From IMG/VR virus record IMGVR_UViG_3300034101_006325, positions 96,001-160,000 of that record: a stretch of 64,000 bases of DNA, one strand, 5' to 3'. Source of the stretch: a virus. Lineage: Duplodnaviria; Caudoviricetes. The notes beneath the pieces were generated by a model. That model worked only from the letters and a program-made list of their open reading frames with translations, ran no database searches and was not told the origin of the DNA. Made by a program: the position numbers and the translations under genes. Numbering within the stretch: the first letter of the stretch is position 1; every line of letters starts with the position of its first letter. Positions 1-64,000 of this stretch are shown here, piece after piece.

Positions 1-219
1 GGAATAATTGTCCTCTAGATAACCATAAAAATTTGGAAAAGTTTTTTTAATGTCATCCATGGACGATTTTTTCATGCCAGAGATGTAGATTCCAACGATT
101 TGCTCTCTAATAAAAAGACGCAGACCCTCCTCAACATTGACTTTTTCCTCGTCAAGATCTTCAGGATTGTCTGCGTTGGTCAAAGTTTTGCGCGAGGCAA
201 AAGGCTTGTAACCTGTCAT
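1..219 (-). CDS. Hypothetical protein, runs off the left edge of the window
   Basis: Hand-translated open frame from ATG at 219: MTGYKPFASRKTLTNADNPEDLDEEKVNVEEGLRLFIREQIVG...; starts 2 nt after the stop of 222..794; not in the ORF track. Confidence 0.7.
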   Translation of the reverse strand, partial: MTGYKPFASRKTLTNADNPEDLDEEKVNVEEGLRLFIREQIVGIYISGMKKSSMDDIKKTFPNFYGYLEDNYS

Positions 220-221
220 CG

Positions 222-794
222 TCATTTCTGGAATTTTTCTTTGAGCGATGAGTATTTTTCTCTCAACATCGATTCTGTGGACTTCTTCTTGTCCTTGTTG
301 CCCTGATCATTCTGAAGGGTCTTGACAGTTTGTGTCTGTTGAACTTGGCGAACAACAGGCTTCTCTTCAGGAGCCTCAATAACTACAGGTCTTGGCTCGG
401 GACGAGTTGCCTGAACGACTCTTATTGGTGCAGCAGTCACTCTCACATCAAACTTAGGTGCTGCTGGGGCAACCTGGATGGATTCTGCGAATACCTTCAC
501 GGGCTTCTTAAAATTTAATTGAAACTGCACGGGAGAAAAGTATCTATTCTCTATTAGGACTTCCACGCGAGCAGAATATGTTCCTTCGTCAATTTTGTCC
601 TTCATCTGAGGAATGACGAACTGCACAACGCCCTCTTCGCCTGTCCCTCTGCCCGAGAACATATACGACACATCATTGCTCTCGCAAATTAGTCGAACCT
701 TCGCAGGAGAATTGGCGCCTTCAACTTTGATCTTAAAGGCCAGCTCATTGGCCTCTTCCATGTCAAGTGTAACTGTTTCTGTAAGCTGTTCCAT
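222..794 (-). CDS. Hypothetical phage protein, possibly virion-associated
   Basis: 190-aa ORF co-oriented with neighbours; beta-rich N-terminal half, low-complexity C-terminal half. Confidence 0.75.
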   Translation of the reverse strand: MEQLTETVTLDMEEANELAFKIKVEGANSPAKVRLICESNDVSYMFSGRGTGEEGVVQFVIPQMKDKIDEGTYSARVEVLIENRYFSPVQFQLNFKKPVKVFAESIQVAPAAPKFDVRVTAAPIRVVQATRPEPRPVVIEAPEEKPVVRQVQQTQTVKTLQNDQGNKDKKKSTESMLREKYSSLKEKFQK

Positions 795-806
795 CGGTCT
801 TAATTA

Positions 807-1175
807 TTACTTAATTCTGCTAATTGTGATTTTTATATCATTAAAAATATTGCGAACTTTTGAAGAAATGCTGCCAGCAAGTGTAACGGCAATTCTCTTT
901 GCCTTGTCTATGCCGATTTTTACGTAACCTTGGACATTTTGTTGAGGACGCTGATCATTAACTCTAATAAGTTTGGCCCAAACAATTACTTCTTCTAGCC
1001 CATCTTTAATGTACTTGGCGCCGTCGCCAGCTTTTTGCTTTATAAGCTGAATGAATTTTCTAAATCCGCCGCCGCCGGATGCAACAAGCCTCATATTTGG
1101 ACCCATTCCTCGTGTAAGAGTCCTATGAATTACCCTGGGCTGGCCCGGTTTAGGTATCAGCTGTGGGTTGGACAT
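807..1175 (-). CDS. Hypothetical basic protein
   Basis: 122-aa ORF whose start overlaps the stop of the upstream gene by 1 nt. Confidence 0.7.
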   Translation of the reverse strand: MSNPQLIPKPGQPRVIHRTLTRGMGPNMRLVASGGGGFRKFIQLIKQKAGDGAKYIKDGLEEVIVWAKLIRVNDQRPQQNVQGYVKIGIDKAKRIAVTLAGSISSKVRNIFNDIKITISRIK

Positions 1176-1705
1176 TAGATGACCTTACGTCTATCGAAGA
1201 CAGCATCCATCGATGGATCGCCATTTTCATCGAATAGATCGAATCGACAAATTTCTGTCAAATTGTCATCCTTATAAAATATCATCTGATAATTTTCAAT
1301 CTTCCAGCGGCCGGCGGACATCTGGAATGTATCGTCTAATTTGTCCAAGATTAAGTCTATCTTGTTGTTGAGCGATCCTGCAACGATGGTATTTTCAATC
1401 GTGTTGAGTTTATCATAAATTGTATCGGGCAAATTCTCTTCAGTATTATGCTGCTCCGATGCATAATAAGTCTCTGCAAAAGTCGACCCTGTATCCCACA
1501 AAATTTGTCCTCTAAACTCATCCGGAAATGTAATATATGCGGCATATATTCCAGGAGCAGTTTGGTGGACTCCTAAAGTAGTTCGAGCAGTTACAACACT
1601 ACCCTCGTAATTTAAAAGTTGATATCCCACACCCGCAGAACCCGTGGCATTCAATTTAGATCTACCGAAATTAACAATTCTAAGTTGCTGAAAAGTTGCA
1701 GTCAT
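1175..1705 (-). CDS. Hypothetical phage protein, possibly structural
   Basis: Track start at 1729 is a TTG; first in-frame ATG is 1705 (MTATFQQLRIVNFG). Confidence 0.7.
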   Translation of the reverse strand: MTATFQQLRIVNFGRSKLNATGSAGVGYQLLNYEGSVVTARTTLGVHQTAPGIYAAYITFPDEFRGQILWDTGSTFAETYYASEQHNTEENLPDTIYDKLNTIENTIVAGSLNNKIDLILDKLDDTFQMSAGRWKIENYQMIFYKDDNLTEICRFDLFDENGDPSMDAVFDRRKVI

Positions 1706-1815
1706 GGGAATTAATATAAAATTATACAATTATAAGAATTTGTTCAGACAAAATTATTGTTTCAAATATGAAACCTTATGTTTAATTAATTCAAATTATT
1801 GCAATAGTTATCTTT

Positions 1816-1915
1816 GAGGGTATTTACAAATTCCTCAAAACATGCAATAATGAAAATGTTACTAGCCATAACAATCGCCGGCTGAGGGAATAAACAATAT
1901 TCCCTCAGCTTTTTT
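1816..1915 (+). ncRNA. Candidate ~100-nt small RNA or attenuator
   Basis: ATAGTTA motif at 1804-1810, a 5' hairpin (GAGGG...TCCTC, 1816-1836) and a plus-strand terminator, with no long plus-strand gene upstream. Confidence 0.35.
1881..1915 (+). terminator. Intrinsic terminator, plus strand
   Basis: 12-bp stem GCTGAGGGAATA/TATTCCCTCAGC, 5-nt loop, then T6. Confidence 0.75.
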
Positions 1916-2508
1916 CATTTGGCTGACTTCTTTTTTCTATTTTCCTTGAGCCTCTGCACTGTCTTGGCTAAAGGACCGACTTCATCGGGGCGAGGTTTTC
2001 TACCTCTTTTTGTTTTTTTGTCTTCTGTTTCCTTAACAACATCTGTGGGTGGAACAGTAAAAGACTCTACTTTTTCCTCGACGGGAGTCAATAGATTTAG
2101 CAAGTTTTGCTTCTCAATCTCGGTTTTTTTGAAGGAATACATGTCTTGCTGCAGCTTTAATAATTTTATTGAGTTATCGATCGCAGATAGCTCTCCTATC
2201 TTCACATTAAGCTGCGCAGTTTTGTCCGACGTAAATTTTTTCAAGACTTCCTGAGATTTCTGTAACCAATTCCAAACATACTTGACTACTGCGTCAGAAA
2301 CCTGTCCCTTCTTGACTTCTTCAGCTAATTCATCCCTTGACTTTGTCATGAAGCTGTTAAAATTTTCTTGAGACTCTTTCGCAGAAGACGCCGCTCCCGA
2401 CAACAATATTCTTTCATTTTTTTTGTTGACAAGCATTTCTTCAAATTTAGCGCCGACTTCTTTTAATGTCAAAAGTGATTGATCTAATTTTTCTATTTCT
2501 TTGCTCAT
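1915..2508 (-). CDS. Hypothetical coiled-coil protein with basic C-terminus
   Basis: Start moved to ATG 2508 (MSKEIEKLDQ) because the track's extension to 2571 crosses the upstream terminator. Confidence 0.75.
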   Translation of the reverse strand: MSKEIEKLDQSLLTLKEVGAKFEEMLVNKKNERILLSGAASSAKESQENFNSFMTKSRDELAEEVKKGQVSDAVVKYVWNWLQKSQEVLKKFTSDKTAQLNVKIGELSAIDNSIKLLKLQQDMYSFKKTEIEKQNLLNLLTPVEEKVESFTVPPTDVVKETEDKKTKRGRKPRPDEVGPLAKTVQRLKENRKKKSAK

Positions 2509-2530
2509 AGGCTTTAAGGTAAATATCAAT

Positions 2531-2563
2531 AAAAAAGGCGTGGACCTTAAAAAGGTCCACGCC
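2531..2563 (-). terminator. Intrinsic terminator of the 736-aa fibre-like gene
   Basis: 12-bp stem GGCGTGGACCTT/AAGGTCCACGCC followed by U6 on the minus strand. Confidence 0.85.
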
Positions 2564-2588
2564 CACCTCAAATTAATTTAATTTAATT

Positions 2589-4799
2589 TCAGGGATTTGG
2601 GTCTGCGTTGTGAATGACCACTGTGAGGCGGTCGTCTGCCATTGTGGAGACCTCGAGGTCGAGCTCTGTCACGCTGGTGATCTCGTAGTCGTCGCCGTAT
2701 GCAAGGCGCACGCCGTTGAGATAGACGTCCATTGCAACCTTCTTTGCAGCTGCGTCAGCAATTGATGCTGTGCGAAGTGTTCCAACAGAGCTGAAGTCGA
2801 TTGCAACGCCAGCAGCTACAACTCCTGGGAGGAATGAATCCTGCTTGAAGTTGCCGCCGCCGCCTGCTGCGACGATTGCCTGGACGAGCGTCATGCCGGG
2901 GAACTGAGCGTCGAAATCTGCCCAATCGCCCGATTCCATGAAGCTGATTCCTGTCTCGCCGTCGGCTGCAAGGAAGAGCTCTCCACCAGAAGAACCTGCC
3001 TGGAGGATGAGGTCCTTGCCGCTTTCTGCTGAAAGTTTTGCGCCTGATGCATCAGCTGCGAATGAACCGCTCTGTGCACCCTCGAGGGCGCCGACCTTGA
3101 TCTCTGACATCCATGCTGGGACGAGTTCTGCGCCGTTGACGCCAACGCTGTTGTCGCCATCGACGTCAGCGTGGTCTGGTGATGTGTGTGCGAGCTTGGC
3201 GAAGACGAACTCACCAGCTCCGCCGTCCTGAGCAAGCATTAGGTCTGCCGAAGCGCCTGCACCGCCGTGGAGGACGATACCGGAGTTTTCAGCGCCTGTG
3301 CTACCAGTTGCGAGGTGGATGAATGCATCTTGCACCTTGAGGTTTGTTGTCTCGATGTAGGTCATTGCGCCCTTGACATAGAGATCACCAGCAACGTGGA
3401 CGTCACTCTTGAAGAATGCGTCGTCGCCGTTGAGCTCGAGGACGACGTTTCCTGCCGATGACTTGAGTTCGTTGCCCATCAACTTGAGGTCGCCAGCGAT
3501 TGTGACGTCGCCACCGCTCTCGAGGGTGATGTTGAGGCCAGCCGAACCCGAGATGTCGTTGCCAGCAACCTTGAGGTCGCCGCTTGCTTCAACGATATCG
3601 CCAGTGAGAAGTAGCGTTCCTGCTGTTGCGCTGGAGATCGACATGCTGTTCGAGAGAGTGATGTCTCCGCCCTTGACTTCGAGGTCAGACTGAAGCTCGA
3701 GTGAACCCGACACGTAGAGGAGCGACTGGTCGAACCAGAGCTTGGCTTCGTCCTTGATTGATCCATCTTCGTCGACAATGTAGAGACGCTTAGCAACGTC
3801 GTTGTCGATCGAGACCTTCTTTACAGTGAGGTCGCCGTCGACGTCGAGGTCGCCGGTGAACGAACCGCTCACTGCTGAGAGGTCGCCGGTGAGTGTCACG
3901 TTGACTGCGTCGATGTCCTGAGCAACTGTGAGTGAGCCGCTGACGCCGAGGTTAGCTGCCATGAAGACGTCTGACTGGAAGTCTGCAACGCCGTCGACGT
4001 TGAGCGTGCTGTCGAAGTCAACAGCCTGTGTCACTCCCATTGTTCCTGAGACCTCGAGGCGATCTCCTGCAACTGTGAGGCCTTGAGCAACTTCCATTGC
4101 GCCGCTGACGTAAAGGTCAGCTGCCATATAGACGTCTGCAGCGAAGTCAGAAACTCCGTTTACAGCGAGTGTACCGCTGAGTCCTGTTGCGCCTGCCACG
4201 TAAAGAGCACCGAGGTCGGCGGTGCCTGATACGTCGAGGGCTCCAGTGATGTCGAGCGAGTCATTGCTGAAGATTAGTTTTCCTTCTTCAGCGATTTCGC
4301 CTGCTCCACCGACGAGGTAGAGGGCGCCTGCTGGGGCGTCGCCATCGATCTTGATGACCGAAGCTGAGAGCGTGCCATCCACATCGACGATTGCTCCTGT
4401 GAAATGTGCGTCGCCGCCGACATCGAGTGTGCTCTGGAGGTTGACTGCACCCTGGAAGTCAGCTGAGCTGTTGACATCGAGATCGCCACCGAGCTGCATG
4501 CCTGCTGAGCCTGTGATGGCTGCATCGAATGTTGCAACGCCTGTGACGTCGAGTGTTCCTTGGAAGTCTGCATTTGCACCGGACATGTGCACTGCTGCAT
4601 AGATGTCTGCGAGGTCCTGTGAACCGCTGAGTGCATCGTACCAGTTTGTTCCACCGATGATCTTGTTGATCTGTGAACGGAGGGCGTCGAGGTCGCCTAC
4701 GAGTGTCTGCTTGTATGCAAGGCTGGAGCCTGCTGCCAATGTATCATTAAATTCTAATGAACCACTAATTTGTGATTGCTGAACAAATGTCTTTGCCAT
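2589..4799 (-). CDS. Virion fibre / beta-solenoid structural protein
   Basis: 736 aa with imperfect ~18-residue repeats (LDVTGVATFD, LDVNSSADFQ, LAVNGVSDFA, LNVDGVADFQ); C-terminal VYLNGVRL..GDDY module; SD AAAGGA; GC-rich codon style like the capsid gene. Confidence 0.7.
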   Translation of the reverse strand: MAKTFVQQSQISGSLEFNDTLAAGSSLAYKQTLVGDLDALRSQINKIIGGTNWYDALSGSQDLADIYAAVHMSGANADFQGTLDVTGVATFDAAITGSAGMQLGGDLDVNSSADFQGAVNLQSTLDVGGDAHFTGAIVDVDGTLSASVIKIDGDAPAGALYLVGGAGEIAEEGKLIFSNDSLDITGALDVSGTADLGALYVAGATGLSGTLAVNGVSDFAADVYMAADLYVSGAMEVAQGLTVAGDRLEVSGTMGVTQAVDFDSTLNVDGVADFQSDVFMAANLGVSGSLTVAQDIDAVNVTLTGDLSAVSGSFTGDLDVDGDLTVKKVSIDNDVAKRLYIVDEDGSIKDEAKLWFDQSLLYVSGSLELQSDLEVKGGDITLSNSMSISSATAGTLLLTGDIVEASGDLKVAGNDISGSAGLNITLESGGDVTIAGDLKLMGNELKSSAGNVVLELNGDDAFFKSDVHVAGDLYVKGAMTYIETTNLKVQDAFIHLATGSTGAENSGIVLHGGAGASADLMLAQDGGAGEFVFAKLAHTSPDHADVDGDNSVGVNGAELVPAWMSEIKVGALEGAQSGSFAADASGAKLSAESGKDLILQAGSSGGELFLAADGETGISFMESGDWADFDAQFPGMTLVQAIVAAGGGGNFKQDSFLPGVVAAGVAIDFSSVGTLRTASIADAAAKKVAMDVYLNGVRLAYGDDYEITSVTELDLEVSTMADDRLTVVIHNADPNP

Positions 4800-4880
4800 A
4801 ACTTTATCATCCTTTGTTGCGGGGACTTAATCCCCTGTCTGTACGTACTTGGGAAGCTCATCTTCCCAAATTGTAAATAT
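4800..4880 (-). promoter_or_regulatory. Candidate late promoter with a structured 5' leader
   Basis: ATATTTA at 4880-4874; hairpins TTGGGAAG/CTTCCCAA (4849-4869) and GGGGA/TCCCC (4821-4835); SD AAAGGA. Confidence 0.5.
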
Positions 4881-4949
4881 ACTTGATGATAAAAATAAAC
4901 GATTAAATTTTTAAATTTCATTGACGATCTATGCAAAATATAATTTTAT

Positions 4950-5939
4950 TTAGTAAGGATAAGTCGCCGATAAATTGCTTCCTTCCACAGGAGCAGTTTT
5001 GAGTATTACGGTGTTGCTAGAAGCCAAAAAGTCGTAATTTTCTCCTTGGATCTGTAGAATTCCGTTGACATAGAACATCAGACCGCTCAATGGATAAGGA
5101 GAGTGTTGCAAAGTAAAGACAACGTTGGCACCATCAATATCTCCTACTGGTGTTTCAGCCCACGACACATATTTGCCAGGCGTAGAAGCAGGCTGATATG
5201 TGTAAGTGGCTGTTAAATTGCTACCTTGATTGGGTGCATTTAAAAGCGCGACAGTGTTGTCTGTCAACGTATAATCATAACTATTACCTTGCTTTTGCAG
5301 CACTCCATTGACAAAAAACATTAAAGAAGTTACTGGAACTGGGGAGGCAGAAAGCTCAAATACCATATTAATTCCATCAATATCACCCGATGGTGTTTCC
5401 ATCCATGCGATGTCTGTATTCTGAACAGGCGGAGTCGGAGGCGAAGGATCTATTGTAGATGATATTGTTATCTGGCCGTTGGATCCTGTCGTTATAGAAA
5501 TATTTTGTCCGGCGACGAGGTAAGGTGATCCATCTGAAAGGGTTGTAAGAGATCCTGATACATTTGTTACTGTCAGTGTTGATGTGTTTTTATTAAAAAC
5601 AAAATTGGTATTTCCACCAAAGTAACCGCCGTCGTTAAATTGTACGTGAGTATTTGATCCTCCTGGGTCAGTTGATCCGCTGCCTCCGCCGCCAGCAACA
5701 AATTCAACAAGATCAGAATCATCAATGCCGTCTCTGTACCAGAATTTCCTTGAAACACCGTTGACAATGAGACGAACCTCCATCGACTGAAATCTAATGG
5801 CGGCTGGAATTGCGGAATTGGCATCGGAAACAGCAGTTGCAACATCAACAGCAGAAAATGGACCCGACCATGAGTCAACGGGTGCCGGATTGACCGGCTG
5901 AATTCCAAAAGGAAGCTGTAATCCTGTAATTACCGACAT
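4950..5939 (-). CDS. Virion structural protein with tandem beta-sandwich repeats
   Basis: Two repeats of W.ETP.GDIDG.N.VF.L...P.P...LMF.VNG.LQ.QG..YD; fibre-like QFNDGGYFGG segment. Confidence 0.7.
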   Translation of the reverse strand: MSVITGLQLPFGIQPVNPAPVDSWSGPFSAVDVATAVSDANSAIPAAIRFQSMEVRLIVNGVSRKFWYRDGIDDSDLVEFVAGGGGSGSTDPGGSNTHVQFNDGGYFGGNTNFVFNKNTSTLTVTNVSGSLTTLSDGSPYLVAGQNISITTGSNGQITISSTIDPSPPTPPVQNTDIAWMETPSGDIDGINMVFELSASPVPVTSLMFFVNGVLQKQGNSYDYTLTDNTVALLNAPNQGSNLTATYTYQPASTPGKYVSWAETPVGDIDGANVVFTLQHSPYPLSGLMFYVNGILQIQGENYDFLASSNTVILKTAPVEGSNLSATYPY

Positions 5940-5946
5940 TTTCTAC

Positions 5947-7314
5947 TCATGCTCTCGTGACTCTATGACGATGATTGGAAGTATATGGAATGGCATTTGT
6001 CATGATATAGACATCGTAAGAAATTAATGTTCCTCCGCCATCTTCCACATTAAAAGTATTGAGCACATAGTTGTCAGTAATATTGGCATTCAAAGCGTCA
6101 AGATCAATCACCTCAGTTATGGAAAGAGAACTAGGCATAGCAACCGCAAAATTATTATAAACAGTGCCAGTATTTAAATTAAAAGGATTAGAAGAATCAG
6201 TAAAAACTTTTGATCCAAGACTTCTAACATCAGCCGAAGATGTCGGAGAATTAGAAGCAGGTCCATGAAAAATAACATTTAAAAAGTTAATTGTTGTCGT
6301 TGAAGAATTTGTTGTTTGATATTCATCAGTCACTCTAATTCTATAATATAGAGCAGAATAGGTTTTAAGGGAAGCATCATTATGTGAAGTAGATGGAATT
6401 GGAACAGACGAAGGATTGCCCGACACTACGACATTTGATAATCCCGGTACGTCGGACCACACTGATCCATTAGTCGAATATTGCACAGAATAACCCGTTA
6501 TTGGGACATTTACTCTTTGTCGTGTTATTGTTCCTGTGATGGTGGAGCCAACATTTCCTTTTTCACGCTTCGTGTTAGTTTCTCCTGATACTCCTGATGC
6601 TGAACTAGTCGCAATTGACAGAGAAAATGTAGGTGATGCATAAGCTTGAGGTGTCAAATTAAGCGTTGCTGTGGACAATGCGCCTTGTGTATCTTCGACT
6701 ATGTAACGATAGTTGAGTACTTGCGTAAAAAAAGGTGCAACATTAAAAGTATGGTCGTAATTAAGCGGTGAAGCTGTAGATGTCGTTAAATTCGTCCAGT
6801 CTCCTGCATTTCCTGTCCTAAACTGAAGTGTTGCAGAAGAAATTGAAGCACCTGCGCTATTAATAACATAGGAACCGAGTATGGATGTTGTGACATCGCC
6901 AGTAGTGTTGAATGCTGTTGTTAAAATATTATTTCCCGACAAATTAACAGTGGGATCTATCGGCTCAGCGATCGCCATAAGAATGACTTCAGCAGGCGTC
7001 TTACCTAATGCAGGAATTGTCTCACCAGAGCCATACCTACCAAAGGTCTTTCCTCCTGGCAAAGAAACAGTGAGATTATCTTCAAAAACAAACTCTTCGC
7101 CCGCATTTATGACAAGTTCATTACCCGGCCCATTATCTACGAGAGAAACTCCTGTGCCTGCAGTTAATAATCTTGCATTGGCGGGAATTTCGCCAAGTGA
7201 TCCTGACGGTACAACAAAAGGTGTTGTATTGACATGTGTATCGAGCTGATCATGTGTAAGACTGCCTACATTGTCTAGCTCTTTATGATCATCTACAACC
7301 CTAATCGCAGTCAT
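5947..7314 (-). CDS. Ser/Thr-rich virion protein with Ig/Fn3-like domains
   Basis: 455 aa; Fn3-like strands (YSVQYSTNGSVWSDV, LYYRIRVTD); operon with the fibre genes. Confidence 0.6.
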   Translation of the reverse strand: MTAIRVVDDHKELDNVGSLTHDQLDTHVNTTPFVVPSGSLGEIPANARLLTAGTGVSLVDNGPGNELVINAGEEFVFEDNLTVSLPGGKTFGRYGSGETIPALGKTPAEVILMAIAEPIDPTVNLSGNNILTTAFNTTGDVTTSILGSYVINSAGASISSATLQFRTGNAGDWTNLTTSTASPLNYDHTFNVAPFFTQVLNYRYIVEDTQGALSTATLNLTPQAYASPTFSLSIATSSASGVSGETNTKREKGNVGSTITGTITRQRVNVPITGYSVQYSTNGSVWSDVPGLSNVVVSGNPSSVPIPSTSHNDASLKTYSALYYRIRVTDEYQTTNSSTTTINFLNVIFHGPASNSPTSSADVRSLGSKVFTDSSNPFNLNTGTVYNNFAVAMPSSLSITEVIDLDALNANITDNYVLNTFNVEDGGGTLISYDVYIMTNAIPYTSNHRHRVTRA

Positions 7315-7370
7315 TTCTTAATTCCTTTACGCAAATATACAAATCAATATTTAAAAAGTTTTACAAAGGC

Positions 7371-7408
7371 AAATAAAAAGACCTCTAATGCTATTGCATG
7401 AGGTCTTT
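7371..7408 (-). terminator. Intrinsic terminator
   Basis: AAAGACCTC/GAGGTCTTT stem with inner ATGC/GCAT pairs, then UUAUUU on the minus strand. Confidence 0.65.
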
Positions 7409-7450
7409 CTGACCAAACAAAACTTTAGCGGGAATTAAATATAATTGTGA

Positions 7451-7672
7451 TTACATTCCTGTAACAATAGCCTGCACTGCAGTTTTAACTCTTTCCTGAA
7501 GTTCTTTTGGAAGCGCAGACAGCAGGACATAATCTTCTATTTTTTTTGAATTTGCAGGAATTCCTCCTGCAAACATTTCAGCAGTCGTTGTGACTACTGT
7601 CCTAAGAACGAGAGGCGCTGGTCCTACTCTATTTGACTCTAAAGGTTGATATAAGTCTACTTTTGGATTCAT
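7451..7672 (-). CDS. Hypothetical protein
   Basis: 73-aa ORF starting 1 nt after the upstream stop. Confidence 0.65.
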   Translation of the reverse strand: MNPKVDLYQPLESNRVGPAPLVLRTVVTTTAEMFAGGIPANSKKIEDYVLLSALPKELQERVKTAVQAIVTGM

Positions 7673-7673
7673 T

Positions 7674-7853
7674 TTAGCCTTTTAAAATTTGTTTATTTTC
7701 GTTCAATGCCTTTGAAGCGCTAAAAAGCTTTTCCTGTAGAAGCGTCAACTTTTTACGAAGATCTTCACAATTTTCGCCTTTAATTTCTTTTGCAGCAATT
7801 AAAATTTTTAGCTCTTCAACTTGTTCCATCAATGCTTCAGTTGTAGCTGACAT
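7674..7853 (-). CDS. Small coiled-coil hypothetical protein (59 aa)
   Basis: ATG 7853 with SD AGAGG; the track's extension to 7934 lies inside the tmRNA. Confidence 0.7.
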   Translation of the reverse strand: MSATTEALMEQVEELKILIAAKEIKGENCEDLRKKLTLLQEKLFSASKALNENKQILKG

Positions 7854-7877
7854 AATAACCTCTATTATACTATATAG

Positions 7878-8249
7878 TGGAGTCAACCGGTACTGCCCCG
7901 GTGTCCGAAATTTCTTTTTAATTAACTTCTTCACAGACTTGGAATGATTTTATCGACGTCATCCTAGTCTATTCAATCTGACCTCTTTTACGACCGGTCG
8001 GATCAAAACCCGTTAGTCGTCTTCCGGAACCACCTTCCGAGAGAAACCCACCTCATACAGTGAGGATAACCATTGGTTGTGACTTTCTGTTTCTAGGTTG
8101 TCACAAAACCAACCAGTCAGGCCGCTAGGTTGACTGGGACATAGCCGTTATCGTTGGCAATTGTACGTCACTTGGATTTTTACCAGGTTCCTCGTGCACC
8201 TGGGTCTGCATTAATTAATCAAAAACTCCGTCGAAACTATATTGACCCC
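7878..8249 (-). ncRNA. ssrA: tmRNA (transfer-messenger RNA), one-piece, 372 nt
   Basis: 5' GGGGUCA pairs with 3' UGACUCC-A giving a G3.U wobble; UUUCGACGG near the 5' end; T-arm ACCGG-GGCAGUA-CCGGU; PK1-like CCAGGU/ACCUGG-UAAAAA; tag ORF 8158-8117 encodes ANDNGYVPVNLAA*; hairpin CCAGUCA/UGACUGG encloses the tag stop. Confidence 0.95.
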
Positions 8250-8250
8250 T

Positions 8251-8592
8251 TTATTGCTTATTTTTCTTAGGCCTACCTATTTTAACAGGCATATCTTTTT
8301 TAACTGGTTTAAACTTGTTAACTAGCACTTCTTGAGGTATTGATTCCTTTATTTTGTCTAATTCCGTCTGAAGTCCTTGGATCTTGTTTGTTTCGGACTT
8401 TATCCATTTGTCAAAACCAGTAGAAAGCTCCTTCAATTCAAGGCTCTCGAATGCGCCTACAATAGCGTCTTCCATTGCCTTTTTCACGCTTTTATAAGTC
8501 TCTTCTTCTTCCATGTCTCGAAAAGAATTTTCGTTATTTTTAATACAATTGTAAAGAAGAAGAAACTGCTTTGGTTGAAAATTTAAGATCAT
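8251..8592 (-). CDS. Hypothetical protein
   Basis: 113 aa; SD GGAGG; stop codon is 1 nt upstream of the tmRNA 5' end. Confidence 0.75.
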   Translation of the reverse strand: MILNFQPKQFLLLYNCIKNNENSFRDMEEEETYKSVKKAMEDAIVGAFESLELKELSTGFDKWIKSETNKIQGLQTELDKIKESIPQEVLVNKFKPVKKDMPVKIGRPKKNKQ

Positions 8593-8613
8593 CTTTCCTC
8601 CAAAATTAAAACT

Positions 8614-8638
8614 GGGCTGAAAGTTTATCTTTCAGCCC
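8614..8638 (-). promoter_or_regulatory. Strong hairpin: terminator or 5'-leader stem-loop
   Basis: 10-bp perfect stem GGGCTGAAAG/CTTTCAGCCC with 5-nt loop; followed by AGUUUUAAUUUU on the minus strand. Confidence 0.55.
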
Positions 8639-8657
8639 CCCATAATTTATCTAATTG

Positions 8658-8936
8658 TCAATATGACTTATTTGAAGTTTGATAATGCTTTTGAAGAAGC
8701 CTATAAAGTGTTCGGGCCTGACGACCGTCAAACTTTACATAAGTTTGATCAGGAAAATCTACAAATAAGCTTGTCGAATCATTCTTTGGATTTGTGCTCA
8801 CTGCTGCCGTAAACGAATCATCATCTCGTCGAATTGTCTCAGTTCGAAGATTGCCTCTTCGATCCTCACGTGTTCTAATTGTTGCATTGCGATTCTGAGG
8901 AACATACTTACGATTGCTTCGTGAACGAGTTGTCAT
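8658..8936 (-). CDS. Arg-rich hypothetical protein
   Basis: 92 aa; SD GGAG; basic N-terminus suggests nucleic-acid binding. Confidence 0.7.
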   Translation of the reverse strand: MTTRSRSNRKYVPQNRNATIRTREDRRGNLRTETIRRDDDSFTAAVSTNPKNDSTSLFVDFPDQTYVKFDGRQARTLYRLLQKHYQTSNKSY

Positions 8937-9014
8937 TGTTTTTCTCCAATTTAGAGGATTTAATTCCTCTGTAATATGAAGAAATATTAGACTGTAATCA
9001 GTGCGTTGTTCAAA

Positions 9015-9338
9015 TTACTTTTTATCTGCTGGTGGTGCACTCTTTTTAACACTTTGAAGATAGTCACGAAATGCTGCCATCATTACACTTGCATCTACGT
9101 CAGCAAGGGGACCAAGAAGACCTGCCATTGTATCTTTGACTAAATTTTTCTTTTTATCAAGATCTTTAATTTGATCTAGTTTTTGTAAAACTGCTTGTAT
9201 CGGTGCTGATTTGTCCATAGCTGACGCAAATTTAGTTCCTAATGTTCCCATTTTTACAGGAGTTTCAGGATTTTCAGAGAGTGATTTGGAAAGTTCTTCA
9301 CGAATTATTTTTCGAAGCATGGATTCTGTAATTTTCAT
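9015..9338 (-). CDS. Small protein with shared N-terminal MKIT..LR.IIREEL motif
   Basis: 107 aa; SD GAGG. Confidence 0.75.
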   Translation of the reverse strand: MKITESMLRKIIREELSKSLSENPETPVKMGTLGTKFASAMDKSAPIQAVLQKLDQIKDLDKKKNLVKDTMAGLLGPLADVDASVMMAAFRDYLQSVKKSAPPADKK

Positions 9339-9421
9339 ATTTCCTCAGTTATCAAAAACAAAACAACAGTTCATATTTATGTCTCTAAATTAAAAAATAT
9401 TTTTATAATTATGAGAAAATT

Positions 9422-10684
9422 ATGTCAAGTCATAAAAAATCACCAGTCAGCATGTTGCTGAAAAATTTCATAAATGAAGCAAAAACAGGCACGCTGCGGT
9501 TGTTCGACAGCATCTATCAGATGATAGAAGACAAAAAAGAATATTCATCGGACTCTGAAAAGTTCAAAATTTTTATAAATGAACTCATGCCACATTTAAA
9601 TTTATCGGGGAAGAGTTTGAAAAAAGGTTCTTCAAGGATAGTGTTTATGCTTGAAGATAAACAGGTTTTGAAGGTAGCTTTAAACGAGGCAGGTTTTGCA
9701 CAAAATGGAATGGAAGCAACAATTGGAATGGACGATTCTGTCAGTGAAGTTGTTGCTCCTGTGTTGGACACAAGTGATATTGTCGACTACAACGGCTTTT
9801 TATGGATTGTTTCGCAAAAAGTAGAACCGTTAACTGATGATTTAGTTGAAAGAAGTTGGCCTGAATTTTCTGATCTTCTTCGAAAGGCTGCAACAACAAA
9901 TGAAAAAATTGTCGGCATAAAGATGGGTGTAGGCGGCGGTGTGGGTCCTAGGTCTCCTAGCGATGAGAAAACAGTTGTCCCTGGTGAAGAAACAAAAGTA
10001 GAAATTCCACGGGCCGCGGCCAAAAAAATAAAAAGCAAAAATGAAAAAGCAAAATTATCTGCCGAAGCAGAAAAATTACTAAAAAGTCTAGATGAAAACT
10101 TCTTTGAAGCTTTTAGAACTTTCACTAGAAAATATAGAGGAGCTACAACAGCCGACCTTTTGAAGCCAGACTCATGGGGCATCGATAGAGGTAAGTTAAA
10201 GCTTCTAGATTATGGGTATACGAGAAGAATAGCAGAGGATTTCTATGTCAGCGGTCGTCCTACAGGAACCGAAAAAGCAAAAGAAAGCATGATTGCGAGA
10301 AATCAAGAGAGAATACAGAACATTAAATCCACAGTGGCCGACAATATTGATACAATAGAAAATACGAAGAATATTCCTCCAATGGTATCGCTGCTTCTGC
10401 TGGTTCGTGGCGTAGTGGCAGGAATACCTCTCAATATAGAAACATTTGCGGTCGGTAATCCTCTTAAGCCCCTGACGGAAACAGAGAAAGCTACAGCAGC
10501 AGAAGCAATCAGATCCAATCAAGGAAAAGTCGAGAGAATTATTGACATGGTTACTGACTCGTCATTAAAAAATAAATTATATGATGAGCTGGATGATATT
10601 CTCTTAACAACTGGGTCGTTAGGAAAGAAATCACAGAAAGAATCTTTGATTAGAAAATTCGTTCTAGAGTACCTTAAAAATTGA
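9422..10684 (+). CDS. Protein-kinase-like fold protein
   Basis: Glycine loop KGSSRIVF, beta3 VLKVA, alphaC QNGME, catalytic-loop-like ADLLKPDSWG, metal-binding LLDYGY. Confidence 0.65.
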   Translation: MSSHKKSPVSMLLKNFINEAKTGTLRLFDSIYQMIEDKKEYSSDSEKFKIFINELMPHLNLSGKSLKKGSSRIVFMLEDKQVLKVALNEAGFAQNGMEATIGMDDSVSEVVAPVLDTSDIVDYNGFLWIVSQKVEPLTDDLVERSWPEFSDLLRKAATTNEKIVGIKMGVGGGVGPRSPSDEKTVVPGEETKVEIPRAAAKKIKSKNEKAKLSAEAEKLLKSLDENFFEAFRTFTRKYRGATTADLLKPDSWGIDRGKLKLLDYGYTRRIAEDFYVSGRPTGTEKAKESMIARNQERIQNIKSTVADNIDTIENTKNIPPMVSLLLLVRGVVAGIPLNIETFAVGNPLKPLTETEKATAAEAIRSNQGKVERIIDMVTDSSLKNKLYDELDDILLTTGSLGKKSQKESLIRKFVLEYLKN

Positions 10685-11590
10685 TCAGACTGTTGGTTCC
10701 CATTTCTTGATGTCTCTTCGCTTGGCGGAAGCGGCATCAAAGAATATAATTTCGCCTTCTCCCCCTCGAACTCGTCGGACGCCCATGTTGTCCGGCTTGA
10801 AATCGACCATTCCAAGCCTGTAATGATTTTGAATACCTTTAATGAATTTTGTGAACCAATCAGGTGACAATCTGTAGCGTTCTTCAACTACTGCCATCGT
10901 ATCTTTTGGCAGCATTTGTATAAGCTTTGCTACGATGTCTGCAGTCCTTCTGTCAGCAAACTTTGTCGGCACAGCACCCGGCAAGCCCTGATCAGCAGCA
11001 TATGTCGTCATCGCAGTAATCTCTTGAGGAGACATGCCTTGTTTCTTTAGCTTTTTTTCGTAGTCCTTTATTGACTTCTGCTCTTCGGACACAATCTTTG
11101 CTATACCTTCGGAGATCAAACGCCACAAAACTTTCCAATCAGGATCTTCGCCAATTTTATCAGCATCCTGCACCTTCTCAGAGATCGACCATCCGATATT
11201 TCCGATATTGCTCTTGAAGATGCCTGTGGCCAAGACGCCAGGAAGTCCTCCTCCGACGTCAGATCCTGAATATAAGGCATCTTCTATCTCTGATGCCCTT
11301 GAAGCACCAGGCTCAAGCTTTAAGACTTTATCAGAACCCAGAGAAAATGCGCTACCTTGACGTCCAGACCCCAAGTATTTTATGGATCCTTGAGAAAAAA
11401 TTTTTTTCCAATCATCAAAATTGTCTTGTAAAATAGAAAATTCGTCGACATCGAGACCTAACGATCTAAAGACCCTAGATTTTCTAAGTTCATCTCTTAT
11501 TGCTCCCATTTGTAGCTCAGAAAGCTCAGGAGAGTTTGATGTCATCTCAGTCAAGATTGTTCTAATATAACGACGCAATAATTCTGTCAT
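10685..11590 (-). CDS. Protein-kinase-like fold protein
   Basis: YLGSGRQGSAF loop, KVLKL, VDFKPDNMG catalytic loop, IFFDAA. Confidence 0.7.
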   Translation of the reverse strand: MTELLRRYIRTILTEMTSNSPELSELQMGAIRDELRKSRVFRSLGLDVDEFSILQDNFDDWKKIFSQGSIKYLGSGRQGSAFSLGSDKVLKLEPGASRASEIEDALYSGSDVGGGLPGVLATGIFKSNIGNIGWSISEKVQDADKIGEDPDWKVLWRLISEGIAKIVSEEQKSIKDYEKKLKKQGMSPQEITAMTTYAADQGLPGAVPTKFADRRTADIVAKLIQMLPKDTMAVVEERYRLSPDWFTKFIKGIQNHYRLGMVDFKPDNMGVRRVRGGEGEIIFFDAASAKRRDIKKWEPTV

Positions 11591-11646
11591 AACGCTGACA
11601 ATAAAATATCTAATACAATTAGAACTAGAAATCTAATTTTCTTTAA

Positions 11647-12129
11647 ATGAACATCTTTGTACTCAACGAAGATCCTGTACAAGCTGCAAAAGATCAATGC
11701 GACAAACACGTCGTAAAAATGATACTTGAAAGTGGACAAATGTTGTGTGCTGCACACGAACCAGGACTATCGCCATGGAAGAGAACACACTACAATCATC
11801 CTTGCACTATTTGGACTAGATCATCGAAAGAAAACTATCGATGGTTGGCAGTGCACGGTCTTGAACTTTGTGCTGAATACACCCGACGCTACGGGCGGAG
11901 ACACAAGGCCGAGGATGTTTTGATCTGGTGTGCTGAAAATGTTCCTGAAAGTGTGCCCGATGTGCCTCAAACTCCCTTTACAGTAGCAATTAAAAATCCA
12001 GATTATCATAAGGACAATGCTGTCGACTCTTACAGGGCATATTACCTAGGTGAAAAAATTAGATTCGCTAAGTGGAAGTATTGTCCCCCGCCGAAGTGGT
12101 GGATCGATGCGCTTTCTTCCGCAAAATAA
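11647..12129 (+). CDS. Pyrimidine-dimer DNA glycosylase-like protein (Pyr_excise family)
   Basis: MNIF.L..DP..AA...CDKHVVKMILES.QMLC; H.NHPC.IW; ELC.EYT.RYG..H; FAKWK...P.WW. Confidence 0.75.
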   Translation: MNIFVLNEDPVQAAKDQCDKHVVKMILESGQMLCAAHEPGLSPWKRTHYNHPCTIWTRSSKENYRWLAVHGLELCAEYTRRYGRRHKAEDVLIWCAENVPESVPDVPQTPFTVAIKNPDYHKDNAVDSYRAYYLGEKIRFAKWKYCPPPKWWIDALSSAK

Positions 12130-12427
12130 GGGGATTTTCCTTAATTTTCCAAAATTGTTGCTCAAGAGGAGGAATTTCACCTCTCCTAAAAAACATCAGC
12201 TTTCTGCCATTTGTAGAATCATAGACGCCTATGATCGTAATCTCACCAGCATGTATTAGATCATGGCAAATATGACAGACTATACTTAAATTATGATTAT
12301 CATTGGTGCATCTAGGATCGCACCGAGGAATAATGTGATGAATGTTGAGAGCGGAAGGATTGTCATAACCGCAAATTTCACATTTGTCTTTTTTAAGTTT
12401 TGTCTGTTGACTATGACGTCTCTTCAC
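12068..12427 (-). CDS. HNH endonuclease
   Basis: CEIC...HHIIP...N..NL..VCHICHDLIH; GTG start. Confidence 0.8.
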   Translation of the reverse strand: MKRRHSQQTKLKKDKCEICGYDNPSALNIHHIIPRCDPRCTNDNHNLSIVCHICHDLIHAGEITIIGVYDSTNGRKLMFFRRGEIPPLEQQFWKIKENPLILRKKAHRSTTSAGDNTST

Positions 12428-12459
12428 GCTGACAATAATACAGCATCAAAATATCTTCA

Positions 12460-13017
12460 TCACAAAATTCTCAATATTTCGTGACACTTATCCTGAATAC
12501 TCTTGGGAAGCATCCTGGAAAACATTTCCACATCATTTAATGCAATAAATCTTCTCATGTCCGTTCCGGACACATTAGGTGTTTTAGATCCCCTCTTTAT
12601 TCCCATTCTTATTATTTGCCCGCTGTCGAAAAGCTTAGGTGCCTGTTTTCGCAAATTGACAGGAGTGAATCTAGAAATATCCTCAGAGTCTGAGTAAATT
12701 GTATGCACATCGTATGAGTAATTTTTCTCAGCTCGATTCAACGTATTAAAAACCATGGTCACAGGAGTGACTGGTGGGTCAGCATAAATTACTTCAACAT
12801 TGCCGAGCAGCCTTAAAGACGGCTTTACAAACTTTTCCATAACAATTCTCATCTTGTCACCCTGAATCGACAGCTCTCCTTTTCGAGGCCTGTCTGCTGT
12901 GGAGGCAAAAACAAGGACCTCGTCATTTTCAGAAGAAGCTAGACGAACAAGAGCATCATGACCTGCATGGTAAGGTTTGAAACTTCCAGGAATCAATCCA
13001 ATTCTTTTTGAGTTCAT
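12460..13017 (-). CDS. HIGH-superfamily nucleotidyltransferase (cytidylyltransferase/NMNAT-like)
   Basis: IGLIPGSFKPYHAGH and VSGTDMR motifs; start moved to ATG 13017 to remove the overlap with the upstream gene. Confidence 0.75.
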   Translation of the reverse strand: MNSKRIGLIPGSFKPYHAGHDALVRLASSENDEVLVFASTADRPRKGELSIQGDKMRIVMEKFVKPSLRLLGNVEVIYADPPVTPVTMVFNTLNRAEKNYSYDVHTIYSDSEDISRFTPVNLRKQAPKLFDSGQIIRMGIKRGSKTPNVSGTDMRRFIALNDVEMFSRMLPKSIQDKCHEILRIL

Positions 13018-13028
13018 TATTAAATAAA

Positions 13029-14408
13029 TCAAACTGGGCTTTGGTTCACAATGCCAGAAATCCACTGGCCTGAATAAAATTCCTCGACTCTTAGACGGTC
13101 ACCTTTTGAAACTGCAAATGCCACTGCTGCTCCGGCTGCTGCAGAAGTAGAATTTGCAGACTGTCCAGGTACATCATTGCCAGTCGCTGGATCGAATCCT
13201 ACAACAGATCCATCTGATTTTACACCACCAAACCATCCTGTCTTTGTGTAGCCATTACCCATCACATATATCCAATTTGAATTTCCAGGCGTTCCATCAG
13301 GCCAGCCAGACCTTTCCAGCGGTGTCTTGGGTGTGTCGCCATGGACTGTAAAGACTAAATTATCTGCGAGAGTCTTGTTGGAACATGTCGGATCAGAGAT
13401 TCCTGATAAATCACTCATAAACATGTCTAAAATCAATCCTAAATGATCGACAGTCTGCAAGAGGCTGCCCATGTCGGCAAAAGCACCGTGCGGATCATCT
13501 CTAAAAACAGGCGCAATTACACAGGAAGTTAAACCAAGCTTGAATGCCTTTGACGTGGTAATTAAAGTCTTTGCTAGCTCTCTGAGCTTATTAGGTGTAG
13601 AAACTGTAACACCATAACGGGACAGATCATCCTGGGATGGTTCTAATAATGCCGCCAAATTCTTTCCTAGGAAATTAGCACTCTTTTTTCCAATATTTAA
13701 CGGTCGCTGCACAGTGGATCTAGTCGAAGCAGAGTTTAGTCCAAGGAACGCCTTGTAGTATGCTTCAAAAAGTTTGGAATCCTGTTCGACTTCGAGTATT
13801 GAACGACTGGCAGCACTGTTGAACAGCTGAACCATTCCATCAGCATTTCCTACAGTTGTAAGTTGAGGAGAACCGGGCGCAGTGCCAAAGGCAACAGGGG
13901 TAATTCCAATGACAGGAATTAAGGTCGGATTTGCCCTTTGTATCGACGAACAGACGGCCATCATGCTTTGTCCTGCTCCGACGGTTGCAGAAGAACCAGG
14001 CGTCGGTGTGTGAGTCTGGTTTACTCCTGCCATGAAAGCCGATATTCTTTTTGTCCTGTCTTTGTTTTTCCAAGGAGATTGTGGGACATGATACAAGGTT
14101 TTGTCAGCATCGTCTGCCTTGACCTGCTGACCCTGAGCATGAAATGCAAAATTGGAATTTGTGGAAGTTGCAACTTCATTGTGAGGCCAAAGTAGCTGGA
14201 ACCATGCAAAGCCTCCATCACCGGCGACCAAATGGACGGATCTAAGAGTTGTAGAACAAGTGGCTTCGTCGGCCAATGCTGTTCCTGCTGTATCATTAAT
14301 TACGTTGAGAACCTGAGATCTATCAAGAGCCAATGCTGCGCCGGCTGCTGCAGTCCATCTCAAAAATTTTCTTCTAGATTCACCTCGTAAATTCTTTAGA
14401 TCCGACAT
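13029..14408 (-). CDS. Tat-exported protein, DUF1501/DUF1552-type partner of a cytochrome cassette
   Basis: Twin-arginine signal SRRKFLRW followed by hydrophobic AAAGAALAL; last gene of a three-gene operon. Confidence 0.6.
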   Translation of the reverse strand: MSDLKNLRGESRRKFLRWTAAAGAALALDRSQVLNVINDTAGTALADEATCSTTLRSVHLVAGDGGFAWFQLLWPHNEVATSTNSNFAFHAQGQQVKADDADKTLYHVPQSPWKNKDRTKRISAFMAGVNQTHTPTPGSSATVGAGQSMMAVCSSIQRANPTLIPVIGITPVAFGTAPGSPQLTTVGNADGMVQLFNSAASRSILEVEQDSKLFEAYYKAFLGLNSASTRSTVQRPLNIGKKSANFLGKNLAALLEPSQDDLSRYGVTVSTPNKLRELAKTLITTSKAFKLGLTSCVIAPVFRDDPHGAFADMGSLLQTVDHLGLILDMFMSDLSGISDPTCSNKTLADNLVFTVHGDTPKTPLERSGWPDGTPGNSNWIYVMGNGYTKTGWFGGVKSDGSVVGFDPATGNDVPGQSANSTSAAAGAAVAFAVSKGDRLRVEEFYSGQWISGIVNQSPV

Positions 14409-14426
14409 AATTCTTTCCTTTCAATA

Positions 14427-15152
14427 TCACTCGCAAGAATGTGCGGCCGACAATATGACAGCAACAGCTATTGACTTGCCTTTTTCAGGTGTTGAAGCAC
14501 TATTCACAATATCTGTACAAATTGCAAGATGCTGAGAAGTAGCAGGTCTGCCAAGAAGACATGTGACAGCAGGCTCGGTGCACCAATCATTTTGGTCAAA
14601 TACAGAAGTGCCAACACCATCTTCTTGACACTGTTGCAGACCAGGCATGGCTGTAATTATCTCTGATGATGCTTGAACAAAAATATCAAACTGTTTTGCT
14701 GCACCTGAGGACGTCCAAACGATTGACTCTCCCACGCGAGCATCATAAACAGCACCTCCGAGAGCTGCTGATCCTTCAGAAAAAAGCTGTCCTGCAGTTG
14801 GTGGATCTGCTGTTAATGTCATGTTCACACCAAATTCTTCCAGAATATTTCGAAGTGTCGCCACAGGAATCTTCTGACAGGAATGAAGTCTAGTCCTAAT
14901 CTCTGGTGGTCCTTCCTCCTGCCGCTGGGCCAATACTGTCATAGGATCCTTGCTGCCATCTTCACCCAAGCCGGACATATGATCAAATGTATTGTCTTCA
15001 TCACCTGTATAATCATCATCAGGAGGAGGATCTTCAGGGCTATCGACAGGTGGATCTTCCTTTGGTGGAATTAAACCGTTTGGTGGATCAATTCCACAGG
15101 ATGCATTAAGGAAAACCAATGGGAGGATCAAAAATAATCTTTTGTAATTCAT
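14427..15152 (-). CDS. Cys-rich putative lipoprotein
   Basis: Signal peptide MNYKRLFLILPLVFLNAS-C; Pro/Asp linker; multiple Cys. Confidence 0.65.
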   Translation of the reverse strand: MNYKRLFLILPLVFLNASCGIDPPNGLIPPKEDPPVDSPEDPPPDDDYTGDEDNTFDHMSGLGEDGSKDPMTVLAQRQEEGPPEIRTRLHSCQKIPVATLRNILEEFGVNMTLTADPPTAGQLFSEGSAALGGAVYDARVGESIVWTSSGAAKQFDIFVQASSEIITAMPGLQQCQEDGVGTSVFDQNDWCTEPAVTCLLGRPATSQHLAICTDIVNSASTPEKGKSIAVAVILSAAHSCE

Positions 15153-15167
15153 ACTGTTTTACCTGCA

Positions 15168-16334
15168 TCAGAAATTTACGAAATCTTCATGCTTAAACAT
15201 AAAACGAAGTGTCTCCTTGACGTCCATGCCAGATGACTCGTACTTTTTAACGAGAGGATCTAGCACGGAAGGCGGGATTGTCGCAAGGTCATTGACAACG
15301 TCTTCCTTTGACATCACCATGTTCCACAAACGAGTGACCACGCAATCTGAGACAAGAGGATCGTCTGCAATTGCTGCACCTAAGGCAGGAAGATCATTTG
15401 CTTCAATTCCAAACCTCCACGCAGTCTTTTCTCCACCATTCAACCAATGACTCATCTCAGACTTAATAGGATCTGGCAGGACGGGTGTGTTGACCTGACT
15501 TTGGCTCGTCCACATGCCATTTTCATCAAAATTAGCAAACAATGGCGCAATATGGTTCATAGTCGCGTGACAATTGGCACAAACAACGGACTGTGTGTCT
15601 CTAAAATCAATAGGAGAATTAGAAATTGATTCGAACGACCAAGGAGAAATATAATCCTTTCCTTCTATTTTCTGAGGATCTTTTGTGGATTCTGCAGGAA
15701 ACTTTTGACACATAAACACCTCCTGCATCCAACGGACTCTTCTAAATGCCATGTTGCTGTAAAACTGCTTCATCGAACCAGGATTGGTCAAAACACCTGA
15801 ATGAACTTCGACGCCATTATCACAATCCCCATCCACGAAGGCTCCATCTGAAAAGCTGGGACAAGTTCCCTGTGTTGCAGTGAAAATATCTGTAAAAGGC
15901 CGCCCTTCAACGGAAACTCTAGCAACAAATACAGGAGAAAAATCTAATTCTTGGGAACCACCTTGACGAAGAGTATCTCTCCAAAATTTTACCATCCGAC
16001 CAGCAAAGCGAGGATCGTCCAGCAAAGAATCTACTTCTAGTTCATATGCAGCCTTTTTGTCGTCAGCATTTTGAACACGTCTAATTTGACTCAAAGGAGG
16101 AAGTGTCCTGACCAGCTTTAAAGATGCTGTTCTCAATGCAGCATTATAATCCAAAATTCTGTCATCCAAAACGGACGACTTAGCAGACTCACCTCCGACG
16201 CCCGAAGCTGTAGAAGATTCGTCTGCGGTTCCTCCGGGGTCGCCTCCGTAGCTTCCTGTCCCAAATCCTGACGGTTCTTCGGTGCAGGCTGATAAAACCA
16301 AAAAAGACGCCAAATATTTGCATAACCTCTTCAT
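15168..16334 (-). CDS. Putative lipoprotein c-type cytochrome (DUF1549/DUF1553/DUF1588-like)
   Basis: Lipobox LSA-C; heme-attachment motif CANCH (15567-15581); GVLTNPG and AFRRVRW segments. Confidence 0.65.
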   Translation of the reverse strand: MKRLCKYLASFLVLSACTEEPSGFGTGSYGGDPGGTADESSTASGVGGESAKSSVLDDRILDYNAALRTASLKLVRTLPPLSQIRRVQNADDKKAAYELEVDSLLDDPRFAGRMVKFWRDTLRQGGSQELDFSPVFVARVSVEGRPFTDIFTATQGTCPSFSDGAFVDGDCDNGVEVHSGVLTNPGSMKQFYSNMAFRRVRWMQEVFMCQKFPAESTKDPQKIEGKDYISPWSFESISNSPIDFRDTQSVVCANCHATMNHIAPLFANFDENGMWTSQSQVNTPVLPDPIKSEMSHWLNGGEKTAWRFGIEANDLPALGAAIADDPLVSDCVVTRLWNMVMSKEDVVNDLATIPPSVLDPLVKKYESSGMDVKETLRFMFKHEDFVNF

Positions 16335-16340
16335 AACAAC

Positions 16341-16370
16341 ATACTACATATGCCCAAAGAAAAGGTACAA
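16341..16370 (-). promoter_or_regulatory. Host sigma70-type promoter giving a predicted leaderless mRNA
   Basis: TTGTAC-N18-TAGTAT-N6-ATG(16334); no SD. Confidence 0.55.
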
Positions 16371-16397
16371 TATTTATTTAATTCAAATAGGAATAAG

Positions 16398-16799
16398 TCA
16401 ACCTGTGCTGTCGGTATAAGAGCCTGGTGGATCAGTGACTCTCCGCTGAGTTTCAGTCGCAGGCCCTTTGTAGGTCTCTAGCATACGTCTCAGAGTCTTC
16501 ACGATGGCATCGTAACCAACTACAGAAACTCCACCAGATGTTGTATAGGCGAGAATTGATCCAGCCAATGTCTCGCCAAATGCCTTTGGAACAGGCAGAC
16601 CATACTTGAAACCAACAATGCCAGTCAATGCGCCAACAATCAGCGCATGCAATGGCAAAGTTGCCCAGTAAATTCTTCGCCAGCCAACATGTGCATCAGT
16701 TTCTCTTCGTCTATTACCTAGGATCAAATTACGAACAACCTGCCCACACATACCTATGATGAATGGAACTACTCCAAGTATGATCAGCCAATCCTGCAT
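16398..16799 (-). CDS. Small membrane protein, holin-like
   Basis: About three hydrophobic segments in 133 aa with a charged C-terminus. Confidence 0.5.
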   Translation of the reverse strand: MQDWLIILGVVPFIIGMCGQVVRNLILGNRRRETDAHVGWRRIYWATLPLHALIVGALTGIVGFKYGLPVPKAFGETLAGSILAYTTSGGVSVVGYDAIVKTLRRMLETYKGPATETQRRVTDPPGSYTDSTG

Positions 16800-16846
16800 A
16801 CTTTGTAATTATCAACTGCAAATCTAAAGCTTTAGATAATTCGATC

Positions 16847-17065
16847 CTACTTCTTCTTTTTCATCGTCTTCTTAGCATCAGCTGTTCCGTGCTTCACGGC
16901 GTCTGCTCTAGGCTCTCCAGAGGCAATTCTTCTGGCAATCATCACGTCTGCAAAATCATTCTTACCGTCTTTATTGAGGTCATCCTTGCCTTCAGCCTCT
17001 GACATCTCAACCTCAGTGACTACCTCTCTAATAATTCTTCTTAATTCGCTTATGCTGATCTTCAT
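16847..17065 (-). CDS. Small protein with shared N-terminal motif and a DxNxDG loop
   Basis: MKISISELRRIIREVVTEV; DLNKDGKNDFAD. Confidence 0.7.
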   Translation of the reverse strand: MKISISELRRIIREVVTEVEMSEAEGKDDLNKDGKNDFADVMIARRIASGEPRADAVKHGTADAKKTMKKKK

Positions 17066-17088
17066 GTGATTTAATTATTAATTAAATT

Positions 17089-18522
17089 TTATTCTTTTAG
17101 ACTAATAAGCATAATTGACGAACCACAGCCATAGATGCGTGAAACTCCGGCAGAAAATGCCACTTGTTTTTCAGACTTTCCGTCAGAAGCCCTAAATTTA
17201 AATCTGTCATACCTTAATTCATTATCAGTGTACCAGTAATCAGGGCCGGTCGATCCAACTAGTTCAAAACCAGCAGATAGATAACCCTTTCCTGTGCCAA
17301 TTCTCCTGTCGACGTAGGTCATAATACTAACAAAACCATTAATCTTGGCCCATGTCTTTGCTGTCTTTAAAAGCTTTGAAAGTGCACCAGGAACTGAAAT
17401 TCCAGGTAGGTTACTGAAACGAGCAATCTCGATAGAATTTTCATACTTTGTTGCGTGACGAGGAACCCTGAGCGACAATGCTGAAACGACGTCTCCTCTT
17501 CTATCTTTCAAACCCCAGCATATTTTAGCAGGTGTATAACCTGATACATGGGATATATTAAAGAAACTTCGCTGTTCATCTGATCCCAGCTCAACGACAC
17601 GTGTGGACCAAGTTTTACATTTCTTTGAATGAAGTCCAAGACGGTGCTGAATCATAGATTCGACAATTGGTCTTTTGTCTCTCCACTCATCCTCAAAAAT
17701 TTGGAATAAATCTATATTTTTTTCCTCAGCAAGTCTGGCTTTCAGCTGATGAGAACTTTTGTCAAATTCATCTTCTGGTTTTCCTGCCTCACTATGCCAA
17801 TACAAACCATGACATTCTATTCCAAATTTTTTGGTAGGCACATACACGTCAATTTCTTTTGGTGACAAGGCAGATCGATCTCCGCTTATTGCATCCTTCG
17901 ATATTGACTTTACATAGTTGTACACATCTAATTCCCAATTAGATTTTCCGACAGGATAACACTTGTAGCATCTACTTCCTCGCTCGAATGCTTGCAATGT
18001 TTTTGGTTGACTTTCACCGCATTTGACGCATTCAAATAACAAATACTGCTGTTGACGTGATCTATACTCGTCAAGAGGCGTCAATAATTTAAATTCTCCT
18101 GACCTCTGAATAATTCTTTCTTCAATCGAAGTAGTTGCCAAGGTTTTGCTTGTTGATATTTTCTGTAATGTCTCCTGGGTATGCCTACGGCCGTAAAAAT
18201 GATTCCCACTGCCCGACATTTTGAATGCCTGCAAAGCTATTCTTTCATCGGTAGTTTTGTCCTTTCCTTTGTTCCAAGCTTCTGCATGACCACCTATGGC
18301 ACCCCCTTCTTTCATTGCCAATCTTGAATGGTCCTTGCAATACTTCTTGAAGGTGAATGAAACATATCTAACTTGATTGCCGCATTCAGCGCAAGTTGGT
18401 TTAATGTCATCATGTAAGACTTTAATTGTGTATTCTTCAGAACTTAAACCGTGAGAAGTCTTGACATGGTCAGAGAATCTCTTTAAATCATCGTTATGAT
18501 AACTACACAGCTTACAATCCAT
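17089..18522 (-). CDS. Hef-like homing endonuclease (Zn fingers, NUMOD3, PD-(D/E)xK, C-terminal GNAT/Mom-like domain)
   Basis: CKLC..H..H and CAEC..C Zn motifs; GSGNHFYGRRHTQETLQKIS (NUMOD3); EIDVYVP...GIECHGLYWH; TYVDRRIGTGKGY. Confidence 0.7.
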   Translation of the reverse strand: MDCKLCSYHNDDLKRFSDHVKTSHGLSSEEYTIKVLHDDIKPTCAECGNQVRYVSFTFKKYCKDHSRLAMKEGGAIGGHAEAWNKGKDKTTDERIALQAFKMSGSGNHFYGRRHTQETLQKISTSKTLATTSIEERIIQRSGEFKLLTPLDEYRSRQQQYLLFECVKCGESQPKTLQAFERGSRCYKCYPVGKSNWELDVYNYVKSISKDAISGDRSALSPKEIDVYVPTKKFGIECHGLYWHSEAGKPEDEFDKSSHQLKARLAEEKNIDLFQIFEDEWRDKRPIVESMIQHRLGLHSKKCKTWSTRVVELGSDEQRSFFNISHVSGYTPAKICWGLKDRRGDVVSALSLRVPRHATKYENSIEIARFSNLPGISVPGALSKLLKTAKTWAKINGFVSIMTYVDRRIGTGKGYLSAGFELVGSTGPDYWYTDNELRYDRFKFRASDGKSEKQVAFSAGVSRIYGCGSSIMLISLKE

Positions 18523-18543
18523 ACTTATTACTGCCTTGCATGG

Positions 18544-18572
18544 ATTATAATTAAAGACATGACAAATGTAAA
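18544..18572 (-). promoter_or_regulatory. Near-consensus sigma70 promoter for the endonuclease
   Basis: TTTACA(18572-18567)-N17-TATAAT(18549-18544). Confidence 0.7.
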
Positions 18573-18605
18573 AAAGTCAAAAGCCGCCTCACGGCGGCTT
18601 TTGAC
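18570..18605 (-). terminator. Intrinsic terminator of the major capsid gene
   Basis: 13-bp stem GUCAAAAGCCGCC/GGCGGCUUUUGAC, GUGA (GNRA) loop, U6. Confidence 0.9.
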
Positions 18606-18634
18606 GAACGATCTGTTCAGTTAATATTCAACTA

Positions 18635-20527
18635 TCAGATGATGTTCATGTCAAGCACAGTCACAGTTCCGTAGAAGTCGCTACGAACTGTCTTCTTACC
18701 GTAGCGAGTCATCACGCCCTTACGTGGTGTGAAATCTTCAGGTGCGAAGATTGTTGGTGTCACGATGAGTGGAACGTATGGTGCGTACACGTAGCCTGTC
18801 TCGAGGTAGCTGCCGCCCTTGTAGCCAACGAGGATCTTGTTACGAACGAAGTAGGGATCCTTGTAGACCGTGAAGCGGTTGCTGATTGTGCCGATTGCCT
18901 CTGCACCGATTGTGAATGGTGAAGCAACCTGACCCTCGCCGTCGATCGAGAACTTGGGCTTGTAGAGGACCGAGCTCTCGAGGATTGTTGCAACGTCTGG
19001 GCCTGTGACGAGGAAGTTCGCCGAGCCGCGGAGTGTCTTGCGGTGGATTGTGTTGGCGACGTCGATGATTGTCTCGACGAGTGTCTCGTACCACTCACGG
19101 ACTGTACCTGTGAAGGCTGGGCCGATTGAGAGGGCCGAGGCGAGCGAGACCGATTGACCTGTTGTCTTGTTCACGAATTTGCCGGGAGCGCGTGACCAGT
19201 AGTAGTTGGCGCCGTTGGCCTGTGTGACGAGGTCGTTGAGGATCTCGCGATCGATCTCGAGGGCGATCTGCTCCGAGAGGATCGAGGTGAGCTCAACCTC
19301 TGCGTCCATCGAGTGATAGGCGTTGAGGTCCTGTGCGAGCTCTGGTGACCAGCGAGCACGGAGCTTGCGGGTCTCGGCTGTGATTGCAATCGACTCGATC
19401 TTGATGTCGATCTCGGGGATTGCAGGAGCAGGTGTTGAACCAAAGTCCGACTCGAACGATGGAACTGTGACTGTTGCTCCGCTGTTCTGATCAACAGTGA
19501 GACCTGTTGAGATGGCGAACGAGAGCTTTGCGGTCGCTGTTGTTGGAAGGTTTGTGGCTCCATTTGCGCCCTTGAGGAGGAACTGGAGGTAGTTGCCGTT
19601 GAGTGCGTCTGGGACGAACTTGAGGCTTGCACCTGTTCCTGTGAGTGTTCCGCGCTTGTTTGCGCGGCGGAGGTTGAGCACACCTGTTCCACCTTGGTAA
19701 CTGTCTCCCCATGCTGTTGCATTTGTCACCGCGCCGTTGAAGAGCGAGAACTGCTGAACTGCAGTGAGGTCAGCTGCTGGCTCTGCTGCAACAACAACTG
19801 ATGTTGGCACGTAGAGGAAGAGAACGTCGAGGTCGTTGTTTGTGAGGGCTGTCTCGACCTGAGCATCGAAGTCCACCAAGCGAGCGTTTGATCCACTGAA
19901 TGATGTTCCGAGTCCAAGCACCGTGCCATCCGACCATGTTGTTCCATCTGCACCGAGGTATGAACCCGAGTAGACTGTTCCTACTGTGAGGTCGAGTGGC
20001 GAAACCGAACCTGTGACGCGTGAGTAACCTGTGCCAACGAGATCGTACATACCGCCTGTTGCGAGCGATCCGCTCTGCACGCCTTTGCCGCGTGGATTGT
20101 TATAGATCGAATCACCGCGTGTGTATGTCGAGTTGGTGTCGCCTGCAACCTGACCAACATTGCTGCCGTATGTATAGTCGAGGTAGAAGATGAGTCCTGA
20201 GGGGAGGCTCATTGGCTGGATCGAAACGAGCTCGTTGGCAACGAGGCCACCGAACACGCGGCGAACGATTGGGAAGGCGATGTTGCTGAAGCCTTGAATC
20301 TGTCCGCTGCCAACGATGTTGCCGCCGCCGGTCGAGAGAGCATTGCTCTCCTTAAGGACCTGTGCTGCCTGGTTCTCGAGGAGCTGTGCCATTGTCTCGC
20401 GGCGTGAGCCGTCGAGGCCACGGAGGAGGCCTGTGCGGCTCCACTTCTCTGTCAAACGGGCGCGCTCAGCACCGACGTGCTTCTCGCGGATGCCCTGTGC
20501 TAACTGATCTAATGTAAAGTTCTTCAT
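18635..20527 (-). CDS. gp23: Major capsid protein, T4 gp23-like
   Basis: AQLLENQ; FPIVRRVF..LVANELVSIQPM..PSGLIFYLDY; AETRKLRARWSPELAQDLNAYH..DAE.ELTSILSEQIALEIDREI; YAPYVPL; PRKGVMTRYG; SD AGGAG; long central insertion. Confidence 0.95.
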   Translation of the reverse strand: MKNFTLDQLAQGIREKHVGAERARLTEKWSRTGLLRGLDGSRRETMAQLLENQAAQVLKESNALSTGGGNIVGSGQIQGFSNIAFPIVRRVFGGLVANELVSIQPMSLPSGLIFYLDYTYGSNVGQVAGDTNSTYTRGDSIYNNPRGKGVQSGSLATGGMYDLVGTGYSRVTGSVSPLDLTVGTVYSGSYLGADGTTWSDGTVLGLGTSFSGSNARLVDFDAQVETALTNNDLDVLFLYVPTSVVVAAEPAADLTAVQQFSLFNGAVTNATAWGDSYQGGTGVLNLRRANKRGTLTGTGASLKFVPDALNGNYLQFLLKGANGATNLPTTATAKLSFAISTGLTVDQNSGATVTVPSFESDFGSTPAPAIPEIDIKIESIAITAETRKLRARWSPELAQDLNAYHSMDAEVELTSILSEQIALEIDREILNDLVTQANGANYYWSRAPGKFVNKTTGQSVSLASALSIGPAFTGTVREWYETLVETIIDVANTIHRKTLRGSANFLVTGPDVATILESSVLYKPKFSIDGEGQVASPFTIGAEAIGTISNRFTVYKDPYFVRNKILVGYKGGSYLETGYVYAPYVPLIVTPTIFAPEDFTPRKGVMTRYGKKTVRSDFYGTVTVLDMNII

Positions 20528-20583
20528 TTTAAAAAAATCTCCTAAAGTTGGGTTATAAAAAATTAATACGAATTATCAAACAA

Positions 20584-22491
20584 TCACTTGAGTCCAGCAA
20601 GCTTGGCCCAGCGATCAGCCTCGAAGCCCTCGTTGAGGACTGTTGAAGCAGCGCGGGTTGGGGCTGATGATGATCCAACCACTCGATTCTTTGATCCTTC
20701 TGAGAGAGAAGCGCGTGAGGATCCGGCGAGCGTCTTGACGAGGCTCTCATAAACGAGCTTAACTTCTCTTTCGGTCTTTGCTTCATCGAGGCGTTCGATC
20801 ACATCTGCCTTCTGGCGCTTTGTGAGCGACTCGTTCTGGAGTAGCTTGTTGGTGTACAGCAATTTCATGTTGAACAGATTCGTTTCCGCCAACTTCTTGC
20901 GGAGATTATCGGAGTCTCCAGCTTCCCGCTTCTGGTTGCCATTAAGGCTTTCACCACTGCGCTTGTTTGTTTCAGCAAGCATTGTCTGAAGCTTAGCAAT
21001 GCGTCGGACCGACTCATTGTATTGAGAAGCGAAGTGATTATATGCCTCATGCATTTTATCCTTCTTCTTCTTTGCTTCAGCTTTTTCTTTCACGGATTTA
21101 GCAGCCTTTTCATCCTTGGCAGCCTTCTCCTTAAGCTTCTTGGCCTTCATTGCCTTGTCCTTAGCAGCCTTCTTCTTCTTGGCTTCTGCTACGAGTTTTG
21201 CCTCGAGCGTCTCCTTGACAGGCTGGCGGGCTTGACCATTTGACTGGTCTAGATCTCTTCCATGGTTTCCGCCGTATTCTGCAACGTCATCGGCTTCTTC
21301 CATGTCGCCTGCATGATCGGCTTCTTCCATGTCGCCTGCATAATCAGATTCTGACATATCGTCGCCTTCACCCATGTCTTCACCTTCTGTAGTGAGGTCG
21401 ACCTCGAGCGCATCCATCTCTTCTTCTGAAAAATCATCAGAAACCTCGCCAGCTCCGTGGCCCCACGACTGCACGTCATCTGCAGCCTCGCGAAGCATCT
21501 TCATGCGGCTAATTTCTCTCTTGAGCATTTTCTCGTCAATTTCAACAATGACGTCGTCGCTGAGTCTAAGTGACTCTTTGACACCAGGGACTGAAGGCAT
21601 TGACATTTCTTCAACTTCCTCTTCACCTTCTTCGTCATCGCCTTCATCTTCCTCTTCGCCTGCAGGAGCTTCTTCTTCTCCTTCTTCAGCGTCAAGGTCG
21701 AGATCGCCTTCGCCCTCGTCACCTTCAGCAGATTCTTCTCCTTCATCAGGAACTATTTCGAGATCTGCTTTTGCGAGTGCATCAGTAATTGCGTCGACGG
21801 CTTCTTCGGGAAGATCGTCGCCAAGATCGAGTTTAAATGTTAATCCGGTTTCTGTCAATCTGTTTTTCATATTTTGCTCCGTGAGCTGGTTGAGGTCCTT
21901 GTATAATTTTTCTAACTTATTTTCGTACAGTCCTTTGGAGTCTTCATCAACGACAGTCTCCTGAAGGGTCTGATAGAGGTTCTCGACCTCCGAGACCATC
22001 TCGGAGACGATTTTATTGTAGGATGGAGTCTGTCTGAGGGATTTTGATGCCTCAAGCAGTTCTCCTAATTTAGTCTCAATAGCTGAGACATTTAAAGAAA
22101 TTCTAGAAATTGCCGATTCCTTAATCTTATCGACGAGGGGTTTGAGCAATTTCTTAGACTCCATGCTAACAACAAATTCATTGTCACCCGTTGGTTGAAC
22201 GCATGGTTCCATGTCACTAGGTTGCTGATCATAGACTGATTGTATTTCGCTTCCTGCGTCCAAAGATTCTGTGGGATCATATCCAAATAAAAGTTTTTCA
22301 TCTTTACCTTCAGCATCACCCACAGATTCTTCGGTGTCTCCTTCTTCAACCTCACGAAGAAGCTCAGCCTCAATTAAATCTTTAATGCGAGGTGCAACGG
22401 CTTCGATTAATGCTTTTTTTGCATTATCTTCCGCAATCTCTTTGATCTTCTTTACGTCGGCTAAAGCTTCTTCGTATAGTTGCTTAGTCAT
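20584..22491 (-). CDS. Prohead core / scaffolding protein
   Basis: Directly upstream of gp23; acidic low-complexity plus coiled-coil; many (L/I/V)-x-E sites; C-terminal NLFN.KLLY.NKL and RWAKLAGL. Confidence 0.8.
   Translation of the reverse strand: MTKQLYEEALADVKKIKEIAEDNAKKALIEAVAPRIKDLIEAELLREVEEGDTEESVGDAEGKDEKLLFGYDPTESLDAGSEIQSVYDQQPSDMEPCVQPTGDNEFVVSMESKKLLKPLVDKIKESAISRISLNVSAIETKLGELLEASKSLRQTPSYNKIVSEMVSEVENLYQTLQETVVDEDSKGLYENKLEKLYKDLNQLTEQNMKNRLTETGLTFKLDLGDDLPEEAVDAITDALAKADLEIVPDEGEESAEGDEGEGDLDLDAEEGEEEAPAGEEEDEGDDEEGEEEVEEMSMPSVPGVKESLRLSDDVIVEIDEKMLKREISRMKMLREAADDVQSWGHGAGEVSDDFSEEEMDALEVDLTTEGEDMGEGDDMSESDYAGDMEEADHAGDMEEADDVAEYGGNHGRDLDQSNGQARQPVKETLEAKLVAEAKKKKAAKDKAMKAKKLKEKAAKDEKAAKSVKEKAEAKKKKDKMHEAYNHFASQYNESVRRIAKLQTMLAETNKRSGESLNGNQKREAGDSDNLRKKLAETNLFNMKLLYTNKLLQNESLTKRQKADVIERLDEAKTEREVKLVYESLVKTLAGSSRASLSEGSKNRVVGSSSAPTRAASTVLNEGFEADRWAKLAGLK
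21289..21342. repeat. 27-bp tandem repeat x2 inside the scaffold gene
   Basis: ATCGGCTTCTTCCATGTCGCCTGCAT(G/A) twice; encodes (Y/H)AGDMEEAD. Confidence 0.9.
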
Positions 22492-22536
22492 TTTTACAAA
22501 ACCTCTTTTATCTTTTAACTATTGGCCAAATTCAAA

Positions 22537-23025
22537 CTATACTGCAGAACTTTTGCCAGGTGTAAGATTTTCTCCAAACGACATTGTACCAAGTCTTGGT
22601 GATGTTGTGTCTGGGGATGTCGTATTTACAGATGGATTTGCAGGATCGAAGTTTGGTTTGATGTCTGTTGTTTCGATCTTTGGGTCGGCATCCTTGTCTG
22701 TTCCATCAGTCTTGCCAGGTCCAGGCGAAGAAATATCAGGAACATATGGATTTGCAGGATCACCTGCTTGACTCCACTTAACTTTTGTTGTATCAGGAGC
22801 TTCTCCGTAACCAAATTTAACGCCAGATGGAAACATATCAGCGTCTCCAATACCAGCATTAAAAAGTCCCAATGCTTTTTGTGAAGTTTTCACGGCAGCA
22901 TCGGCGTTATTATCGCTCTCGTAAATGTTGGTCGCACCAAATTTAAAAAGTCTGTACAAAAGATCATATTTTTTGCTTTTACTCGGCATATACTTTGTGT
23001 ATCTGCCACTTCCTGGTGTTCCCAT
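22537..23025 (-). CDS. Pro/Asp-rich hypothetical protein in the head module
   Basis: 162-aa ORF between head genes. Confidence 0.7.
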   Translation of the reverse strand: MGTPGSGRYTKYMPSKSKKYDLLYRLFKFGATNIYESDNNADAAVKTSQKALGLFNAGIGDADMFPSGVKFGYGEAPDTTKVKWSQAGDPANPYVPDISSPGPGKTDGTDKDADPKIETTDIKPNFDPANPSVNTTSPDTTSPRLGTMSFGENLTPGKSSAV

Positions 23026-23068
23026 AAAAACTCACTTTCACGGCATTGTCTGCCACAGATAATATCTA

Positions 23069-23314
23069 TCAAAGACTACGAGCAACTCTCTTGCGAGTTT
23101 CAACAACTTTTTCAAGTCTACGACGAAGTCTGCCTTCTTCGATCTTGAGAGCCTTCATATAATCCAACTTCTTCTCAAGCGACTTATCTGAACCAAATTC
23201 ATCGGCATCAACTTCTTCTGCGTCTTTTGCACGATCCTCAGTCGATTCCATGTCTCCGAACTTAGCAACTTCTTCCATTATTATCTGCTTGAGCAATTGA
23301 CTTGTTAATTTCAT
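23069..23314 (-). CDS. Small head-module protein with shared N-terminal motif
   Basis: ATG 23314 with SD GGAG; MKLTSQLLKQIIMEEV. Confidence 0.75.
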   Translation of the reverse strand: MKLTSQLLKQIIMEEVAKFGDMESTEDRAKDAEEVDADEFGSDKSLEKKLDYMKALKIEEGRLRRRLEKVVETRKRVARSL

Positions 23315-23397
23315 TGTTAAAAATCTCCGTAACAACTTTTGTAATTATCAGCCACACCGAAAAAAAAATAAAAAATTTATATTTGATAACTCAGAAA

Positions 23398-23856
23398 CTA
23401 CTTTTTTATAGGATCCATGAAAGCCAAAGCAGCCCATTTTGAAGCAGCCTCTTCGCCAAAAAGTTGATCTGGGGTGGCCGCAGCAACAAGTCTTTCGACA
23501 GTTCCTGTGGGAGGCAATGGCGATGTTTTAGAACGATCACTTTCTAACATTGTTTGAAGTGTATTAGACGCAGTATCAGCAAGTATATCGGCCATTACGC
23601 TGTTTCCACCTGCTTCTCTTTTTATTGCTTCTTTTATAGCATCTTGCGACAAGTTGCTGGGTGCCAATTTTGTTCTTGACGCTGACTGCTGCAAAACTGT
23701 TGAAATTGAAGGCTGCATTGCTTTGGTCGAGGACGACCTTTGTGTTTTTTTCAAAGTTTCATTAAGAGCTGCTGCATTTTGACCAATTCCTTCGGCAAGA
23801 ATTTCAACCAGACATTCTTTTACAATTAACTTTAATTGATTTTTTGTAATTCCCAT
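23398..23856 (-). CDS. Head-module protein with shared N-terminal motif
   Basis: ATG 23856; MGITKNQLKLIVKECLVEILAE. Confidence 0.75.
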   Translation of the reverse strand: MGITKNQLKLIVKECLVEILAEGIGQNAAALNETLKKTQRSSSTKAMQPSISTVLQQSASRTKLAPSNLSQDAIKEAIKREAGGNSVMADILADTASNTLQTMLESDRSKTSPLPPTGTVERLVAAATPDQLFGEEAASKWAALAFMDPIKK

Positions 23857-23858
23857 TG

Positions 23859-24266
23859 TCAACCTACGCCTTCCCAGAATGTTGCTCCACCAATAGAGCC
23901 AGTCAATGTTGGCATTTGATCTGAATCTATTCCAATGAGCTCTGCATAAATGCTGAACGGTGGATTGTCAGCAGCATCGTCAGCCCTAACAAATACTTCT
24001 TTTACTCGGGCATCAAATTCAAATGTCTGTCCTGCATCAACGAGAAAATAATTAGAATTTTCTACGCCATTTTTTGTAAATCCTACTCGGATATGCTTGC
24101 CAGCAGACGTATCGTGATTCCAGACACTAAGTCTCTTGGTAATTTTTTGAAATGAGTAGTTATAAGTTGTGCCTCCTAAAGCAACAGAAGACGTAACCCA
24201 TGGAAGTCCAGATCCCATGAATTCTGTAACAGAATTATATCCTATTCTTGGATCTCTTAGTCCCAT
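23859..24266 (-). CDS. Small beta-rich putative virion protein
   Basis: 135-aa ORF immediately downstream of the prohead protease. Confidence 0.65.
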   Translation of the reverse strand: MGLRDPRIGYNSVTEFMGSGLPWVTSSVALGGTTYNYSFQKITKRLSVWNHDTSAGKHIRVGFTKNGVENSNYFLVDAGQTFEFDARVKEVFVRADDAADNPPFSIYAELIGIDSDQMPTLTGSIGGATFWEGVG

Positions 24267-24272
24267 TGTTGC

Positions 24273-24887
24273 TCAGTCCTTTCCTTTAGAAGAAATAATA
24301 TCATTTAATATTCTGTCTATCCTGTCAGACTTATTAAAAACTTTTCTAAGCTCATCTGAGCCTATTTTCTTGCCTTCAGGAAGCATAAAAGCTCCAGGGG
24401 TCGATGGTTCAGAAACATAGTCCCAACAAATTAGCTGAAAGTCGTCTTGGACTACAAAATAATCTCCTTGTTTTTTTGTCGAACCCACACCTCTCGATGA
24501 AATTCCTAATTTGACGCCACTTTCAACAAGAGACTGTAGAATTTTACCAGAAGGTGTATCAAGAAGTTCAACGGTGCCATACACGACGCCACTATCTAAA
24601 TAAGCTTCTTTGACAATATGAGAGACATTTTTAAGATTGACGACAGAGGAGTCGGGATGATCAAGTTCTCCCAAAGCTCTATTTTCAACAATAAATTTTT
24701 GATAATTTCTTACTTCTCTTTGAAGAACATCAAGTGGGTAAATTCTTCCATTCTGATTTAAAGTATCTGCTTTTTGCAGTATACCTTTCATTATAACTTT
24801 ACCGTTATTTTTCTCTCTAGACTCCTTAATCATTTCAGGAGTATAGTCAAAAACTTCATATGAATTTAAAAGTCTTAAATCTTTCAT
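24273..24887 (-). CDS. gp21: Prohead core protein protease, T4 gp21-like
   Basis: N.NGRIYP; ALGELDHP; NLKNVSH; LLDTPSGKIL; GISSRGVGS; DFQLICWDYVSEPSTPGA. Confidence 0.95.
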   Translation of the reverse strand: MKDLRLLNSYEVFDYTPEMIKESREKNNGKVIMKGILQKADTLNQNGRIYPLDVLQREVRNYQKFIVENRALGELDHPDSSVVNLKNVSHIVKEAYLDSGVVYGTVELLDTPSGKILQSLVESGVKLGISSRGVGSTKKQGDYFVVQDDFQLICWDYVSEPSTPGAFMLPEGKKIGSDELRKVFNKSDRIDRILNDIISSKGKD

Positions 24888-25753
24888 TGTTTGTCTCCTT
24901 CATCTCCTGAAAGTTCTTGTTTCAATGATGAGTAAAGCATGAACCTTGACACAGAAGAATCATCAATGACATCAAGAGACTCAGAAAGCATCTGTGATTT
25001 TGCCATATTTAACTTCTGAATAACGTAAGTATTTTCTGGATTTGATGAAATGTAAGAATCCATTGAATTTAACAAGTCTATTCTAATCTCTTCCAGTTTC
25101 TTCTTTATTGTTGTTTGATCGTCATTTGCTGTAGAAAATGCATATGAACGAATTATTTCTTTTTGATCGGAATTCAATGAATTTGAATATTTTTCATTGA
25201 GCTTTTTCATCATGACTTTCATCAACAATCTAGACGTTCCTGGGGAATCATCGTTTACCGAAAGATCTACCGACTTTTTCTCTGACAACAGCCAAATTCT
25301 AAGTTGATCTTCATATTTTCCTAGTGCTGCAATGTCGGCACTGCCCGGTGTTTTTCTCCACTCATTCAACAGAGTTTGTATTGAAGCATACATTTTATAT
25401 TCAGCAATCGGCTGATCATAAAAATTATCGTCCTTAATCATGTGATTTATGCTTCTTATCAACAAAGATTTTTCTCTGTCTAGCTCTGTTAAGTTGGCAG
25501 AAGAAGCAGCAGCTCTAGCCTCATTAATTATTGTTGATGAAACAGAGTCGGAAGAAACTGTCGTTTTCAACAATGCATTAAAAAGTCTAAATTCCTTATA
25601 AAGTTGCGTGCCAGGCTTATAATATTTTTTCAGTATCCTAAGCGCTGTAGATGACTTTTTCTTGTCGCCCTCCACCAGGGCAGCCGAAATTGTCCTTACT
25701 AAGAACTCGTATAGCAGCGCAGTATTACGCTTCTTATTGTGGGATTTTGACAT
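24884..25753 (-). CDS. Hypothetical helical protein between portal and protease
   Basis: 289 aa, begins SHNKKRNTALLYEFLVR; stop/start overlap with gp21. Confidence 0.75.
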   Translation of the reverse strand: MSKSHNKKRNTALLYEFLVRTISAALVEGDKKKSSTALRILKKYYKPGTQLYKEFRLFNALLKTTVSSDSVSSTIINEARAAASSANLTELDREKSLLIRSINHMIKDDNFYDQPIAEYKMYASIQTLLNEWRKTPGSADIAALGKYEDQLRIWLLSEKKSVDLSVNDDSPGTSRLLMKVMMKKLNEKYSNSLNSDQKEIIRSYAFSTANDDQTTIKKKLEEIRIDLLNSMDSYISSNPENTYVIQKLNMAKSQMLSESLDVIDDSSVSRFMLYSSLKQELSGDEGDKQ

Positions 25754-25758
25754 CTTTT

Positions 25759-27828
25759 TTACCTCTCGAATTCACTATTATTAATTAAGTTTCTGATAGA
25801 ATCAATACTGTCATCTTGCGTTAAATTTTCTTCATTTTCACTTAGAATTTTTTTATCATTTTTTTGAATATCAATCTTTGTAGATAAATTTCTTAGAGCT
25901 GACATCACATCTGGCGGTAAAGAAGTTTTTGTTCTGCTAGAATATGAGTTTGATTCTTTGAGCGGATTTTTAGCAACTGACTTCAAATAATCGGCTCCTA
26001 TAGGATCTTGTCTTTGCAAAGATTTAATGCCTGTCATATCGACAAAGTCAGGCATGTGGGTTTCTCTAGAACCCCCTCTTCCTAAAGTTCTTCTTCTTGC
26101 CCTGTTTCTTTTATTCTTAAATAATTGATTTGTTGCCTTAACTGGTGCATCATCTTTTTCGTACAATGGTGCAATAAAATCTTCATCGTCAGGATTGTCA
26201 GCTGACATTAAAAGCTCTAGATCACTTTCATTTGGATCGTCTGCTGGATCATCGGATGCGAATAGATCTTCTTCGCCTCCTTTTTCTCCTTCTTTTCCTG
26301 CTGGTTTCTCTTCTTTTTCAGTCTCTTCGCCTCCGCCGCCTCCACCGAATAAATCTTCTTCTCCTTCACCTCCAGAAGATTCACCACCTTCAGCAGAACC
26401 TGACTCACTGCCAATAGCATTTTCAATTTCTTGATCAATGAGTTTTTCTTTGTATCTTTGCGCGTCGATTTCTTCAATTTCTTCGTCTGTAAGTCCCCAG
26501 ATCTTCTTACGAACAAATTGTTTGCTTCCCATTCCCTCTGGGACTGATCCAGCAATTTCAAACTTGGCTCTCCAAAGTTCAAGCTTCTGCTGTTGTGCTA
26601 CTGTTGATGGATTAGAGAGGTGCAGGGTAAAGTTCTGTAAATCTTCAGAATCAAAGCCATTGGAATATAGATGGATTATTGCAAGTTTATTTAATTCAGC
26701 AAGAAGAACCTTCTGAATAACGTTGATGGTTCTGGAAAAACGAATATCTTCTTGGGCTAAAGTAGCCTTGGATGAAAGCATTTCGTCGTAGCCAAGATAT
26801 GCCCTTGGTATCTTTAAAGCTGCGAAAAGCTTTTTTTGAATGTAAGCAACGTCTTCGACGGCAGCAGCATTTTGACCTCCGGCCAGAGTATCAATTTTCG
26901 TACCGCTATCACCGCCTCGAACAGGAATAAAATAATCATCCTCTATCGAAAGCGGAGCATATCGAAGATCAAGTCTACCTGTTGCCCTATCGACAACCTG
27001 GTTAGTCCTTAGATTCTTTCTCTGTTCTTCAACATACATTGGAACGTTTTCAGGTGGTATGTTGGCAACATCAATATAAAAGACTCTACGTTCAGGAGCA
27101 CGTACTACACGATATACCAACATAGCGTCCTCAATAAGGATCAATTGTCGCCAGATGCGGCGAGCTGGTTCGATTACTGATGATCCATAAGGAAGAAACA
27201 TATCATTGCCAAGAAGTCTAAAGTGTGTAACTTCCCAGTTTTCAAGTGTTCTATTACCAAGAGTAACCCATCGATAACGAACTGCAAAAGGATCATTAGG
27301 GTCATAGTTCTCCTCCCGCTCTATTTCATTTACAGGTATTGGGAAAGCATTTACGACGCCATACTGCGGGGAAACGTCATTGTAGAGAAAGAAATCTCCA
27401 TATTTGACGAGATTGCGTGCCCATGAGCGGAGATTAAACTCAACATTGAGCGTATTATAGAAGAGATCTTCGAGTATTTCTTTAATCTTTTCGTTATCAG
27501 AATAGACATGAAGGACACGCCCTTTGTCATCCTGCGCGACAGTTTCATCTGCGTAGATATCCATTGCAGCAGCAATTTCAGGAGTATACTCCATCTCTGC
27601 GAAATCCTGATATCTCATCAAACGTTCTGATAAGTTATAAGCATTTGCTGTTATTGTTGCGTATGTCGGTGCAAGAGACTTTTGAAAAAGTAAGGCGCCG
27701 CTGCTTTTGGTTTTATCAGCAACAGCAACTGCTGTATCCAAAGTTCGTATTTTTCTCTTTACGACTGGTCCGCTTCTAAAAAGCTTGGTTAATCTTTGGA
27801 ACAGCGACTGTGGTTCTTTTTTGGACAT
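25759..27828 (-). CDS. gp20: Portal protein, T4 gp20-like, with a long acidic C-terminal extension
   Basis: PEIAAAMDIYADE; RNLVKYGDFF; LIEDAMLVYRVVRAPERRVFYIDV.N.P; EDDYFIPVRG; IDTLAGG; YIQKKLFAALKIP. Confidence 0.95.
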   Translation of the reverse strand: MSKKEPQSLFQRLTKLFRSGPVVKRKIRTLDTAVAVADKTKSSGALLFQKSLAPTYATITANAYNLSERLMRYQDFAEMEYTPEIAAAMDIYADETVAQDDKGRVLHVYSDNEKIKEILEDLFYNTLNVEFNLRSWARNLVKYGDFFLYNDVSPQYGVVNAFPIPVNEIEREENYDPNDPFAVRYRWVTLGNRTLENWEVTHFRLLGNDMFLPYGSSVIEPARRIWRQLILIEDAMLVYRVVRAPERRVFYIDVANIPPENVPMYVEEQRKNLRTNQVVDRATGRLDLRYAPLSIEDDYFIPVRGGDSGTKIDTLAGGQNAAAVEDVAYIQKKLFAALKIPRAYLGYDEMLSSKATLAQEDIRFSRTINVIQKVLLAELNKLAIIHLYSNGFDSEDLQNFTLHLSNPSTVAQQQKLELWRAKFEIAGSVPEGMGSKQFVRKKIWGLTDEEIEEIDAQRYKEKLIDQEIENAIGSESGSAEGGESSGGEGEEDLFGGGGGGEETEKEEKPAGKEGEKGGEEDLFASDDPADDPNESDLELLMSADNPDDEDFIAPLYEKDDAPVKATNQLFKNKRNRARRRTLGRGGSRETHMPDFVDMTGIKSLQRQDPIGADYLKSVAKNPLKESNSYSSRTKTSLPPDVMSALRNLSTKIDIQKNDKKILSENEENLTQDDSIDSIRNLINNSEFER

Positions 27829-27896
27829 GTTATTTGCTCGCCTATTTAAGGACAGCTCTTTAAATACTAAATTAAAAATTCAATTTGTTATAATTT

Positions 27897-28238
27897 CTAC
27901 ACAACTTTCTTGCTTGGCTTCACAAGAATTTTTTTGGCAGCTGGTTTAACTTCTGGTTTTTGCTCTACTTTAATAAATGAATCAGACGTATCGGCAACTT
28001 TTTTTACCTCGTCGACGACGTCTTGAAGAAGTTTAGGAAGAGTTGTCTTTGATTCATCAAATGACATTAATTCATCCTTTAAAACATTGTTTTGAAAGTC
28101 TTCAACGGCCTTCAACAACCCTGCCAAGGAAACTTTTAATTGTCCTGATGCTTTGAGTGCTGTAGCATTATTTTCATTTAGCTTTTTAAATTCTTCAGCA
28201 ATCAATGTTTCTAAAAGTTTTTTTGTTAGCTTTGGCAT
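27897..28238 (-). CDS. Small protein with shared N-terminal motif
   Basis: MPKLTKKLLETLIAEEF; SD AGAGG. Confidence 0.75.
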   Translation of the reverse strand: MPKLTKKLLETLIAEEFKKLNENNATALKASGQLKVSLAGLLKAVEDFQNNVLKDELMSFDESKTTLPKLLQDVVDEVKKVADTSDSFIKVEQKPEVKPAAKKILVKPSKKVV

Positions 28239-28278
28239 TTGATCGAACCTCTTAGTTTCAATACATATTCACTACATA

Positions 28279-29880
28279 TCAACGATAAAGCCAAGAAAAA
28301 TCAGAAACATCAACATGTTTTATCTGAGAAGGATCTCTTGGCTTGTGCACATCTCTGGCATTAGGAATAAGTCCTTTAATGGCGGGATTTGTTAAAGGTC
28401 TTGCAGATGACAAGTCTCCTGGCATATTTTCATTTCTATGCACTTTGGTGGCTTTCAACATTGCCATCGCGACAGCCATGGCTTGATCATTATTGTTTGA
28501 CTCTCCTGCAACGAGCCAAGATCCAATAGCCAGACTCATTATTAGATCATCATGAGCATCTTTGGCAGCTTGAGCTCTATTACCGTTCCAAATAAATGCC
28601 TGCAATTGATCGTATAATCTTTGTGAATACACCTTGACAATAGAATTTCTTATCAGCTCTTCAAGTTTTGCAAGAATTTGAGTTCTTGATTTTTGCTGTG
28701 TAGAAAAACCAGGAATGGCATCTGGATTACTCGATCTAAACTCAAATAAATCTCCTGTTGCTCCCTGATAATACAATCTTGGATAACCTTCGTCTCTTAA
28801 TTTTACACATGTAAAATATCCAAAGGTATTTTGTTCGGGACATAGAAGTGCATCATTGTATTTTTTACCCCATTCAAACAAAAGATCTGCAAATTTATCT
28901 GGGGGTAATTTGCCCATAAATTCTGCAACAACTTCGCAATTTTCATTATCTATGACATGAAAAGCTGAGAAATCTCCTGCATCGCCGCGGGCGACGTCTG
29001 CAGAAATTACATATTTTTTACCTGATTCAGGCCGGCGCCACACCCAAACTCCGCTTTGAGGCCCAGCTTTTTCTATTGGATTTTTTATTGATTCTCTTAT
29101 GCTCTCTAAATCTTTTGATTGCAAAAAAGTATCGCCAGAAGATATAAAATCACAAAGAAACTCTTGAGAAATACTTCTCTTAGAAAGATTTCTTGTTTCT
29201 TTTACAAACCATTCTTCGTCGTGCTCTGGGTGCACATACCATGGTAATTTTATGGTATTGAACTCATTTTGTTTTGTTTCGCCCTCCATCCACAAGCGGT
29301 AATATTGACCACCCACACCATTTGGTGTTGAAATAATAATAGCATTACCTCCAGTAGACAGAGTAGGATACAAACCTGTCCAAATATCTTCAAAGTCTCT
29401 AATGAATGCAGCCTCATCGACTATTAGAAGTGAAAGAGCTTCAGAACGACCTGCATCTGGGGACGTTGGAATGGCTGTTATATTTGAACCATTGTGAAAT
29501 CTTATGGACTGTTTTGTGGGTTCATATTTGGTAAGAAGCAGCCAGTTGGGCAATCCTTCAAGCATGATCTTTACCTTTTTGATAAAGTTCATTGCTGTCT
29601 GAAGCTTGGTAGCAATTACCAAGATATTTTTATCTTTTTTAAAGATTGCAAACCATGTTGCATAAGCTGCAGTAACAGTTGATAAACCTAGCTGACGAGA
29701 TTTAAGCACTATATTAAAACGATTTTTCTCAAATGAAGCTACACATTCATCCTGAAAATCATAAGTTTCAAATGGAATTAGACCCCGCAGCATGTGCTGG
29801 ATCTTCACGTATTTCTTCATGAAGTAGACGGGGTCTTTGCCACACCGAAGTATTTCGGCAATTTGTTCTTTTTTTGTCAT
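28279..29880 (-). CDS. gp17: Terminase large subunit, T4 gp17-like
   Basis: KSRQLGLST (Walker A variant); LIVDEAAF; STPNG; SQEFLC; ISADVARG..GDFSAF; HDDLIMSLA. Confidence 0.95.
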   Translation of the reverse strand: MTKKEQIAEILRCGKDPVYFMKKYVKIQHMLRGLIPFETYDFQDECVASFEKNRFNIVLKSRQLGLSTVTAAYATWFAIFKKDKNILVIATKLQTAMNFIKKVKIMLEGLPNWLLLTKYEPTKQSIRFHNGSNITAIPTSPDAGRSEALSLLIVDEAAFIRDFEDIWTGLYPTLSTGGNAIIISTPNGVGGQYYRLWMEGETKQNEFNTIKLPWYVHPEHDEEWFVKETRNLSKRSISQEFLCDFISSGDTFLQSKDLESIRESIKNPIEKAGPQSGVWVWRRPESGKKYVISADVARGDAGDFSAFHVIDNENCEVVAEFMGKLPPDKFADLLFEWGKKYNDALLCPEQNTFGYFTCVKLRDEGYPRLYYQGATGDLFEFRSSNPDAIPGFSTQQKSRTQILAKLEELIRNSIVKVYSQRLYDQLQAFIWNGNRAQAAKDAHDDLIMSLAIGSWLVAGESNNNDQAMAVAMAMLKATKVHRNENMPGDLSSARPLTNPAIKGLIPNARDVHKPRDPSQIKHVDVSDFSWLYR

Positions 29881-30293
29881 GCTAATTCAAATGCAGTTTT
29901 TCTTCGATAGTAAGCCGTTCTTTTTGGATTGTGTACTGCAAATCCAATTATCTCTAAAGAATCGCTGGTGGAATATTCCTTTGACTTCAGTGTTTTTCCT
30001 GAAAGCTCCGAATAAACAGCTTTCACATTCTTTAGAGCAGCATTAATTATTTCAATTGATTCAGACTCGTACATCTGTTTCATCAATGCCATCTCTTTTT
30101 CTGTTCCAAAATTTACAATAGCTGCATATGATGCAGTTAAAATAGGAGAACCATCTTCGCCTTCTGCACTGCTTCCTAACGCAGATGACAGTGTAAATTT
30201 GACGGAATAGGAAGCCGTTTTTGGTGTCGATGTCCTGCCCCAGGATGTATCAATTGCTTGTCCAAGAGCATTGTAGTCAATATTGGATGCCAT
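29877..30293 (-). CDS. Hypothetical protein
   Basis: 138 aa; SD GGAG; stop overlaps the terminase start. Confidence 0.75.
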   Translation of the reverse strand: MASNIDYNALGQAIDTSWGRTSTPKTASYSVKFTLSSALGSSAEGEDGSPILTASYAAIVNFGTEKEMALMKQMYESESIEIINAALKNVKAVYSELSGKTLKSKEYSTSDSLEIIGFAVHNPKRTAYYRRKTAFELA

Positions 30294-30320
30294 GTGTGTT
30301 CTCCATCTAAATATAATTAA

Positions 30321-30626
30321 TTATTCAAACTGAATTACTTTACTCACAAATTGACGATTCTGAACAGAAATTTCAATCTGATTTTTTGTAGGTCTCCAAC
30401 CTTTTTCCCATTCTACCTTGTGTGAATAAGCCCAAGTATCTGCACACGTTGAACAACAACCAAATTTTTTATGTGATTCTTCATCATCTTTTGTTGAATA
30501 TCTAATTTCACAGACATCACAAAAAATAGGTGTGTATTTTTTTTCATCGAAATTTTCAGGAATTATAACGCTATAATCCTCACAAATTTTTATCTTTCTA
30601 TTTCTTGTATAAGGTGACCACGTCAT
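30321..30626 (-). CDS. Small putative Zn-binding protein
   Basis: CDVC and CCSTC motifs. Confidence 0.65.
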   Translation of the reverse strand: MTWSPYTRNRKIKICEDYSVIIPENFDEKKYTPIFCDVCEIRYSTKDDEESHKKFGCCSTCADTWAYSHKVEWEKGWRPTKNQIEISVQNRQFVSKVIQFE

Positions 30627-33208
30627 TGTAGATCTCCGAAAATAATTTGTGCGTCTTTTTCAACCTTGGTTATGTCTAAAACATGATCGACAACGTCTTT
30701 GATGCCATCAACATGGGTTATAACAATAATAACCTTAAAATATCTTTTAAGAGATGTAAGCAATCTATTACATGATTCAACAGCAGAATCATCTAGAGTT
30801 CCGAACCCTTCATCTATAATAAAAAGATCTGGTTTTGGAAGAGAAGAAATATTAATCATGGCAACTCTAACTGCAAGAGAAGTTATTGTCTTTTCCATTC
30901 CTGAACAGAGTTCTATTATTCTTCTAGAATCACCATAATTAATGTAAATTTCGGTTGTGTCGGAGTCTTCTTCGTTCTCTAGCTCAACAGAAAAATCGAC
31001 TATTCCTTGCAATATTTTTGCAATTTCAGAATTTATTGCAGGAAGTTGTGAACGTGTAACAGCAAGTGGAATTCCTTTCTTAGAAAAAGCAGAAACAATT
31101 ATTTCGTTAACCTTGAGCTCCTCTAAAATTTTGTCTCTATTTAGTTTTTCTTCTATAAATTTTTCCAAATTAGCATTTAATTTGCCTTGCTGAGATGCAA
31201 TTTCCATTTTTTTAGAATCAATATTGTCAATTAATTTAGACAAAACTTCTAATTTTTCTTTGATAGAAACAGCCTCTATATTTTCTTGATTTTTTAAAGA
31301 CTGTTCTAGATTACCAAGGCGCAATCTAGCGCTTTGCAGTTCGGAAAAAATTCCATCCGATATAGACTTCTTTTTTAGATAATCATTTTCTTTTTTAGAT
31401 ACCTCAAATTTTAACTTTATCTCTAAGTCAATTAATTTCTCAATTTTTTCAAGTCTATCGATAAATCCACTTGATGTTATTGAATCTAAATTTTCGACTG
31501 CTTTATCAAGATTTGACTTAGCAAGTTTTACAGAATTAATTTGAATAATTTGCTTTTCTTTGTTGACATGAGCGTCTTTAATAAATTTGCAAGTAGGGTA
31601 TTGGTCGCCACAAGGAACTTCATCAAGTATCTTTAAAGACTTTTTTTGCTGTTCAAGAATAGATTCTTCTTTTTCAAAATTATGTCTAAGCGTTAAAAGA
31701 GAAGTTTCAAGTTGTCGATACTGCTCTTTTCTTTTCTTTAGATCTTCAATGTCATTGTTGTCTTTTACATCGGAGATCTTCTCAAGTTTAAGATTGACTT
31801 CAATAATTTCTTGTTGAAGTTTTTCAACTTGCTCAATAGACTGGTCATAGTTTGTCTGCAATTGATTAATTTTTTGTCTTAACGCATCAAGTGTTTCTTT
31901 TGAAACTGCAACGTATGGTCCTAATTTACTGATTTCTGATTGAAGACGTGAGTATTCAGCTCTTTTTTCTTCAGCATCTTGACTTAGATTTTTAAGATCT
32001 AATTTTGCTTTTTCAATATCATTTTTAGTTTGGTCAATTAGGACTGACCAATCTCTATCCGGGTAATTTTTTAATTGTGATTTTGAAGCACTTGCTTCTT
32101 TATTGGCAATTTCATGCATTCTATCAAAAATGTCAAGATCTAAAAATTTAGAAAGAATTGCTCTCCTCTTGGCAGATCCTTGAGATATGAACTGATTAAT
32201 TTCTCCTTGAGCAGAAAGAGAAGTCATTAGAAAATCTTCGTGACTTCCAATTAAATTTTTAATAATTTTTTCAGTATCGGTTCTCTGCTCTCCGTTTAAT
32301 TCGTCTACTTCACCATCTTCTTTCATCCTGTAGACATTTAAAGAAGTGGTCGCGCTAATTCCTTTTTTAGACTCAGACTTTGTTGTTTGACGCTCAATAA
32401 TGTAGTCTGTTCCACTATGATTAATGATCGCTCTTGCTGAACAATAAGGTTTTCTAATATTGCATATGTGAATATTCTTCATTGGACCACGATCAGTGGT
32501 ATTAAACAAAGCATACATGATCGTTCCAACAATAGAAGATTTTCCGATTCTATTGGCTCCAAATATTCCAACAATTCCATTGATTGCATCAAAATTTATA
32601 TAATTTTTTTCTCCATAAGAAAAAACATTGTTAAAATTAAGATGTCTTAAAGACCACTTAGAATTTCTAAGTACTTCTTCGTTAGAAGCAACAATAGATA
32701 ATATCTTTTTAATTGAGTCAGAAGTTTTAGTCCATGTTTCTTCAGAAAAATTAGAATTTTTATGATGATCTTTGACCAATTTTAAAAGAACATCAGGAGA
32801 CCTAAGGTCAGACTTGGCCAAAGATGCAGCCCCAGCTTTGACTACAGACCGATCGATTGTAACGTCTGACTTAAATGTTATTTCAGAAGCACCTTTTGAA
32901 TATAGAACAGAATTAATTGATTGAATTTCTTTTTGAGTAACGTGAGAGTTAGATCTAATTCTGTATCTTGTTCCCTTTGGATAATTTTTAGATGCTTTTA
33001 AAAGTTCGTCTAACTCTCCTGTCCACGTCAGAGTTACAAAAGGTTTTGGATTTGGCAATTTTTTAAAATTAATTGACCAATCTTCTGATGACTCAATATC
33101 CCACAATAGATAACCATGATCTAGGTCTTCAGCATAATTTTGTTGCAAAGGAGTTCCTGGATATGCAATCCAGGGTTTCTTTACCTTTATTTTTATTTTT
33201 TTGCCCAT
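30623..33208 (-). CDS. sbcC: SbcC/Rad50/gp46-like ATPase carrying the C-terminal part of an SbcD nuclease at its N-terminus
   Basis: GANRIGKSS Walker A; long coiled coil with CPTC hook; LCSGMEK signature; FIIDEGFGTLD; ITH; N-terminal AYPGTPLQQNYAE...GYLLWD. Confidence 0.9.
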   Translation of the reverse strand: MGKKIKIKVKKPWIAYPGTPLQQNYAEDLDHGYLLWDIESSEDWSINFKKLPNPKPFVTLTWTGELDELLKASKNYPKGTRYRIRSNSHVTQKEIQSINSVLYSKGASEITFKSDVTIDRSVVKAGAASLAKSDLRSPDVLLKLVKDHHKNSNFSEETWTKTSDSIKKILSIVASNEEVLRNSKWSLRHLNFNNVFSYGEKNYINFDAINGIVGIFGANRIGKSSIVGTIMYALFNTTDRGPMKNIHICNIRKPYCSARAIINHSGTDYIIERQTTKSESKKGISATTSLNVYRMKEDGEVDELNGEQRTDTEKIIKNLIGSHEDFLMTSLSAQGEINQFISQGSAKRRAILSKFLDLDIFDRMHEIANKEASASKSQLKNYPDRDWSVLIDQTKNDIEKAKLDLKNLSQDAEEKRAEYSRLQSEISKLGPYVAVSKETLDALRQKINQLQTNYDQSIEQVEKLQQEIIEVNLKLEKISDVKDNNDIEDLKKRKEQYRQLETSLLTLRHNFEKEESILEQQKKSLKILDEVPCGDQYPTCKFIKDAHVNKEKQIIQINSVKLAKSNLDKAVENLDSITSSGFIDRLEKIEKLIDLEIKLKFEVSKKENDYLKKKSISDGIFSELQSARLRLGNLEQSLKNQENIEAVSIKEKLEVLSKLIDNIDSKKMEIASQQGKLNANLEKFIEEKLNRDKILEELKVNEIIVSAFSKKGIPLAVTRSQLPAINSEIAKILQGIVDFSVELENEEDSDTTEIYINYGDSRRIIELCSGMEKTITSLAVRVAMINISSLPKPDLFIIDEGFGTLDDSAVESCNRLLTSLKRYFKVIIVITHVDGIKDVVDHVLDITKVEKDAQIIFGDLQ

Positions 33209-33220
33209 GTGAATTGATCT

Positions 33221-33865
33221 TTATTCAACAATTGTGCAGCCTGGATATTTTGACAATTCTTCTTCTTCTATTTCGATGGTTACTTCTCTAAAGTCCAAAA
33301 ATTGCATTTTGTGTATGTCTCCCAGAAGTACAAAATCAAAGTCTTTGAAAAATTCGACTGTTAAACCTTCTTCTATATTCCAGCCTGTTTCACTTACTGA
33401 TCCATTGACAGGCCCATGATAGCAAGCAATATTAACATCGCCTTTTATGGGTTTTACATTCTTCCAGCCTTCTTCGTCAAAAAGGCTGAAGACGCACAGG
33501 TTGTATCCTTTTTGAATTTCAAAGACTCCGCTTTTTTTGTAAAGAAAAATTCTAGGATTGTTAAGCGCAGAAACTATTGGTGAAACTGCATCTTGTCTAG
33601 ATAAATTAACTAGATTGCCGTCATGATTTCCTAGTGTTAAATGAACAGGTGCAATTTTGCTCATTGCATCTAACCACCAAGTTAGATGCTCAATATATTC
33701 AGGTGATATTCCTGTTGTTTTAGTATGAAAAATGTCACCACCCACAAAAATGTGATTCACACTATTTTTTTTGCAATCATTAATGAATGCTGTAAAAACT
33801 TCTCTATACTCGTCATGACGAGTCAAGCCTCGCCAGTGAACGTCTGCAGTATGTGCGATTCGCAT
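33221..33865 (-). CDS. sbcD: SbcD/Mre11/gp47-like metallophosphoesterase, N-terminal part only
   Basis: ADVHW; GGDIFH; GNHDG; CYHG; LGDIHK; ATG at 33865. Confidence 0.9.
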   Translation of the reverse strand: MRIAHTADVHWRGLTRHDEYREVFTAFINDCKKNSVNHIFVGGDIFHTKTTGISPEYIEHLTWWLDAMSKIAPVHLTLGNHDGNLVNLSRQDAVSPIVSALNNPRIFLYKKSGVFEIQKGYNLCVFSLFDEEGWKNVKPIKGDVNIACYHGPVNGSVSETGWNIEEGLTVEFFKDFDFVLLGDIHKMQFLDFREVTIEIEEEELSKYPGCTIVE

Positions 33866-33903
33866 TTTAATCAAAAATATACATCAAAAAGAAACTGTTC
33901 AAT

Positions 33904-34887
33904 TTAGATGCTAAATCTAATTTCAGTTGCTTTCTTCATTTTTCTTAAAAAATCATCTTCCCAATTTATTATTTTCGCATCAGATAGTGCGTTCTCGAAT
34001 TCCAACTTAGACATATTTCCGGGATCTTTCCACTGTCTAACGTCAACAACTAAAACATCAATGTTATATTCCATTAATTTTTTTGCAATTTTTGGAGTTT
34101 TCTTATCCCACATGTCACCATCGAGTGCCAACCAAATAGGCGTATTATTTAAAAGAATTTTATTAAATATTTCATGTCTTTCGTCCAGATCAGACCCCAG
34201 CAAAGCTGTGGAATTTTCAGGGCATTTAACCAAATCAAATGCACCTTCTACTAGAACAAGTCTCTTCTGCCAGTCCAAGTTAATTTCATTAAAAACTATA
34301 GGATTTTTATCAACATCAGGATTGTCGTACTTGGGTTTTTTATCTTTGTCAATTGCTCTTGCTACAAAATAGTTTAAATTTCCTAGTGAGTCAAAAGAAG
34401 GCATGATCAACCTTCTTTTCCAACGAGGTTCATCAGAAATTCCTAACTTAAAATACCATGCATCTTTGTCAGTTAATCCTCTCGAATAAAGATAACGCCA
34501 CGCTGCCTTGACATCAGGATCTAAATCGTTTGCAAGAGAAAGAAGTTTAAAATCTTTTGGAAGACAAATTTTTTGTTTTTCTTCTTTTTCTCCTGTGACT
34601 AGTCGAGAAGTCCCGGGAGATATTCCGAACATTTCCTTGAAAGTTTCAAGTTGAAGTTGTGTACCGTATTTCCTGATGAGTGGAATAATTGTTCTTGATT
34701 TCCATCCACATACCCAGCAATGGTTGGCCGACGTATCTGTTCTAATTGAAAGTTTCTTTTTAGATTGGTCAGAAGGCGCACATATGGGGCAGCGTACGTC
34801 AAAATTAATTCCATTGGAAGATACGTGACCTTTGCCAAAGATAGATTCAAAAAAAATAATGCTGTCAGAGACAGAACGGATTCCCAC
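33904..34887 (-). CDS. DNA primase, gp61/DnaG-like
   Basis: CPIC...HCWVC Zn ribbon; TOPRIM LVEGAFD and LALDGD. Confidence 0.9.
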   Translation of the reverse strand: MGIRSVSDSIIFFESIFGKGHVSSNGINFDVRCPICAPSDQSKKKLSIRTDTSANHCWVCGWKSRTIIPLIRKYGTQLQLETFKEMFGISPGTSRLVTGEKEEKQKICLPKDFKLLSLANDLDPDVKAAWRYLYSRGLTDKDAWYFKLGISDEPRWKRRLIMPSFDSLGNLNYFVARAIDKDKKPKYDNPDVDKNPIVFNEINLDWQKRLVLVEGAFDLVKCPENSTALLGSDLDERHEIFNKILLNNTPIWLALDGDMWDKKTPKIAKKLMEYNIDVLVVDVRQWKDPGNMSKLEFENALSDAKIINWEDDFLRKMKKATEIRFSI

Positions 34888-34918
34888 ATAATTATCCTAA
34901 CAAATAATCATGAGATGT

Positions 34919-35473
34919 TCATAAGAGGCATGCAGCCCTGGCTATCACATATGCATCCGTAGCATCTCGACTCCAGTCTACTGGTTCTCCATTTTTCTTC
35001 TTTGGCCATACAACATGTTTTAAGTCATTCTCTGACATGTATCTAAAAACTTGTTCTTTGCCATTTATGCCCGCAATGGACGTCTTCTGCAATTTTATTC
35101 CGCATGATTTTCTTGCTGTTGATGAAGCTATGTACTGAGGATCTACACCAAATATTCCTCTTGAAATATACGAGACAATGCCATTGAATCTCATCAGCGT
35201 AGTTATCGTTGCTGCGGAAGACATTCCCGCCCTGAAACCCATCAGTGGTTCCTCAAGATAGACTTTGTAGTCTCCTGGAAATTTATTTTTCAAATCACCG
35301 AGGGATCTTGATGTAAAATCTGCCTTATCCCAAAGTGTATTGCACTTCTTGTATTCAATCCTATCGAGATAAATAATGTGCGATCCTGAGTCATCCCCTG
35401 CTTTGTTTGCATCGAGTATTGACACACCTGTCACAGATGTCGAAACATCCAAGCCTATGATATAGTTCTTCAC
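34919..35473 (-). CDS. RuvC-like Holliday junction resolvase
   Basis: IIGLDVSTSVTG; YLEEP; DATDAYVIA. Confidence 0.8.
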   Translation of the reverse strand: MKNYIIGLDVSTSVTGVSILDANKAGDDSGSHIIYLDRIEYKKCNTLWDKADFTSRSLGDLKNKFPGDYKVYLEEPLMGFRAGMSSAATITTLMRFNGIVSYISRGIFGVDPQYIASSTARKSCGIKLQKTSIAGINGKEQVFRYMSENDLKHVVWPKKKNGEPVDWSRDATDAYVIARAACLL

Positions 35474-35513
35474 GTGTCATTATTTAAACACAGATTGGTC
35501 AGGTAAAATAGAA

Positions 35514-35924
35514 TTATAAAAGACCTAATTCTTTTAATTCTATTTCTGTCAATATTTTATAAATGGCGCCGTGTGTCACGCACCACTGCTCTGCAGCTGC
35601 AGTCTTCTTCTTGATTGCTGCCTGTTGTAATTTTCTGCGAGGCTTTACTTCTAAAACCTCAGAATGACCATCCAAATAAGAAACGAAAAAGTCTGGGTAG
35701 TATTTGCGAATCTTTTTTGTCCTAATGTTTGAGACATATTCAATGACAGTCTTTTCATAGCTCCAATGTGAAATATCAGGTTGATCATCAAGATATTTCA
35801 TGACAGCAAGTTCCCACCCGCTTCGATATTTGCAGATCTGACCAGTCTTGGAAGATGTATACTCACCTCGGTGGTAATGACCTTTTCTCTTAACTTTTCT
35901 ACGAATCTTTTTTTTTAAAGTCAT
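35514..35924 (-). CDS. Head completion nuclease, T4 gp4 / TnsA-N-like
   Basis: YRSGWEL..M.YLD; WSYE..VIEY; YYPDF; LEVKP; ATG 35924. Confidence 0.8.
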   Translation of the reverse strand: MTLKKKIRRKVKRKGHYHRGEYTSSKTGQICKYRSGWELAVMKYLDDQPDISHWSYEKTVIEYVSNIRTKKIRKYYPDFFVSYLDGHSEVLEVKPRRKLQQAAIKKKTAAAEQWCVTHGAIYKILTEIELKELGLL

Positions 35925-35931
35925 TAGAAGA

Positions 35932-38403
35932 TCACCAGTCAAATCCTACCTTAAAAAGAATTTTTTCGGGTTCTCTTTTTAACACTGGTTGTGCAAGATT
36001 GGCTTTTGCAACTACATTGAGGTTCTCATCGTGCATATTTATTTCTGTAATATAGACAAATAAATCAGTATCGAGCGGATCATTGGATGCACTTATAATT
36101 TCTTTGAGTGGTGCATAGGACCCATTGGAAGACGAATTTAATAGTCCTGAAGGCGCCAAAAGCGCATACTTGCTTGAATGAAGCTGATATTCTCCTCTAA
36201 AAGACATCTCATATTGATCTTTACCGAAAAAGTTTATGTGTGGACTTTTGAGAAATACGACGCCTTCATTGTAGAATATATTTCCAATAGACGATTTTTT
36301 GCTATGGGGTGTTAAAGAATCTGCTCTGTATAGATTGCCATTTCCGTCATCTTTTATTGTTATAGAAACAGCTCCTCCGGAGCCTGTCATATTGCTGTCT
36401 TTTAAGACAAATGATTTAGGCAAAATTCTACTGCCATAAAAAAGGTTGCTTATGTCGAAAAATGTAATCTGATTTGAAGATGGGTCTTTGGTTCTCTCGT
36501 AAATTGAAAGTGGAAATCCTTTGATGAAAGAAGGATCATATAGCTCTTCATTTATTTGTGAAATTTTATTTTTTATTGCTTCACCAGGAAGCAAACCTGG
36601 GTACTCTGGATTAAATCCTAGCAGTTCTTCATATACATCGGGAAGACTCTCATAATCGTTAAAATCGCCCAAAACTGAAGTGTCATTTAAAAGATAATCC
36701 AACCCAATTAAACTGGTGTTTAGTCTTCCGAATGAGTCTATTCCTTTATTTGTTACTTCATTTACTATAAGACCATAGTTTGGATTAAAGTTTCCATCAT
36801 CACAGGGCAGTATAGTTAAATTTCTTTTTCTAACAAAAGGATCATCATAAAGTATATCATTAGCTACTTGTGGCGAAGTAGTTGTTGTCTTTACTGACGC
36901 AGATAAATGATGTAGACGTGCATAGTTTTGATTGGCAAAATCTTTGACAAAGTTATCTAAGTTAATATAGTGTCCTCCCACGCCGAAAGACATTCCTACA
37001 TTAAATGGATCGTTGGTATAACCATCGACCTCATAGAAAGGTGTCAATAAGACGCCTCCATAAGATGTTGCTGGGCCTCCCAAAGGAGTAACAAATTTTC
37101 TGTATGGAGCTTTTTCAACAAAAAATGGAGGAAGATAAAAAGCAACATCAGTGGAAGTTGTTTCTTGAGATAAACCACGTCCTTTTAGATTGTTGATATC
37201 CAAATTGGTCTTATATGAACGATAAATTGCCAGATTATGAACCTCTGCTTTTAAAGGATGTCTCAAAAGATATGTGTCTGGCTCGTCTTGGGTCCCGCCG
37301 CTGTCTATTAGATTTGGCAATCCTTCTCTTTCTGATTCAATGTCGCTAAAAAAGTACGACATTCCGCTTGTTCCCTGATTGGTTCCTTCAAAATAATTTC
37401 CAACAAATAACACAGTTGGTTCATCACTGTTGTTAAAAATTTGTGGTGAAATTGTTCCAGAAGGCACAGTAAAGTAACCGCAATCTTTGCCATTTACATA
37501 AAATGAGCCAGTTCCATCATTTACTAAATTAGTTCCCCACCTGACTATTACATGATTCCAAGTGTTCCAGTCCAAAATATTGTCGTCAGAATGAAAAATT
37601 AAATCACTAGGATAGCTTCCTGGAATTGCTTCTGAAGGAGGAATGTCAGCGCTATGACTTAATTGTAACTGCAATTTAAAACTTGCAGGATAACCATTTT
37701 GATCTTTTGAAGAACCAGTGACAAGAGAAAGACAATAGCTTGATGATAAATGAAAAATTGTTCCTGCACGAAATTCGCCTGGGTCTAAATAATCCTCTTT
37801 ATACCTAGGATTAATATAACATTCAAATGTGAAAGGTCCTGATAATGAATAAGTTCCTCCCACAAAACCTGGGGGAGTTACCAAGTTATTATTTTCAATA
37901 TTTGCAAAAAGAAGTGCAGAAGTCGATGGAACATCGGGGGAAGTAAAAAAATTTAATGAATGATAATTTGTGTAGGCCCAGTTGGCTGTCTTGTAATTAA
38001 TTCGATAATGAGGAATTAGAATATCTTTTACATTCAACTTTCGCAATGTGTCCGCAGTAAGATCTGCCGTAGGAACAAATCTTCTTATGCCTATTGTCTT
38101 CTTTTTCTTTATGGACGTGTCTTGTGTGTTGACCTTTTCTAGATATTGTTCGACAATCTTTGAATAATCCTGAGCGTTATTCAGGACTGCTTGACTCATG
38201 TAATTTTCTAAATTTTCATCATTAAACACAGACTGCTGAAACATCGCAAGAGGACGTATCTCTTTCTCTATGTTAGAAGCACGAGGATATAGATTAATCG
38301 CTCCAGTTGTCTCTCCCAAAGAATTTGATTTAAAAAATCTTTCAGGATTAATAACAGTAGTAATTAATTCTACATCCTCAGCTCTTACGGGTATGATTGA
38401 CAT
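35932..38403 (-). CDS. Baseplate/tail structural protein with a LamG-like domain
   Basis: FTFECYINP, WNHVIVRW, FYVNG; C-terminal YITEINMHDENLNVVAKANLAQP. Confidence 0.6.
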   Translation of the reverse strand: MSIIPVRAEDVELITTVINPERFFKSNSLGETTGAINLYPRASNIEKEIRPLAMFQQSVFNDENLENYMSQAVLNNAQDYSKIVEQYLEKVNTQDTSIKKKKTIGIRRFVPTADLTADTLRKLNVKDILIPHYRINYKTANWAYTNYHSLNFFTSPDVPSTSALLFANIENNNLVTPPGFVGGTYSLSGPFTFECYINPRYKEDYLDPGEFRAGTIFHLSSSYCLSLVTGSSKDQNGYPASFKLQLQLSHSADIPPSEAIPGSYPSDLIFHSDDNILDWNTWNHVIVRWGTNLVNDGTGSFYVNGKDCGYFTVPSGTISPQIFNNSDEPTVLFVGNYFEGTNQGTSGMSYFFSDIESEREGLPNLIDSGGTQDEPDTYLLRHPLKAEVHNLAIYRSYKTNLDINNLKGRGLSQETTSTDVAFYLPPFFVEKAPYRKFVTPLGGPATSYGGVLLTPFYEVDGYTNDPFNVGMSFGVGGHYINLDNFVKDFANQNYARLHHLSASVKTTTTSPQVANDILYDDPFVRKRNLTILPCDDGNFNPNYGLIVNEVTNKGIDSFGRLNTSLIGLDYLLNDTSVLGDFNDYESLPDVYEELLGFNPEYPGLLPGEAIKNKISQINEELYDPSFIKGFPLSIYERTKDPSSNQITFFDISNLFYGSRILPKSFVLKDSNMTGSGGAVSITIKDDGNGNLYRADSLTPHSKKSSIGNIFYNEGVVFLKSPHINFFGKDQYEMSFRGEYQLHSSKYALLAPSGLLNSSSNGSYAPLKEIISASNDPLDTDLFVYITEINMHDENLNVVAKANLAQPVLKREPEKILFKVGFDW

Positions 38404-38417
38404 TTGAAATTAAATTA

Positions 38418-39659
38418 TTAGAAGTCAAGTCTAATTCTAAAAGTTACATCTCTTTCAGGGCTTTTTTCTACAGGTCTACTAAGTTTAGCAACTGCCAAAA
38501 GATTTTCAGTCGCATCGTAAAGACCTACGGAAGTGACATATGTAAAAGTTTCTTGCTTATCTTCTTCACCTGGATCAATTACGACTGTTCTACCTTGTGT
38601 GTCTACAAAGGTGGGGTTAGACGAATAGTTAAACTTATTAGCGGCAGCCCTACAAAAAACCAGTGTAGAATTAATGCTTGTTACATTTTGAAAAGTCACT
38701 GCTGTAAGAGAACCCGACTGAAATCTTGTAGCACAAAGGTGATCTACAATGTTGTCTATGCTTCCTGAAGTCATGAAGTCAGGAATAAATCTAGCCGTGC
38801 CAGTCAAGGCTGTATTGAATCCGCCTATGTCCATTTTTCCTAAAGCATTTACAGCGTCTATTGTTCCTGATACAAACTGAGTTCCTGAAAGTATTTGATT
38901 GAGATCAAATACTGCAACTCCTGCATCATAAAAAAGTAAGCCTACTTCTCTTGCAGTGTTTGAAGCATCTTTTATAATTCCATATTGACCACCAAAAGTT
39001 GTGAATTTAGCCTGTGATGATCCTAAGTCGGTAAAAATTGCAGATCCGGATATGGATGTTTCAATAAGGTTTGGTCTTTGAGAAATTGTTTCGTAGTCAC
39101 CAGCGGCTCCCATTGAAGCAGACTGGTAAAATCTCATGGCAAAAGTTTCTCTTTTTATTTGATCTCTTGCAAAAAGTCTCTTAAAGGCAATAAAAAGTGC
39201 GGCGTCGATCGTAGTTGTTGATCCTGCAGATTCTAGTGGAATTGTAAATAATTTTGTTTCACCCACCGAATCGTTTCCAAGCAGTATCTGAGAAAATTGT
39301 CTATAAATATCAGTTTTTTCTCTCATCATTAAACTACTGCTAGTGTAAAGATCTTTGCTTCCTGCTGTACCTGTTCTAACTGAATAAGCTATTGATGTAG
39401 TATTGGTCGAAAGAGGAGGCGACAGACCAACTGTCACATCAAAAATAGGATTGGCAGTCTGCAAAGTAAAATCTTGATCATAAACTGTCTGATAAAGAGA
39501 AGAAGTGACACCAGGACCTATGCCTCCAGTTACAAAATGCTGATATTTTCTTCTTGATGTAGATCCACTTATGTCTTCCTGAAGTACGTCTATTAACTGG
39601 TTAAGAAAGGATCTTGCAGATTTTATATCATTGTTGTTGTCTAAATCCTGATAAATCAT
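38418..39659 (-). CDS. Baseplate/tail structural protein
   Basis: C-terminal YVTSVGLYDATENLLAVAKLSRP, paralogous to the end of 35932..38403. Confidence 0.6.
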   Translation of the reverse strand: MIYQDLDNNNDIKSARSFLNQLIDVLQEDISGSTSRRKYQHFVTGGIGPGVTSSLYQTVYDQDFTLQTANPIFDVTVGLSPPLSTNTTSIAYSVRTGTAGSKDLYTSSSLMMREKTDIYRQFSQILLGNDSVGETKLFTIPLESAGSTTTIDAALFIAFKRLFARDQIKRETFAMRFYQSASMGAAGDYETISQRPNLIETSISGSAIFTDLGSSQAKFTTFGGQYGIIKDASNTAREVGLLFYDAGVAVFDLNQILSGTQFVSGTIDAVNALGKMDIGGFNTALTGTARFIPDFMTSGSIDNIVDHLCATRFQSGSLTAVTFQNVTSINSTLVFCRAAANKFNYSSNPTFVDTQGRTVVIDPGEEDKQETFTYVTSVGLYDATENLLAVAKLSRPVEKSPERDVTFRIRLDF

Positions 39660-39672
39660 TTTTCCTCTTTGC

Positions 39673-40383
39673 TCAAGGTGTTGTTAATTTGTAAATGTCG
39701 ATGGGAAGGTCTAAAGATATTCCTGTTTGTCTTCCAGTAATTCTCACAGATGTATCAATAATTCTTTGACTGCCAGTGGTCGCACGACCATAGACATCAA
39801 ACATGGTGTCAGTAATTGTTTTTCTAGAAATTGTAAAATTTAGAGTAGGAATATTGTTGTTTATGACAGCAGTTGCTTGATACATTTTTATTCTACTAAT
39901 GTCTGCAGCTCCTGAAGCTGTAGGCCCACCAGACAAATTTAAAAATAAATCAGGGACAAATATTTCAAATTCTGTTTCTTGAGTTCCTACGGGTATAGGC
40001 TCTCCACCTTGACCAATTTGAGTAACCGTAATAAACTGAGAATTTCCTGGTGTTAAGGTGACTTGTGTAATGTTGCTAGTTAGCTTCGGCAAATAGATTA
40101 TAGGATTTTGTTCTGCACTAAAAAGTCTATATTTTTGAGATAAATTTTGATTTGTAAAGGCTTCGAATACAGGCGTGTTCTTTTCTATTTTTTCTCTTCC
40201 TATTGTTCTACCGTATTTCTTTATCAAATTATAGTTTACTTCATCGTCTCCGAGCGCAAAAGAAAAAATAGAAAAACCATTGGCACTATTACTTCCATTC
40301 GCAGCAGCTAATTTTTGTCTACCGTAGTCTGTCAATACCGCATCTAAAATTATATTATTGGTTGAATTATCTAACCATCCCAT
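39673..40383 (-). CDS. Baseplate/tail structural protein
   Basis: N-terminal LDAVLTDYGRQKLA...FALGDDEVNY; SD GAGG. Confidence 0.6.
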   Translation of the reverse strand: MGWLDNSTNNIILDAVLTDYGRQKLAAANGSNSANGFSIFSFALGDDEVNYNLIKKYGRTIGREKIEKNTPVFEAFTNQNLSQKYRLFSAEQNPIIYLPKLTSNITQVTLTPGNSQFITVTQIGQGGEPIPVGTQETEFEIFVPDLFLNLSGGPTASGAADISRIKMYQATAVINNNIPTLNFTISRKTITDTMFDVYGRATTGSQRIIDTSVRITGRQTGISLDLPIDIYKLTTP

Positions 40384-40439
40384 TTTTTCCTCGCTATATA
40401 GTCTAATATAAACTTAAAAAGTAAAAACGCTATAAAATA

Positions 40440-42341
40440 TTACGATTCATTTAAAATTAACAAACTATTGTCATTAGCCAAATTTTTCTCATCTTCTATG
40501 TTAATCTTCAATGAAGCTGTTTTTTGGTTTTGGGTATTAATGAATTGAATTTTATAGTGAGATTTACTCTGATTTGTTCCGACTAAATTCATTATTTTTT
40601 TATTTCTATCTATTAATTTGTAATAATCAGGACTAAAATAAATTTTTAGTTGTTTTGATGCTTTACCTGGATTAATTGTGTCTTTATAAAGATCGACTGA
40701 TAACTTTAAATTGGGGTACGGTCTAGGGGCACCAGCTCTACTAATCAATTTTTTGGTTAATTTATTTTTAAAAAAATCAAAAGATACTTCAAATTGTGCA
40801 CTGTAGTTAGAAATTACTCCATGCGTATCAATTACAGCAATAGTATAAATGTATTTTGAAACAGTCAGTGTATCTATGTCAAGCTTAAAATCATCGTCAT
40901 AGGCGAATGTATGGGGATAGTCATCTAAAGAAACATAATTGGCATATTGATTTGAATTTGCCACATTGCCATCAATAACTTCTCCTGTAGGATATTTGAC
41001 AATTGACTTGTCAAAATGTCTTTGATAAATTAATTCAAAAGGTTCATAAATATTTCTTCGTCTGAATACCTGAAATTGCCCTACATCTCTTTGAGCGCTA
41101 ACAGGATAATTCCAAGTAATCTTCAGCCTTTTCTTTCTATAGTCCCAACTAAAATCAATTTGCGATGGAGGTTCTGGTGGCAAAGTATCTTTTTCTGAAA
41201 TTACTTTTACTGCTACGGGATTTGAGGCGATTAAATAACCAACGTACCGTAATTCATTAAAATCTTTTAAATATGCAGGTATCACAATTTGACAAATTGT
41301 TCTTATAACATAATGATAAATTGCGTTGTATTTAACGTTCACGTCGACAATTGAACCAATCTCGAAATTTTCTAGTGGAATTGTTTCAATTTTTATTAAA
41401 TCTTGTCCTATCTGCTCATATTTGTCAATCGTATATCCCACCAATTTTTTTGTTGAAATGAGATTGTTAGAATCAATAGGAATATCAAAAATCTGAAAAG
41501 GCTGAATAAATTCTTCTAACTCTGATAGAGGAATTTTATGATTGTTGTAATATTTTTTAAATGCCTCCAGCGTACTTTGAGGAAGTTTAGTTTTTGCAAA
41601 TAGATCTGGAAGGGCTATTGCATTTAATTGTGTGTATAAGCTTTCTGAGTTTGCAAGAAGCTGATCAAAACCTGTTGTATCTTTTAATATTTTTCCTGTT
41701 TGGTCTGCGAATCTATATCCAAAAGTTTTATTTGGACGATCTCCTAATTTTTCAAGCGTCTCAATGGCTTTAGAAATTTTACTCTTTATTTCTTCTTTTT
41801 TTGACTCTGTTCCACCTGCCAATTTGTAAAAATCTAAATATTTTTTTACATAATTGTCGATTATTCCTGTTTGACTCAAATTATTATTAGAATATAGATC
41901 TATATTACCGTCATTGTTGATATCAGCAGAAGCATCTTCTAAAGAATCAGTTGCAGAAAAAATGTAAGAAATATACTTTGATCCAATAAAATTTCCTTCA
42001 TTTACAATCTTTCTTAAATTTTCCTCAATTAATTTTGGAGAAATTCTAAGCTGACTAAACTGGTTATCAAATTCATTTAAATTAAAATCGGGAATTTCCC
42101 AATTGAGTTTTATAAATCTAGGTACTCTAAGCGTAAAAGAAATATTTTCAGAATCTAATTCATCGACTTTTTTATCTCTATAAAAAGAAGGAATGATCGG
42201 TTTGTCACTTACAGATTCGTCTTCAGTGTAATAATTGTATGCAAAATTTCCAGTAAAATTTTTTACCTGTGGAATTTTAATCGAAGATATTGGATCTGAA
42301 GGATCGGAAGAAATACTGTTGGCATTGAAGTTTATTGTCAT
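40440..42341 (-). CDS. Large putative virion protein with an Fn3-like domain
   Basis: 633 aa; PPEPPSQIDF...LKITWNYP...FQVFRR. Confidence 0.55.
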   Translation of the reverse strand: MTINFNANSISSDPSDPISSIKIPQVKNFTGNFAYNYYTEDESVSDKPIIPSFYRDKKVDELDSENISFTLRVPRFIKLNWEIPDFNLNEFDNQFSQLRISPKLIEENLRKIVNEGNFIGSKYISYIFSATDSLEDASADINNDGNIDLYSNNNLSQTGIIDNYVKKYLDFYKLAGGTESKKEEIKSKISKAIETLEKLGDRPNKTFGYRFADQTGKILKDTTGFDQLLANSESLYTQLNAIALPDLFAKTKLPQSTLEAFKKYYNNHKIPLSELEEFIQPFQIFDIPIDSNNLISTKKLVGYTIDKYEQIGQDLIKIETIPLENFEIGSIVDVNVKYNAIYHYVIRTICQIVIPAYLKDFNELRYVGYLIASNPVAVKVISEKDTLPPEPPSQIDFSWDYRKKRLKITWNYPVSAQRDVGQFQVFRRRNIYEPFELIYQRHFDKSIVKYPTGEVIDGNVANSNQYANYVSLDDYPHTFAYDDDFKLDIDTLTVSKYIYTIAVIDTHGVISNYSAQFEVSFDFFKNKLTKKLISRAGAPRPYPNLKLSVDLYKDTINPGKASKQLKIYFSPDYYKLIDRNKKIMNLVGTNQSKSHYKIQFINTQNQKTASLKINIEDEKNLANDNSLLILNES

Positions 42342-42347
42342 AAATTT

Positions 42348-45300
42348 TCAGTATCCTTCAATTGTTACAAAATATTGGTCATAAGTAACTGCTGATACAT
42401 TATTTTGCCTTCTTTTATAAACAACATTTCCATTTGTGTCTAACCTATCAACAAGCTGATTATTGATGGCAAATCTGAGTGTTTCTGAGTCTGTTTGAAT
42501 TTCATCAACAAAAAAATCATCTGGATCAAATAATATATGGAATACTCTATCAAACTTTCTTATCTTTAACGTATTGTTGACTAATTCGCTAGGATTAATA
42601 GTTAAAAATGTGCTATTTGCTATTAATTTTTTGGTAGAGACGTTATTTGTATTCGTTGTTGGCGGATTAAAGAGTTGAGTCAATGTGGGTGGAGTTTGTA
42701 CAAATGAAGGACTTGATGTTGCTGTAGGAATTGAAGAAAAATTATCATAGATATTTTCATTAAAATCTACATCTGACAAGTATTTCAGATATTCTTCTGC
42801 AATAAAACTATCAATGTGATTATTATTAATTTGATCAATAACGTCGCTCGATAAAAATGAATAATCTTGCAAAATATTTTGTTGATATTCAGGTTCTAAT
42901 GTTCCATTTTTGAAAAGCCTAAGACCAACTTTTCCGTTTGAATAATCGACTTGATAAAATGGGAAAGCTTGACGATTTAAATACGGAGGATTGTCTGACA
43001 TAAGCACATCTTTTATGTTATGTGGAATTGTATCGTAATTTTTAAGAATTTTTGTAGGGAATCTGTCCATATCAAAAACATAAGAAATAGGCTTGTGTAT
43101 TAATGTGCTTAGAAAGTTATCTATTCTAAACAAATTTATTCTTATTATTGACGATAATTTCTTTGAATTATTCGGATTATATTGTGAGACGTTTGCAGAT
43201 AGATACCTCACCAAATTTTGAGGAATTCCAACCGACATTATCTTTTTGTTAAAAGAAACCTGTTCTGACCATTGTAGACCAGAATTAAACCATCTTTTTA
43301 CAAATAACTTCCAAGATACTAAAGAAGTGTCTTCTACTGGTAGATACCCTTCGAAAGTATTAGATTCTTTAAAGGAAGAAAAATAAAAAGTATCTTTTAA
43401 AACTGATCTATCTGATCCTAAAGATGCATTTATGGCAGATTTAGAACGTTCATGCAGGTCTAAAAGCTTATTTTGTGTTAAAAGCAACTGCTCTTTTGTT
43501 ATAAGATTTCTTTGGACCTGTGGGCCGCCTTCGCTTATTTTTGTTTCAAGGACAGCACCCATTAGATGAAAAATACTATTTTGCGTATTTGAAAGTATTT
43601 GTTTGAATTCATCAATTTGCTTTTTTAAACCTGCAACGTAGATAGCAAATCTATTAATATATTTTCTGTATAAATTGGCATAATTGTAAATTTTATTTTC
43701 ACTGTTGACCATTACAGAATCAATTTTTAATCCACGAATTCCAGAAATTTGTTGATATTCTGATGGGGTAATAGTCTGAAGATCTTCGCTAGGAATAAAT
43801 CCAAATTTTAATAAATCTTTGAAATTTGATTCTGTATTGGTTAATTTTCCTAATGAATTAAACTTACCAATTGATGCATCATAAATTTTACTTACAACAA
43901 TATAACCGTCAAATGAAACGATATCATATATTGCTTCAACATCTTGACCCACAACGTTTTTATAATCTACTATGTCTTTGTCAATAAATGATTTAACGTA
44001 TGCTATTATTCTTTCTGGATTTGCTGCATGAACAATTAAACAACAAAGTTCAAATAAACCCGCCATAAAAGCTGTTCTTTGAATTCCTGAATATTGTGTA
44101 ATATAATCGTCTGAAGTTGTTTCTGGTTCATTTTTAAAAGGCGAATTGTACTTAGTAGTAATAATTCTTTCTGACTTCTTTTTAAATTTAGTAACTGAAA
44201 GTATACTCAGCATCATTCTTGCTATGTTGTCAAGTATTGGTAAATTCCCTCCGCTAGACTTTAAATAATCTCTAATATCTTTTAATGTATGAAGTTTATT
44301 TGTGTCTAAATCGTCGGATTTAAGATCTGCTCTTTTTGATAAATTTTTATCTACTTCTTCTTTTTTTAATTGTGCTATTGTAGTAGAAAGTCTACTATAA
44401 ATTTTCTCTGCAATTAATTCCTGAAATGTAAAAAAAGTCGTCTGATTGTTTAAGGTTATTGAATTAACAACAGACTCTGAAAATTTGGATCCGTTGATTC
44501 TTAAAGCAACATACAAAAAAAGCAGACTTCTAAGCTTTGGATCGCTCATTGATTTTGATATTAAAACTGCGCTGAAGTCTTTAAAGGCACCTACAGGCTG
44601 AGAAGTAATATAGCCTTCTTCATAATTTTCATTTCTTTTAAGAAGGTGAGACGGAGATAAAACTTCATTTTCAATTTTTCTTATCAAAACAATTGGTCTT
44701 GAAAAAGAATTAAAAGGATCATTATCATAACCAGAATTTTGTCCATTCTTAAATTTACTTAAATTTAAAACTTTTTCGCCAAGTGATCTATAGGGTCTTG
44801 GGTATTGATCAAATGACATTTTCCCTGCAATCATTGACAACATTTTATAATTATTTCCCAGCCTTGACTGTAGTTTGCTGATCCTAGATGTGTCAAAACT
44901 AAAATTCGAATATCTTAATGAACTTTCAATGTAATAATAAAAACCGGGTGAAAGTATTGCAAGTCTATCGGATGAACTGTTATCGCTAAAAATGTCGTCT
45001 CTTAAAAATTTATCTTCAAATGTTAGAACTTCAGTATTGTCATCCTCGACAACTTGGGACAAACTAATTAAAGAATTTTTATTACCGAGCGGGGTTGAAT
45101 CAATGTCTGTTATATCCTTTCCTGGCTGACCAATGAGATAATCCCATATATCTGAAAAATTTTCTTTATTACTTGGATAACCAAAATTATCAAGAATTCC
45201 TTGATCCATATTGTTTGAGAATGACAACTCTTGACAGAGTAAATTTGATAATTTTGCTATAGAAGTTTCAATATCTTCTTCGGATGAAAAAACGGGCTCA

Positions 45301-46217
45301 TTAAACATGGACCCATTCACAAAAAGATTGTTGGCTTGTGTCAAAAGCAAGTCCATATTATTTTCATCAATAACAAAATCATCACTAAAAATTGGTAGAA
45401 TTTGTTTTTGAACAGAATTGAAATTAAATCTTTTTGTATTGCTGAGAAGAGAAGGTGTAATCAAATAAGGATCTTTGTAGTTATTTAAAAAATCAGGATT
45501 GTTAGGTATAAAAACATCGGATGCTTCAGACTGAAAAGAATAAGGCAAACCACCTTTTAATACTTCTTTTAGTTCTAAGCACATCTGTATCCATGTTTTT
45601 GTAGGAGTCCAGTTCAAAATATTTTCTTCACTTGTAAAAAGAACTTCAGCGACTGACATAGGATAGCCAAAGCTATCAGGATTTCCTATTCTAAATTTTT
45701 CAATGACAGATCCGTCAAGTCGATATGTCGGATTAAATCTTCGTCTAATTTTTTCTAGTTGAGTTAAAAAATCTGTTATGTAATCAGAAAATTGTAGTGA
45801 ACCTGTCTTAATAAAGTTTAAATTAGTAGTAACAAATTGATTTGTGCCGCCTGTTTGTCCTAAAGAAGGAACATTAATAGCTTCTAAATATTTGCTAAAA
45901 TTTATGAGCAATGAGTCTTGCTTTGCTTCTAGAATTTCGTAAAATGGACCTTTTAAATTGTTGTTGTCAAATTCAAGAGGTACAAAATTTGCTAGAGAGA
46001 TTATTTCAGGTTTTTTATTTTGAATACCAGTATTGACATAAAAAGGATCTGTTGAATTTTTTACTTTTTCTTCAAAAAAATTCTGCGAGTAATTTTGATT
46101 ACTATCATCGACTGGAAAATTAAAGTCTTTATTTGTTAAAAATGATCCTAACCCTGATTTTGAATTGGCATTTTTATTGCCTGCATGAACATTTCCTATT
46201 TTAGTACTTTTACCCAT
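42348..46217 (-). CDS. Very large AT-rich hypothetical protein, probably virion
   Basis: 1289-aa uninterrupted ORF within the structural operon. Confidence 0.6.
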   Translation of the reverse strand: MGKSTKIGNVHAGNKNANSKSGLGSFLTNKDFNFPVDDSNQNYSQNFFEEKVKNSTDPFYVNTGIQNKKPEIISLANFVPLEFDNNNLKGPFYEILEAKQDSLLINFSKYLEAINVPSLGQTGGTNQFVTTNLNFIKTGSLQFSDYITDFLTQLEKIRRRFNPTYRLDGSVIEKFRIGNPDSFGYPMSVAEVLFTSEENILNWTPTKTWIQMCLELKEVLKGGLPYSFQSEASDVFIPNNPDFLNNYKDPYLITPSLLSNTKRFNFNSVQKQILPIFSDDFVIDENNMDLLLTQANNLFVNGSMFNEPVFSSEEDIETSIAKLSNLLCQELSFSNNMDQGILDNFGYPSNKENFSDIWDYLIGQPGKDITDIDSTPLGNKNSLISLSQVVEDDNTEVLTFEDKFLRDDIFSDNSSSDRLAILSPGFYYYIESSLRYSNFSFDTSRISKLQSRLGNNYKMLSMIAGKMSFDQYPRPYRSLGEKVLNLSKFKNGQNSGYDNDPFNSFSRPIVLIRKIENEVLSPSHLLKRNENYEEGYITSQPVGAFKDFSAVLISKSMSDPKLRSLLFLYVALRINGSKFSESVVNSITLNNQTTFFTFQELIAEKIYSRLSTTIAQLKKEEVDKNLSKRADLKSDDLDTNKLHTLKDIRDYLKSSGGNLPILDNIARMMLSILSVTKFKKKSERIITTKYNSPFKNEPETTSDDYITQYSGIQRTAFMAGLFELCCLIVHAANPERIIAYVKSFIDKDIVDYKNVVGQDVEAIYDIVSFDGYIVVSKIYDASIGKFNSLGKLTNTESNFKDLLKFGFIPSEDLQTITPSEYQQISGIRGLKIDSVMVNSENKIYNYANLYRKYINRFAIYVAGLKKQIDEFKQILSNTQNSIFHLMGAVLETKISEGGPQVQRNLITKEQLLLTQNKLLDLHERSKSAINASLGSDRSVLKDTFYFSSFKESNTFEGYLPVEDTSLVSWKLFVKRWFNSGLQWSEQVSFNKKIMSVGIPQNLVRYLSANVSQYNPNNSKKLSSIIRINLFRIDNFLSTLIHKPISYVFDMDRFPTKILKNYDTIPHNIKDVLMSDNPPYLNRQAFPFYQVDYSNGKVGLRLFKNGTLEPEYQQNILQDYSFLSSDVIDQINNNHIDSFIAEEYLKYLSDVDFNENIYDNFSSIPTATSSPSFVQTPPTLTQLFNPPTTNTNNVSTKKLIANSTFLTINPSELVNNTLKIRKFDRVFHILFDPDDFFVDEIQTDSETLRFAINNQLVDRLDTNGNVVYKRRQNNVSAVTYDQYFVTIEGY

Positions 46218-46235
46218 AATTCACTTCCGTCCGTC

Positions 46236-48656
46236 TTAAACAAGGTAGGCATTAAATTCTTCAGGTGACAAAGTCAAAGCATTGGATCTTTTTGCCGGTA
46301 AAATATTAAAATCTTTAGTAATTCCTATCACATAGTATACCAAAGTTCCTCTATCTTCTTTTTCTAATTTTAGAATAACATCACGATTATGCAATGTTCC
46401 AACAAAAGATTTTTTCTTAGCTACTTCTTTTATTAAAATAAAATGATCGTAATCATCTAAAGTACCTGTTAATTGCCAAGAAATTTTTACATGCTCCATG
46501 TCTATTCTTCTAGCATCAACATTATTAATACCAAAAAAATTATTTAAACCTTGTAGAGTATATTCTTGTAGTATACCAATATTTTGGTCCGAAGATAGAC
46601 CGATAATAGTTCCATGAGTATCTTCTGCGTACATATGACCTGTTTGTAATACATAAGGTTGTCTCCAGATGTAAGGTCTATATGAATAAGTTCTAGGAAC
46701 TAAAGTGCTATTGTTGTTGCTATTGTTGTTTCCTAAATTAATTTCAACAGTTTTAATCCTGTCCTTAAATACCGTTTCAATGTCTTTTAAAATTCCATGA
46801 ACTTGATAGTTGTAGGAATTCGTAGGGTCAAGATCATCGATTCCTAATGCAGTCCTTGAAGAAAAATCATCTGAAAATTCAGCAGAATTGGTTGCACTGA
46901 TTTGATTAAATTCCTCAATTTTTCCATTTTTTAAATTTGTTCTAACTACTTTAAAAAATAAAAATTTTGATAATTCGTCTGTTGAATTTTTAATTTCTTC
47001 TGCAAATAAACTATACAATTGACTATTGGTTAGTTCTCCTAAAATTTTATCTAATTCATTGGTTTCAACGGTTGAATTAATTGTAAATCTAAAAAAATGC
47101 TTATTGTTTTCAATGCCTCTTAGCTGATTAGAAATATTAATTTTTATAATTTTGTTTTTAGAAAAATTAGCATGTCTATAAACAGTTGATTTTGACTGAA
47201 CGATTCCATGTGAGGTCAAATATTCAAGTGTATACTCGTAAACTTTATCTTCCTGAACTTCAGCATCAAAAATACTTTGTTGATCAGTATTAGGTTGAAT
47301 AAAATCAAAATCAATAAAATTTAATTCAACAGCAGTATTTTTTTGATTGCTGGTGTGAAGCATTCTTTTTTTAATTCTAAATTTAGATGCAAAAGTTGGA
47401 ATATTCCTTACAGTAACTAGGGCAGCATTTCCTATGCTTTTGACTATTAATGCTGATGTGTCTATTGTAAATGCATTGCAGTGTGCTATGCTTTTAAAAA
47501 AAGGACTATTGACATGATAAAGACTATTACCGACATAACATCGGTAAATGTCCACATAATTTTCAGGTTTATAGTCTATACCCGAGTAGACTGTTGCAGG
47601 TGAATAATTTATATTCTTTTCTAGAAGACCTTTAAATAAGGATGGATCTCCTCTTCCTGACACTGATTTTTTTTGGATAATAACATTGTTAATATCTTCA
47701 GAATTAAATGCAACCTTTAAATTTTTACCACCTATTTTTAAATTTGGAACTTGGCTGAGCTGTCTAGCATTAGTAATTAAAGTTGGTGCATCAAAAATCT
47801 TTCTAATTGAAAAAACAGGGGTAGGATTATCAATCTGATGAACATCAAATTGCACAGTCAAAGGTTTGTTGCAGTGAGATTTTGGAAGATCAACTGCATA
47901 TCTAATAAATTTTTTGTCTGCAAAAATCTTTTTTTTAACTTTTTTGTAATAAAAATTTTCTTTTGAAAGAGAATCCAAAGCATCGTTAAAATAATAGTCA
48001 CCTATTTGTTTAATAGAGTGAATTGCAGAATTTGCAACTATATTCTCACCATTATTTTTAGATGTGTAAATATTGATAATTTCTGCAGGATCAATTTGAT
48101 AATTTGTTAATAAATTTAGTGCATTATTCTTATAATTTTTTTCATTAATTGGTCTATCTACCAGTGGCCCTGTTTTTGTTAAAAAATTACTATCATTGGT
48201 GCTTGTTATCTCTTCAAGAGTCTCTACAGTGTCATACAATCCTTCAATATTTGTTAGAATTGCTCCGTTTTTAATTTGCTCTTTATTGAGAGAAAGATTA
48301 TAACTAAAAGGAAAATTTTTACTAAAAATTTTACTTATTGCCTTCTTTTTTGCTTCCTGAACTTGAAGTTTGCTCTTTTGAAGCAAGTCATTAGCTTTTT
48401 TCTTGCCTGAGTTAAAATAACCAGTTCTGGCATTGTATAAATTGGCGCCAGCATCTTCTTCTTCTATTCCTTCGTTAATATCAGTAAAAACTGATATCTT
48501 TACATGATTTAGATCATTTTTGATAATGTCACTCTGAAGGTAACTTACTAAAAAACTAAATCTGTAGAAGGTATTTGTTTGAGAAACAAAAGAAGAAAAA
48601 TATTTTTCAATTCTTAGGACGTCATTTTGAGAAAATTTATTGGTAAAAACTTTCAT
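46236..48656 (-). CDS. Large AT-rich putative virion protein with Fn3-like segments
   Basis: 806 aa; VYEYTLEY, SYNYQVHG, VKISWQ, YYVIGI strands. Confidence 0.55.
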   Translation of the reverse strand: MKVFTNKFSQNDVLRIEKYFSSFVSQTNTFYRFSFLVSYLQSDIIKNDLNHVKISVFTDINEGIEEEDAGANLYNARTGYFNSGKKKANDLLQKSKLQVQEAKKKAISKIFSKNFPFSYNLSLNKEQIKNGAILTNIEGLYDTVETLEEITSTNDSNFLTKTGPLVDRPINEKNYKNNALNLLTNYQIDPAEIINIYTSKNNGENIVANSAIHSIKQIGDYYFNDALDSLSKENFYYKKVKKKIFADKKFIRYAVDLPKSHCNKPLTVQFDVHQIDNPTPVFSIRKIFDAPTLITNARQLSQVPNLKIGGKNLKVAFNSEDINNVIIQKKSVSGRGDPSLFKGLLEKNINYSPATVYSGIDYKPENYVDIYRCYVGNSLYHVNSPFFKSIAHCNAFTIDTSALIVKSIGNAALVTVRNIPTFASKFRIKKRMLHTSNQKNTAVELNFIDFDFIQPNTDQQSIFDAEVQEDKVYEYTLEYLTSHGIVQSKSTVYRHANFSKNKIIKINISNQLRGIENNKHFFRFTINSTVETNELDKILGELTNSQLYSLFAEEIKNSTDELSKFLFFKVVRTNLKNGKIEEFNQISATNSAEFSDDFSSRTALGIDDLDPTNSYNYQVHGILKDIETVFKDRIKTVEINLGNNNSNNNSTLVPRTYSYRPYIWRQPYVLQTGHMYAEDTHGTIIGLSSDQNIGILQEYTLQGLNNFFGINNVDARRIDMEHVKISWQLTGTLDDYDHFILIKEVAKKKSFVGTLHNRDVILKLEKEDRGTLVYYVIGITKDFNILPAKRSNALTLSPEEFNAYLV

Positions 48657-49720
48657 TGTTCCTCTTCTTCATCATCATTTCCAAATACAAGAGTAAAAAT
48701 ATTGACAAAACAGTCAGTTCCTGTATCGTCAGTTATGACTTTTCCTACATAGTATACTTTTTTGTCTGAAACAACAACATTTCTCGAATCATTGGCATAA
48801 ATCTTTGCATCTATAACATCGAGTTTTTTTACTTCGCTGTTGTTAATTTCAAAAAATTGAGCAATTATTTCGTTGTCTTTTGAAGTAGGATCAAATATTA
48901 CTTTTTTATATGAGTAATTTTTTAATTTTTCCTGCAAAATGTCGTATGTAACTTTAGTTGTTGGCCCCCATGGAGGGTAGTTACCTAAATTGTAATTTTT
49001 ATTTCTTAATTCTAAAGAATTGGTTCTATCGATATTGGGGTCATTAATCTTTACAGTTGGTGGTAGATAGAGAAAATTTTCTACATTATTCAATTTATCA
49101 TCACTAAAAAGTGAGTCAATTGTATTGACATTTGTAGGATTTACTTTAGCAATTTCATCTTCTCTAAAATTTATTTCGAATTGTACTTCCTCAACATTTA
49201 ATGCAAAATCTTGATCCTCAAAAATAGGATCAGCAGTTCCAAGTATACAAAGACTCTTAAAATTATCGAGTGAAGAAGTTAAGATTCCTTCAAGCAATGA
49301 AGCAAATTTTTGCCCATAAATTAATTCTTCTGTAAAACTGCCTTCAATACCAACGTCAGAAGAAAAGATTTGAGATCTTGCTTTTAATTTGCCATTTACA
49401 AAAGAAGTCCATGCTAAGCTGCTTGTGATGCTTCCAGTAACAGTTGTTGTCTCTAGCGTCGCATGCTGTCTAAAAGGTGAAAGTCTACCAGAATCATCTG
49501 CTTCAAATGTTATCTGATCATATGGCGCGTTAAATGCTTCAAAATACAGCTTGTCTGTAGGATCTAGATGACCATTCGCATCATCTCTTCTATAGACAAG
49601 CATTCTATCGGAAAAAGTATAGTACTTTACCTCAAAAGTATTTTGAGACATTTGACGACGGCCTTCGTAGGTTAGAATGCCGTCGAGTACTCTAGATTTA
49701 TTATCTATAATTCCGCTCAT
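48653..49720 (-). CDS. Baseplate-like protein, paralog of 39673..40383
   Basis: ATG 49720; VLDGILTYEGRRQMS...YYTFSD. Confidence 0.55.
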   Translation of the reverse strand: MSGIIDNKSRVLDGILTYEGRRQMSQNTFEVKYYTFSDRMLVYRRDDANGHLDPTDKLYFEAFNAPYDQITFEADDSGRLSPFRQHATLETTTVTGSITSSLAWTSFVNGKLKARSQIFSSDVGIEGSFTEELIYGQKFASLLEGILTSSLDNFKSLCILGTADPIFEDQDFALNVEEVQFEINFREDEIAKVNPTNVNTIDSLFSDDKLNNVENFLYLPPTVKINDPNIDRTNSLELRNKNYNLGNYPPWGPTTKVTYDILQEKLKNYSYKKVIFDPTSKDNEIIAQFFEINNSEVKKLDVIDAKIYANDSRNVVVSDKKVYYVGKVITDDTGTDCFVNIFTLVFGNDDEEEEQ

Positions 49721-49767
49721 GATCGACCATAACAAATATTACTAATTACATAAAACTAACCCAGTAA

Positions 49768-51162
49768 TTATAGAATCTTTGAAGCAAGGGTCGCCAACTC
49801 ACTTCTCTCACCCTTGAGAAGACTCACATGGCCAGCTATGGGGTAGTCTTTAAATTTTTCAATTGCATATGTTAGGCCATTAGTAAACACATCAACGTGT
49901 ACGTTATCAATTTGTTCAATATCTCCAGTAAGAACTATTTTAGTACCATCACCAACTCGAGTGATGATTGTCTTTAGTTCGTGCATTGAAAGATTTTGAG
50001 CCTCATCAATGATGATATAAGCATTGGGAATTGAGCGGCCGCGGATGAATGTGATTGCCTCAATTTCGATGAGACCTTTTTCCTGGAGGAGTGAAAGGTA
50101 GTATTCATCGTTTGACTTTGGTTTTCCGTTGGGGTCAACACCACTTGGAACTTTGCGACGGTGACCTTTCTTGCCACTCATTAGAAAGTTCATATTGTCA
50201 CGGATTGGTGCAATCCATGGCTCCATCTTTTCCTCAAGTGTGCCTGGAAGGAATCCAATGTCTTTGCCTACAGGTTGAACTGGCCGGGTAACAATGAGTT
50301 TGTCGTACTTAGGCTGACCACCCAGTCCTTTTAACTGTTCTAGCGCTGCAGCAATAGCAAGCAATGTTTTTCCTGTACCAGAAGGCCCCGTCAAAGTTAA
50401 AAGTTTAATATTGTCATCAAACAACAAATCATAAGAAAATGATTGTTCCTTATTTCTCGGCTTAAGACCAAATGCAGACTCAATCTTGGTAATTGGAACA
50501 AGTGGTTTTTCAGGATGCAAACATTTTGCAAGTGCTGATTTTATTGTTTTGCCATCTATTCCCGTAGTTTTTATGACAATAATTTGATTTGGGTAAAGTT
50601 TTCTATCGCCAATAAATTCATCAGGTATCCAAACCTGCTCTTCATGATAGAAACTATCGACATATTCTTCGGGTACCTCTAAAACTTCAACACCTCGATA
50701 GAACTGCTCTTCATTGGCAGTTACTCTCATTTTTAAATAGTCTTCGCACTTAATTCCTAAAGAATCACATTTAATTCTAACATTAATATCTTTGGAGACG
50801 AGAATACAATTTTCTTTCTCATGTTGTAATTGAAACATGAGCGCAATGATCATATTATCTGTTTTTGATGTTTGAAGTTCTTGTGGAAGTTTATTGGCCC
50901 ATTCTGAATTAACTGAAACAATCCTTAGAGATCCTCCTTGAGGAAGACTTACACCATCAGTCAAACTTCCTTTGGAGCGCAAGTCGTCAAGAGACCTTGA
51001 TATTTGACGAGCGCCTTTTCCAACTTCATCCAATCGACTTTTATGACGGTCTAGTTCTTCTAAGACTGCCATAGGAATTATCAAATCATTGTCTTCAAAA
51101 GAAAAAATTGAATTTGAGTCGCTGAGTAAAACGTTTGTATCTAGGACGTATAATTTTTTCAT
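49768..51162 (-). CDS. phoH: PIN-PhoH protein (PhoH2/YlaK-type)
   Basis: YVLDTNVLL and SKDINVRIK (PIN); GPSGTGKTLLA; VTRP; GFLPGTLEEKMEPW; FIRGRS; IIDEAQNL; GDIEQID; ATG 51162. Confidence 0.9.
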   Translation of the reverse strand: MKKLYVLDTNVLLSDSNSIFSFEDNDLIIPMAVLEELDRHKSRLDEVGKGARQISRSLDDLRSKGSLTDGVSLPQGGSLRIVSVNSEWANKLPQELQTSKTDNMIIALMFQLQHEKENCILVSKDINVRIKCDSLGIKCEDYLKMRVTANEEQFYRGVEVLEVPEEYVDSFYHEEQVWIPDEFIGDRKLYPNQIIVIKTTGIDGKTIKSALAKCLHPEKPLVPITKIESAFGLKPRNKEQSFSYDLLFDDNIKLLTLTGPSGTGKTLLAIAAALEQLKGLGGQPKYDKLIVTRPVQPVGKDIGFLPGTLEEKMEPWIAPIRDNMNFLMSGKKGHRRKVPSGVDPNGKPKSNDEYYLSLLQEKGLIEIEAITFIRGRSIPNAYIIIDEAQNLSMHELKTIITRVGDGTKIVLTGDIEQIDNVHVDVFTNGLTYAIEKFKDYPIAGHVSLLKGERSELATLASKIL

Positions 51163-51230
51163 GCCTGTAATCATTATATTATGCTTAAACAACAAAGTGT
51201 CAAGTTTGTAATTTGAATTTAACTGATAAG

Positions 51231-51497
51231 ATGAAAAACAAGAAGCTAAAGATCATTCAAACAAACGAGACATGCTATAATCTTCATGAAAGACACAATG
51301 TGTCTTGTCACAAAAAGACTTGTAGTAGCTGGATTAACTATTCAGAATCTAAGAACTGTGCAATAATTGCTTCAAAGTCAGGTCCAAAGACCCTGCAAGA
51401 AATTGGCAAGATCTATGGCCTGACTCGAATGAGAATCTGTCAAATAGAAAAAAATATCTACGAAAAAATAAAAAATATAATTCAAAATAATTTATGA
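51231..51497 (+). CDS. Stand-alone sigma70 region 4 HTH protein with an N-terminal Cys cluster
   Basis: KTLQEIGKIYGLTRMRICQIEKN; four upstream Cys; start may be 51213. Confidence 0.7.
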   Translation: MKNKKLKIIQTNETCYNLHERHNVSCHKKTCSSWINYSESKNCAIIASKSGPKTLQEIGKIYGLTRMRICQIEKNIYEKIKNIIQNNL

Positions 51498-51767
51498 TTA
51501 TTTTTTTGTCTTTTTCGTTGATGTCTTGGGTGTTTTTTTGTCATCCAGAGTAGGTGTGCTTTCATTTACCAAATTTTTTTCTTGATTTTCAGATGATTTT
51601 GCTTGAAAAGCAAAATTTAATTTTTCTTGAAAATTTTCATCTTTAACTTCAGATTTATTTGGATCATTTAAAGACAACTTACCTTTTTCGTTAAGAACAT
51701 AGTCTTTTGTTGGGTCTAAATCATTGGTAGCAATTTCTATCAATCTTGCTTTATTATGATGTCTCAT
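51498..51767 (-). CDS. Hypothetical charged protein
   Basis: ATG 51767 (MRHHNKAR) avoids overlap with the Hc1-like gene. Confidence 0.55.
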   Translation of the reverse strand: MRHHNKARLIEIATNDLDPTKDYVLNEKGKLSLNDPNKSEVKDENFQEKLNFAFQAKSSENQEKNLVNESTPTLDDKKTPKTSTKKTKK

Positions 51768-51777
51768 AAAGATGCTC

Positions 51778-51981
51778 TCACTTATTTTCTTGCTTAGATG
51801 ATTTTTCAAGTTCAATTGTAAGCTTGACGAGCTCTTTTGATTTTGTCTGAAGAGCTCTCAAACCTTTTCTAGCTCTAACTCCAGCTGCTGAAACGCCTCT
51901 TGCATTTTTTGCAATATCAACTTCTAAAGCTTCAACTAAAGATTTAAGCTCATTCCACTTTAATAACACGTCATTTTCCAT
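51778..51981 (-). CDS. Histone H1-like nucleoid protein, Hc1 family
   Basis: KNARGVSAAGVRARKGL resembles the Hc1 G..AAG.RARK motif; SD AGGAG. Confidence 0.75.
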   Translation of the reverse strand: MENDVLLKWNELKSLVEALEVDIAKNARGVSAAGVRARKGLRALQTKSKELVKLTIELEKSSKQENK

Positions 51982-52009
51982 TTAAGTAACTCCTATAATT
52001 GTACATAGA

Positions 52010-53653
52010 TTATAAAACATCAAATTCTTTTGGAAACATTCTACTATTATTTTTATAGAATCTTTCCCAATCTGTGTCTAGTATATATGACACAGCATGG
52101 TCAGATTCATTCCTAATGGATCTACCAAGAGATTGTATGACAGACTTAGCAGTCATATATGGATACCAAAACTTATTTTTTTCCATTCTTTTCTTGACAA
52201 CTAAATCTCCTAAATAAGGAAAAGGTATCTTGCAGATAATCTGAAATCTACTAAAATCATCGTATAAGTCTACGCCTTCCATCATTGAAGGGCTCAATAG
52301 AACAGTAGGCTCAATACTTTGTAAGTGTTTTTTCAAAACTTCTTCTCTATTGAGAGAATCATGAATCATTAACCTTTCATTTAGAACATTCTCTTGAATG
52401 TATTTAGCAACTTTATAATTGGTACAATGAATTATGCCTTTTTCTTTTGAATGTTTTTCTAATAGCATTCTGATAACTTCTGCAATCTTAGGAAGAGAAG
52501 CATCAATGTTATTTTTAGACATTGATCCTACAGGCAAAAAGTGTATAGGCCTATTTTTAGCAGGAAAAGGCGACGGTATTGAAAGGTAAGCAACATCATC
52601 ACTTTTTAGACCGATTGATTGACAAAAAATATCTTTATCAACAATTGTTGCTGACATTAAGAGAACCCTACCCCCTAATTTAAAAAAATAGTCATTTGAA
52701 TATTGAGATATATCAATAGGCTTAAATTCGTATTTTTTCCCTGCTTTTTTATTTTCAAAAGCAGGTATAACAATATTCATAACCCAATTGTCTGGTTTAT
52801 ATGATTCTACAAATTGATCTAATTTACTCAGATGTTTTTCGAGCATTTCGTATTGCTTTGAGAAAACTCCGTATCCTTCTACATCTCCACTCAGTTTAAC
52901 CAATGATTTTTCAATATCATTGATGTATTTTTTTGCAGATTTTCTGTAAGAAGTTCTTATCCAATCAAAAATTGCTGATTGAGACTCGGACTTTGGCGGT
53001 CGACATTTGAGTACATCTTTTGAAAATTTTTCTGAAAATGTTACTTCAATAAATTTTCCTAATTCTGACTCTACATTGTGTGCCTCATCAACAACTAACA
53101 TGCCTCTAGGTTCAAGCTTGCCAGAATAAGTTGATTCAGCTAGCAAGTATGGAAAATTTGTTACTGCGAGTGGTGAATCAATAAATTCTTGTTTTTCTAT
53201 TGAGTATTTGCACTGTTGTTTACAATGCTTTTGAAATTCTGTTCCATTGAGTTGTTTACCTAGTTTTGTTAGGATTCTTTTTGACTCTGCACATGATTGA
53301 TCTGTATAAAAAGAACAAGTATAGTTGTTTGAAGATTTAATAGATTTAACTAGATTTTTATTAGTTTGTTCTCCAAAATCTCTCAAATATTGTTCTTGTA
53401 GAATTTTTTGTGTAGTTACAATATAAGCACCAGTCAGTGGATCTCCTGCTTCATTTTTTACAGTATTGCCATGCATTTCCATATAACGTGCAATGGTAAT
53501 ACCAGTGGCAGACTTGCCTACTCCTGTACCAAGTTCAAGAATTACAGTTCTTTTTCCTTTCTCAAAAGCATCTATTGCAAATTCAATTGCTTTTTTTTGT
53601 TCATTTCTTATTTTAGAAAAAGGAAAGTACTTTAAGTAATCATGAGTAGGCAT
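52010..53653 (-). CDS. DinG/Rad3-like superfamily 2 helicase
   Basis: LGTGVGKS; four-Cys region (possible Fe-S); VVDEAHN; MSAT; QSLGRSIR..SD. Confidence 0.85.
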   Translation of the reverse strand: MPTHDYLKYFPFSKIRNEQKKAIEFAIDAFEKGKRTVILELGTGVGKSATGITIARYMEMHGNTVKNEAGDPLTGAYIVTTQKILQEQYLRDFGEQTNKNLVKSIKSSNNYTCSFYTDQSCAESKRILTKLGKQLNGTEFQKHCKQQCKYSIEKQEFIDSPLAVTNFPYLLAESTYSGKLEPRGMLVVDEAHNVESELGKFIEVTFSEKFSKDVLKCRPPKSESQSAIFDWIRTSYRKSAKKYINDIEKSLVKLSGDVEGYGVFSKQYEMLEKHLSKLDQFVESYKPDNWVMNIVIPAFENKKAGKKYEFKPIDISQYSNDYFFKLGGRVLLMSATIVDKDIFCQSIGLKSDDVAYLSIPSPFPAKNRPIHFLPVGSMSKNNIDASLPKIAEVIRMLLEKHSKEKGIIHCTNYKVAKYIQENVLNERLMIHDSLNREEVLKKHLQSIEPTVLLSPSMMEGVDLYDDFSRFQIICKIPFPYLGDLVVKKRMEKNKFWYPYMTAKSVIQSLGRSIRNESDHAVSYILDTDWERFYKNNSRMFPKEFDVL

Positions 53654-53702
53654 ACTAAACTGTTATACAACAGTCAACTGATATTTTGCATTTAGCAAAT
53701 TA

Positions 53703-54296
53703 TCAATTTTCACCAATGACTTTGTCAACAATTCCTAGCTTCACAGCTTGTTCCGGAGTCAAAAAACAGTCATGTCCTGCTTTCATCAGGTCGTCAATTT
53801 CTTCTTTTTTCATTGTTGTTTCTGAAAGAAGTGCTGATGTCATGAGTTCCTGAAGTCTTGTAAACTCTTTCATCTCATTCATTGCTTCAAAAACATTGCC
53901 AATTACTCCACCTGAAATTGGATGTATCATGATCCTTGCAGACTTACCAATCATTCGCTTGCCTTTAACACCAGAAGCTAAAAGAAGAACTCCGGCTGAC
54001 ATGACCTTGCCTAAGGCAATAGTGTGAACTGGGCATGGCAAGAATTTGATGGTATCATAGAGCGAAAACATCTCGTCGACTGATCCACCATACGTAGAAA
54101 TTACAAGATGAATTGGCTTGTGATTTTGATTAGCCAATTGAAGCATTTGAACTATTACATTGCAAATAGAAGCTTCATTGACTTCTCCGTGTAGAACGAC
54201 CAACCTGGCATCTGGACCTGATTGAGAAGACGTTGTATAAATAATTTCTTCTAAACTATTAGATTTACCACTTTTAATATTAGTAGGTCTTCCCAT
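53703..54296 (-). CDS. clpP: Clp protease proteolytic subunit
   Basis: STYGGSV; VMSAG (Ser); IMIHP (His); HDCF (Asp); A.KLGIVDKV. Confidence 0.9.
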   Translation of the reverse strand: MGRPTNIKSGKSNSLEEIIYTTSSQSGPDARLVVLHGEVNEASICNVIVQMLQLANQNHKPIHLVISTYGGSVDEMFSLYDTIKFLPCPVHTIALGKVMSAGVLLLASGVKGKRMIGKSARIMIHPISGGVIGNVFEAMNEMKEFTRLQELMTSALLSETTMKKEEIDDLMKAGHDCFLTPEQAVKLGIVDKVIGEN

Positions 54297-54529
54297 TACT
54301 TTGTTCCTTCATAGACGTGAGTCATATTGATATTAGGGTTCATTTCTTTTAAAATTGATGTTAATTCTTGCATCTTTTCGACATCTTCTAGTTCTAATGC
54401 AAGATAATACATAATAAGCCATCTTTGTCGTTCAGTTATTCCAAAATTATTTATTTCTAAAATAATTTTCCTTGCTTGATTATTTTCTTCAGCAAGTTTA
54501 TCTGACATAGTTTGTCCATATGAATTCAT
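54296..54529 (-). CDS. Hypothetical helical protein
   Basis: 77 aa; stop/start overlaps with both neighbours. Confidence 0.7.
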   Translation of the reverse strand: MNSYGQTMSDKLAEENNQARKIILEINNFGITERQRWLIMYYLALELEDVEKMQELTSILKEMNPNINMTHVYEGTK

Positions 54530-54999
54530 GAAATAACTCCTGAAGATCTTGTGAAATTCTCTACTTTACAAATTGATTCTCCTAGAATTCTAATATATTT
54601 TCCGTATATTTCATCATTTTCAGCGTCTGTAGATAGAACAACATAGTTACCCCATTGTTTATTTTCTACTATAAACTGAACTGATTCCCAAGTAGCTAAA
54701 TCAGCATTATTGGCTTCAAGTATCGATGAAAAATTTGAATGAAGAGAAGGTTTAATATCTTCTAATTTAATTAAAGAATTCATATTTTCTTTGCCTGTCT
54801 GAATCTCAGACTTGCATATGTCGACTATTTTATGAATAACTCCACAATTGTTGCATTGTGAATATTTTGTTTCAATAGTTTGATCTTCTTCATTCAAAAC
54901 AGAAAAAACTATGAAATGATGCGGTGGTGGATTTTGCCTCTGTTTAAATTGAGGTAAAATACAACGACATTTTATTAAATGTTTTTGACCAATTTTCAT
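54526..54999 (-). CDS. Putative Zn-binding hypothetical protein
   Basis: CRC and CNNC..H..C motifs. Confidence 0.7.
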   Translation of the reverse strand: MKIGQKHLIKCRCILPQFKQRQNPPPHHFIVFSVLNEEDQTIETKYSQCNNCGVIHKIVDICKSEIQTGKENMNSLIKLEDIKPSLHSNFSSILEANNADLATWESVQFIVENKQWGNYVVLSTDAENDEIYGKYIRILGESICKVENFTRSSGVIS

Positions 55000-55208
55000 C
55001 TTTTGGTAATGTACTCTATATTTTTCTGGAAGTTACTAATTCCTCTATGGTAACTTTGTTCTATTGAATTGTCTATGACTTCTAAGAGTTTATTTAATTG
55101 CTCTGAATTTAATCCCAAGTTCATTTCAATGACATTATTTTTTGTAACATCCTTGGAATAATTGACAAGATTTAGTACTTCTTTTGAAATTTTATCTAAA
55201 TGATTCAT
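54996..55208 (-). CDS. Hypothetical protein
   Basis: 70 aa; overlaps the downstream start. Confidence 0.6.
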   Translation of the reverse strand: MNHLDKISKEVLNLVNYSKDVTKNNVIEMNLGLNSEQLNKLLEVIDNSIEQSYHRGISNFQKNIEYITKR

Positions 55209-55248
55209 GTTGTAAAGATAAATTTAATTACTAAAAAATGTGTGTAAA

Positions 55249-56394
55249 CTAACAAATAATTCCTCCGATGTCTGAAAGTACATTGAGATATTTCTTTGAA
55301 TAAAAATTACCAGAATGAACGCTGGCTAGAGGATAAATTTCATTTTCAAATTCGGCAATACCATAGTTTAAAGCTGATTTAAAGCTTCTAATTGCATTAT
55401 CTAATTGATAATATTCTTTTGATTTTTCTTTTGAGTTTGGTATTTTAATTGAAATTTGATTTTGACCTAGTCTTTGAATTCTTTTTCTTATAGTCTCTTC
55501 GATTAAGTTATTTTCTGATTCTATAATTTTTTGCTGTAAATTTTTGATATGATTGTCAACAAAAATTGATCGATTATTTATCAATATTCCTTCTTTTGAT
55601 AGACTGATTTTTTCGATTCTTTTTAAGTTTTCTATTGATATGTTGCTTATTAAATTTCCTTTTTGGGTATTGATGACATCAGAATTGCAACAAACAGCTA
55701 TGTCATTAAGCAGATTAATTCCTTCTAAATCAAATTTAACTGCTATTGGAATAATTTTTAGAGTTTTTCTATCAAAATTAACTTTTAAAGTATGAATAAC
55801 TTCATCAGAAAAACCTCTGGCAAAAATTACATAGTATTCTTCTGTCTTTGCAGTCAATTCAAGAAAATGATGAATTTCAGAAACTGATTCTACAAAACCG
55901 TCTATCAAAGAAACTTTGACATCAAAAAATAAATTTTCTTTGATTAAAAATAACGAAGTTATTCCTTCGAAAAAGAAACCATTAGTAACTTCAATATAAG
56001 AAGTATTTGAATTAGAAGTATCTAAAGTTATCTTGGAATGTATTGAAGATAATTTAATTGATTCTAAAATCAAATTTTTAAGTTTGGCGTCGCCAATTTT
56101 AACGATATGATCAATATCATTTTTTTTAAAAAGTCTAGATCTATAATTTTGTGTATTGATATTTTTTATATTTTCAAAAAAAAATTTTGAAGAATAAGGA
56201 GAAGTTCTTTCAGAACAGATCAAATGCTCTGATAAAATATCAAAAATAACTTTTTGTGGAATTGTTAGAGAATTTCTAAGACTTTTTAAGTTTTGTAAAT
56301 TAATTCTATCATCTTTAAAAGAAGATTCTATTACTAGATTTTCAATAATCTTCTTTTCTTTATTGATAAATTCTTGTTTGTATAGATTTTCCAC
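55249..56394 (-). CDS. Degenerate GroEL/chaperonin-like protein (apical and intermediate domains)
   Basis: IFARGFSDEVIHTLKVN..RKTL; LLNDIAVCCNSDVI; ETIRKRIQRL; LDNAIRSFKSALNYGI; no GDGTTT motif; GTG start. Confidence 0.65.
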   Translation of the reverse strand: MENLYKQEFINKEKKIIENLVIESSFKDDRINLQNLKSLRNSLTIPQKVIFDILSEHLICSERTSPYSSKFFFENIKNINTQNYRSRLFKKNDIDHIVKIGDAKLKNLILESIKLSSIHSKITLDTSNSNTSYIEVTNGFFFEGITSLFLIKENLFFDVKVSLIDGFVESVSEIHHFLELTAKTEEYYVIFARGFSDEVIHTLKVNFDRKTLKIIPIAVKFDLEGINLLNDIAVCCNSDVINTQKGNLISNISIENLKRIEKISLSKEGILINNRSIFVDNHIKNLQQKIIESENNLIEETIRKRIQRLGQNQISIKIPNSKEKSKEYYQLDNAIRSFKSALNYGIAEFENEIYPLASVHSGNFYSKKYLNVLSDIGGIIC

Positions 56395-56429
56395 AAATCT
56401 ATATTTTAACTATTGATATAATATGTACA

Positions 56430-56963
56430 CTATTTTAATATAACAAAAGTGTAAATAACTTTAAACATTACTGTAATTATTCCACCTCCAACTGCTGCTA
56501 AAAACCATTTAGCTAAACCTACAGTTGAAGTTTTAAACTTATCTAAGTTTTCTATAGAATTTTGTATATCATTAATCTTTAAATTAAATTTATCACCATT
56601 ATTTTCATTTTGTTCAAATAATTTTTCTTTTTGTTCTTTCCACGATGACAGTTCAACAACTTGCTTTTCAACTTCTGAAATTGAAGCATTTTGATCAACT
56701 TTATTTATAGTGATTCTGGCAAAAAGTCCATCGTCTGGGTCGTAGATTGCATCATGAATTTTATCAACTTTATTGGCAATAATATTTTGATTATTTTCAA
56801 TACTGTCAATTTTATACAACAATTTATCAAAGCCGCCATTTAAAGCTGCACTTCTTTCAAGTTTTTGTTGTATATTTTGAAGAAGACGTTGTGAGATGAT
56901 AGGATCTTCTTCACTGTCATCATGAATAAATTTTTGAGCCTGACGAACAGTTTTTTTGTTCAT
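56430..56963 (-). CDS. Coiled-coil protein with a C-terminal transmembrane anchor
   Basis: ATG 56963; hydrophobic WFLAAVGGGIITVMFKVIYTFVIL. Confidence 0.65.
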   Translation of the reverse strand: MNKKTVRQAQKFIHDDSEEDPIISQRLLQNIQQKLERSAALNGGFDKLLYKIDSIENNQNIIANKVDKIHDAIYDPDDGLFARITINKVDQNASISEVEKQVVELSSWKEQKEKLFEQNENNGDKFNLKINDIQNSIENLDKFKTSTVGLAKWFLAAVGGGIITVMFKVIYTFVILK

Positions 56964-57078
56964 TTTCTTCTCTTTTAAATATAAGTTGAACATTAAAATT
57001 TCTTAGATATTTTATAAATTTTTATTAAATAAAATTTACTAAATATACTAAATTTAAATAATAAGAGTAAGAGATAGT

Positions 57079-58995
57079 ATGACTAATCTAAATTTTAAAG
57101 AAAATATTTTTGGTGTTAAGAGTAAGCTGGATCCAGAGGCTCATGTAATTGTTGTCGCAGATTTATTTGTAGAAGATTATGTGGGAGGAGCGGAATTAAC
57201 CACTGAAGCCTTAATCAATACTTCTACATTAAAAATTCAAAAAGTTAGAAGCAGAGATGTCAACATAGAAATGCTTCGTGAAGGAGTTTCCAAGTTTTGG
57301 GTATTTGGAAATTTTGCGGGTCTTAACCCTCAATTATTACCAACAATTATTGGTAATCTTAAATATACAGTTCTTGAATACGATTACAAGTATTGCAAAT
57401 ATCGATCCCCAGAAAAACATTTGTCAGTTACAAAATCTTCATGTGACTGTCATGAACAAATGAATGGCAAGTTGGTTTCAGCATTTTATTATGGTGCCAC
57501 TTGCTTATGGTGGATGTCGGAAGCTCAAAAAGAAAAGTATCACAGCATTTTTCCTTTCCTGGCGGAAAAATCAAACATAGTTTTGTCCAGCGTTTTTTCT
57601 AGAGAAACACTCGGAAGAATTAAGTTTCTTAGAGAAAAGTTTAAAAATGAAGAAAAGAAAGGGTGGATTGTCCTAGGATCTGATTCATGGATCAAAGGCG
57701 CAGATGCTGCAAAGAATTGGTGCGAAGAAAACAATAAAGATTATGAGGTTGTGTGGGGATTATCTTATGAAGAACTTTTGGCAAAATTGTCAGTATCAGA
57801 AGGATTTGTTTATCTACCCCTTGGAAAAGATACATGCCCCCGCATGGTTATAGAAGCAAAGTTGTTAGGATGCAATCTTCATCTTAATGAAAATGTCCAG
57901 CATAAAGACGAAGAGTGGTTTAATACTGACAATCTAGACGAGATAGAAGAATATCTTTATGCTGCGCCAGATTTATTTTGGAATGCAATAAGGACAATAA
58001 TAAGTTATAAGCCAAAGATAAGTGGTTACACGACAGTTTATAATGCAGAATCGCAAGGTTATCCTTTTGTTGAGACTGTTAAGTCTATGTTAGGATTTTG
58101 TGATGAAGTATGCGTTTTGGACGGAGGGTCAACAGACAACACGTACAGCATTCTTCAAGAATTAGCAAAAAATGACGACAGAATAAAATTGTCTGTACAT
58201 AGAATTAACTTTGAATCACCCGACTATGCTAGAGAATCAGACGGGATGCAAAAAGCAAGAGCAAGAGATCTTTGTACGGGAGAATTTTGTTGGCAAATGG
58301 ATTGTGATGAAGTAGTACACGAAGAAGATTATGAAAAAATCATAGACCTTTGCAAAAAATTTCCAAATGGTATAGATCTAGTCTGTCTTCCTGTGGTTGA
58401 ATATTGGGGAGGACCTAACAAAGTAAGAGCTGATATTATGCCATGGAAGTGGCGTTTAAGTAGAAATAAGAAGAACATTACACATGGTGTCCCAAGAGAT
58501 GCTTCTTTGTTAGGTGAAAATAATTTAATATCAAGCGATGGCTGTGACATTGTGGACAGAGAAACAAATGAAAGAATTCAAAGCATTAATTTTTACAATG
58601 CTCAGATTGACACGATACGAAGAATGGCTGTTTCAGGTAACGCCGAGGCATTGAGCAAATATGAGACTTGGTACAATGCAGTCTCAGAAAATATACCTAC
58701 AGTATATCATTACAGCTGGTATGACATGGAAAGAAAAATTAGACTTTATAAAAATTATTGGTCTAAATTTTGGATAAATCTCGTTGGTAAGCAATACGAA
58801 GACACCGCAGAAAACAATATGATGTTTGATGTTCCTTGGCATCAAGTAACAGACGAGATGATTAAGGAAAGAGCGAAGGAATTTTCTGACAAATTAGGCG
58901 GCTGGATTTGGCATAGAAAATGGGACGGAGCTACAATCACACATTCTGTGAATATAAAAAGATCTCAGCCAAAGATCATGTTGGAGAAAAAATGA
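57079..58995 (+). CDS. Two-domain glycosyltransferase (GT-B-like N-terminus, GT2 C-terminus)
   Basis: FVYLP...DTCPRMVIEAKLLG; ISGYTTVYNA; VLDGGSTDNT; WQMDCDEV. Confidence 0.8.
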   Translation: MTNLNFKENIFGVKSKLDPEAHVIVVADLFVEDYVGGAELTTEALINTSTLKIQKVRSRDVNIEMLREGVSKFWVFGNFAGLNPQLLPTIIGNLKYTVLEYDYKYCKYRSPEKHLSVTKSSCDCHEQMNGKLVSAFYYGATCLWWMSEAQKEKYHSIFPFLAEKSNIVLSSVFSRETLGRIKFLREKFKNEEKKGWIVLGSDSWIKGADAAKNWCEENNKDYEVVWGLSYEELLAKLSVSEGFVYLPLGKDTCPRMVIEAKLLGCNLHLNENVQHKDEEWFNTDNLDEIEEYLYAAPDLFWNAIRTIISYKPKISGYTTVYNAESQGYPFVETVKSMLGFCDEVCVLDGGSTDNTYSILQELAKNDDRIKLSVHRINFESPDYARESDGMQKARARDLCTGEFCWQMDCDEVVHEEDYEKIIDLCKKFPNGIDLVCLPVVEYWGGPNKVRADIMPWKWRLSRNKKNITHGVPRDASLLGENNLISSDGCDIVDRETNERIQSINFYNAQIDTIRRMAVSGNAEALSKYETWYNAVSENIPTVYHYSWYDMERKIRLYKNYWSKFWINLVGKQYEDTAENNMMFDVPWHQVTDEMIKERAKEFSDKLGGWIWHRKWDGATITHSVNIKRSQPKIMLEKK

Positions 58996-59348
58996 AAAAT
59001 ATCCATGAGTCAATCAGTAATCTTTTGACTGTTAAATTAAATTCATACAAAGAAAAATCCCTTAATAAAGAAATTTGCATAAAAATATATCAGGATATAT
59101 TTGATTGTTTTGTCAATTTATTTCAAGAATCAAATATCAAAATTTCAAATGAATCAATGAATTTATTATCACAAATGTATTATGACGCTGTCAAGATTAA
59201 TTCAACGCAGGATCTAGATCCAGGAATCTTTGATAAAAGAGCATCAATAAAAAATATTGAAACCAAAGAATTGGCTCTTTTAGCAACTATGTTAAATGGT
59301 ACTGTTTTTTCTGAACCTATAATTTATGAGATAAAGAGGCGATCTTGA
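58992..59348 (+). CDS. Hypothetical protein
   Basis: ATG 58992 in an ATGA overlap with the GT stop; SD GGAG. Confidence 0.7.
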   Translation: MKNIHESISNLLTVKLNSYKEKSLNKEICIKIYQDIFDCFVNLFQESNIKISNESMNLLSQMYYDAVKINSTQDLDPGIFDKRASIKNIETKELALLATMLNGTVFSEPIIYEIKRRS

Positions 59349-60193
59349 TAATTGTCACAAATGACTACGGATGTGGCACATCTTCATCTATAATAGACTA
59401 CAATTTACAAAATTATTGCATAGTATCAGAAGAAAATTGGGAACATGTTTTTGATTTAGATGATGATGTTCTTTTGGTAGGTCATGATTTTCTTTTCTAC
59501 ATGTGGGATACACAAGAAAAAGTAGAAAGATGGAAGAAATTTCAACATGCTAAAATTTTATGGTGTTTTGAAAGAGTAGATGCCATATTTGCCGAATGGC
59601 TGGCAAAAAGTCATTTTAGCATAAAAATGGCATCACAATTTGTTGATTCCATCTATGCTTGCGATGAAGATGATTGCAACAAATATGGATTTAAATGGTT
59701 GCCTCAGTGGGCATCAAATAAATTTTATGAAAAAAGAGGCATTAATCCTACAAAAGGAAACACCATACTCTTTAGCGGCCAAGCAGGAAAAATTGAATAC
59801 AAACCAAGAACTGCTCTTCTGCAACAAATTTTTCATGACAAAGATATTAAAGATTTGTTTTATATTAGCAACATAACAAGAGAACTGACATGGGATCAAT
59901 ACATTGACAACTTTCTTAGTTATAAAATAATACTAAACCCCGTGGGAACTCTTAAGGCATTAAACACAAGAGCTTATGAAGCTCTTTATTCAGGAAGAAT
60001 TCTTCTTCAACACACGGCAGGCGAATATAAAAGACACGAAGAAATGTTGTCAGAAACTCCTCATGTATTATTTTTTAAAAATTACGACGAATTAAAACAA
60101 AAAATAAAACAAATAGATTTGTGTAAAATAAATGCCGATTTAGCATTTAAAGACAATAATCTTGTTGAACGTCTTCAAAGAATAAAAATTTAA
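59345..60193 (+). CDS. Glycosyltransferase, CgeB/GT-B-like
   Basis: LFSGQ; KIILNP..LNTRAYEALYSG; TTG start overlapping the upstream stop. Confidence 0.65.
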   Translation: MIIVTNDYGCGTSSSIIDYNLQNYCIVSEENWEHVFDLDDDVLLVGHDFLFYMWDTQEKVERWKKFQHAKILWCFERVDAIFAEWLAKSHFSIKMASQFVDSIYACDEDDCNKYGFKWLPQWASNKFYEKRGINPTKGNTILFSGQAGKIEYKPRTALLQQIFHDKDIKDLFYISNITRELTWDQYIDNFLSYKIILNPVGTLKALNTRAYEALYSGRILLQHTAGEYKRHEEMLSETPHVLFFKNYDELKQKIKQIDLCKINADLAFKDNNLVERLQRIKI

Positions 60194-60207
60194 TTATATA
60201 AAAATTC

Positions 60208-60822
60208 ATGACAAATCAATGGCAAAATTATTTAAACAGTAATTGCAAAATTATTGCAACAATATCGACAAAAAATAATGCAAATTCAATTTATGAATGC
60301 ATAAAAAAAACACTGCCGCATTTTGAGGCAGTGTTTGTTATAGACAATGGATCTTCTGACGATACTCAAAAAGAAATTTACAAATTTATAAGAAGAGAAA
60401 GAAGTAAAAATTTATTTATTTTTGATTATTCTCATAATAAACATTGGCAAACACTACCAGAAAGTGAAATACTTGACTTGTCAAGAATGAAAGCAAATGA
60501 GTTTATTGCTACATCTATGATTAATGTACCTCACTTGTGGGCATCTTTAAGACCTAACATTATGCTTGGCCCAAATACAAGAGAATTAATTTTAGAAAAT
60601 TGTTTTAATTGGACAAAGCCCGAATTAAATCATAATTTTTATAGAACATCAAATGGCAATTGGTCAGTGTCAATTACTTTTAAACAAGGAAAGCTGATGG
60701 TGGGACCAGATTCTGCCAATCCGGCTGAACCTTGCTTTTATTTAAAAAATGAAGAAAATATATTGAAAACAAAATTTGATGAAAGTCAACATTCGTCTAT
60801 TATAATTGGAGAAGAAGTATGA
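60208..60822 (+). CDS. GT2-like protein
   Basis: VFVIDNGSSDDT. Confidence 0.55.
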   Translation: MTNQWQNYLNSNCKIIATISTKNNANSIYECIKKTLPHFEAVFVIDNGSSDDTQKEIYKFIRRERSKNLFIFDYSHNKHWQTLPESEILDLSRMKANEFIATSMINVPHLWASLRPNIMLGPNTRELILENCFNWTKPELNHNFYRTSNGNWSVSITFKQGKLMVGPDSANPAEPCFYLKNEENILKTKFDESQHSSIIIGEEV

Positions 60823-61724
60823 GAATAATGGTAACTGGGGGCAGAGGTTTTATTGGCAGCCATTTTGTGGAATTAGCTCTTCAAAATAATCATACAATTA
60901 TTGATGTTGATTTAATGACATATTGTTCAAATAGTTCTCTTCCGTGGGATAATCATGAAAATTACAAACATCTTAAACAAGACATTGTTGATATTAAGCA
61001 TCTTCCCTTTTGTGATGTAGTTGTAAACTTTGCTGCAGAAACTCATGTTGATAATTCAATTACTTACTCTCTAGACTTTGCAAGAACTAATTTTAATGGA
61101 GTTCATAATCTTCTTAACCTCATTAGAGGAAAAGTTTATGAAAGGCCATATTTCGTCCAAATTAGCACGGATGAAGTTTATGGCGACATAAAAGAAGGAG
61201 AATTTAATGAGTCAAGTCCTTTAAAACCCTCCAATCCATATAGCGCAACCAAAGCAGCTGCGGAACATTTAGTGACCAGTTACTCAAGAACATATGGCAT
61301 CGATTATCTCATTACAAGAAGTTCAAACAATTACGGACCTCGCCAGTATGAAGAAAAGCTGATATCTAAAACAATTAGCTGTTTAAAAGAAAATAGAAAA
61401 ATTCCTCTTCATGGAGATGGGTCTTACCTTAGAGACTGGATTTATGTTAAGGATAATGCAAAAGCTATTCTTGAATTAGTTGAATCAAATATAAAAAATG
61501 AAACTTTTAATATTTCTGGCGATCTTCACCTGAGTAACAAAGAAGTCGTAATGCAAGTATGCAATTGGCTTGGTATTTCTAACTGGGAAGATCGTGTTGT
61601 TTACACTGAGAATAGGCTCGGGCAAGATTTAAGATATTCAATAACAAGTAATAAATTAAAAGAATTTGGAATTAGAATTCCTAAAAAAGAAAAATTGCAC
61701 AATTTTTTAGAGGATATTAAGTGA
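60819..61724 (+). CDS. rmlB: dTDP-glucose 4,6-dehydratase
   Basis: VTGGRGFIGSHFV; NFAAETHVDNSI; ISTDEVYG; PSNPYSATK; SNNYGPRQY.EKLI; RDWIYVKD. Confidence 0.9.
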   Translation: MRIMVTGGRGFIGSHFVELALQNNHTIIDVDLMTYCSNSSLPWDNHENYKHLKQDIVDIKHLPFCDVVVNFAAETHVDNSITYSLDFARTNFNGVHNLLNLIRGKVYERPYFVQISTDEVYGDIKEGEFNESSPLKPSNPYSATKAAAEHLVTSYSRTYGIDYLITRSSNNYGPRQYEEKLISKTISCLKENRKIPLHGDGSYLRDWIYVKDNAKAILELVESNIKNETFNISGDLHLSNKEVVMQVCNWLGISNWEDRVVYTENRLGQDLRYSITSNKLKEFGIRIPKKEKLHNFLEDIK

Positions 61725-62620
61725 GAAATTATTGCACTTTAGGAGATCACAGATACCTTCCACAGTTAATATGTCTGATCGATTCAATTATTGAAAATTT
61801 TAATCATGAATATAAAATTCATGTATTGTGTCTTGATGATAAAGTTTTTAATTGCTTAGATAAGAAATACAAAAATATAAATCTGTATCCAATCAATAAG
61901 ATTGAAGAAGATTTTAGCATTAAGGCTTTGAGATATCTTCCCGCAGGCCAAGAAGCAATTTCAAATGCTATGTCTTCCAATAAAGACCCGCAATTTGTTC
62001 AATTTTGCTGGGCTTTAGCTCCATGCTTTACCGATTGGGTTATGCAACGAATAAAACAGTCTTGCACGTATGTCGATGCAGATCTTTTTTTCTTCAATGA
62101 CACAAGTCAATTTTTTAATGAATTAGGAAAAAAATCAATAGGATTGGTTAGACATAGAATCGATTACATCTATACTAGTGGAGAATTTAATGTAGGAATT
62201 GTGCATTTTGAGCATGATGGTCCCGGCAGATCTGCACTAAAATTTTGGTGTGATGCAATGAAAAATCCTAGAAATCAATACTCTCTAGGCTATGGAACTT
62301 GCGGTGATCAAAAATATCTCGAAGCAATTAATTCCATTTATAGAGATGATGTTTCTATTGTTGATAAAAATTTTGGTCATCTCGCACCTTGGAATATAAC
62401 ATTTCATAAGTACGAAAATGATAAAATTATATGGAACAACACGCAGCAGGACTTGGTGTACTTCCATTTTGCTCACTTTGTAGTTGAAGAAAATGGTTAC
62501 AGAGGATCATATAAAAATGAATGGATATGGGGTGATCCTGTTAATCATGATTCTTATGTTAAAAAACTTTATGATCTTTATTATAAAAAAATGATTGAAT
62601 CCATCAAGGAGACTTTATGA
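61721..62620 (+). CDS. GT-A fold glycosyltransferase
   Basis: YVDADLFFF (DxD); FNVG; GDQKYLE; APWN; YFHF; GTG start. Confidence 0.7.
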   Translation: MRNYCTLGDHRYLPQLICLIDSIIENFNHEYKIHVLCLDDKVFNCLDKKYKNINLYPINKIEEDFSIKALRYLPAGQEAISNAMSSNKDPQFVQFCWALAPCFTDWVMQRIKQSCTYVDADLFFFNDTSQFFNELGKKSIGLVRHRIDYIYTSGEFNVGIVHFEHDGPGRSALKFWCDAMKNPRNQYSLGYGTCGDQKYLEAINSIYRDDVSIVDKNFGHLAPWNITFHKYENDKIIWNNTQQDLVYFHFAHFVVEENGYRGSYKNEWIWGDPVNHDSYVKKLYDLYYKKMIESIKETL

Positions 62621-63498
62621 AAATTTCTGCAGCAATGATTGTTTTAAACGGTGACCATGTGTTGCAACAATCTTTAGCAAGTATTTATAATTTTGTTGAT
62701 GAGATTGTAATTGCAGAAGGTCCTGTTAAATTTTGGCAGTCTAAAGGGATCACAAAATCTACAGACAACACATTGGAAATAATAAAAAGCTTTCATGACC
62801 CTTCCAGAAAAATCAAATTAATTTCTTCTCAATATGAAGAAAAGAACGAGCAATTCACGGCAGCATTAAATTTATTGTCAAGTAATCCAAATTATCTTCT
62901 ACAAGTCGATGCAGATGAGGTATGGACCGAAGAATCTTTAAAAAATCTTAAAAATTTATTACAAGATAGGCAACCAGTATCTGTAGGCATCCATTCAAAT
63001 ACTTTTGTTGGAGGATTTGACAGAGTCATCTCAGGCTTTGAAGAAAATACAGATAATTTTTTAAGAGTTTTTAAATGGGAAGATGAATGCAAATTTATAA
63101 CACATCGACCGCCAACTATTAGATACAAAGATGGCAATCAAACAAGAGGTAAAAATCACATAGATTCAGACGAAGCAAGAGATTATTACAATATCTCAAT
63201 GTGTCATTATTCTTATGTGTGGCCTTCTCAAGTCAAATCAAAAATAGAATATTACAAAGCTAAAGTCTCTATGCAAAATTGCATACCTGATTTTTATGAA
63301 AATTACTGGCTCCCGTGGACTAAATCAACAACAATTGAAGAAAAATGGGAAATTGAAAAAAGAATAATGGGAATGCATGAATTTAGACCTGAAGTTAGAG
63401 GACCAGCATTTACTAAAGAATTTAAAGGTACGCATCCAATACAAATTACCAACAATAAATTAAATTTATTAAATAGAATTAAGAAAGAAATAGAATAA
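62617..63498 (+). CDS. GT2-family glycosyltransferase
   Basis: ISAAMIVLNG; STDNTLEII; QVDADEVW. Confidence 0.75.
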   Translation: MKISAAMIVLNGDHVLQQSLASIYNFVDEIVIAEGPVKFWQSKGITKSTDNTLEIIKSFHDPSRKIKLISSQYEEKNEQFTAALNLLSSNPNYLLQVDADEVWTEESLKNLKNLLQDRQPVSVGIHSNTFVGGFDRVISGFEENTDNFLRVFKWEDECKFITHRPPTIRYKDGNQTRGKNHIDSDEARDYYNISMCHYSYVWPSQVKSKIEYYKAKVSMQNCIPDFYENYWLPWTKSTTIEEKWEIEKRIMGMHEFRPEVRGPAFTKEFKGTHPIQITNNKLNLLNRIKKEIE

Positions 63499-64000
63499 AT
63501 GGTTGCTTCATCTTATGCTATAGGAACAAATCCGTGGAATAGAGATGATATGATAAGTCATCTTAAAGAATTTTTAAATATTTATAAAAACAAACCAATA
63601 GATGACAACAGTGGGGGACAAAAAGCTGCTCAACTTTTTTATTCATGGTATGTTGTAAAAAAAATTAAACCAAAAATTATTATTGAAAGCGGAGTATTTA
63701 AGGGACAAGGAACATGGGCATTTGAACAAGCTTCACCCGAATCTGAACTAATATGTTTAGATCCGTATTTGGAAAAATGGGGCGGTTATAGATCAAAAAA
63801 ACCGCAATATCTTCAAAAAGATTTTAAAGAAATTAATTGGGACCACATTGAAGATAAATCTAATGTTTTGTGTTTTTTTGATGATCATCAAAATGCATTT
63901 AATAGAATAGTTCAAATGAAACTTTTTGGTTTTAAAGTTGCAATGTTTGAAGATAACTACCCAGAAGGGCATGGAGACTGTTTATCTTTAAAGAAAATAT
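63499..64000 (+). CDS. SAM-dependent methyltransferase-like protein, runs off the right edge
   Basis: Hand-translated from ATG 63499: ...KPKIIIESGVFKGQGTWAF...LICLDP...FFDDHQN; not in the ORF track. Confidence 0.6.
   Translation, partial: MVASSYAIGTNPWNRDDMISHLKEFLNIYKNKPIDDNSGGQKAAQLFYSWYVVKKIKPKIIIESGVFKGQGTWAFEQASPESELICLDPYLEKWGGYRSKKPQYLQKDFKEINWDHIEDKSNVLCFFDDHQNAFNRIVQMKLFGFKVAMFEDNYPEGHGDCLSLKKI

What the first reader, a model, noticed from the sequence alone, without database searches (positions are those of the whole stretch)
9015..28238. Shared N-terminal helix on unrelated proteins: a candidate capsid-targeting signal
Six otherwise dissimilar ORFs start with the same amphipathic pattern: MKITESMLRKIIREEL (9338), MTELLRRYIRTILTEM (11590, kinase), MKISISELRRIIREVVTEV (17065), MKLTSQLLKQIIMEEV (23314), MGITKNQLKLIVKECLVEIL (23856) and MPKLTKKLLETLIAEEF (28238). 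Similar helices occur in the scaffold (IDEKMLKREISRM), at the C-terminus of the other kinase (ESLIRKFVLEYL) and in the edge ORF (LRLFIREQI). Most contain (I/L/V)-x-E, the T4 gp21 cleavage pattern. T4 internal proteins use an N-terminal capsid-targeting sequence that gp21 removes. Inference: this is a portable tag that loads cargo, including kinases, into the prohead for injection.
Basis: partly seen in the sequence, partly recalled or inferred. Interest (0 to 1): 0.75.

Follow-up and report, generated by a model that had tools for sequence, protein, structure and literature searches.

The report
Shared capsid-targeting-like leaders on phage proteins
An uncultured T4-related phage puts one of two short N-terminal "address labels", each ending in the cut site of its head-maturation protease, on many unrelated proteins including a kinase-like enzyme; this most likely loads them into the capsid as T4 does with its internal proteins, and the same labels occur on thousands of metagenomic phage proteins, but no experiment shows packaging.

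Summary
Four of the six N-termini (9338, 17065, 23314, 23856) carry a ~22-residue leader, MK(I/L)TxxQL(K/R)x(I/L)I(K/R)EE…h-x-E. The kinase-like protein (11590) carries a second, 14-residue leader, M-x-LLR-x-YIR-x-LL-x-E. The 28238 N-terminus and the "similar helices" in the scaffold, the other kinase's C-terminus and the edge ORF score no better than background.

The 200-kb record holds 11 type-1 and 2 type-2 leader genes with unrelated bodies. Conservation is at the peptide level, not the DNA level. Both leaders are widespread in uncultured T4-like phage contigs. A type-1 profile finds 12,687 protein clusters, and cellular genomes hold almost none.

Contigs bearing the type-1 leader nearly always encode a gp21-type (S77) prohead protease when they are at least 57% complete. 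One leader-bearing protein is a conserved head-module gene next to the protease. (L/I)-x-E sites are most over-represented in the scaffold and a neighbouring core-like protein.

The best reading is a T4 CTS-like prohead-targeting and processing tag (about 0.6). Packaging, cleavage and injection are all inferred. First readers of this scan noted the same IIKEE leader on other genomes, and I found no paper describing it. It is a new variant of a known kind.

The parts
9015..9338 (-). 107-aa cargo gene with a type-1 leader (codons 1-22, nt 9273-9338; MKITESMLRKIIREELSKSLSE, ending in L-S-E)
   Evidence: 41.6 bits with profile A1, E 1.7e-11. The body has only 2 homologues in 5.8 billion proteins and no Pfam or PHROG family.
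10685..11590 (-). 301-aa protein-kinase-like cargo gene with a type-2 leader (codons 1-15, nt 11546-11590; MTELLRRYIRTILTE, ending in L-T-E)
   Evidence: The type-2 profile gives 13.7 bits against 4.0 or less for proteins other than the two type-2 genes. In family alignment A3 the GSG..G, K91, D263-x-K-P-x-N268 and F284-D285 residues are invariant and the leaders are swapped between orthologues. AF2 model pLDDT is 83. Foldseek top hits are APH(2'') and PknB, E 3e-4.
16847..17065 (-). 72-aa cargo gene with a type-1 leader (nt 17000-17065)
   Evidence: 33.5 bits, E 6.3e-9. It lies downstream of the MCP and a homing-endonuclease gene.
23069..23314 (-). 81-aa head-module gene with a type-1 leader (nt 23249-23314)
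   Evidence: 34.5 bits. Orthologues sit in the same position in relatives G012, G016 and G023.
23398..23856 (-). 152-aa conserved head-module protein shortly downstream of the protease gene, with a leader variant (…LKLIVKECLVEILAEG; nt 23791-23856)
   Evidence: Orthologues lie downstream of the protease in all 5 near-complete relatives examined, and the N-terminal LK..hhKEC..E..E residues are invariant. Those of G001, G012, G016 and G023 match the general leader profile at E around 1e-5 per genome. A counterpart is present in cultured Microcystis phage Mel-JY01.
24273..24887 (-). gp21-type prohead serine protease (Peptidase_S77), the presumed processing enzyme
   Evidence: Pfam PF03420, E 1.4e-24. 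It is 31% identical to T4 gp21, with the ELDHP, ISSRG and D-Y-V motifs aligned to T4's ELNHP, VSSRG and D-A-V.
24884..25753 (-). 289-aa conserved protein between portal and protease (the position of T4 gp67/gp68); candidate prohead core protein
   Evidence: It has the highest excess of [LI]-x-E sites in the genome: 10 observed against 3.3 in shuffles, z 4.4. It is conserved in 33 of 120 related loci. It has no Pfam or PHROG family.
20584..22491 (-). 635-aa acidic scaffold-like protein upstream of the MCP; presumed binding platform and protease substrate
   Evidence: It has 23 [LI]-x-E sites against 12.3 in shuffles, and 0 of 1000 shuffles reach that number. The N-terminus, C-terminus and a middle island are conserved among relatives.
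18635..20527 (-). Gp23-type major capsid protein; the predicted propeptide covers about the first 51-60 codons (nt 20348-20527)
   Evidence: Pfam Gp23, E 1.6e-77. Alignment to the mature T4 gp23* chain places mature residue 1 near query residue 55, flanked by L-L-E51 and L-K-E60.
25759..27828 (-). Portal protein
   Evidence: phrog_213 portal, E 2.4e-72.
27897..28238 (-).
   Evidence: 1.8 bits with A1. The syntenic ORF in relative G016 has a different N-terminus.
9422..10684 (+). 420-aa second kinase-like ORF with no supported leader at either end
   Evidence: It is not detected by either profile. It matches phrog_4301 of unknown function. Its Atlas neighbours include clusters in which 12-17% (by features) or 51% (one structural match, TM 0.33) of members carry kinase families.

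Best explanation
The two leaders are lineage-specific counterparts of the phage T4 capsid targeting sequence (CTS).

Each is a short amphipathic helix. It is inferred to attach the protein to the scaffolding core of the assembling prohead. It ends in hydrophobic-x-Glu, where the gp21-type S77 protease is inferred to cut it off and free the body inside the head.

The type-1 leader is about 22 residues, with the h-x-E at positions 20-22 and a second I-(K/R)-E at 12-14. The type-2 leader is 14 residues, with L-x-E at positions 12-14.

The cargo is a large and fast-changing set of mostly small, soluble proteins of unknown function. It includes a protein-kinase-like enzyme. Some of these proteins are presumably ejected into the host with the DNA.

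What is shown: the leaders exist, are recurrent and are selected at the peptide level. They sit on unrelated bodies, are phage-restricted, go together with an S77 protease, and occur on a conserved head-module protein.

What is inferred: binding to the core, cleavage, packaging and injection.
For: 1. Recurrence is far above chance, and the copies sit at ORF starts.
2. Upstream DNA is unrelated and codons vary synonymously, so selection acts on the peptide.
3. The bodies are unrelated. Pfam finds only scattered single hits among the 72 longest cargo proteins.
4. Conservation stops at hydrophobic-x-Glu. In type 1, position 20 is L/M/I/V in 87 of 165 and position 22 is E in 73 of 165, followed by G/D/P-rich sequence. 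In type 2, nothing after E14 exceeds 26%. T4 gp21 cuts after L/I-x-E (PMC9026906).
5. The S77 protease is present here and in 10 of the 11 type-1 contigs tested that are at least 57% complete.
6. [LI]-x-E excess is among the highest in the genome for the scaffold and for the protein between portal and protease (ranks 3 and 1 of 190), as expected for T4-style core degradation. The MCP has L-x-E at the position aligned to the T4 gp23 cleavage site.
7. A conserved head-module protein shortly downstream of the protease gene carries the leader in every relative examined.
8. In long contigs, leader genes lie near head genes in 7 of 28 loci against about 1.8 expected.
9. Orthologues of the kinase-like body carry different or tandem leaders.
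10. Some proteins carry 2-3 leader copies, including internal ones without Met, each followed by h-x-E. This fits a position-independent bind-and-cut module.
11. The leaders are virtually absent from cellular genomes: 16 stretches in 596 Gb, 15 of them on MAG contigs that look like mis-binned phage.
12. No other enzyme recurs next to the leader genes.
Against: There is no proteomic, biochemical or genetic evidence for any member. No cultured phage with these leaders was found.

There is no sequence similarity to the T4 CTS MKTYQEFIAE.

The cargo bodies are mostly acidic: pI<6 in 104 of 156 type-1 and 60 of 80 type-2 proteins. The T4 internal proteins are basic (PMC9026906).

Seven of the 11 type-1 genes in this record lie among nucleotide-metabolism and replication genes rather than in the head module, so their timing is unknown. 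No T4-type late promoter was found.

The head-gene neighbourhood signal is inflated by how short viral contigs are recognised: 26 of 42 small contigs carry head genes.

L/I-x-E is a short motif and is common in K/E-rich helices.
Confidence: 0.6

Rival explanations
1. The leaders are a recognition or oligomerisation helix for some other partner. This could be a phage chaperone, a modifying enzyme, a host target, or self-association as a coiled coil. Capsid loading would not be involved, and the terminal h-x-E would be incidental.
For: Amphipathic K/E-rich helices often mediate protein-protein contacts. Many leader genes lie outside structural modules. The cargo is mostly acidic. An earlier case in this scan (e1-127136) showed that a shared phage N-terminal tag can belong to a radical-SAM enzyme rather than to the capsid.
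Against: No enzyme or other non-head family recurs beside the leader genes. The commonest neighbours are portal, terminase, the 289-aa protein and the protease. A conserved head-module protein bears the leader. Conservation ends exactly at h-x-E in two unrelated leader types. The leaders go together with an S77 protease.
Confidence: 0.22
2. The leader does target proteins to the prohead core, but the bearers are assembly-only core or scaffold accessories. They are degraded and expelled like T4 gp67 and gp68, and are not cargo delivered to the host.
For: The two head-module bearers (23314, 23856) lie in the head module downstream of the protease and contain further [LI]-x-E sites. The scaffold and the 289-aa protein are rich in such sites.
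Against: Relatives have 4-26 type-1 leader matches per genome, with hypervariable, mostly singleton bodies. These include enzyme-like folds: kinase-like, AAA_33 and ParB-like nuclease. That is hard to reconcile with a purely structural assembly role.
Confidence: 0.1
3. The similarity is a nucleic-acid-level feature. It could be a shared translation-initiation or expression cassette, or a recombination hotspot that shuffles gene starts. Alternatively it is a compositional or chance effect.
For: AAA-rich second codons favour expression. T4-type genomes shuffle small genes.
Against: Upstream DNA is unrelated, and the leader codons differ synonymously between copies. Internal copies without Met exist. 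Profile scores are 10-43 bits against 4.9 or less for background. There are 12,687 clusters at library-wide E<=0.001.
Confidence: 0.03

Closest known systems
Phage T4 capsid targeting sequence (CTS) of internal proteins IPII/IPIII (MKTYQEFIAE), IPI and Alt, removed by gp21 (Mullaney & Black 1996, as reviewed in PMC9026906, PMC5694885, PMC3012670)
   Same: Both are short N-terminal peptides shared by otherwise unrelated proteins. Both end in L/I-x-E. The genome encodes a homologous S77 prohead protease, a gp23-type MCP and an acidic scaffold. The bearers are small and diverse, and their genes are scattered.
   Different: There is no sequence similarity to the T4 CTS, of which T4 has two exact copies. 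The leaders are longer: about 22 and 14 residues against 10. Two distinct leader types coexist in one genome. There are 13 bearers in this partial genome and up to 26 type-1 matches in relatives, against about 4 in T4. The bodies are mostly acidic. Tandem and internal copies occur. Function is untested.
N-terminal propeptides of T4 shell and core proteins (gp24 MAKINELLRE; gp23 cut after ...L-T-E65; gp22, gp67 and gp68 cut into fragments)
   Same: The same protease logic applies. The type-2 leader ends in L-(T/K)-E, like the gp23 site read from the T4 record. The scaffold and a core-like protein here are enriched in [LI]-x-E.
   Different: Those are propeptides of essential structural proteins and are not portable tags. 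The MCP N-terminus here resembles the type-1 leader only by eye and is not detected by the profile.
Long propeptides of ejection and inner-body proteins of giant phages phiKZ, 201phi2-1 and SPN3US (cleaved at S/A-x-E by gp175/gp245; PMC5694885, PMC9026906)
   Same: A gp21-related protease removes N-terminal propeptides that are inferred to target many head-internal proteins. SPN3US gp53 and gp54 share an identical 15-residue N-terminus.
   Different: Those propeptides are mostly over 100 residues, lie within paralogue families, and have MS-verified cleavage. Here the tags are short, sit on unrelated bodies, and are unverified.
Cargo-loading peptides of encapsulins (own knowledge; not tested here)
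   Same: A short portable peptide directs diverse cargo into an HK97-fold shell.
   Different: Those peptides are C-terminal, bind the shell directly and are not removed. There is no protease, and the compartments are cellular.

Membership tests
T4-type capsid-targeting (CTS) / prohead-protease propeptide system | A short N-terminal peptide shared by otherwise unrelated proteins of one phage | tested here: met
   There are 11 type-1 and 2 type-2 bearers with unrelated bodies.
T4-type capsid-targeting (CTS) / prohead-protease propeptide system | The tag ends in the protease cleavage motif L/I-x-E, and similarity stops there | tested here: met
   Type 2 has L12-x-E14 and then no conservation. 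Type 1 has I12-(K/R)-E14 and h20-x-E22, followed by G/D/P-rich sequence. This is sequence-level evidence only.
T4-type capsid-targeting (CTS) / prohead-protease propeptide system | The genome encodes a gp21-type (Peptidase_S77) prohead protease with catalytic residues, plus a gp23-type MCP and a scaffold | tested here: met
   The protease is also present in 10 of 11 type-1 leader-bearing contigs that are at least 57% complete.
T4-type capsid-targeting (CTS) / prohead-protease propeptide system | Sequence homology of the tag to the T4 CTS (MKTYQEFIAE) | tested here: not met
   The T4 CTS was read from the T4 record. There is no similarity beyond the initial M-K and the terminal h-x-E. The leaders are analogous, not demonstrably homologous.
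T4-type capsid-targeting (CTS) / prohead-protease propeptide system | The tag is necessary and sufficient for incorporation into the prohead core | not testable with these tools
   This needs fusion and packaging assays in a cultivable host-phage pair.
T4-type capsid-targeting (CTS) / prohead-protease propeptide system | The tag is removed by the protease, and the mature body is present in virions and ejected | not testable with these tools
   No virion proteome exists for any bearer. The cultured relatives lack clear copies of the general leader.
T4-type capsid-targeting (CTS) / prohead-protease propeptide system | The cargo are small basic DNA-associated proteins, as IPI-III are | tested here: not met
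   The bodies are mostly acidic. This is a property of the T4 IPs rather than of the targeting mechanism.
Protein-kinase-like superfamily (for ORF 10685-11590) | Gly-rich loop, catalytic Lys, D-x-K-P-x-N catalytic loop and a DFG-like Asp, all conserved across the family | tested here: met
   G74-S75-G76..G79, K91, D263/K265/P266/N268 and F284-D285 are invariant in 28 sequences.
Protein-kinase-like superfamily (for ORF 10685-11590) | Bilobal kinase fold | tested here: met
   The AF2 model has pLDDT 83 and pTM 0.73. Foldseek PDB top hits are APH(2'') and PknB with prob 0.95-1.0 and E about 3e-4, but TM is only about 0.25.
Protein-kinase-like superfamily (for ORF 10685-11590) | Match to a curated kinase family model (Pfam Pkinase, APH or Phage_T7_kinase) | tested here: not met
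   There is no Pfam hit at E<=0.1. Atlas neighbours carry kinase families in only 12-17% of members.

The most novel reading that the evidence does not exclude
The two leaders are distinct addresses of a general capsid-loading code used across the uncultured Far-T4-like phages, in genomes of about 150-480 kb. A profile of the type-1 tag alone lists at least 12,687 protein clusters. That would make it a ready-made catalogue of proteins these phages pack into the head and deliver to hosts. The catalogue would include protein-kinase-like enzymes and multi-cargo polyproteins that the prohead protease cuts apart at internal leaders.
Probability: 0.35. Interest if true: 0.8.

Novelty: new variant of a known kind. 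Interest (0 to 1): 0.62.

Why it matters
T4 packs only a handful of CTS-tagged proteins, and at least one of them (IPI) is an anti-restriction weapon. If these leaders work the same way, a simple sequence profile would identify thousands of candidate virion-delivered effectors in abundant, uncultured freshwater and marine phages. These would include kinase-like enzymes and many ORFans. It would give a rational entry point to an otherwise unannotatable gene pool, such as anti-defence or host-takeover factors. It would also provide new, longer targeting tags for protein packaging. Finally, it would show that the CTS principle is general and expandable, with two tags, tandem tags and polyproteins, rather than being a T-even peculiarity.

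Tried and rejected
- T4-type late promoter TATAAATA: 9 genome-wide copies, none upstream of a gene start. Inspection of intergenic regions gave no clear shared promoter, so expression timing is unresolved.
- tblastn of a 25-aa leader against 50,697 cultured-phage records: no match. Short queries are near the detection limit, so this is weak evidence of absence.
- Leader profile on Mel-JY01, Flavobacterium phage immuto and RM378: only marginal hits.
- Homologue search with the 107-aa cargo: 2 hits. This was useless for tracing the leader.
- Pfam and PHROGs on cargo bodies of this genome: nothing above the curated cut-offs.
- Search for a co-occurring modifying enzyme, prompted by the radical-SAM precedent in e1-127136: none found.
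- Head-gene neighbourhood enrichment: largely an ascertainment effect in short viral contigs. Only the long-contig figure is used.
- Literature searches for the motif strings, for CTS in metagenomic T4-like phages, for Mel-JY01 and for Far-T4: no description of these leaders.
- Structure-based complex prediction of the scaffold with the conserved leader-bearing head protein: 'no answer'. It counts neither for nor against binding.
All are rejected as unsupported.

Full report
**Context.** The window is bases 96001-160000 of a single 200,303-bp viral record that CheckV rates 61% complete. It encodes a Gp23-type major capsid protein at 18635-20527 (Pfam E 1.6e-77) and a Peptidase_S77 gp21-type prohead protease at 24273-24887 (E 1.4e-24). 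It also encodes a portal, an ORF at 28279-29880 whose orthologues sit beside the portal in relatives and which I read as the large terminase, and a 635-aa acidic scaffold-like protein. The protease is 31% identical to T4 gp21, with the His, Ser and Asp motifs aligned. The nearest records by MCP are an uncultured 484-kb phage (48%), Flavobacterium phage immuto (45%), Microcystis phage Mel-JY01 (36%) and Rhodothermus phage RM378 (31%). This places it in the 'Far-T4' neighbourhood described by Roux et al. (PMC4360716). That placement is an inference from similarity only.

**Checking the observation.** All six N-termini are present as quoted. A regex and then an HMM over all six frames of the whole record found nine strong copies at 19-34 bits. 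All sit at ORF starts on the coding strand, and noise is at or below 4.6 bits.

A profile built mainly from other contigs (A1) finds ten copies in this record at E<=0.006. Scored against N-terminal versus internal segments, ten N-termini reach 10-43 bits, while the best of 733 internal segments reaches 4.9. In the window the type-1 members start at 9338, 17065, 23314 and 23856. Seven more lie upstream of the window.

Upstream DNA is unrelated and the leader codons vary synonymously. The bodies show no mutual similarity. So the shared element is a peptide under selection, placed on unrelated proteins.

**A second leader.** The kinase-like ORF (11590) and the 28238 ORF are not detected by the type-1 profile. 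However, the kinase N-terminus (MTELLRRYIRTILTE) resembles another ORF of the record (MSDVLRQYIQEMILE) and three adjacent ORFs of a related contig.

A pattern scan of IMG/VR then returned 73 loci with 132 matches, in arrays of up to seven. The consensus is M-(N/K)-LLREYIRELL-(T/K)-E. At least three of these contigs also carry type 1.

A profile from 87 external copies scores the kinase at 13.7 bits and the other ORF at 14.0, against 4.0 or less for everything else. The 28238 N-terminus, the scaffold segment, the C-terminus of the 420-aa protein and the edge ORF remain unsupported.

**Breadth.**
- A 31-column profile against 1.84 billion cluster representatives gives 12,687 proteins at library-wide E<=0.001.
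- In 596 Gb of cellular genomes there are only 16 stretches. Fifteen are on MAG contigs with arrays typical of mis-binned phage, and one is a single copy in an isolate.
- Near-complete relatives carry 4-26 type-1 matches each.
- The 484-kb record LR756508.1 has at least 14 N-terminal variants of the form M(K/R)L(T/S)ERKLR(K/R)IVKEEI..VL-x-E.
- 147 type-1 proteins from the IMG/VR loci fall into 131 clusters, of which 109 are singletons.
- Only scattered Pfam domains occur among the 72 longest: AAA_33, ParB-like nuclease, FliG_C, EF-hand and two DUFs.
- The cargo is soluble, with TM-like segments in 3 of 156 and 1 of 80. It is mostly acidic.

**Link to head assembly and proteolysis.**
1. Conservation ends at hydrophobic-x-Glu in both leaders. 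In type 1, position 20 is L/M/I/V in 87 of 165 and position 22 is E in 73 of 165, followed by G/D/P-rich sequence. In type 2, L12-x-E14 is followed by no conservation. T4 gp21 cuts after L/I-x-E (PMC9026906).
2. An S77 protease is present in 19 of 35 type-1 leader-bearing contigs, and in 10 of the 11 that are at least 57% complete. All contigs are fragments of large genomes.
3. Among 190 proteins of this record, the composition-corrected excess of [LI]-x-E is highest in the 289-aa protein between portal and protease (10 sites against 3.3; z 4.4). The scaffold ranks third (23 against 12.3; 0 of 1000 shuffles reach it). This is what T4-style degradation of core proteins predicts.
4. Alignment to the mature T4 gp23* chain puts the MCP maturation site near residue 55, between L-L-E51 and L-K-E60.
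5. The 152-aa protein shortly downstream of the protease gene (23398-23856) is conserved in all five relatives examined. Its N-terminus is an invariant leader variant (…KECLVEIL-x-EG), and in four of those relatives it matches the general leader profile at E around 1e-5. A counterpart exists in cultured Mel-JY01.
6. Leader genes lie near head genes more often than expected. Most of this signal comes from short contigs, which are recognised as viral through hallmark genes. In contigs of at least 50 kb the figure is 7 of 28 against about 1.8 expected.
7. No other enzyme family recurs next to leader genes.

**Portability.** The kinase-like family (28 sequences) keeps its body but changes its head. 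Close relatives have type-2-like leaders. More distant ones have a type-1 leader followed by a type-2-like segment, for example MKLT..QLR.IIKEE…LRKLISEMIE. Others have only a short version.

Some database proteins hold two or three leader copies, each followed by h-x-E. These include internal copies without a Met. This fits a position-independent bind-and-cut module and possible polyprotein cargo. It does not fit a translation-start or N-end signal.

**The kinase claim.** Pfam gives no hit. However, the Gly-rich loop, the Lys, the D-x-K-P-x-N loop and the FFD motif are invariant. The AF2 model is confident, with pLDDT 83 and the leader forming a separate N-terminal helix. Foldseek's best PDB matches are aminoglycoside phosphotransferases and PknB, with prob of about 1 but low TM. 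Atlas neighbours include minority kinase families. 'Protein-kinase-like' is justified, but the substrate is unknown. The second, 420-aa kinase-like ORF has no supported leader.

**Interpretation.** The most economical explanation is a lineage-specific analogue of the T4 CTS. In T4, the CTS is a 10-residue peptide that targets IPs into the scaffolding core and is removed by gp21 (PMC9026906, PMC5694885, PMC3012670). T4 has two exact copies of MKTYQEFIAE. Its gp24 and gp23 are cut after L-R-E and L-T-E according to the literature, and both motifs are visible in the T4 record.

The leaders here share no sequence with the T4 CTS. There are two types, both longer than the T4 tag and far more numerous, and they sit on mostly acidic bodies.

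Nothing here shows binding, cleavage, packaging or ejection. Seven of the 11 type-1 genes lie among replication and nucleotide-metabolism genes, and I could not establish their timing. I put the CTS-like reading at about 0.6. A different partner for the helix gets about 0.2, an assembly-only core role about 0.1, and nucleic-acid-level or chance explanations are negligible for the core set.

**Novelty.** The principle is known, and the T4 literature already suggests that the CTS lets T4-like phages load varied proteins (PMC9026906). I found no paper describing these two leaders. First readers of this scan noted the same IIKEE leader and its h-x-E end on other genomes. Analogous leaders with other sequences have been reported by this scan in many T4-like genomes. 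I class it as a new variant of a known kind. Its value lies mainly in its scale and in offering a testable catalogue of candidate virion-delivered proteins.

Noticed in passing
window 17089-18522 (-): A 477-aa HNH/homing-endonuclease gene (phrog_3339/559, E about 1e-66) sits directly downstream of the MCP gene. T4 has segD in the same position after gene 23.
   Followed up: partly
window 21450-21530 (-), scaffold residues ~320-340: A short island, VEI(D/N)E..L(K/R)RE(I/L)..(R/K)M, is conserved among scaffold proteins of four relatives, inside an otherwise hypervariable acidic region. It looks leader-like by eye but is not detected by the leader profile. It could be a docking or processing site.
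   Followed up: partly
window 20480-20527 (-), MCP N-terminus: The MCP N-termini of this lineage (MK.FT(L/I)DQLAQGI(R/K)E…; MSFTL(D/N)(K/Q)LTEGIRQR…) share a T-x-x-Q-L-x-x-x-I-(R/K)-(E/Q) spacing with the type-1 leader. The similarity is below profile significance.
   Followed up: partly
P0036, P0051, P0055: These metagenomic proteins hold 2-3 leader copies in one ORF, some internal and lacking Met. They may be polyprotein cargo, or fusions of neighbouring array genes.
   Followed up: partly
L132:8198-8479, L136:15389-15631, L128:9143-9370 (Mel-JY01, annotated RpsU): Small ribosomal-protein-S21-like genes are embedded in the head module, between the protease and the scaffold, in several relatives. 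No counterpart was seen at that position in this window.
   Followed up: no
L225:4782-5024 (T4 gene 67): T4 prohead core protein gp67 contains …IDLIKEEK…, which resembles the IIKEE core of the type-1 leader. The match is too short to evaluate.
   Followed up: no
window 13029-16334 (-): This is a host-like envelope cassette: a Tat-signal protein and two lipoproteins. It was already flagged by another first-reader note (e1-5404032) and is unrelated to the leaders.
   Followed up: no
L136:6752-8119 and the 23-, 20- and 15-locus clusters: In marine relatives, arrays of leader genes are often followed by two or three small membrane proteins (holin-like by appearance) just upstream of the terminase gene.
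   Followed up: no

What the first reader, a model, noticed from the sequence alone, without database searches (positions are those of the whole stretch)
13029..16370. Phage-borne cell-envelope cassette: CxxCH cytochrome lipoprotein, second lipoprotein and Tat substrate
This is a compact three-gene operon with its own sigma70-type promoter. Gene 1 has a lipobox and a CANCH heme motif, gene 2 is a Cys-rich lipoprotein, and gene 3 has a twin-arginine signal. The architecture matches the uncharacterised DUF1549/1553 + DUF1501 and DUF1588/1592 + DUF1552 operons of Planctomycetota and Myxococcota, and from memory the proteins resemble Sorangium/Polyangium ones. All three need host machinery (Sec, Lgt, cytochrome c maturation, Tat). 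The DNA is far less GC-rich than such hosts, implying long residence in the phage, yet the frames and signals are intact. A phage-encoded c-type cytochrome complex of unknown function is very unusual. It may alter envelope redox or surface properties, or block superinfection or predation, and it points to a myxobacterial host.
Basis: partly seen in the sequence, partly recalled or inferred. Interest (0 to 1): 0.85.

Follow-up and report, generated by a model that had tools for sequence, protein, structure and literature searches.

The report
Phage-borne myxobacterial heme-lipoprotein envelope cassette
A large freshwater T4-like phage carries three genes captured long ago from Polyangiaceae myxobacteria that likely build a membrane-anchored periplasmic heme-protein/phosphatase-fold complex of unknown chemistry, giving a compact handle on a long-unexplained bacterial gene module.

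Summary
The three genes are real and lie on the minus strand of a 200-kb T4-like phage record. g1 (15168-16334) is a lipoprotein with Pfam PSCyt2 and PSCyt3 matches and an invariant CANCH heme motif. g2 (14427-15152) is a lipoprotein with six conserved cysteines. g3 (13029-14408) is a Tat-signal protein with an alkaline-phosphatase-superfamily fold and is remotely related to DUF1552.

All cellular homologs found are Myxococcota. The phage copies form one clade nested inside Polyangiaceae. Third-position GC matches the phage, synonymous sites are saturated, and dN/dS is at most 0.09, so the cassette is old, functional cargo. Contigs from independent lake and virome runs bridge both junctions, which rules out an assembly chimera.

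- The bacterial operon has four genes. Its leading two-heme cytochrome lipoprotein is absent from the phages.
- Complex prediction supports g3 docking on g2.
- The claimed sigma-70 promoter is not supported.

The chemistry is unknown. I think the cassette is an auxiliary gene set that keeps the host's own periplasmic heme-linked enzyme running during infection. This scan already reported a related cassette in another phage genome (e1-5319013).

The parts
15168..16334 (-). g1: 388-aa lipoprotein. It has a signal peptide with lipobox LSAC (Cys17), a disordered Gly/Ser-rich tether to about residue 50, and a helical PSCyt2/PSCyt3 domain with one c-type heme motif, CANCH, at 252-256.
   Evidence: Pfam PF07583 29.9 bits (cut-off 29.8) and PF07627 28.8 bits (cut-off 27). 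CANCH, Cys17 and the FRRVRW motif are invariant or nearly so. AF2 pLDDT is 84.5, with residues 1-50 below 50. Foldseek matches AFDB DUF1549/1592/1585/1588 clusters at E 1e-14 to 1e-7, TM 0.55-0.62. No solved relative was found.
14427..15152 (-). g2: 241-aa lipoprotein (Cys19) with a Pro-rich tether and a domain holding six invariant cysteines. It is the predicted docking subunit for g3.
   Evidence: No Pfam, NCBIfam or PHROG family. Invariant C92, C175, C191, C198, C212 and C240, plus the RTRLHSCQK motif. The Atlas model resembles parts of large PSCyt/PSD proteins at TM 0.45-0.51, which is only a lead. It supplies most of the predicted contacts with g3.
13029..14408 (-). g3: 459-aa Tat-signal protein (SRRKFL) with an alkaline-phosphatase/sulfatase-superfamily fold. 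It is a remote relative of DUF1552 (HXXSHH) and DUF1501. A helical insert at about 184-247 is predicted to bind g2.
   Evidence: AF2 pLDDT 87.1. VIA-align Z 11.4 to PafA 5too (rmsd 4.7, 268 aligned), and all 50 listed entries are alkaline-phosphatase-superfamily members. AFDB DUF1501/DUF1552 clusters at E 1e-9. hhalign to a DUF1552 profile gives 95.5% probability, E 1.4e-8, 332 columns. No Pfam hit for it or for its distant relatives. Family-wide conserved residues are G65, H133, S198, D305-P306-H307, G357-D358, K361, W369 and D371.
16335..16397 (-). 63-nt gap upstream of g1. This is the only sizeable non-coding gap in the block, so a promoter is possible but not supported.
   Evidence: Sequence read. 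No site passed the sigma-70 scan. No TATAAATA motif is present.
16398..16799 (-). Neighbouring 133-aa membrane protein, phage-specific. It occupies the position where bacteria have the two-heme cytochrome gene. It is not shown to belong to the cassette.
   Evidence: It is syntenic in L084 (77% identity) and in the 188-kb relative (132-aa gene). No homolog lies beside the bacterial operons. No Pfam or PHROG family. Its Atlas neighbours are viral clusters, with a weak holin lead at score 0.84.

Best explanation
The cassette is an old auxiliary gene set. An ancestor of this freshwater T4-like phage lineage captured it once from a Polyangiaceae bacterium, and the phages have kept it under strong purifying selection.

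Shown or predicted: it encodes three exported proteins. g3 is folded in the cytoplasm, leaves through Tat, and docks through a helical insert onto the lipoprotein g2, which tethers it to a membrane. g1 is a second tethered lipoprotein that needs host cytochrome c maturation to receive one covalent heme.

Inferred: in bacteria the same three proteins are made with a fourth, a two-heme cytochrome c lipoprotein. This suggests a periplasmic heme-linked enzyme wired to the respiratory chain. The phage does not carry that fourth gene. I infer that its three proteins plug into the host's own two-heme partner and keep, or boost, this envelope activity after host gene expression is shut down. The likely benefit is to the energy or nutrient supply for making about 200 kb of phage DNA per virion.

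Unknown: the substrate and the chemistry.
For: - Phage context. The flanks carry Gp23 major capsid, T4 portal, T4-type terminase, a homing endonuclease and a DenV-like gene. The record is a 200,303-bp virus record.
- Same cassette in related phage contigs, next to Gp23.
- Both junctions are bridged by contigs at least 99% identical from independent runs, including a viral metagenome.
- Donor lineage. All 80 kept genome loci (of 181 that encode a relative) are Myxococcota or carry unresolved 'delta proteobacterium' labels, and none bears the name of another phylum. The phage rows form one clade (support 100) nested in a Polyangiaceae clade (support 97) in the g3 tree. The g1 and g2 trees place them with the same uncultured Polyangiaceae group (support 97 and 61).
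- Age and selection. GC3 matches the phage. Between phage copies dS is above 1.9 or not computable, dN is 0.08-0.27, and dN/dS is 0.03-0.09 where computable.
- Export signals and the heme motif are conserved.
- Four-gene bacterial operon. The upstream gene is present in 67 loci and has two CxxCH motifs in 54 of 65. It is absent from the phage record.
- Complex prediction. ipSAE was 0.85 against a best control of 0.42. That mark was reached by 58 of 80 solved complexes and 2 of 110 mismatched pairs. The three runs share at least 83% of contacts, and partner pLDDT is at least 89. My own alignments and three chains were used, so the calibration holds only roughly.
- The pass is not from memory: no solved relative exists for any chain by sequence or fold beyond the general alkaline-phosphatase fold.
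- The interface uses the most conserved motifs of g2 and the stretch of g3 that was poorly ordered in the monomer model.
Against: - No expression, heme attachment, binding or activity has been measured.
- The canonical alkaline-phosphatase metal-ligand Asp after the first strand is not conserved across the g3 family (N22, T10, G7, D6 of 58 rows), although the phage protein has Asp64. The nucleophile position is also not invariant, so g3 may not be a classical hydrolase or may not be catalytic.
- Few confident contacts involve g1, so a three-way complex is not supported.
- The host is unproven. Phage GC is 39.5%, against 53-74% for the bacterial loci, and the phage carries no tRNA genes.
- The idea that the phage proteins use the host's two-heme cytochrome is pure inference.
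Confidence: 0.55

Rival explanations
1. Nutrient scavenging without redox. g3, held at the membrane by g2, is an active phosphatase, phosphodiesterase or sulfatase-type hydrolase that frees phosphate or sulfate for phage synthesis, as pstS and phoA are thought to do in cyanophages. The heme protein would be a sensor or accessory.
For: - The alkaline-phosphatase-superfamily fold is robust: PafA, ENPP6/7 and sulfatases score Z 10-11.4.
- The conserved H133, D305/H307 and D358 follow core strands 123-129, 296-301 and 351-357. That is where this superfamily places its metal site (established knowledge of the fold).
- Known Tat-exported phosphatases PhoD and PhoX are a precedent (my own knowledge).
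Against: - The first-strand Asp and the nucleophile position are not conserved family-wide.
- The module is always linked to one or three hemes in bacteria, which a plain hydrolase would not need.
- No activity data exist for any DUF1501 or DUF1552 protein (PMC3542564, PMC5615132).
Confidence: 0.2
2. Neofunctionalised envelope modifier. The phage proteins no longer do the host job but mask a receptor, block superinfection or alter the surface, as small phage lipoproteins such as T5 Llp do.
For: - Two of the three products are lipoproteins.
- The cassette lacks the fourth bacterial gene.
- The stem leading to the phage clade is long, 0.35 changes per site.
Against: - Every family-invariant residue, the heme motif, the Tat signal and all six cysteines are kept.
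- dN/dS is 0.03-0.09 across all three genes.
- Three genes of 1,088 codons are far more than known exclusion lipoproteins need.
- The g2-g3 interface motifs are the same as in bacteria.
Confidence: 0.12
3. Assembly chimera or host contamination: a bacterial fragment wrongly joined into a phage contig.
For: All homologs outside this phage group are bacterial.
Against: - GC3 is 0.29-0.38, like the phage and unlike any bacterial copy.
- The same cassette sits in the same place in other phage contigs.
- Contigs from a virome and from lake metagenomes of other studies span 12000-15029, 12489-13440, 15583-17076 and 16232-16887, with 0-5 differences each.
Confidence: 0.01
4. Decaying passenger DNA with no role for the phage.
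For: One IMG/VR contig (L084) has a GAA-to-TAA change in the tether of g2.
Against: - The frames are intact in the window, L002, L085 and the 188-kb contig.
- At least eight phage-type g3 clusters at 83-93% identity are all full length, 459 aa.
- dS is saturated while dN stays low.
Confidence: 0.03

Closest known systems
PSCyt3/PSD proteins (DUF1585, 1587, 1588, 1592, 1595) paired with Tat-exported DUF1552 (PF07586, HXXSHH) in Planctomycetota, Verrucomicrobiota and Myxococcota. Function unknown (PMC5615132).
   Same: A heme-motif helical protein sits next to a Tat-exported alkaline-phosphatase-fold protein. g1 passes the PSCyt3 threshold. g3 aligns to a DUF1552 profile at 95.5% probability. 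Minicystis rosea carries 8 DUF1552 genes besides its g3 ortholog.
   Different: g1 is only 388 aa and lacks the PSD domains. g3 does not match the Pfam model and has DDPHGAF where HXXSHH aligns. An extra lipoprotein, g2, lies between the two genes. The cassette is carried by a phage.
PSCyt1/PSCyt2/PSD1 (DUF1549/DUF1553) plus DUF1501 (PF07394) modules of the PVC superphylum, including four-gene forms (Kamneva et al. 2012, PMC3542564).
   Same: g1 passes the PSCyt2 threshold over its N-terminal part. The g3 model matches DUF1501 AlphaFold clusters at E 1e-9. The paper infers membrane targeting and electron transport from the same signals (Tat, signal peptides, CxxCH).
   Different: There is no Pfam DUF1501 match, and hhalign to my DUF1501 set was weak (16.7%, with a poor alignment). 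There is no PSD1 domain. The lineage is Myxococcota, not PVC.
The four-gene Polyangia operon (two-heme cytochrome c lipoprotein, g1, g2, g3), for example Polyangium aurulentum CP079217 (L001 6745-11386).
   Same: Orthologous genes in the same order at 55-67% identity. This is the source of the cassette.
   Different: The phage lacks the first gene, has GC3 of 0.3 instead of 0.9, and has a phage membrane protein upstream instead.
Redox and nutrient auxiliary metabolic genes of T4-like cyanophages (petE, petF, PTOX, pstS, phoA). Cited from my own knowledge, not checked here.
   Same: Host-derived genes kept under purifying selection in T4-like phages, thought to sustain host physiology during infection.
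   Different: Those are single genes of known function. This is a three-subunit exported module of unknown function that needs the Sec, Lgt/Lsp, Tat and cytochrome c maturation machinery. It has no match in 50,697 GenBank phage records.

Membership tests
PSCyt2 / DUF1549 (PF07583) | Match to the Pfam model at or above the gathering score | tested here: met
   29.9 bits against a cut-off of 29.8, but only profile positions 22-88 of 209. 31.5 bits in the six-frame search. A marginal, partial match.
PSCyt3 / DUF1588 (PF07627) | Match to the Pfam model at or above the gathering score, with the CxxCH motif | tested here: met
   28.8 bits against a cut-off of 27, profile positions 3-96 of 98, residues 180-277. 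CANCH 252-256 is invariant.
PSCyt/PSD protein fold | Structural similarity to predicted models of DUF1549, DUF1592, DUF1585 and DUF1588 proteins | tested here: met
   Foldseek against AFDB clusters: E 9.8e-14 to 5e-7, TM 0.52-0.62 over residues about 60-388. Both sides are predicted models.
c-type cytochrome | Covalently bound heme at CxxCH | not testable with these tools
   Only the motif and its conservation are shown. The distal ligand was not identified.
DUF1552 / HXXSHH (PF07586) | Match to the Pfam model | tested here: not met
   No hit even at E 10. The Minicystis rosea ortholog is not among that genome's 8 PF07586 matches.
DUF1552 / HXXSHH (PF07586) | Remote homology by profile-profile comparison | tested here: met
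   hhalign of A3 against 8 M. rosea DUF1552 proteins: probability 95.5%, E 1.4e-8, 332 columns. g3 has DDPHGAF at the place of the HXXSHH region.
DUF1501 (PF07394) | Match to the Pfam model or to a family profile | tested here: inconclusive
   No Pfam hit. hhalign gave 16.7% with a poorly trimmed 8-sequence set. Fold-level matches to DUF1501 clusters at E 1e-9.
Alkaline phosphatase superfamily | Core alpha/beta fold | tested here: met
   Z 11.4 (5too, rmsd 4.7, 268 aligned), 11.3 (5ege), 11.1 (5udy). All 50 listed entries belong to this superfamily. Foldseek against the PDB is weaker, E 9e-4.
Alkaline phosphatase superfamily | Conserved metal-ligand Asp after strand 1 and a Ser/Thr/formylglycine nucleophile | tested here: inconclusive
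   Position 64 is Asp in the phage and its close relatives, but N22/T10/G7/D6 across 58 family members. T132 is kept in 41/58 and T134 in 35/58. H133, D305, H307 and D358 are kept. Model coordinates could not be inspected.
Tat substrate | S/T-R-R-x-F-L-K motif before a hydrophobic stretch | tested here: met
   SRRKFLRWTAAAGAALAL. R12 and R13 are invariant. 82 of 82 homologs carry an RR motif. Pfam TAT_signal is sub-threshold at 18.6 against 22.7.
Bacterial lipoprotein | Signal peptide ending in a lipobox [LVI][ASTVI][GAS]C | tested here: met
   g1 has L-S-A-C with Cys17 conserved. g2 has N-A-S-C, with an atypical -3 residue but an invariant Cys19. No dedicated predictor was available.
Phage auxiliary (host-derived) gene | Lies inside a phage genome, derives from cellular genes, and is kept under selection | tested here: met
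   Expression during infection was not tested.

The most novel reading that the evidence does not exclude
This phage lineage carries a working, minimal three-subunit version of the unexplained 'planctomycete cytochrome plus DUF1501/DUF1552' machinery. In it the small lipoprotein g2 is a previously unrecognised obligatory anchor that binds a helical insert of the phosphatase-fold subunit. The phage uses the complex, wired to the host's two-heme cytochrome, to reprogram periplasmic redox-linked metabolism of Polyangiaceae during infection. If true, this would be the first auxiliary gene set of this class, the first T4-like phages assigned to Polyangiaceae, and a tractable entry point to the function of the whole superfamily.
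Probability: 0.3. Interest if true: 0.75.

Novelty: new variant of a known kind. Interest (0 to 1): 0.6.

Why it matters
- PSCyt plus DUF1501/DUF1552 modules are abundant in Planctomycetota, Verrucomicrobiota, Myxococcota and others. They have been flagged as important but unexplained since 2004-2012 (PMC3542564, PMC5615132).
- A phage has kept a pared-down version: three small proteins with no extra domains. Selection in a streamlined genome argues that these three genes form a functional core. That gives a compact set to express, purify and solve.
- The predicted g2-g3 contact is a concrete, testable subunit arrangement.
- The cassette points to Polyangiaceae as the probable host of an uncultured, widespread lake phage lineage.
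- It adds an exported, multi-subunit, cofactor-dependent module to the known range of phage auxiliary genes.

Tried and rejected
- DNA search of the cassette against GenBank phages: no match.
- PHROG and NCBIfam searches: no family for any of the three genes.
- Pfam on ten distant g3 relatives: nothing.
It was repeated with A4.
- Three IMG/VR scans with g3, g1 and g2 profiles found only the same two contigs. I therefore could not confirm the earlier agent's statement that related phages captured a distant version independently.
- Two large contigs holding 66-70% identical g3 copies (208 kb and 204 kb) turned out to be bacterial, with four-gene operons.
- Foldseek and VIA-align of g1 against the PDB gave no meaningful match (best Z 4.9).
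- Profile searches of all three families against PDB sequences matched only Tat-signal look-alikes.
- Host inference from tmRNA was uninformative. The phage tag is ANDNGYVPVNLAA, read. Polyangia tags are ANDNALALAA or ANDSTYAVAA. The shared ANDN start is common.
- T4 late-promoter motif search: none upstream of the cassette or of the other late genes.
- Sequencing runs: no RNA holder was listed, so expression could not be addressed.
- My first ORF picking for the DUF1501/DUF1552 sets chose wrong-strand frames in the GC-rich DNA and was redone from the match frames. The DUF1501 set stayed poor.
- Literature searches for a function of DUF1501, DUF1552 or DUF1549, and for phage c-type cytochromes or Polyangiaceae phages, gave no functional data.


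Full report
**What is there.** Three ORFs lie head to tail on the minus strand: g1 15168-16334 (388 aa), g2 14427-15152 (241 aa) and g3 13029-14408 (459 aa). The gaps between them are 15 and 18 nt, and a 63-nt gap lies upstream of g1.
- g1 starts with a signal peptide ending L-S-A-C and carries CANCH at 252-256.
- g2 starts with a signal peptide ending N-A-S-C.
- g3 starts with S-R-R-K-F-L followed by an Ala-rich hydrophobic stretch.

No site passes the scan in the upstream gap, and the region has no excess of promoter-like sites (10 found against 7.6 expected). No T4-type late motif is present either.

**Context.** The window is bases 96001-160000 of a 200,303-bp virus record. The flanks are plainly phage:
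- T4 Gp23 major capsid protein at 18635-20527 (Pfam E 1.6e-77);
- a homing endonuclease at 17089-18522;
- a DenV-like glycosylase and a cytidylyltransferase downstream of the cassette;
- a T4-type portal, a terminase and a Rad50-like protein further on.

The capsid protein is only 31-48% identical to any GenBank phage.

**Not an artefact.**
- The same three genes, in the same order and next to Gp23, occur in a 188.5-kb JGI contig, a 52-kb ENA contig (L002) and two IMG/VR contigs (L084, L085).
- The 5.5-kb stretch that includes both junctions is held by runs from 17 studies of lake, freshwater, aquatic and viral metagenomes.
- I laid four runs, leaving out the possible source sample. Contigs from a viral metagenome cover 12000-15029 and 15583-17076. 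Contigs from another study cover 12489-13440 and 16232-16887. Each has 0-5 differences.
- GC3 of the three genes is 0.29-0.38, like the phage (genome median 0.31). The Polyangium aurulentum orthologs have 0.87-0.96.

**Origin.**
- Each protein has hundreds to more than a thousand homologs. A small group at 70-97% identity sits on phage-like contigs. Everything else is at most 70% identical and, where named, is Polyangium, Byssovorax, Minicystis or Polyangiaceae.
- In one genome per species, 181 loci encode a g3 relative. All 80 kept are Myxococcota, mostly class Polyangia, or carry unresolved 'delta proteobacterium' labels.
- In the g3 tree the four phage rows form one clade (support 100, stem 0.35). 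It is nested in a 44-row Polyangiaceae clade (support 97), with the Kofleriaceae/Sandaracinaceae-containing clade on the far side of the midpoint root.
- The g1 tree (support 97) and the g2 tree (support 61) place the phage clade with the same group of uncultured Polyangiaceae, which includes a Lake Erken genome.
- The three genes therefore came together, once, from a Polyangiaceae donor.

**Selection.** Between phage copies the nucleotide identity is 64-78%. Synonymous sites are saturated (dS above 1.9 or not computable), dN is 0.08-0.27, and dN/dS is 0.03-0.09 where it can be computed. At least eight phage-type g3 clusters at 83-93% identity are all 459 aa long.

**What the proteins are.**
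- g1 passes the Pfam thresholds for PSCyt2/DUF1549 and PSCyt3/DUF1588, both narrowly. Its model (pLDDT 84.5) has a disordered 50-residue tether and a helical domain. That domain matches AlphaFold clusters named DUF1549, DUF1592, DUF1585, DUF1588 and 'Planctomycete cytochrome C'. Nothing in the PDB resembles it. CANCH, the lipobox Cys and four other cysteines are invariant or nearly so.
- g2 has no family. It has six invariant cysteines and an RTRLHSCQK motif. Its Atlas model weakly resembles pieces of large PSCyt/PSD proteins (TM 0.45-0.51, a lead only).
- g3 has no Pfam hit, and neither do its distant relatives. Only 331 representative clusters match it in 1.8 billion proteins. Its model (pLDDT 87) has the alkaline-phosphatase-superfamily fold, with Z 11.4 to PafA and all 50 listed entries in that superfamily. 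The nearest AlphaFold clusters are DUF1501 and DUF1552. A profile of the family aligns to Minicystis DUF1552 proteins at 95.5% probability.

Conserved polar residues of g3 (H133, D305, H307, D358, K361, D371) follow the core strands, which is where this superfamily builds its active site. However, the usual first-strand Asp and the nucleophile are not conserved across the family. Catalysis is therefore plausible but not classical.

**The bacterial operon has a fourth gene.** In 67 loci a protein of about 400 aa sits directly upstream of g1.
- In Polyangium aurulentum it has a lipobox and two CxxCH motifs, with weak cytochrome c Pfam hits.
- 54 of 65 homologs have two CxxCH motifs.
- No other neighbour is conserved beyond close relatives.
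- The 200-kb phage record has no homolog of it (the record is estimated 61% complete). None of the phage loci has one beside the cassette.
- In its place the phages have a phage-specific 133-aa membrane protein.

**Complex prediction.** I folded the mature parts of g1, g2 and g3 together and scored g3 as the partner.
- ipSAE was 0.85 (runs 0.84-0.88) against a best control of 0.42. That control kept g2 and replaced g1.
- The mark was reached by 58 of 80 solved complexes and 2 of 110 mismatched pairs in the tool's calibration.
- The runs agree in at least 83% of contacts, and partner pLDDT is at least 89.
- The counts hold only roughly, because my own alignments and three chains were used.
- Almost all confident contacts are between g2 (its conserved motifs at 86-94, 145-160 and 205-240) and g3 residues 184-247. 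That helical insert had only pLDDT 55-71 in the monomer model.
- Only four g1 residues touch g3.
- No similar complex has been solved, so the pass is not from memory. It remains a prediction, not a measurement.

**How it most likely works.**
- Shown: the signals, the conservation, the origin, the selection and the fold.
- Predicted: g2 anchors g3.
- Inferred: g1 carries one heme; in bacteria the system passes electrons through the two-heme lipoprotein; and the phage trio relies on the host's copy of that partner to keep the activity going during infection.

[quoted passage not shown] Rival readings are scored in the Rival explanations section: a plain hydrolase for nutrient scavenging, an exclusion or surface factor, passenger DNA, and an assembly chimera.

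**Host.** The donor lineage suggests a Polyangiaceae host.
- The phage GC (39.5%) is well below that of the bacterial loci (53-74%, median 68%). From my own knowledge, gaps of about 20 points are usual for T4-like cyanophages and their Synechococcus hosts. The gap therefore weakens the inference only slightly.
- The phage has no tRNA genes.
- Its tmRNA tag is uninformative.

**Novelty.** No GenBank phage encodes a relative of g1 or g3, and IMG/VR holds only two other contigs. I found no paper describing such a phage cassette. This scan had already reported a related cassette in another phage genome (e1-5319013), with the same general reading. Within the scan this is therefore a second, independent confirmation rather than a first discovery.

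Noticed in passing
window 7875-8249 (-): A full-length one-piece tmRNA gene: Rfam RF00023, 73.7 bits, E 8.8e-27. ARAGORN does not call it. Read by eye, the tag is ANDNGYVPVNLAA.
   Followed up: partly
whole phage record; window 18635-20527, 2589-4799: GC3 is strongly uneven. The median is 0.31, but the major capsid gene has 0.64, a 736-aa gene 0.61, the 1185-aa gene that first-reader notes of this genome call DnaE 0.68, and a block of large genes 0.46-0.59. There are no tRNA genes in 200 kb. This could be selection for GC-ending codons in a GC-rich host, or mosaic ancestry.
   Followed up: partly
L084 about 9355 (IMGVR_UViG_3300009160_000114) against L085: A single GAA-to-TAA difference puts a stop codon in the Pro-rich tether of g2 in one phage contig. 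The other contig is otherwise identical over the 241 bases compared and over the shared g2 and g3 coding sequence. It is either a variant that has lost g2 or a sequencing error.
   Followed up: partly
window 16398-16799 (-): A 133-aa multi-pass membrane protein found only in phages and conserved upstream of the cassette in three phages. It has a weak holin-like lead (Atlas score 0.84 to a cluster with Phage_holin_5_2 in 25% of members).
   Followed up: partly
window 17089-18522 (-): A 477-aa homing endonuclease (PHROG 3339/559, E 1e-66) lies between the capsid gene and the cassette. The 188-kb relative has different genes there, so this interval varies between phages.
   Followed up: no
L009/L076, L010/L071, L011/L033/L042, L020/L029, L026/L034, L056/L059: Several Polyangia genomes carry two or three diverged copies of the four-gene operon. 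Minicystis rosea also has 8 DUF1501 and 8 DUF1552 genes.
   Followed up: no
window 12460-13065 (-): The listed GTG start of the cytidylyltransferase-like ORF overlaps the end of g3 by 37 nt. An in-frame ATG 16 codons downstream (MNSKRIG...) would remove the overlap.
   Followed up: no

Follow-up and report, generated by a model that had tools for sequence, protein, structure and literature searches.

A lake-phage SbcD-SbcC (Mre11-Rad50) gene split within the nuclease fold, with oppositely charged ends at the break

Introduction

Can a phage nuclease whose gene is broken in the middle of the catalytic domain still yield a working enzyme, and how would such a gene arise? The question is raised by a locus in a stretch of 64,000 nucleotides from a lake jumbo phage (hereafter, the window), in which Mre11-Rad50 (SbcD-SbcC) is encoded as two adjacent ORFs on the minus strand. 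How an enzyme survives when a selfish gene cuts it in mid-domain has been put to the test in a single case, NrdA of phage Aeh1. A preceding sequence-only reading of the locus proposed that the split was natural, that the acidic end of the first chain and the basic beginning of the second rejoin the halves as an electrostatic beta-zipper, and that readthrough of a single TAA would produce an SbcD-SbcC fusion. The analysis reported here confirms the observation and partly supports its interpretation. We estimate a probability of about 75% that the window encodes a working two-piece phage Mre11-Rad50 which is held together non-covalently and whose split was acquired via a homing endonuclease that has since been lost.

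Results

Anatomy of the locus

The elements of the locus are the following.

33221-33865, minus strand: SbcD/Mre11 N-half ORF, 214 aa from the ATG at 33865
33257-33286, minus strand: acidic alternating strand EVTIEIEEEE, residues 197-206 (217-aa numbering), forming the outer stretch of beta1, the long strand of the predicted clasp
33224-33256, minus strand: tail end LSKYPGCTIVE, a short helix and strand beta2 in the AF2 model, missing in short-loop fused relatives
33221-33223, minus strand: TAA that terminates the N-half, identical in contigs from three other studies
33209-33220, minus strand: spacer AGATCAATTCAC, 12 nt, in frame, without a Shine-Dalgarno sequence
30623-33208, minus strand: C-half ORF, 861 aa, ATG start, N-terminus MGKKIKIKVKKPWIAYPGTP, comprising the rest of the Mre11 fold and SbcC/Rad50
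33176-33208, minus strand: MGKKIKIKVKK, the basic alternating head with which the C-half begins, forming strand beta3 in the predicted clasp
32654-33175, minus strand: remaining Mre11 fold on the C-half (AYPGTP strand and later sandwich strands, capping domain, helical linker), from the AF2 and complex models and Foldseek
30623-32653, minus strand: SbcC/Rad50 part of the C-half (AAA_23, 1.7e-11; SMC_N, 1.5e-10; phrog_77, SbcC-like, 5e-55)
32534-32560, minus strand: Walker A, GANRIGKSS, in the SbcC/Rad50 part
within 30623-32653, minus strand: Q-loop, SAQGE, in the SbcC/Rad50 part
31589-31612, minus strand: coiled-coil apex CGDQYPTC (C-x6-C), in the SbcC/Rad50 part
30887-30907, minus strand: signature CSGMEKT, a variant of LSGG
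30791-30826, minus strand: Walker B, LFIIDEGFGTLD, in the SbcC/Rad50 part
within 30623-32653, minus strand: H-loop, ITHVD, in the SbcC/Rad50 part

The N-half could also begin with a TTG at 33874 (ORF 33221-33874, 217 aa); the ATG at 33865 appears the likelier start, 214 aa being the length seen in homologs. The chain ends in ...GDIHKMQFLDFREVTIEIEEEELSKYPGCTIVE, followed by the TAA. All phosphoesterase metal-binding motifs are present in the N-half (ADVH, GGDIFH, GNHD, YHGP and GDIH, the last having the form GDIH rather than GHxH), their positions are invariant across 111 homologs, and the N-half matches Pfam Metallophos at 5.8e-15, above the cut-off, and the SbcD-like family phrog_100 at 1.4e-18. 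The division of the enzyme was described correctly at the outset: the upstream ORF carries the motifs through GDIH, and the YPG motif (AYPGTP) and the capping domain lie on the second ORF, which is joined to SbcC, as the Pfam matches AAA_23 and SMC_N attest. The KYPGC in the N-half tail resembles the YPGS/T motif but is part of an inserted module; the true motif is AYPGTP of the C-half.

The full set of Rad50/SbcC ABC ATPase motifs (Walker A, Q-loop, signature, Walker B and H-loop) is found in the C-half, interrupted by a long coiled coil. At the coiled-coil apex, the place of a CxxC zinc hook is taken by C-x6-C, which is kept in relatives such as L061 (CGDDYPTC). With its two ORFs, the window falls outside the single-chain definition of Mre11/Rad50 (Yoshida 2011). 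The ORFs share one frame, as had been noted, with one stop and four codons between them. A megablast search of GenBank phages with the 10-kb region around the locus gave no match.

Fused and split relatives

The usual state among homologs is fused. Among the 80 closest IMG/VR loci, 72 encode the enzyme in one uninterrupted ORF with a short loop at the site of the break (for example, GDIHQMQHLGYRDTLDGNKKPWISYPGTP), and the same short-loop form occurs in Microcystis phage Mel-JY01 (1066 aa) and in a 735-kb phage; among the matches listed, 115 of 120 longer homologs exceed 1000 aa as single chains. A split at the same point was detected in 8 of the 80 closest loci, in nine more distant loci and in most of 467 proteins of N-half length. 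Overall, most of the relatives are fused, and about one third are split at exactly the break point of the window.

Split forms share the same kind of tail and head: in place of the 4-9-residue loop of the fused forms, the N-half has about 21 extra residues and the C-half 9-11. The conservation of both charged strands, on which the zipper proposal depended, holds throughout: the acidic tail is present in 117 of 117 split N-halves examined (mean net charge -4.9; -6 in the window), with the conserved pattern E[IL]x[IV]DExDL, and the basic head in 38 of 38 C-halves (homolog clusters) examined (mean +5.5; +6 in the window). The residue pattern of tail and head is kept in GC-richer lineages despite differing DNA, which argues for selection at the protein level; judging from the homologs, the charged ends are not a matter of chance.

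Three unsplit proteins (P0232, P0168 and P0150) carry the same module of about 30 residues, with the charge opposition relaxed or reversed. Such unsplit module-bearing forms are nested among split ones, and the window itself is one stop codon away from an unsplit chain.

Predicted assembly of the two halves

In the AF2 model of the read-through chain (pLDDT 87.3), the nuclease sandwich and the capping domain are formed, and both chains are needed for this fold. A Foldseek search with the model retrieved Mre11 of T. maritima (3qg5) and SbcD of E. coli (4lty/4m0v) with a probability of 1.00 and E values of 2e-16 to 1e-14 over 370-440 aligned columns. Around the break, the model consists of a strand (191-203), a helix (204-209) and two further strands (214-221 and 224-238) at pLDDT 89-97; the first of these, the acidic strand, is at 92-96. 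When P0232, a natural unsplit protein with the module, was modelled, the same elements appeared, and the break point of the window corresponds to its GG turn. Tail and head are accordingly predicted as a three-stranded sheet that is broken at a turn and in which the last residues of the N-half, CTIVE, are paired too.

The modelling of the two chains as a complex, which had been put forward as a check of the zipper, gave a score of 0.91 against 0.39 for the best control, a score that may reflect likeness to solved single-chain Mre11, because the chains are halves of one fold, and that is therefore no proof that the tails matter. Of 80 solved complexes, 58 attained a mark of 0.91, as did 2 of 110 mismatched pairs. 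At least 98% of contacts are shared between runs, with a partner pLDDT of at least 71. The predicted interface comprises residues 180-205, 207, 210 and 212-217 of the N-half and 2-21 and 31-55 of the C-half, with about 195 contacts, mostly in the core. In both models, the acidic end lies next to the basic one within a single beta-sheet, in agreement with the zipper, but the predicted sheet has three strands, CTIVE pairing as well. On these models, the charged ends probably clasp the two chains together.

The foremost competing explanation accepts a functional split and treats the charged tail and head as an inherited structural insert that is dispensable for assembly and perhaps serves dimer formation or DNA contact. 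The existence of the unsplit module-bearing proteins and the location of most predicted contacts in the core both agree with this explanation, as does the precedent of Aeh1 NrdA, in which the tails are dispensable for the heterodimer and needed for the dimer of heterodimers (PMC3045599). However, the opposition of charge is strong and consistent in the split forms and is relaxed or reversed in the three unsplit ones, and head and tail are in direct contact in both models. We consider a purely structural insert unlikely.

The endonuclease cassette and the spread of the split

Between the halves of the window there are 12 nt only and no endonuclease; the position of this spacer is the site of an endonuclease cassette or its remnants in relatives. 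The gap in L061 holds an ORF of 300 aa that matches phrog_3339 ('homing endonuclease') at 4e-17, along with weak, sub-threshold Vsr/DUF559 matches, and the 3' end of this ORF overlaps the C-half start by 16 nt. Nested remnants of the L061 cassette were found in L013, L024, L082 and L011, and in L089 the same site is occupied by a different nuclease of 306 aa, with a MucR finger and a TnsA-like domain. No endonuclease remnant is recognisable in the spacer of the window, which is too short for confident alignment, and when the genome of the window was searched for the L061 endonuclease, one weak domain match elsewhere was the sole result. The N-half stop of L061 is followed by an 8-bp stem (UUCAACAA/UUGUUGAA), partly kept in L011 and similar to the hairpins described upstream of such endonucleases (Dassa et al. 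2009); its stability does not exceed that of shuffled sequence (z = -0.75), and no such hairpin exists in the window.

The phylogeny of the split is mosaic. In the C-half tree, the 7 split rows require 7 changes, and monophyly of the split forms is rejected (p-AU 8.6e-43). In the vicinity of the window on the tree, split alleles are dispersed through the fused ones and similarity is highest at the junction: a split allele is about 90% identical to its nearest fused sister, a value that drops to 63-75% beside the junction, and identity between split alleles of different clades rises to 85-90% in the first 60 nt. For the window, this signal of co-conversion is weak: the first 60 nt are 66-75% identical, compared with 40-60% over most of the next few hundred bases. 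The scatter of the split alleles, combined with the junction-centred similarity, points to spread of the split junction by homing. The window would then represent the stage of endonuclease loss, a history that is inferred from its relatives.

Alternatively, the split could be old and inherited vertically, with the endonucleases as later tenants that had no part in bringing it to the window. A large superclade is mostly, indeed almost entirely, split and has no endonuclease, its halves being coupled through ATGA/GTGA overlaps with an embedded Shine-Dalgarno sequence, and because of this superclade the original split may predate the endonuclease. Two unrelated nucleases occupy the same gap, the window retains no remnant of either, and a similar doubt has been voiced over gene 43 of Aeromonas phage 25 (PMC2988022). 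Against vertical descent in the lineage of the window itself, its type of junction (EIEI..KYPGCTIVE / MGKKIKIKVKK) is common to the endonuclease-bearing L061 and the decayed relatives and occurs as scattered singletons, with junction-centred similarity, in a mostly fused clade. We regard the vertical scenario as improbable for the window.

Single chain, broken gene, intein or intron

The in-frame arrangement, with a single stop and four codons between the ORFs, is what would be expected if the TAA were read through or were a sequencing error and a single SbcD-SbcC chain were made. However, contigs from three other studies (X2, X3 and X4) span 32962-33323 or more with zero differences; given that these independent contigs are identical, the TAA is not an assembly error. 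In a 94%-identical homolog from other assemblies, the N-half ends at the same residue. The natural character of the split inside the nuclease fold, as originally proposed, is borne out by these contigs and by the same break in relatives. The readthrough proposal, in contrast, fails on the relatives, in which the halves are separated by 12, 24, 42, 76, 137 or 924 nt or overlap as ATGA/GTGA: the 76- and 137-nt spacers are out of frame, the 42-nt spacer contains extra stops, the 924 nt are an endonuclease gene, and the overlaps put the halves in different frames. Moreover, the second ORF starts at a conserved ATG/GTG of its own, with a conserved head, and neither a recoding signal nor an Rfam match was found. 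A single chain is therefore very improbable, readthrough or recoding of the TAA being ruled out by the out-of-frame and overlapping relatives. The halves are in frame in 5 of 7 distinct near relatives, but these have common ancestry; distant split forms overlap out of frame.

A decaying pseudogene, suggested by a stop codon within a conserved fold, is barely conceivable given that neither half is truncated or lacks any of the conserved motifs and that hundreds of protein clusters share the same break with conserved new ends. A split intein is ruled out, in line with the initial view: there is no intein or Hint Pfam match in either half or in the L061 insert, the tails are not long enough, and V/E and P/W are the residues at the junctions. 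Group I and group II introns are likewise rejected, no Rfam match being obtained at E values up to 0.1 for window positions 30000-35000, L061, L089 and L013. Each half has its own stop and start.

Discussion

Taken as a whole, the favoured reading of a non-covalent two-piece enzyme translates into a simple scheme. The break would fall at the tight turn of a beta-meander of about 30 residues that follows the GDIH motif and precedes the AYPGTP strand. The first chain would contribute all metal-binding motifs followed by the acidic strand, the short helix and a last strand; the second would lay its basic strand against these two strands and supply the remaining sandwich strands, the capping domain and all of Rad50. 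The ORFs would be translated separately and in a coupled manner, probably through re-initiation 12 nt past the stop, and the halves would assemble non-covalently, without splicing or readthrough. The split junction, including the tails, most likely reached the lineage of the window by gene conversion driven by a free-standing Vsr-like endonuclease gene, and later deletion of that gene from between the halves would have left the 12-nt spacer.

For annotation, this reading implies that such paired ORFs are one enzyme and not a truncated SbcD beside an odd SbcC. The SbcD-SbcC family offers hundreds of natural variants in four states at one site (short loop, long loop, split, and split with endonuclease), and the clear charge pattern of the predicted clasp makes charge-swap and tail-deletion designs easy.

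More tentatively, and with somewhat less than even odds, the tail with its helix and strand, together with the basic head, might be a clasp for heterodimerisation that is complete in itself, portable and carried along with the endonuclease gene, in which case fission would be reversible. If so, this would be a selfish element with its own protein-level antidote, able to invade an essential enzyme in mid-domain; the four states would form a natural series for protein fission tolerance; and the clasp could serve as a small natural split-protein tag.

Comparison with known systems

Fusions of Mre11 and Rad50 are known from Mimivirus R555 and aquatic viral homologs (Yoshida, Claverie and Ogata 2011, PMC3175470). 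Like the unsplit relatives of the window, these proteins combine an N-terminal Mre11 with a C-terminal Rad50 in one chain, whereas the window is split again, within the Mre11 fold and not at the Mre11-Rad50 boundary. The naturally split inteins of the DnaE and gp41 fractured genes (Dassa 2009) share the layout of half, endonuclease and half, and the association of their fragments is thought to be electrostatic. The window differs from them in having no Hint domain, tails of about 21 and 11 residues and no Cys/Ser/Thr junction nucleophiles, and no ligation is expected.

Among T4-type phages, replication and repair genes also occur in pieces beside free-standing endonucleases, namely topoisomerase gp39/gp60 with mobA in T4 and gene 43A/43B with a seg gene in Aeromonas phage 25 (Edgell et al. 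2010, PMC2988022), and gene 43 raises the same uncertainty as to whether the split was caused by the endonuclease or preceded its arrival. The genes involved are different, however, and lack any described beta-strand clasp.

A closer parallel is Aeh1 NrdA, which is split into NrdA-a and NrdA-b by mobE and in which charged tails are essential for activity (Crona et al. 2011, PMC3045599). There too, an essential phage enzyme was split by a free-standing homing endonuclease without splicing, and new, oppositely charged tails at the break arrived with the insertion. The host gene is another one, however, the endonuclease is of the HNH type, the polarity (basic C-tail, acidic N-tail) is the reverse of that in the window, and the Aeh1 tails serve the dimerisation of heterodimers and not the joining of halves (PMC3045599); the tails of the window are known from sequence and models.

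The closest match is the freshwater locus from Lake Gatun described by Dassa et al. (2009), in which an SbcD-like nuclease is encoded as N- and C-halves with a Vsr-like free-standing endonuclease between them, as in L061. In that locus, 25 extra C-terminal and 9 extra N-terminal residues flank the break and are absent in unsplit homologs, the 3' end of the endonuclease overlaps the downstream half, and there is no intein. Both loci are of freshwater origin, both consist of two ORFs for SbcD-like halves, and the break point of the window matches the published description; the charge or fold of the extra residues, the Rad50 fusion and the population spread were not discussed there. The window shares with such endonuclease-fractured genes without an intein the break within a domain and the extra residues at both ends, but it has wholly lost the endonuclease and kept a 12-nt in-frame spacer. 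The locus type has been known since Dassa et al. 2009, and the window, without introducing a new principle, is its endonuclease-free case and contributes the end stage of the series.

Structure of the split gene

The window derives from a 200-kb IMG/VR virus record from lake water, estimated to be 61% complete, and every gene of the junction stretch lies on the minus strand. The sequence-only reading had described an SbcD/Mre11 nuclease divided between two ORFs, and this observation is correct:

33221-33874, minus strand: N-half ORF with the calcineurin-type nuclease motifs ADVH, GGDIFH, GNHD, YHGP and GDIH
33221-33223, minus strand: TAA stop following the N-half C-terminal end ...REVTIEIEEEELSKYPGCTIVE
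12 nt between the halves, minus strand: spacer AGATCAATTCAC, frame kept
30623-33208, minus strand: C-half ORF, 861 aa, N-terminus MGKKIKIKVKKPWIAYPGTPLQQNYAE, in the frame of the N-half

The listed N-half start is a TTG; the ATG at 33865, which agrees with 214-aa homologs, is the likelier start. Pfam assigns Metallophos to the N-half and AAA_23/SMC_N to the C-half, and the PHROGs matches are SbcD-like and SbcC-like, respectively. The stop codon is genuine: the junction is covered without difference by contigs of three studies besides the probable source study, and in other assemblies an N-half with 94% identity and an 861-aa C-half with 88% identity have the same ends as those of the window.

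The SbcC portion has features of its own. The Rad50 coiled-coil apex (31589-31612, minus strand) reads CGDQYPTC, a C-x6-C arrangement in place of a CxxC zinc hook. CSGMEK stands at the ABC signature (30887-30907, minus strand) instead of LSGG, and relatives conserve both variants. A 101-aa Cys-rich ORF (30321-30626, minus strand), which has no PHROG match, overlaps with its first 4 nt the end of the SbcC ORF.

Fused and split relatives

A translated search of GenBank phages gave one unbroken match over the junction in each of two phages: Microcystis phage Mel-JY01, whose protein is annotated with 1066 aa and, like that of the window, has a primase beside it, and a phage of 735 kb. Single-chain Mre11/Rad50 proteins of aquatic viruses have been reported previously (Yoshida et al. 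2011, PMC3175470). The 80 IMG/VR loci nearest to the window (identity 50-61%) comprise 72 that are fused, with a single ORF and a short loop at the junction (e.g. GDIHQMQHLGYRDTLDGNKKPWISYPGTP), and 8 that are split exactly like the window, with an N-half ending in E[AV]EIEIDEDEL.KYPGCT[IV][IV]E and a C-half starting with MGKKIKIKVK[KR].

In a large protein collection, matches at E 1e-10 or better comprised 467 proteins as short as the N-half and 836 longer proteins, and roughly a third of the clusters of the family are split. The acidic tail (consensus GDIH..Q.L..R.VEL.IDE.DL.KYPGAEV.E) ends 117 of the best 120 of the 467 N-half-length proteins, and the basic head, M[SG]K[KR][IL][KR]I[KR].[KQ][KR][PG]W, begins all 38 C-half clusters examined. 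The net charges of tail and head are −6 and +6 in the window and average −4.9 and +5.5 in homologs. Because this pattern persists in GC-richer lineages with quite different DNA, it is selected at the protein level.

The module of about 30 residues is also present in three natural unsplit proteins of about 1076-1077 aa, P0232, P0168 and P0150. P0232 is predicted to fold as strand-helix-strand-turn-strand, as in the window, with the break point of the split forms on its GG turn. In these three proteins the opposite charges are weaker or reversed, which fits selection for charge complementarity after the chain break, the cases being few. Two of the three are nested among split forms in the N-terminal tree and may be re-fusions. 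P0242, a fragment, has an intermediate plain hairpin, VEYVKGSERIKAQRPW.

Fit of the two halves

The modeled complex of the N-half with C-half residues 1-185 scored 0.91 against 0.39 for the best control, passing a mark that 58 of 80 solved complexes attained, as did 2 of 110 mismatched pairs. Because the halves are parts of one fold for which many single-chain structures are solved, this pass may reflect that likeness. Contact agreement among runs was at least 98% and partner pLDDT at least 71. Among the residues predicted to lie at the interface are 180-205, 207, 210 and 212-217 of the N-half and 2-21 and 31-55 of the C-half. With the TAA read through, the whole chain as modeled by AlphaFold2 (pLDDT 87.3) resembles T. 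maritima Mre11 and E. coli SbcD and has the following elements at the junction, all with pLDDT 89-97:

191-203: long strand, QFLDFREVTIEIE
204-209: short helix
214-221: strand, CTIVE...
224-238: strand, GKKIKIKVKKPWIAY

Taken as a prediction, the complex model supports binding of the halves to each other. The previously proposed pairing of the acidic and basic ends is reasonable and has support from the models, with both ends in the predicted interface and in modeled strands.

Translation of the halves

Readthrough of the TAA into one chain, suggested by the shared frame in the sequence-only reading, is ruled out by the relatives. Some loci have an in-frame gap of 12, 24 or 42 nt, one 42-nt gap containing two additional stops; in two others the gap is out of frame (76 or 137 nt), and in L061, a related split locus, it extends to 924 nt. 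Split lineages that are more distant (L083, L084, L085, L088 and L091) have overlapping stop and start codons, ATGA or GTGA, with the C-half in a different frame. The halves are therefore separate genes, probably coupled in translation, and the in-frame 12-nt spacing of the window appears incidental. In the overlapping lineages, the conserved tail codons A-E-V-I spell GAGGTGAT, a near-perfect Shine-Dalgarno sequence a few bases upstream of the start, so that the tail end is under double constraint.

Endonucleases and probable movement of the junction

In the L061 gap lies an ORF of 300 aa that has zinc-finger-like repeats and, at its C-terminus, a nuclease domain of the Vsr/DUF559 type. The ORF matches phrog_3339 ('homing endonuclease', 4e-17), and Pfam hits to Vsr and DUF559 do not reach their cut-offs. 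It shares its final 16 nt with the C-half start. What other loci retain of this cassette amounts to a series of nested deletions: the first and last codons of the ORF persist in L013, its 3' end in L024 and L082, and the left spacer in L011. An 8-bp AU-rich hairpin (UUCAACAA GAUU UUGUUGAA; L061 2077-2096) immediately follows the N-half stop, ahead of the endonuclease start; L011 retains part of it, and its stability does not exceed that of shuffled sequence. Neither an intron nor an intein signature was found, in agreement with the earlier remark that the split lacks an intein. In the GC-rich relative L089, the gap is occupied by an unrelated protein of 306 aa that combines a MucR/Ros zinc finger with a TnsA-like nuclease domain.

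Two other window ORFs resemble these proteins. A 142-aa ORF (35514-35942, minus strand) with a PD-(D/E)XK/TnsA-like core matches phrog_218 'head closure' (1.4e-24) as well as endonuclease families, and in pairwise comparison shares 35% identity (E 5e-17) with the L089 endonuclease in its nuclease domain. A 495-aa open frame weakly matches the L061 Vsr-like domain (E 8.6e-6, 36% over 66 residues) and, on this similarity, may be another endonuclease-type gene:

17686-17868 (G000:C1:113686-113868), minus strand: L061-like match within the 495-aa frame

On the C-half tree, 7 distinct split rows need 7 state changes. Forcing them into one group, defined by the trait after a first tree had been seen, cost 1598 log-likelihood units (p-AU 8.6e-43; first 110 columns excluded). 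The tree of 150 N-terminal residues (229 rows) needs 13 changes compared to about 77 with shuffled labels; one superclade is almost wholly split, and another is mostly fused with window-type splits dispersed as singletons. Away from the junction, split alleles are 86-96% identical to their closest fused sisters; beside it, identity is 63-75%. Between split alleles of different clades, identity is 85-90% in the first 60 nt past the junction and drops to 41-68% over most of the several hundred bases that follow. Such a mosaic is what would be expected of endonuclease-driven gene conversion with co-conversion of the flanks.

Under the model that we propose, the split would be old and stable in one phage group, and an endonuclease in the gap would have carried the junction and the tails into fused genes of the sister group. 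The window would descend from such a transfer, having since lost the endonuclease; for the window itself this is a reading, with a spacer too short for proof and weak junction-centered similarity.

Comparison with known systems

An SbcD-like locus without an intein has been described previously, with additional residues, 25 at the C-terminus and 9 at the N-terminus, missing from unsplit homologs and an endonuclease whose 3' end overlaps the downstream half (Dassa et al. 2009, PMC2677866). L061 matches this locus, and the window matches it except for the endonuclease; the window represents, in a form that has no endonuclease, a type of locus on record since 2009. In the split NrdA of phage Aeh1, oppositely charged tails gained with mobE are essential, and similar tails were predicted on other fragmented genes (Crona et al. 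2011, PMC3045599). More endonuclease-associated split genes are known in T4-type phages, and the same doubt about cause and effect has been raised for gene 43 (Edgell et al. 2010, PMC2988022). Beyond these descriptions, the present analysis adds the scale of the family, the predicted three-stranded form of the clasp between tail and head, the arrangement for coupled translation in the old split lineages, the unsplit forms that bear the module, and formal support for the junction having been transferred repeatedly.
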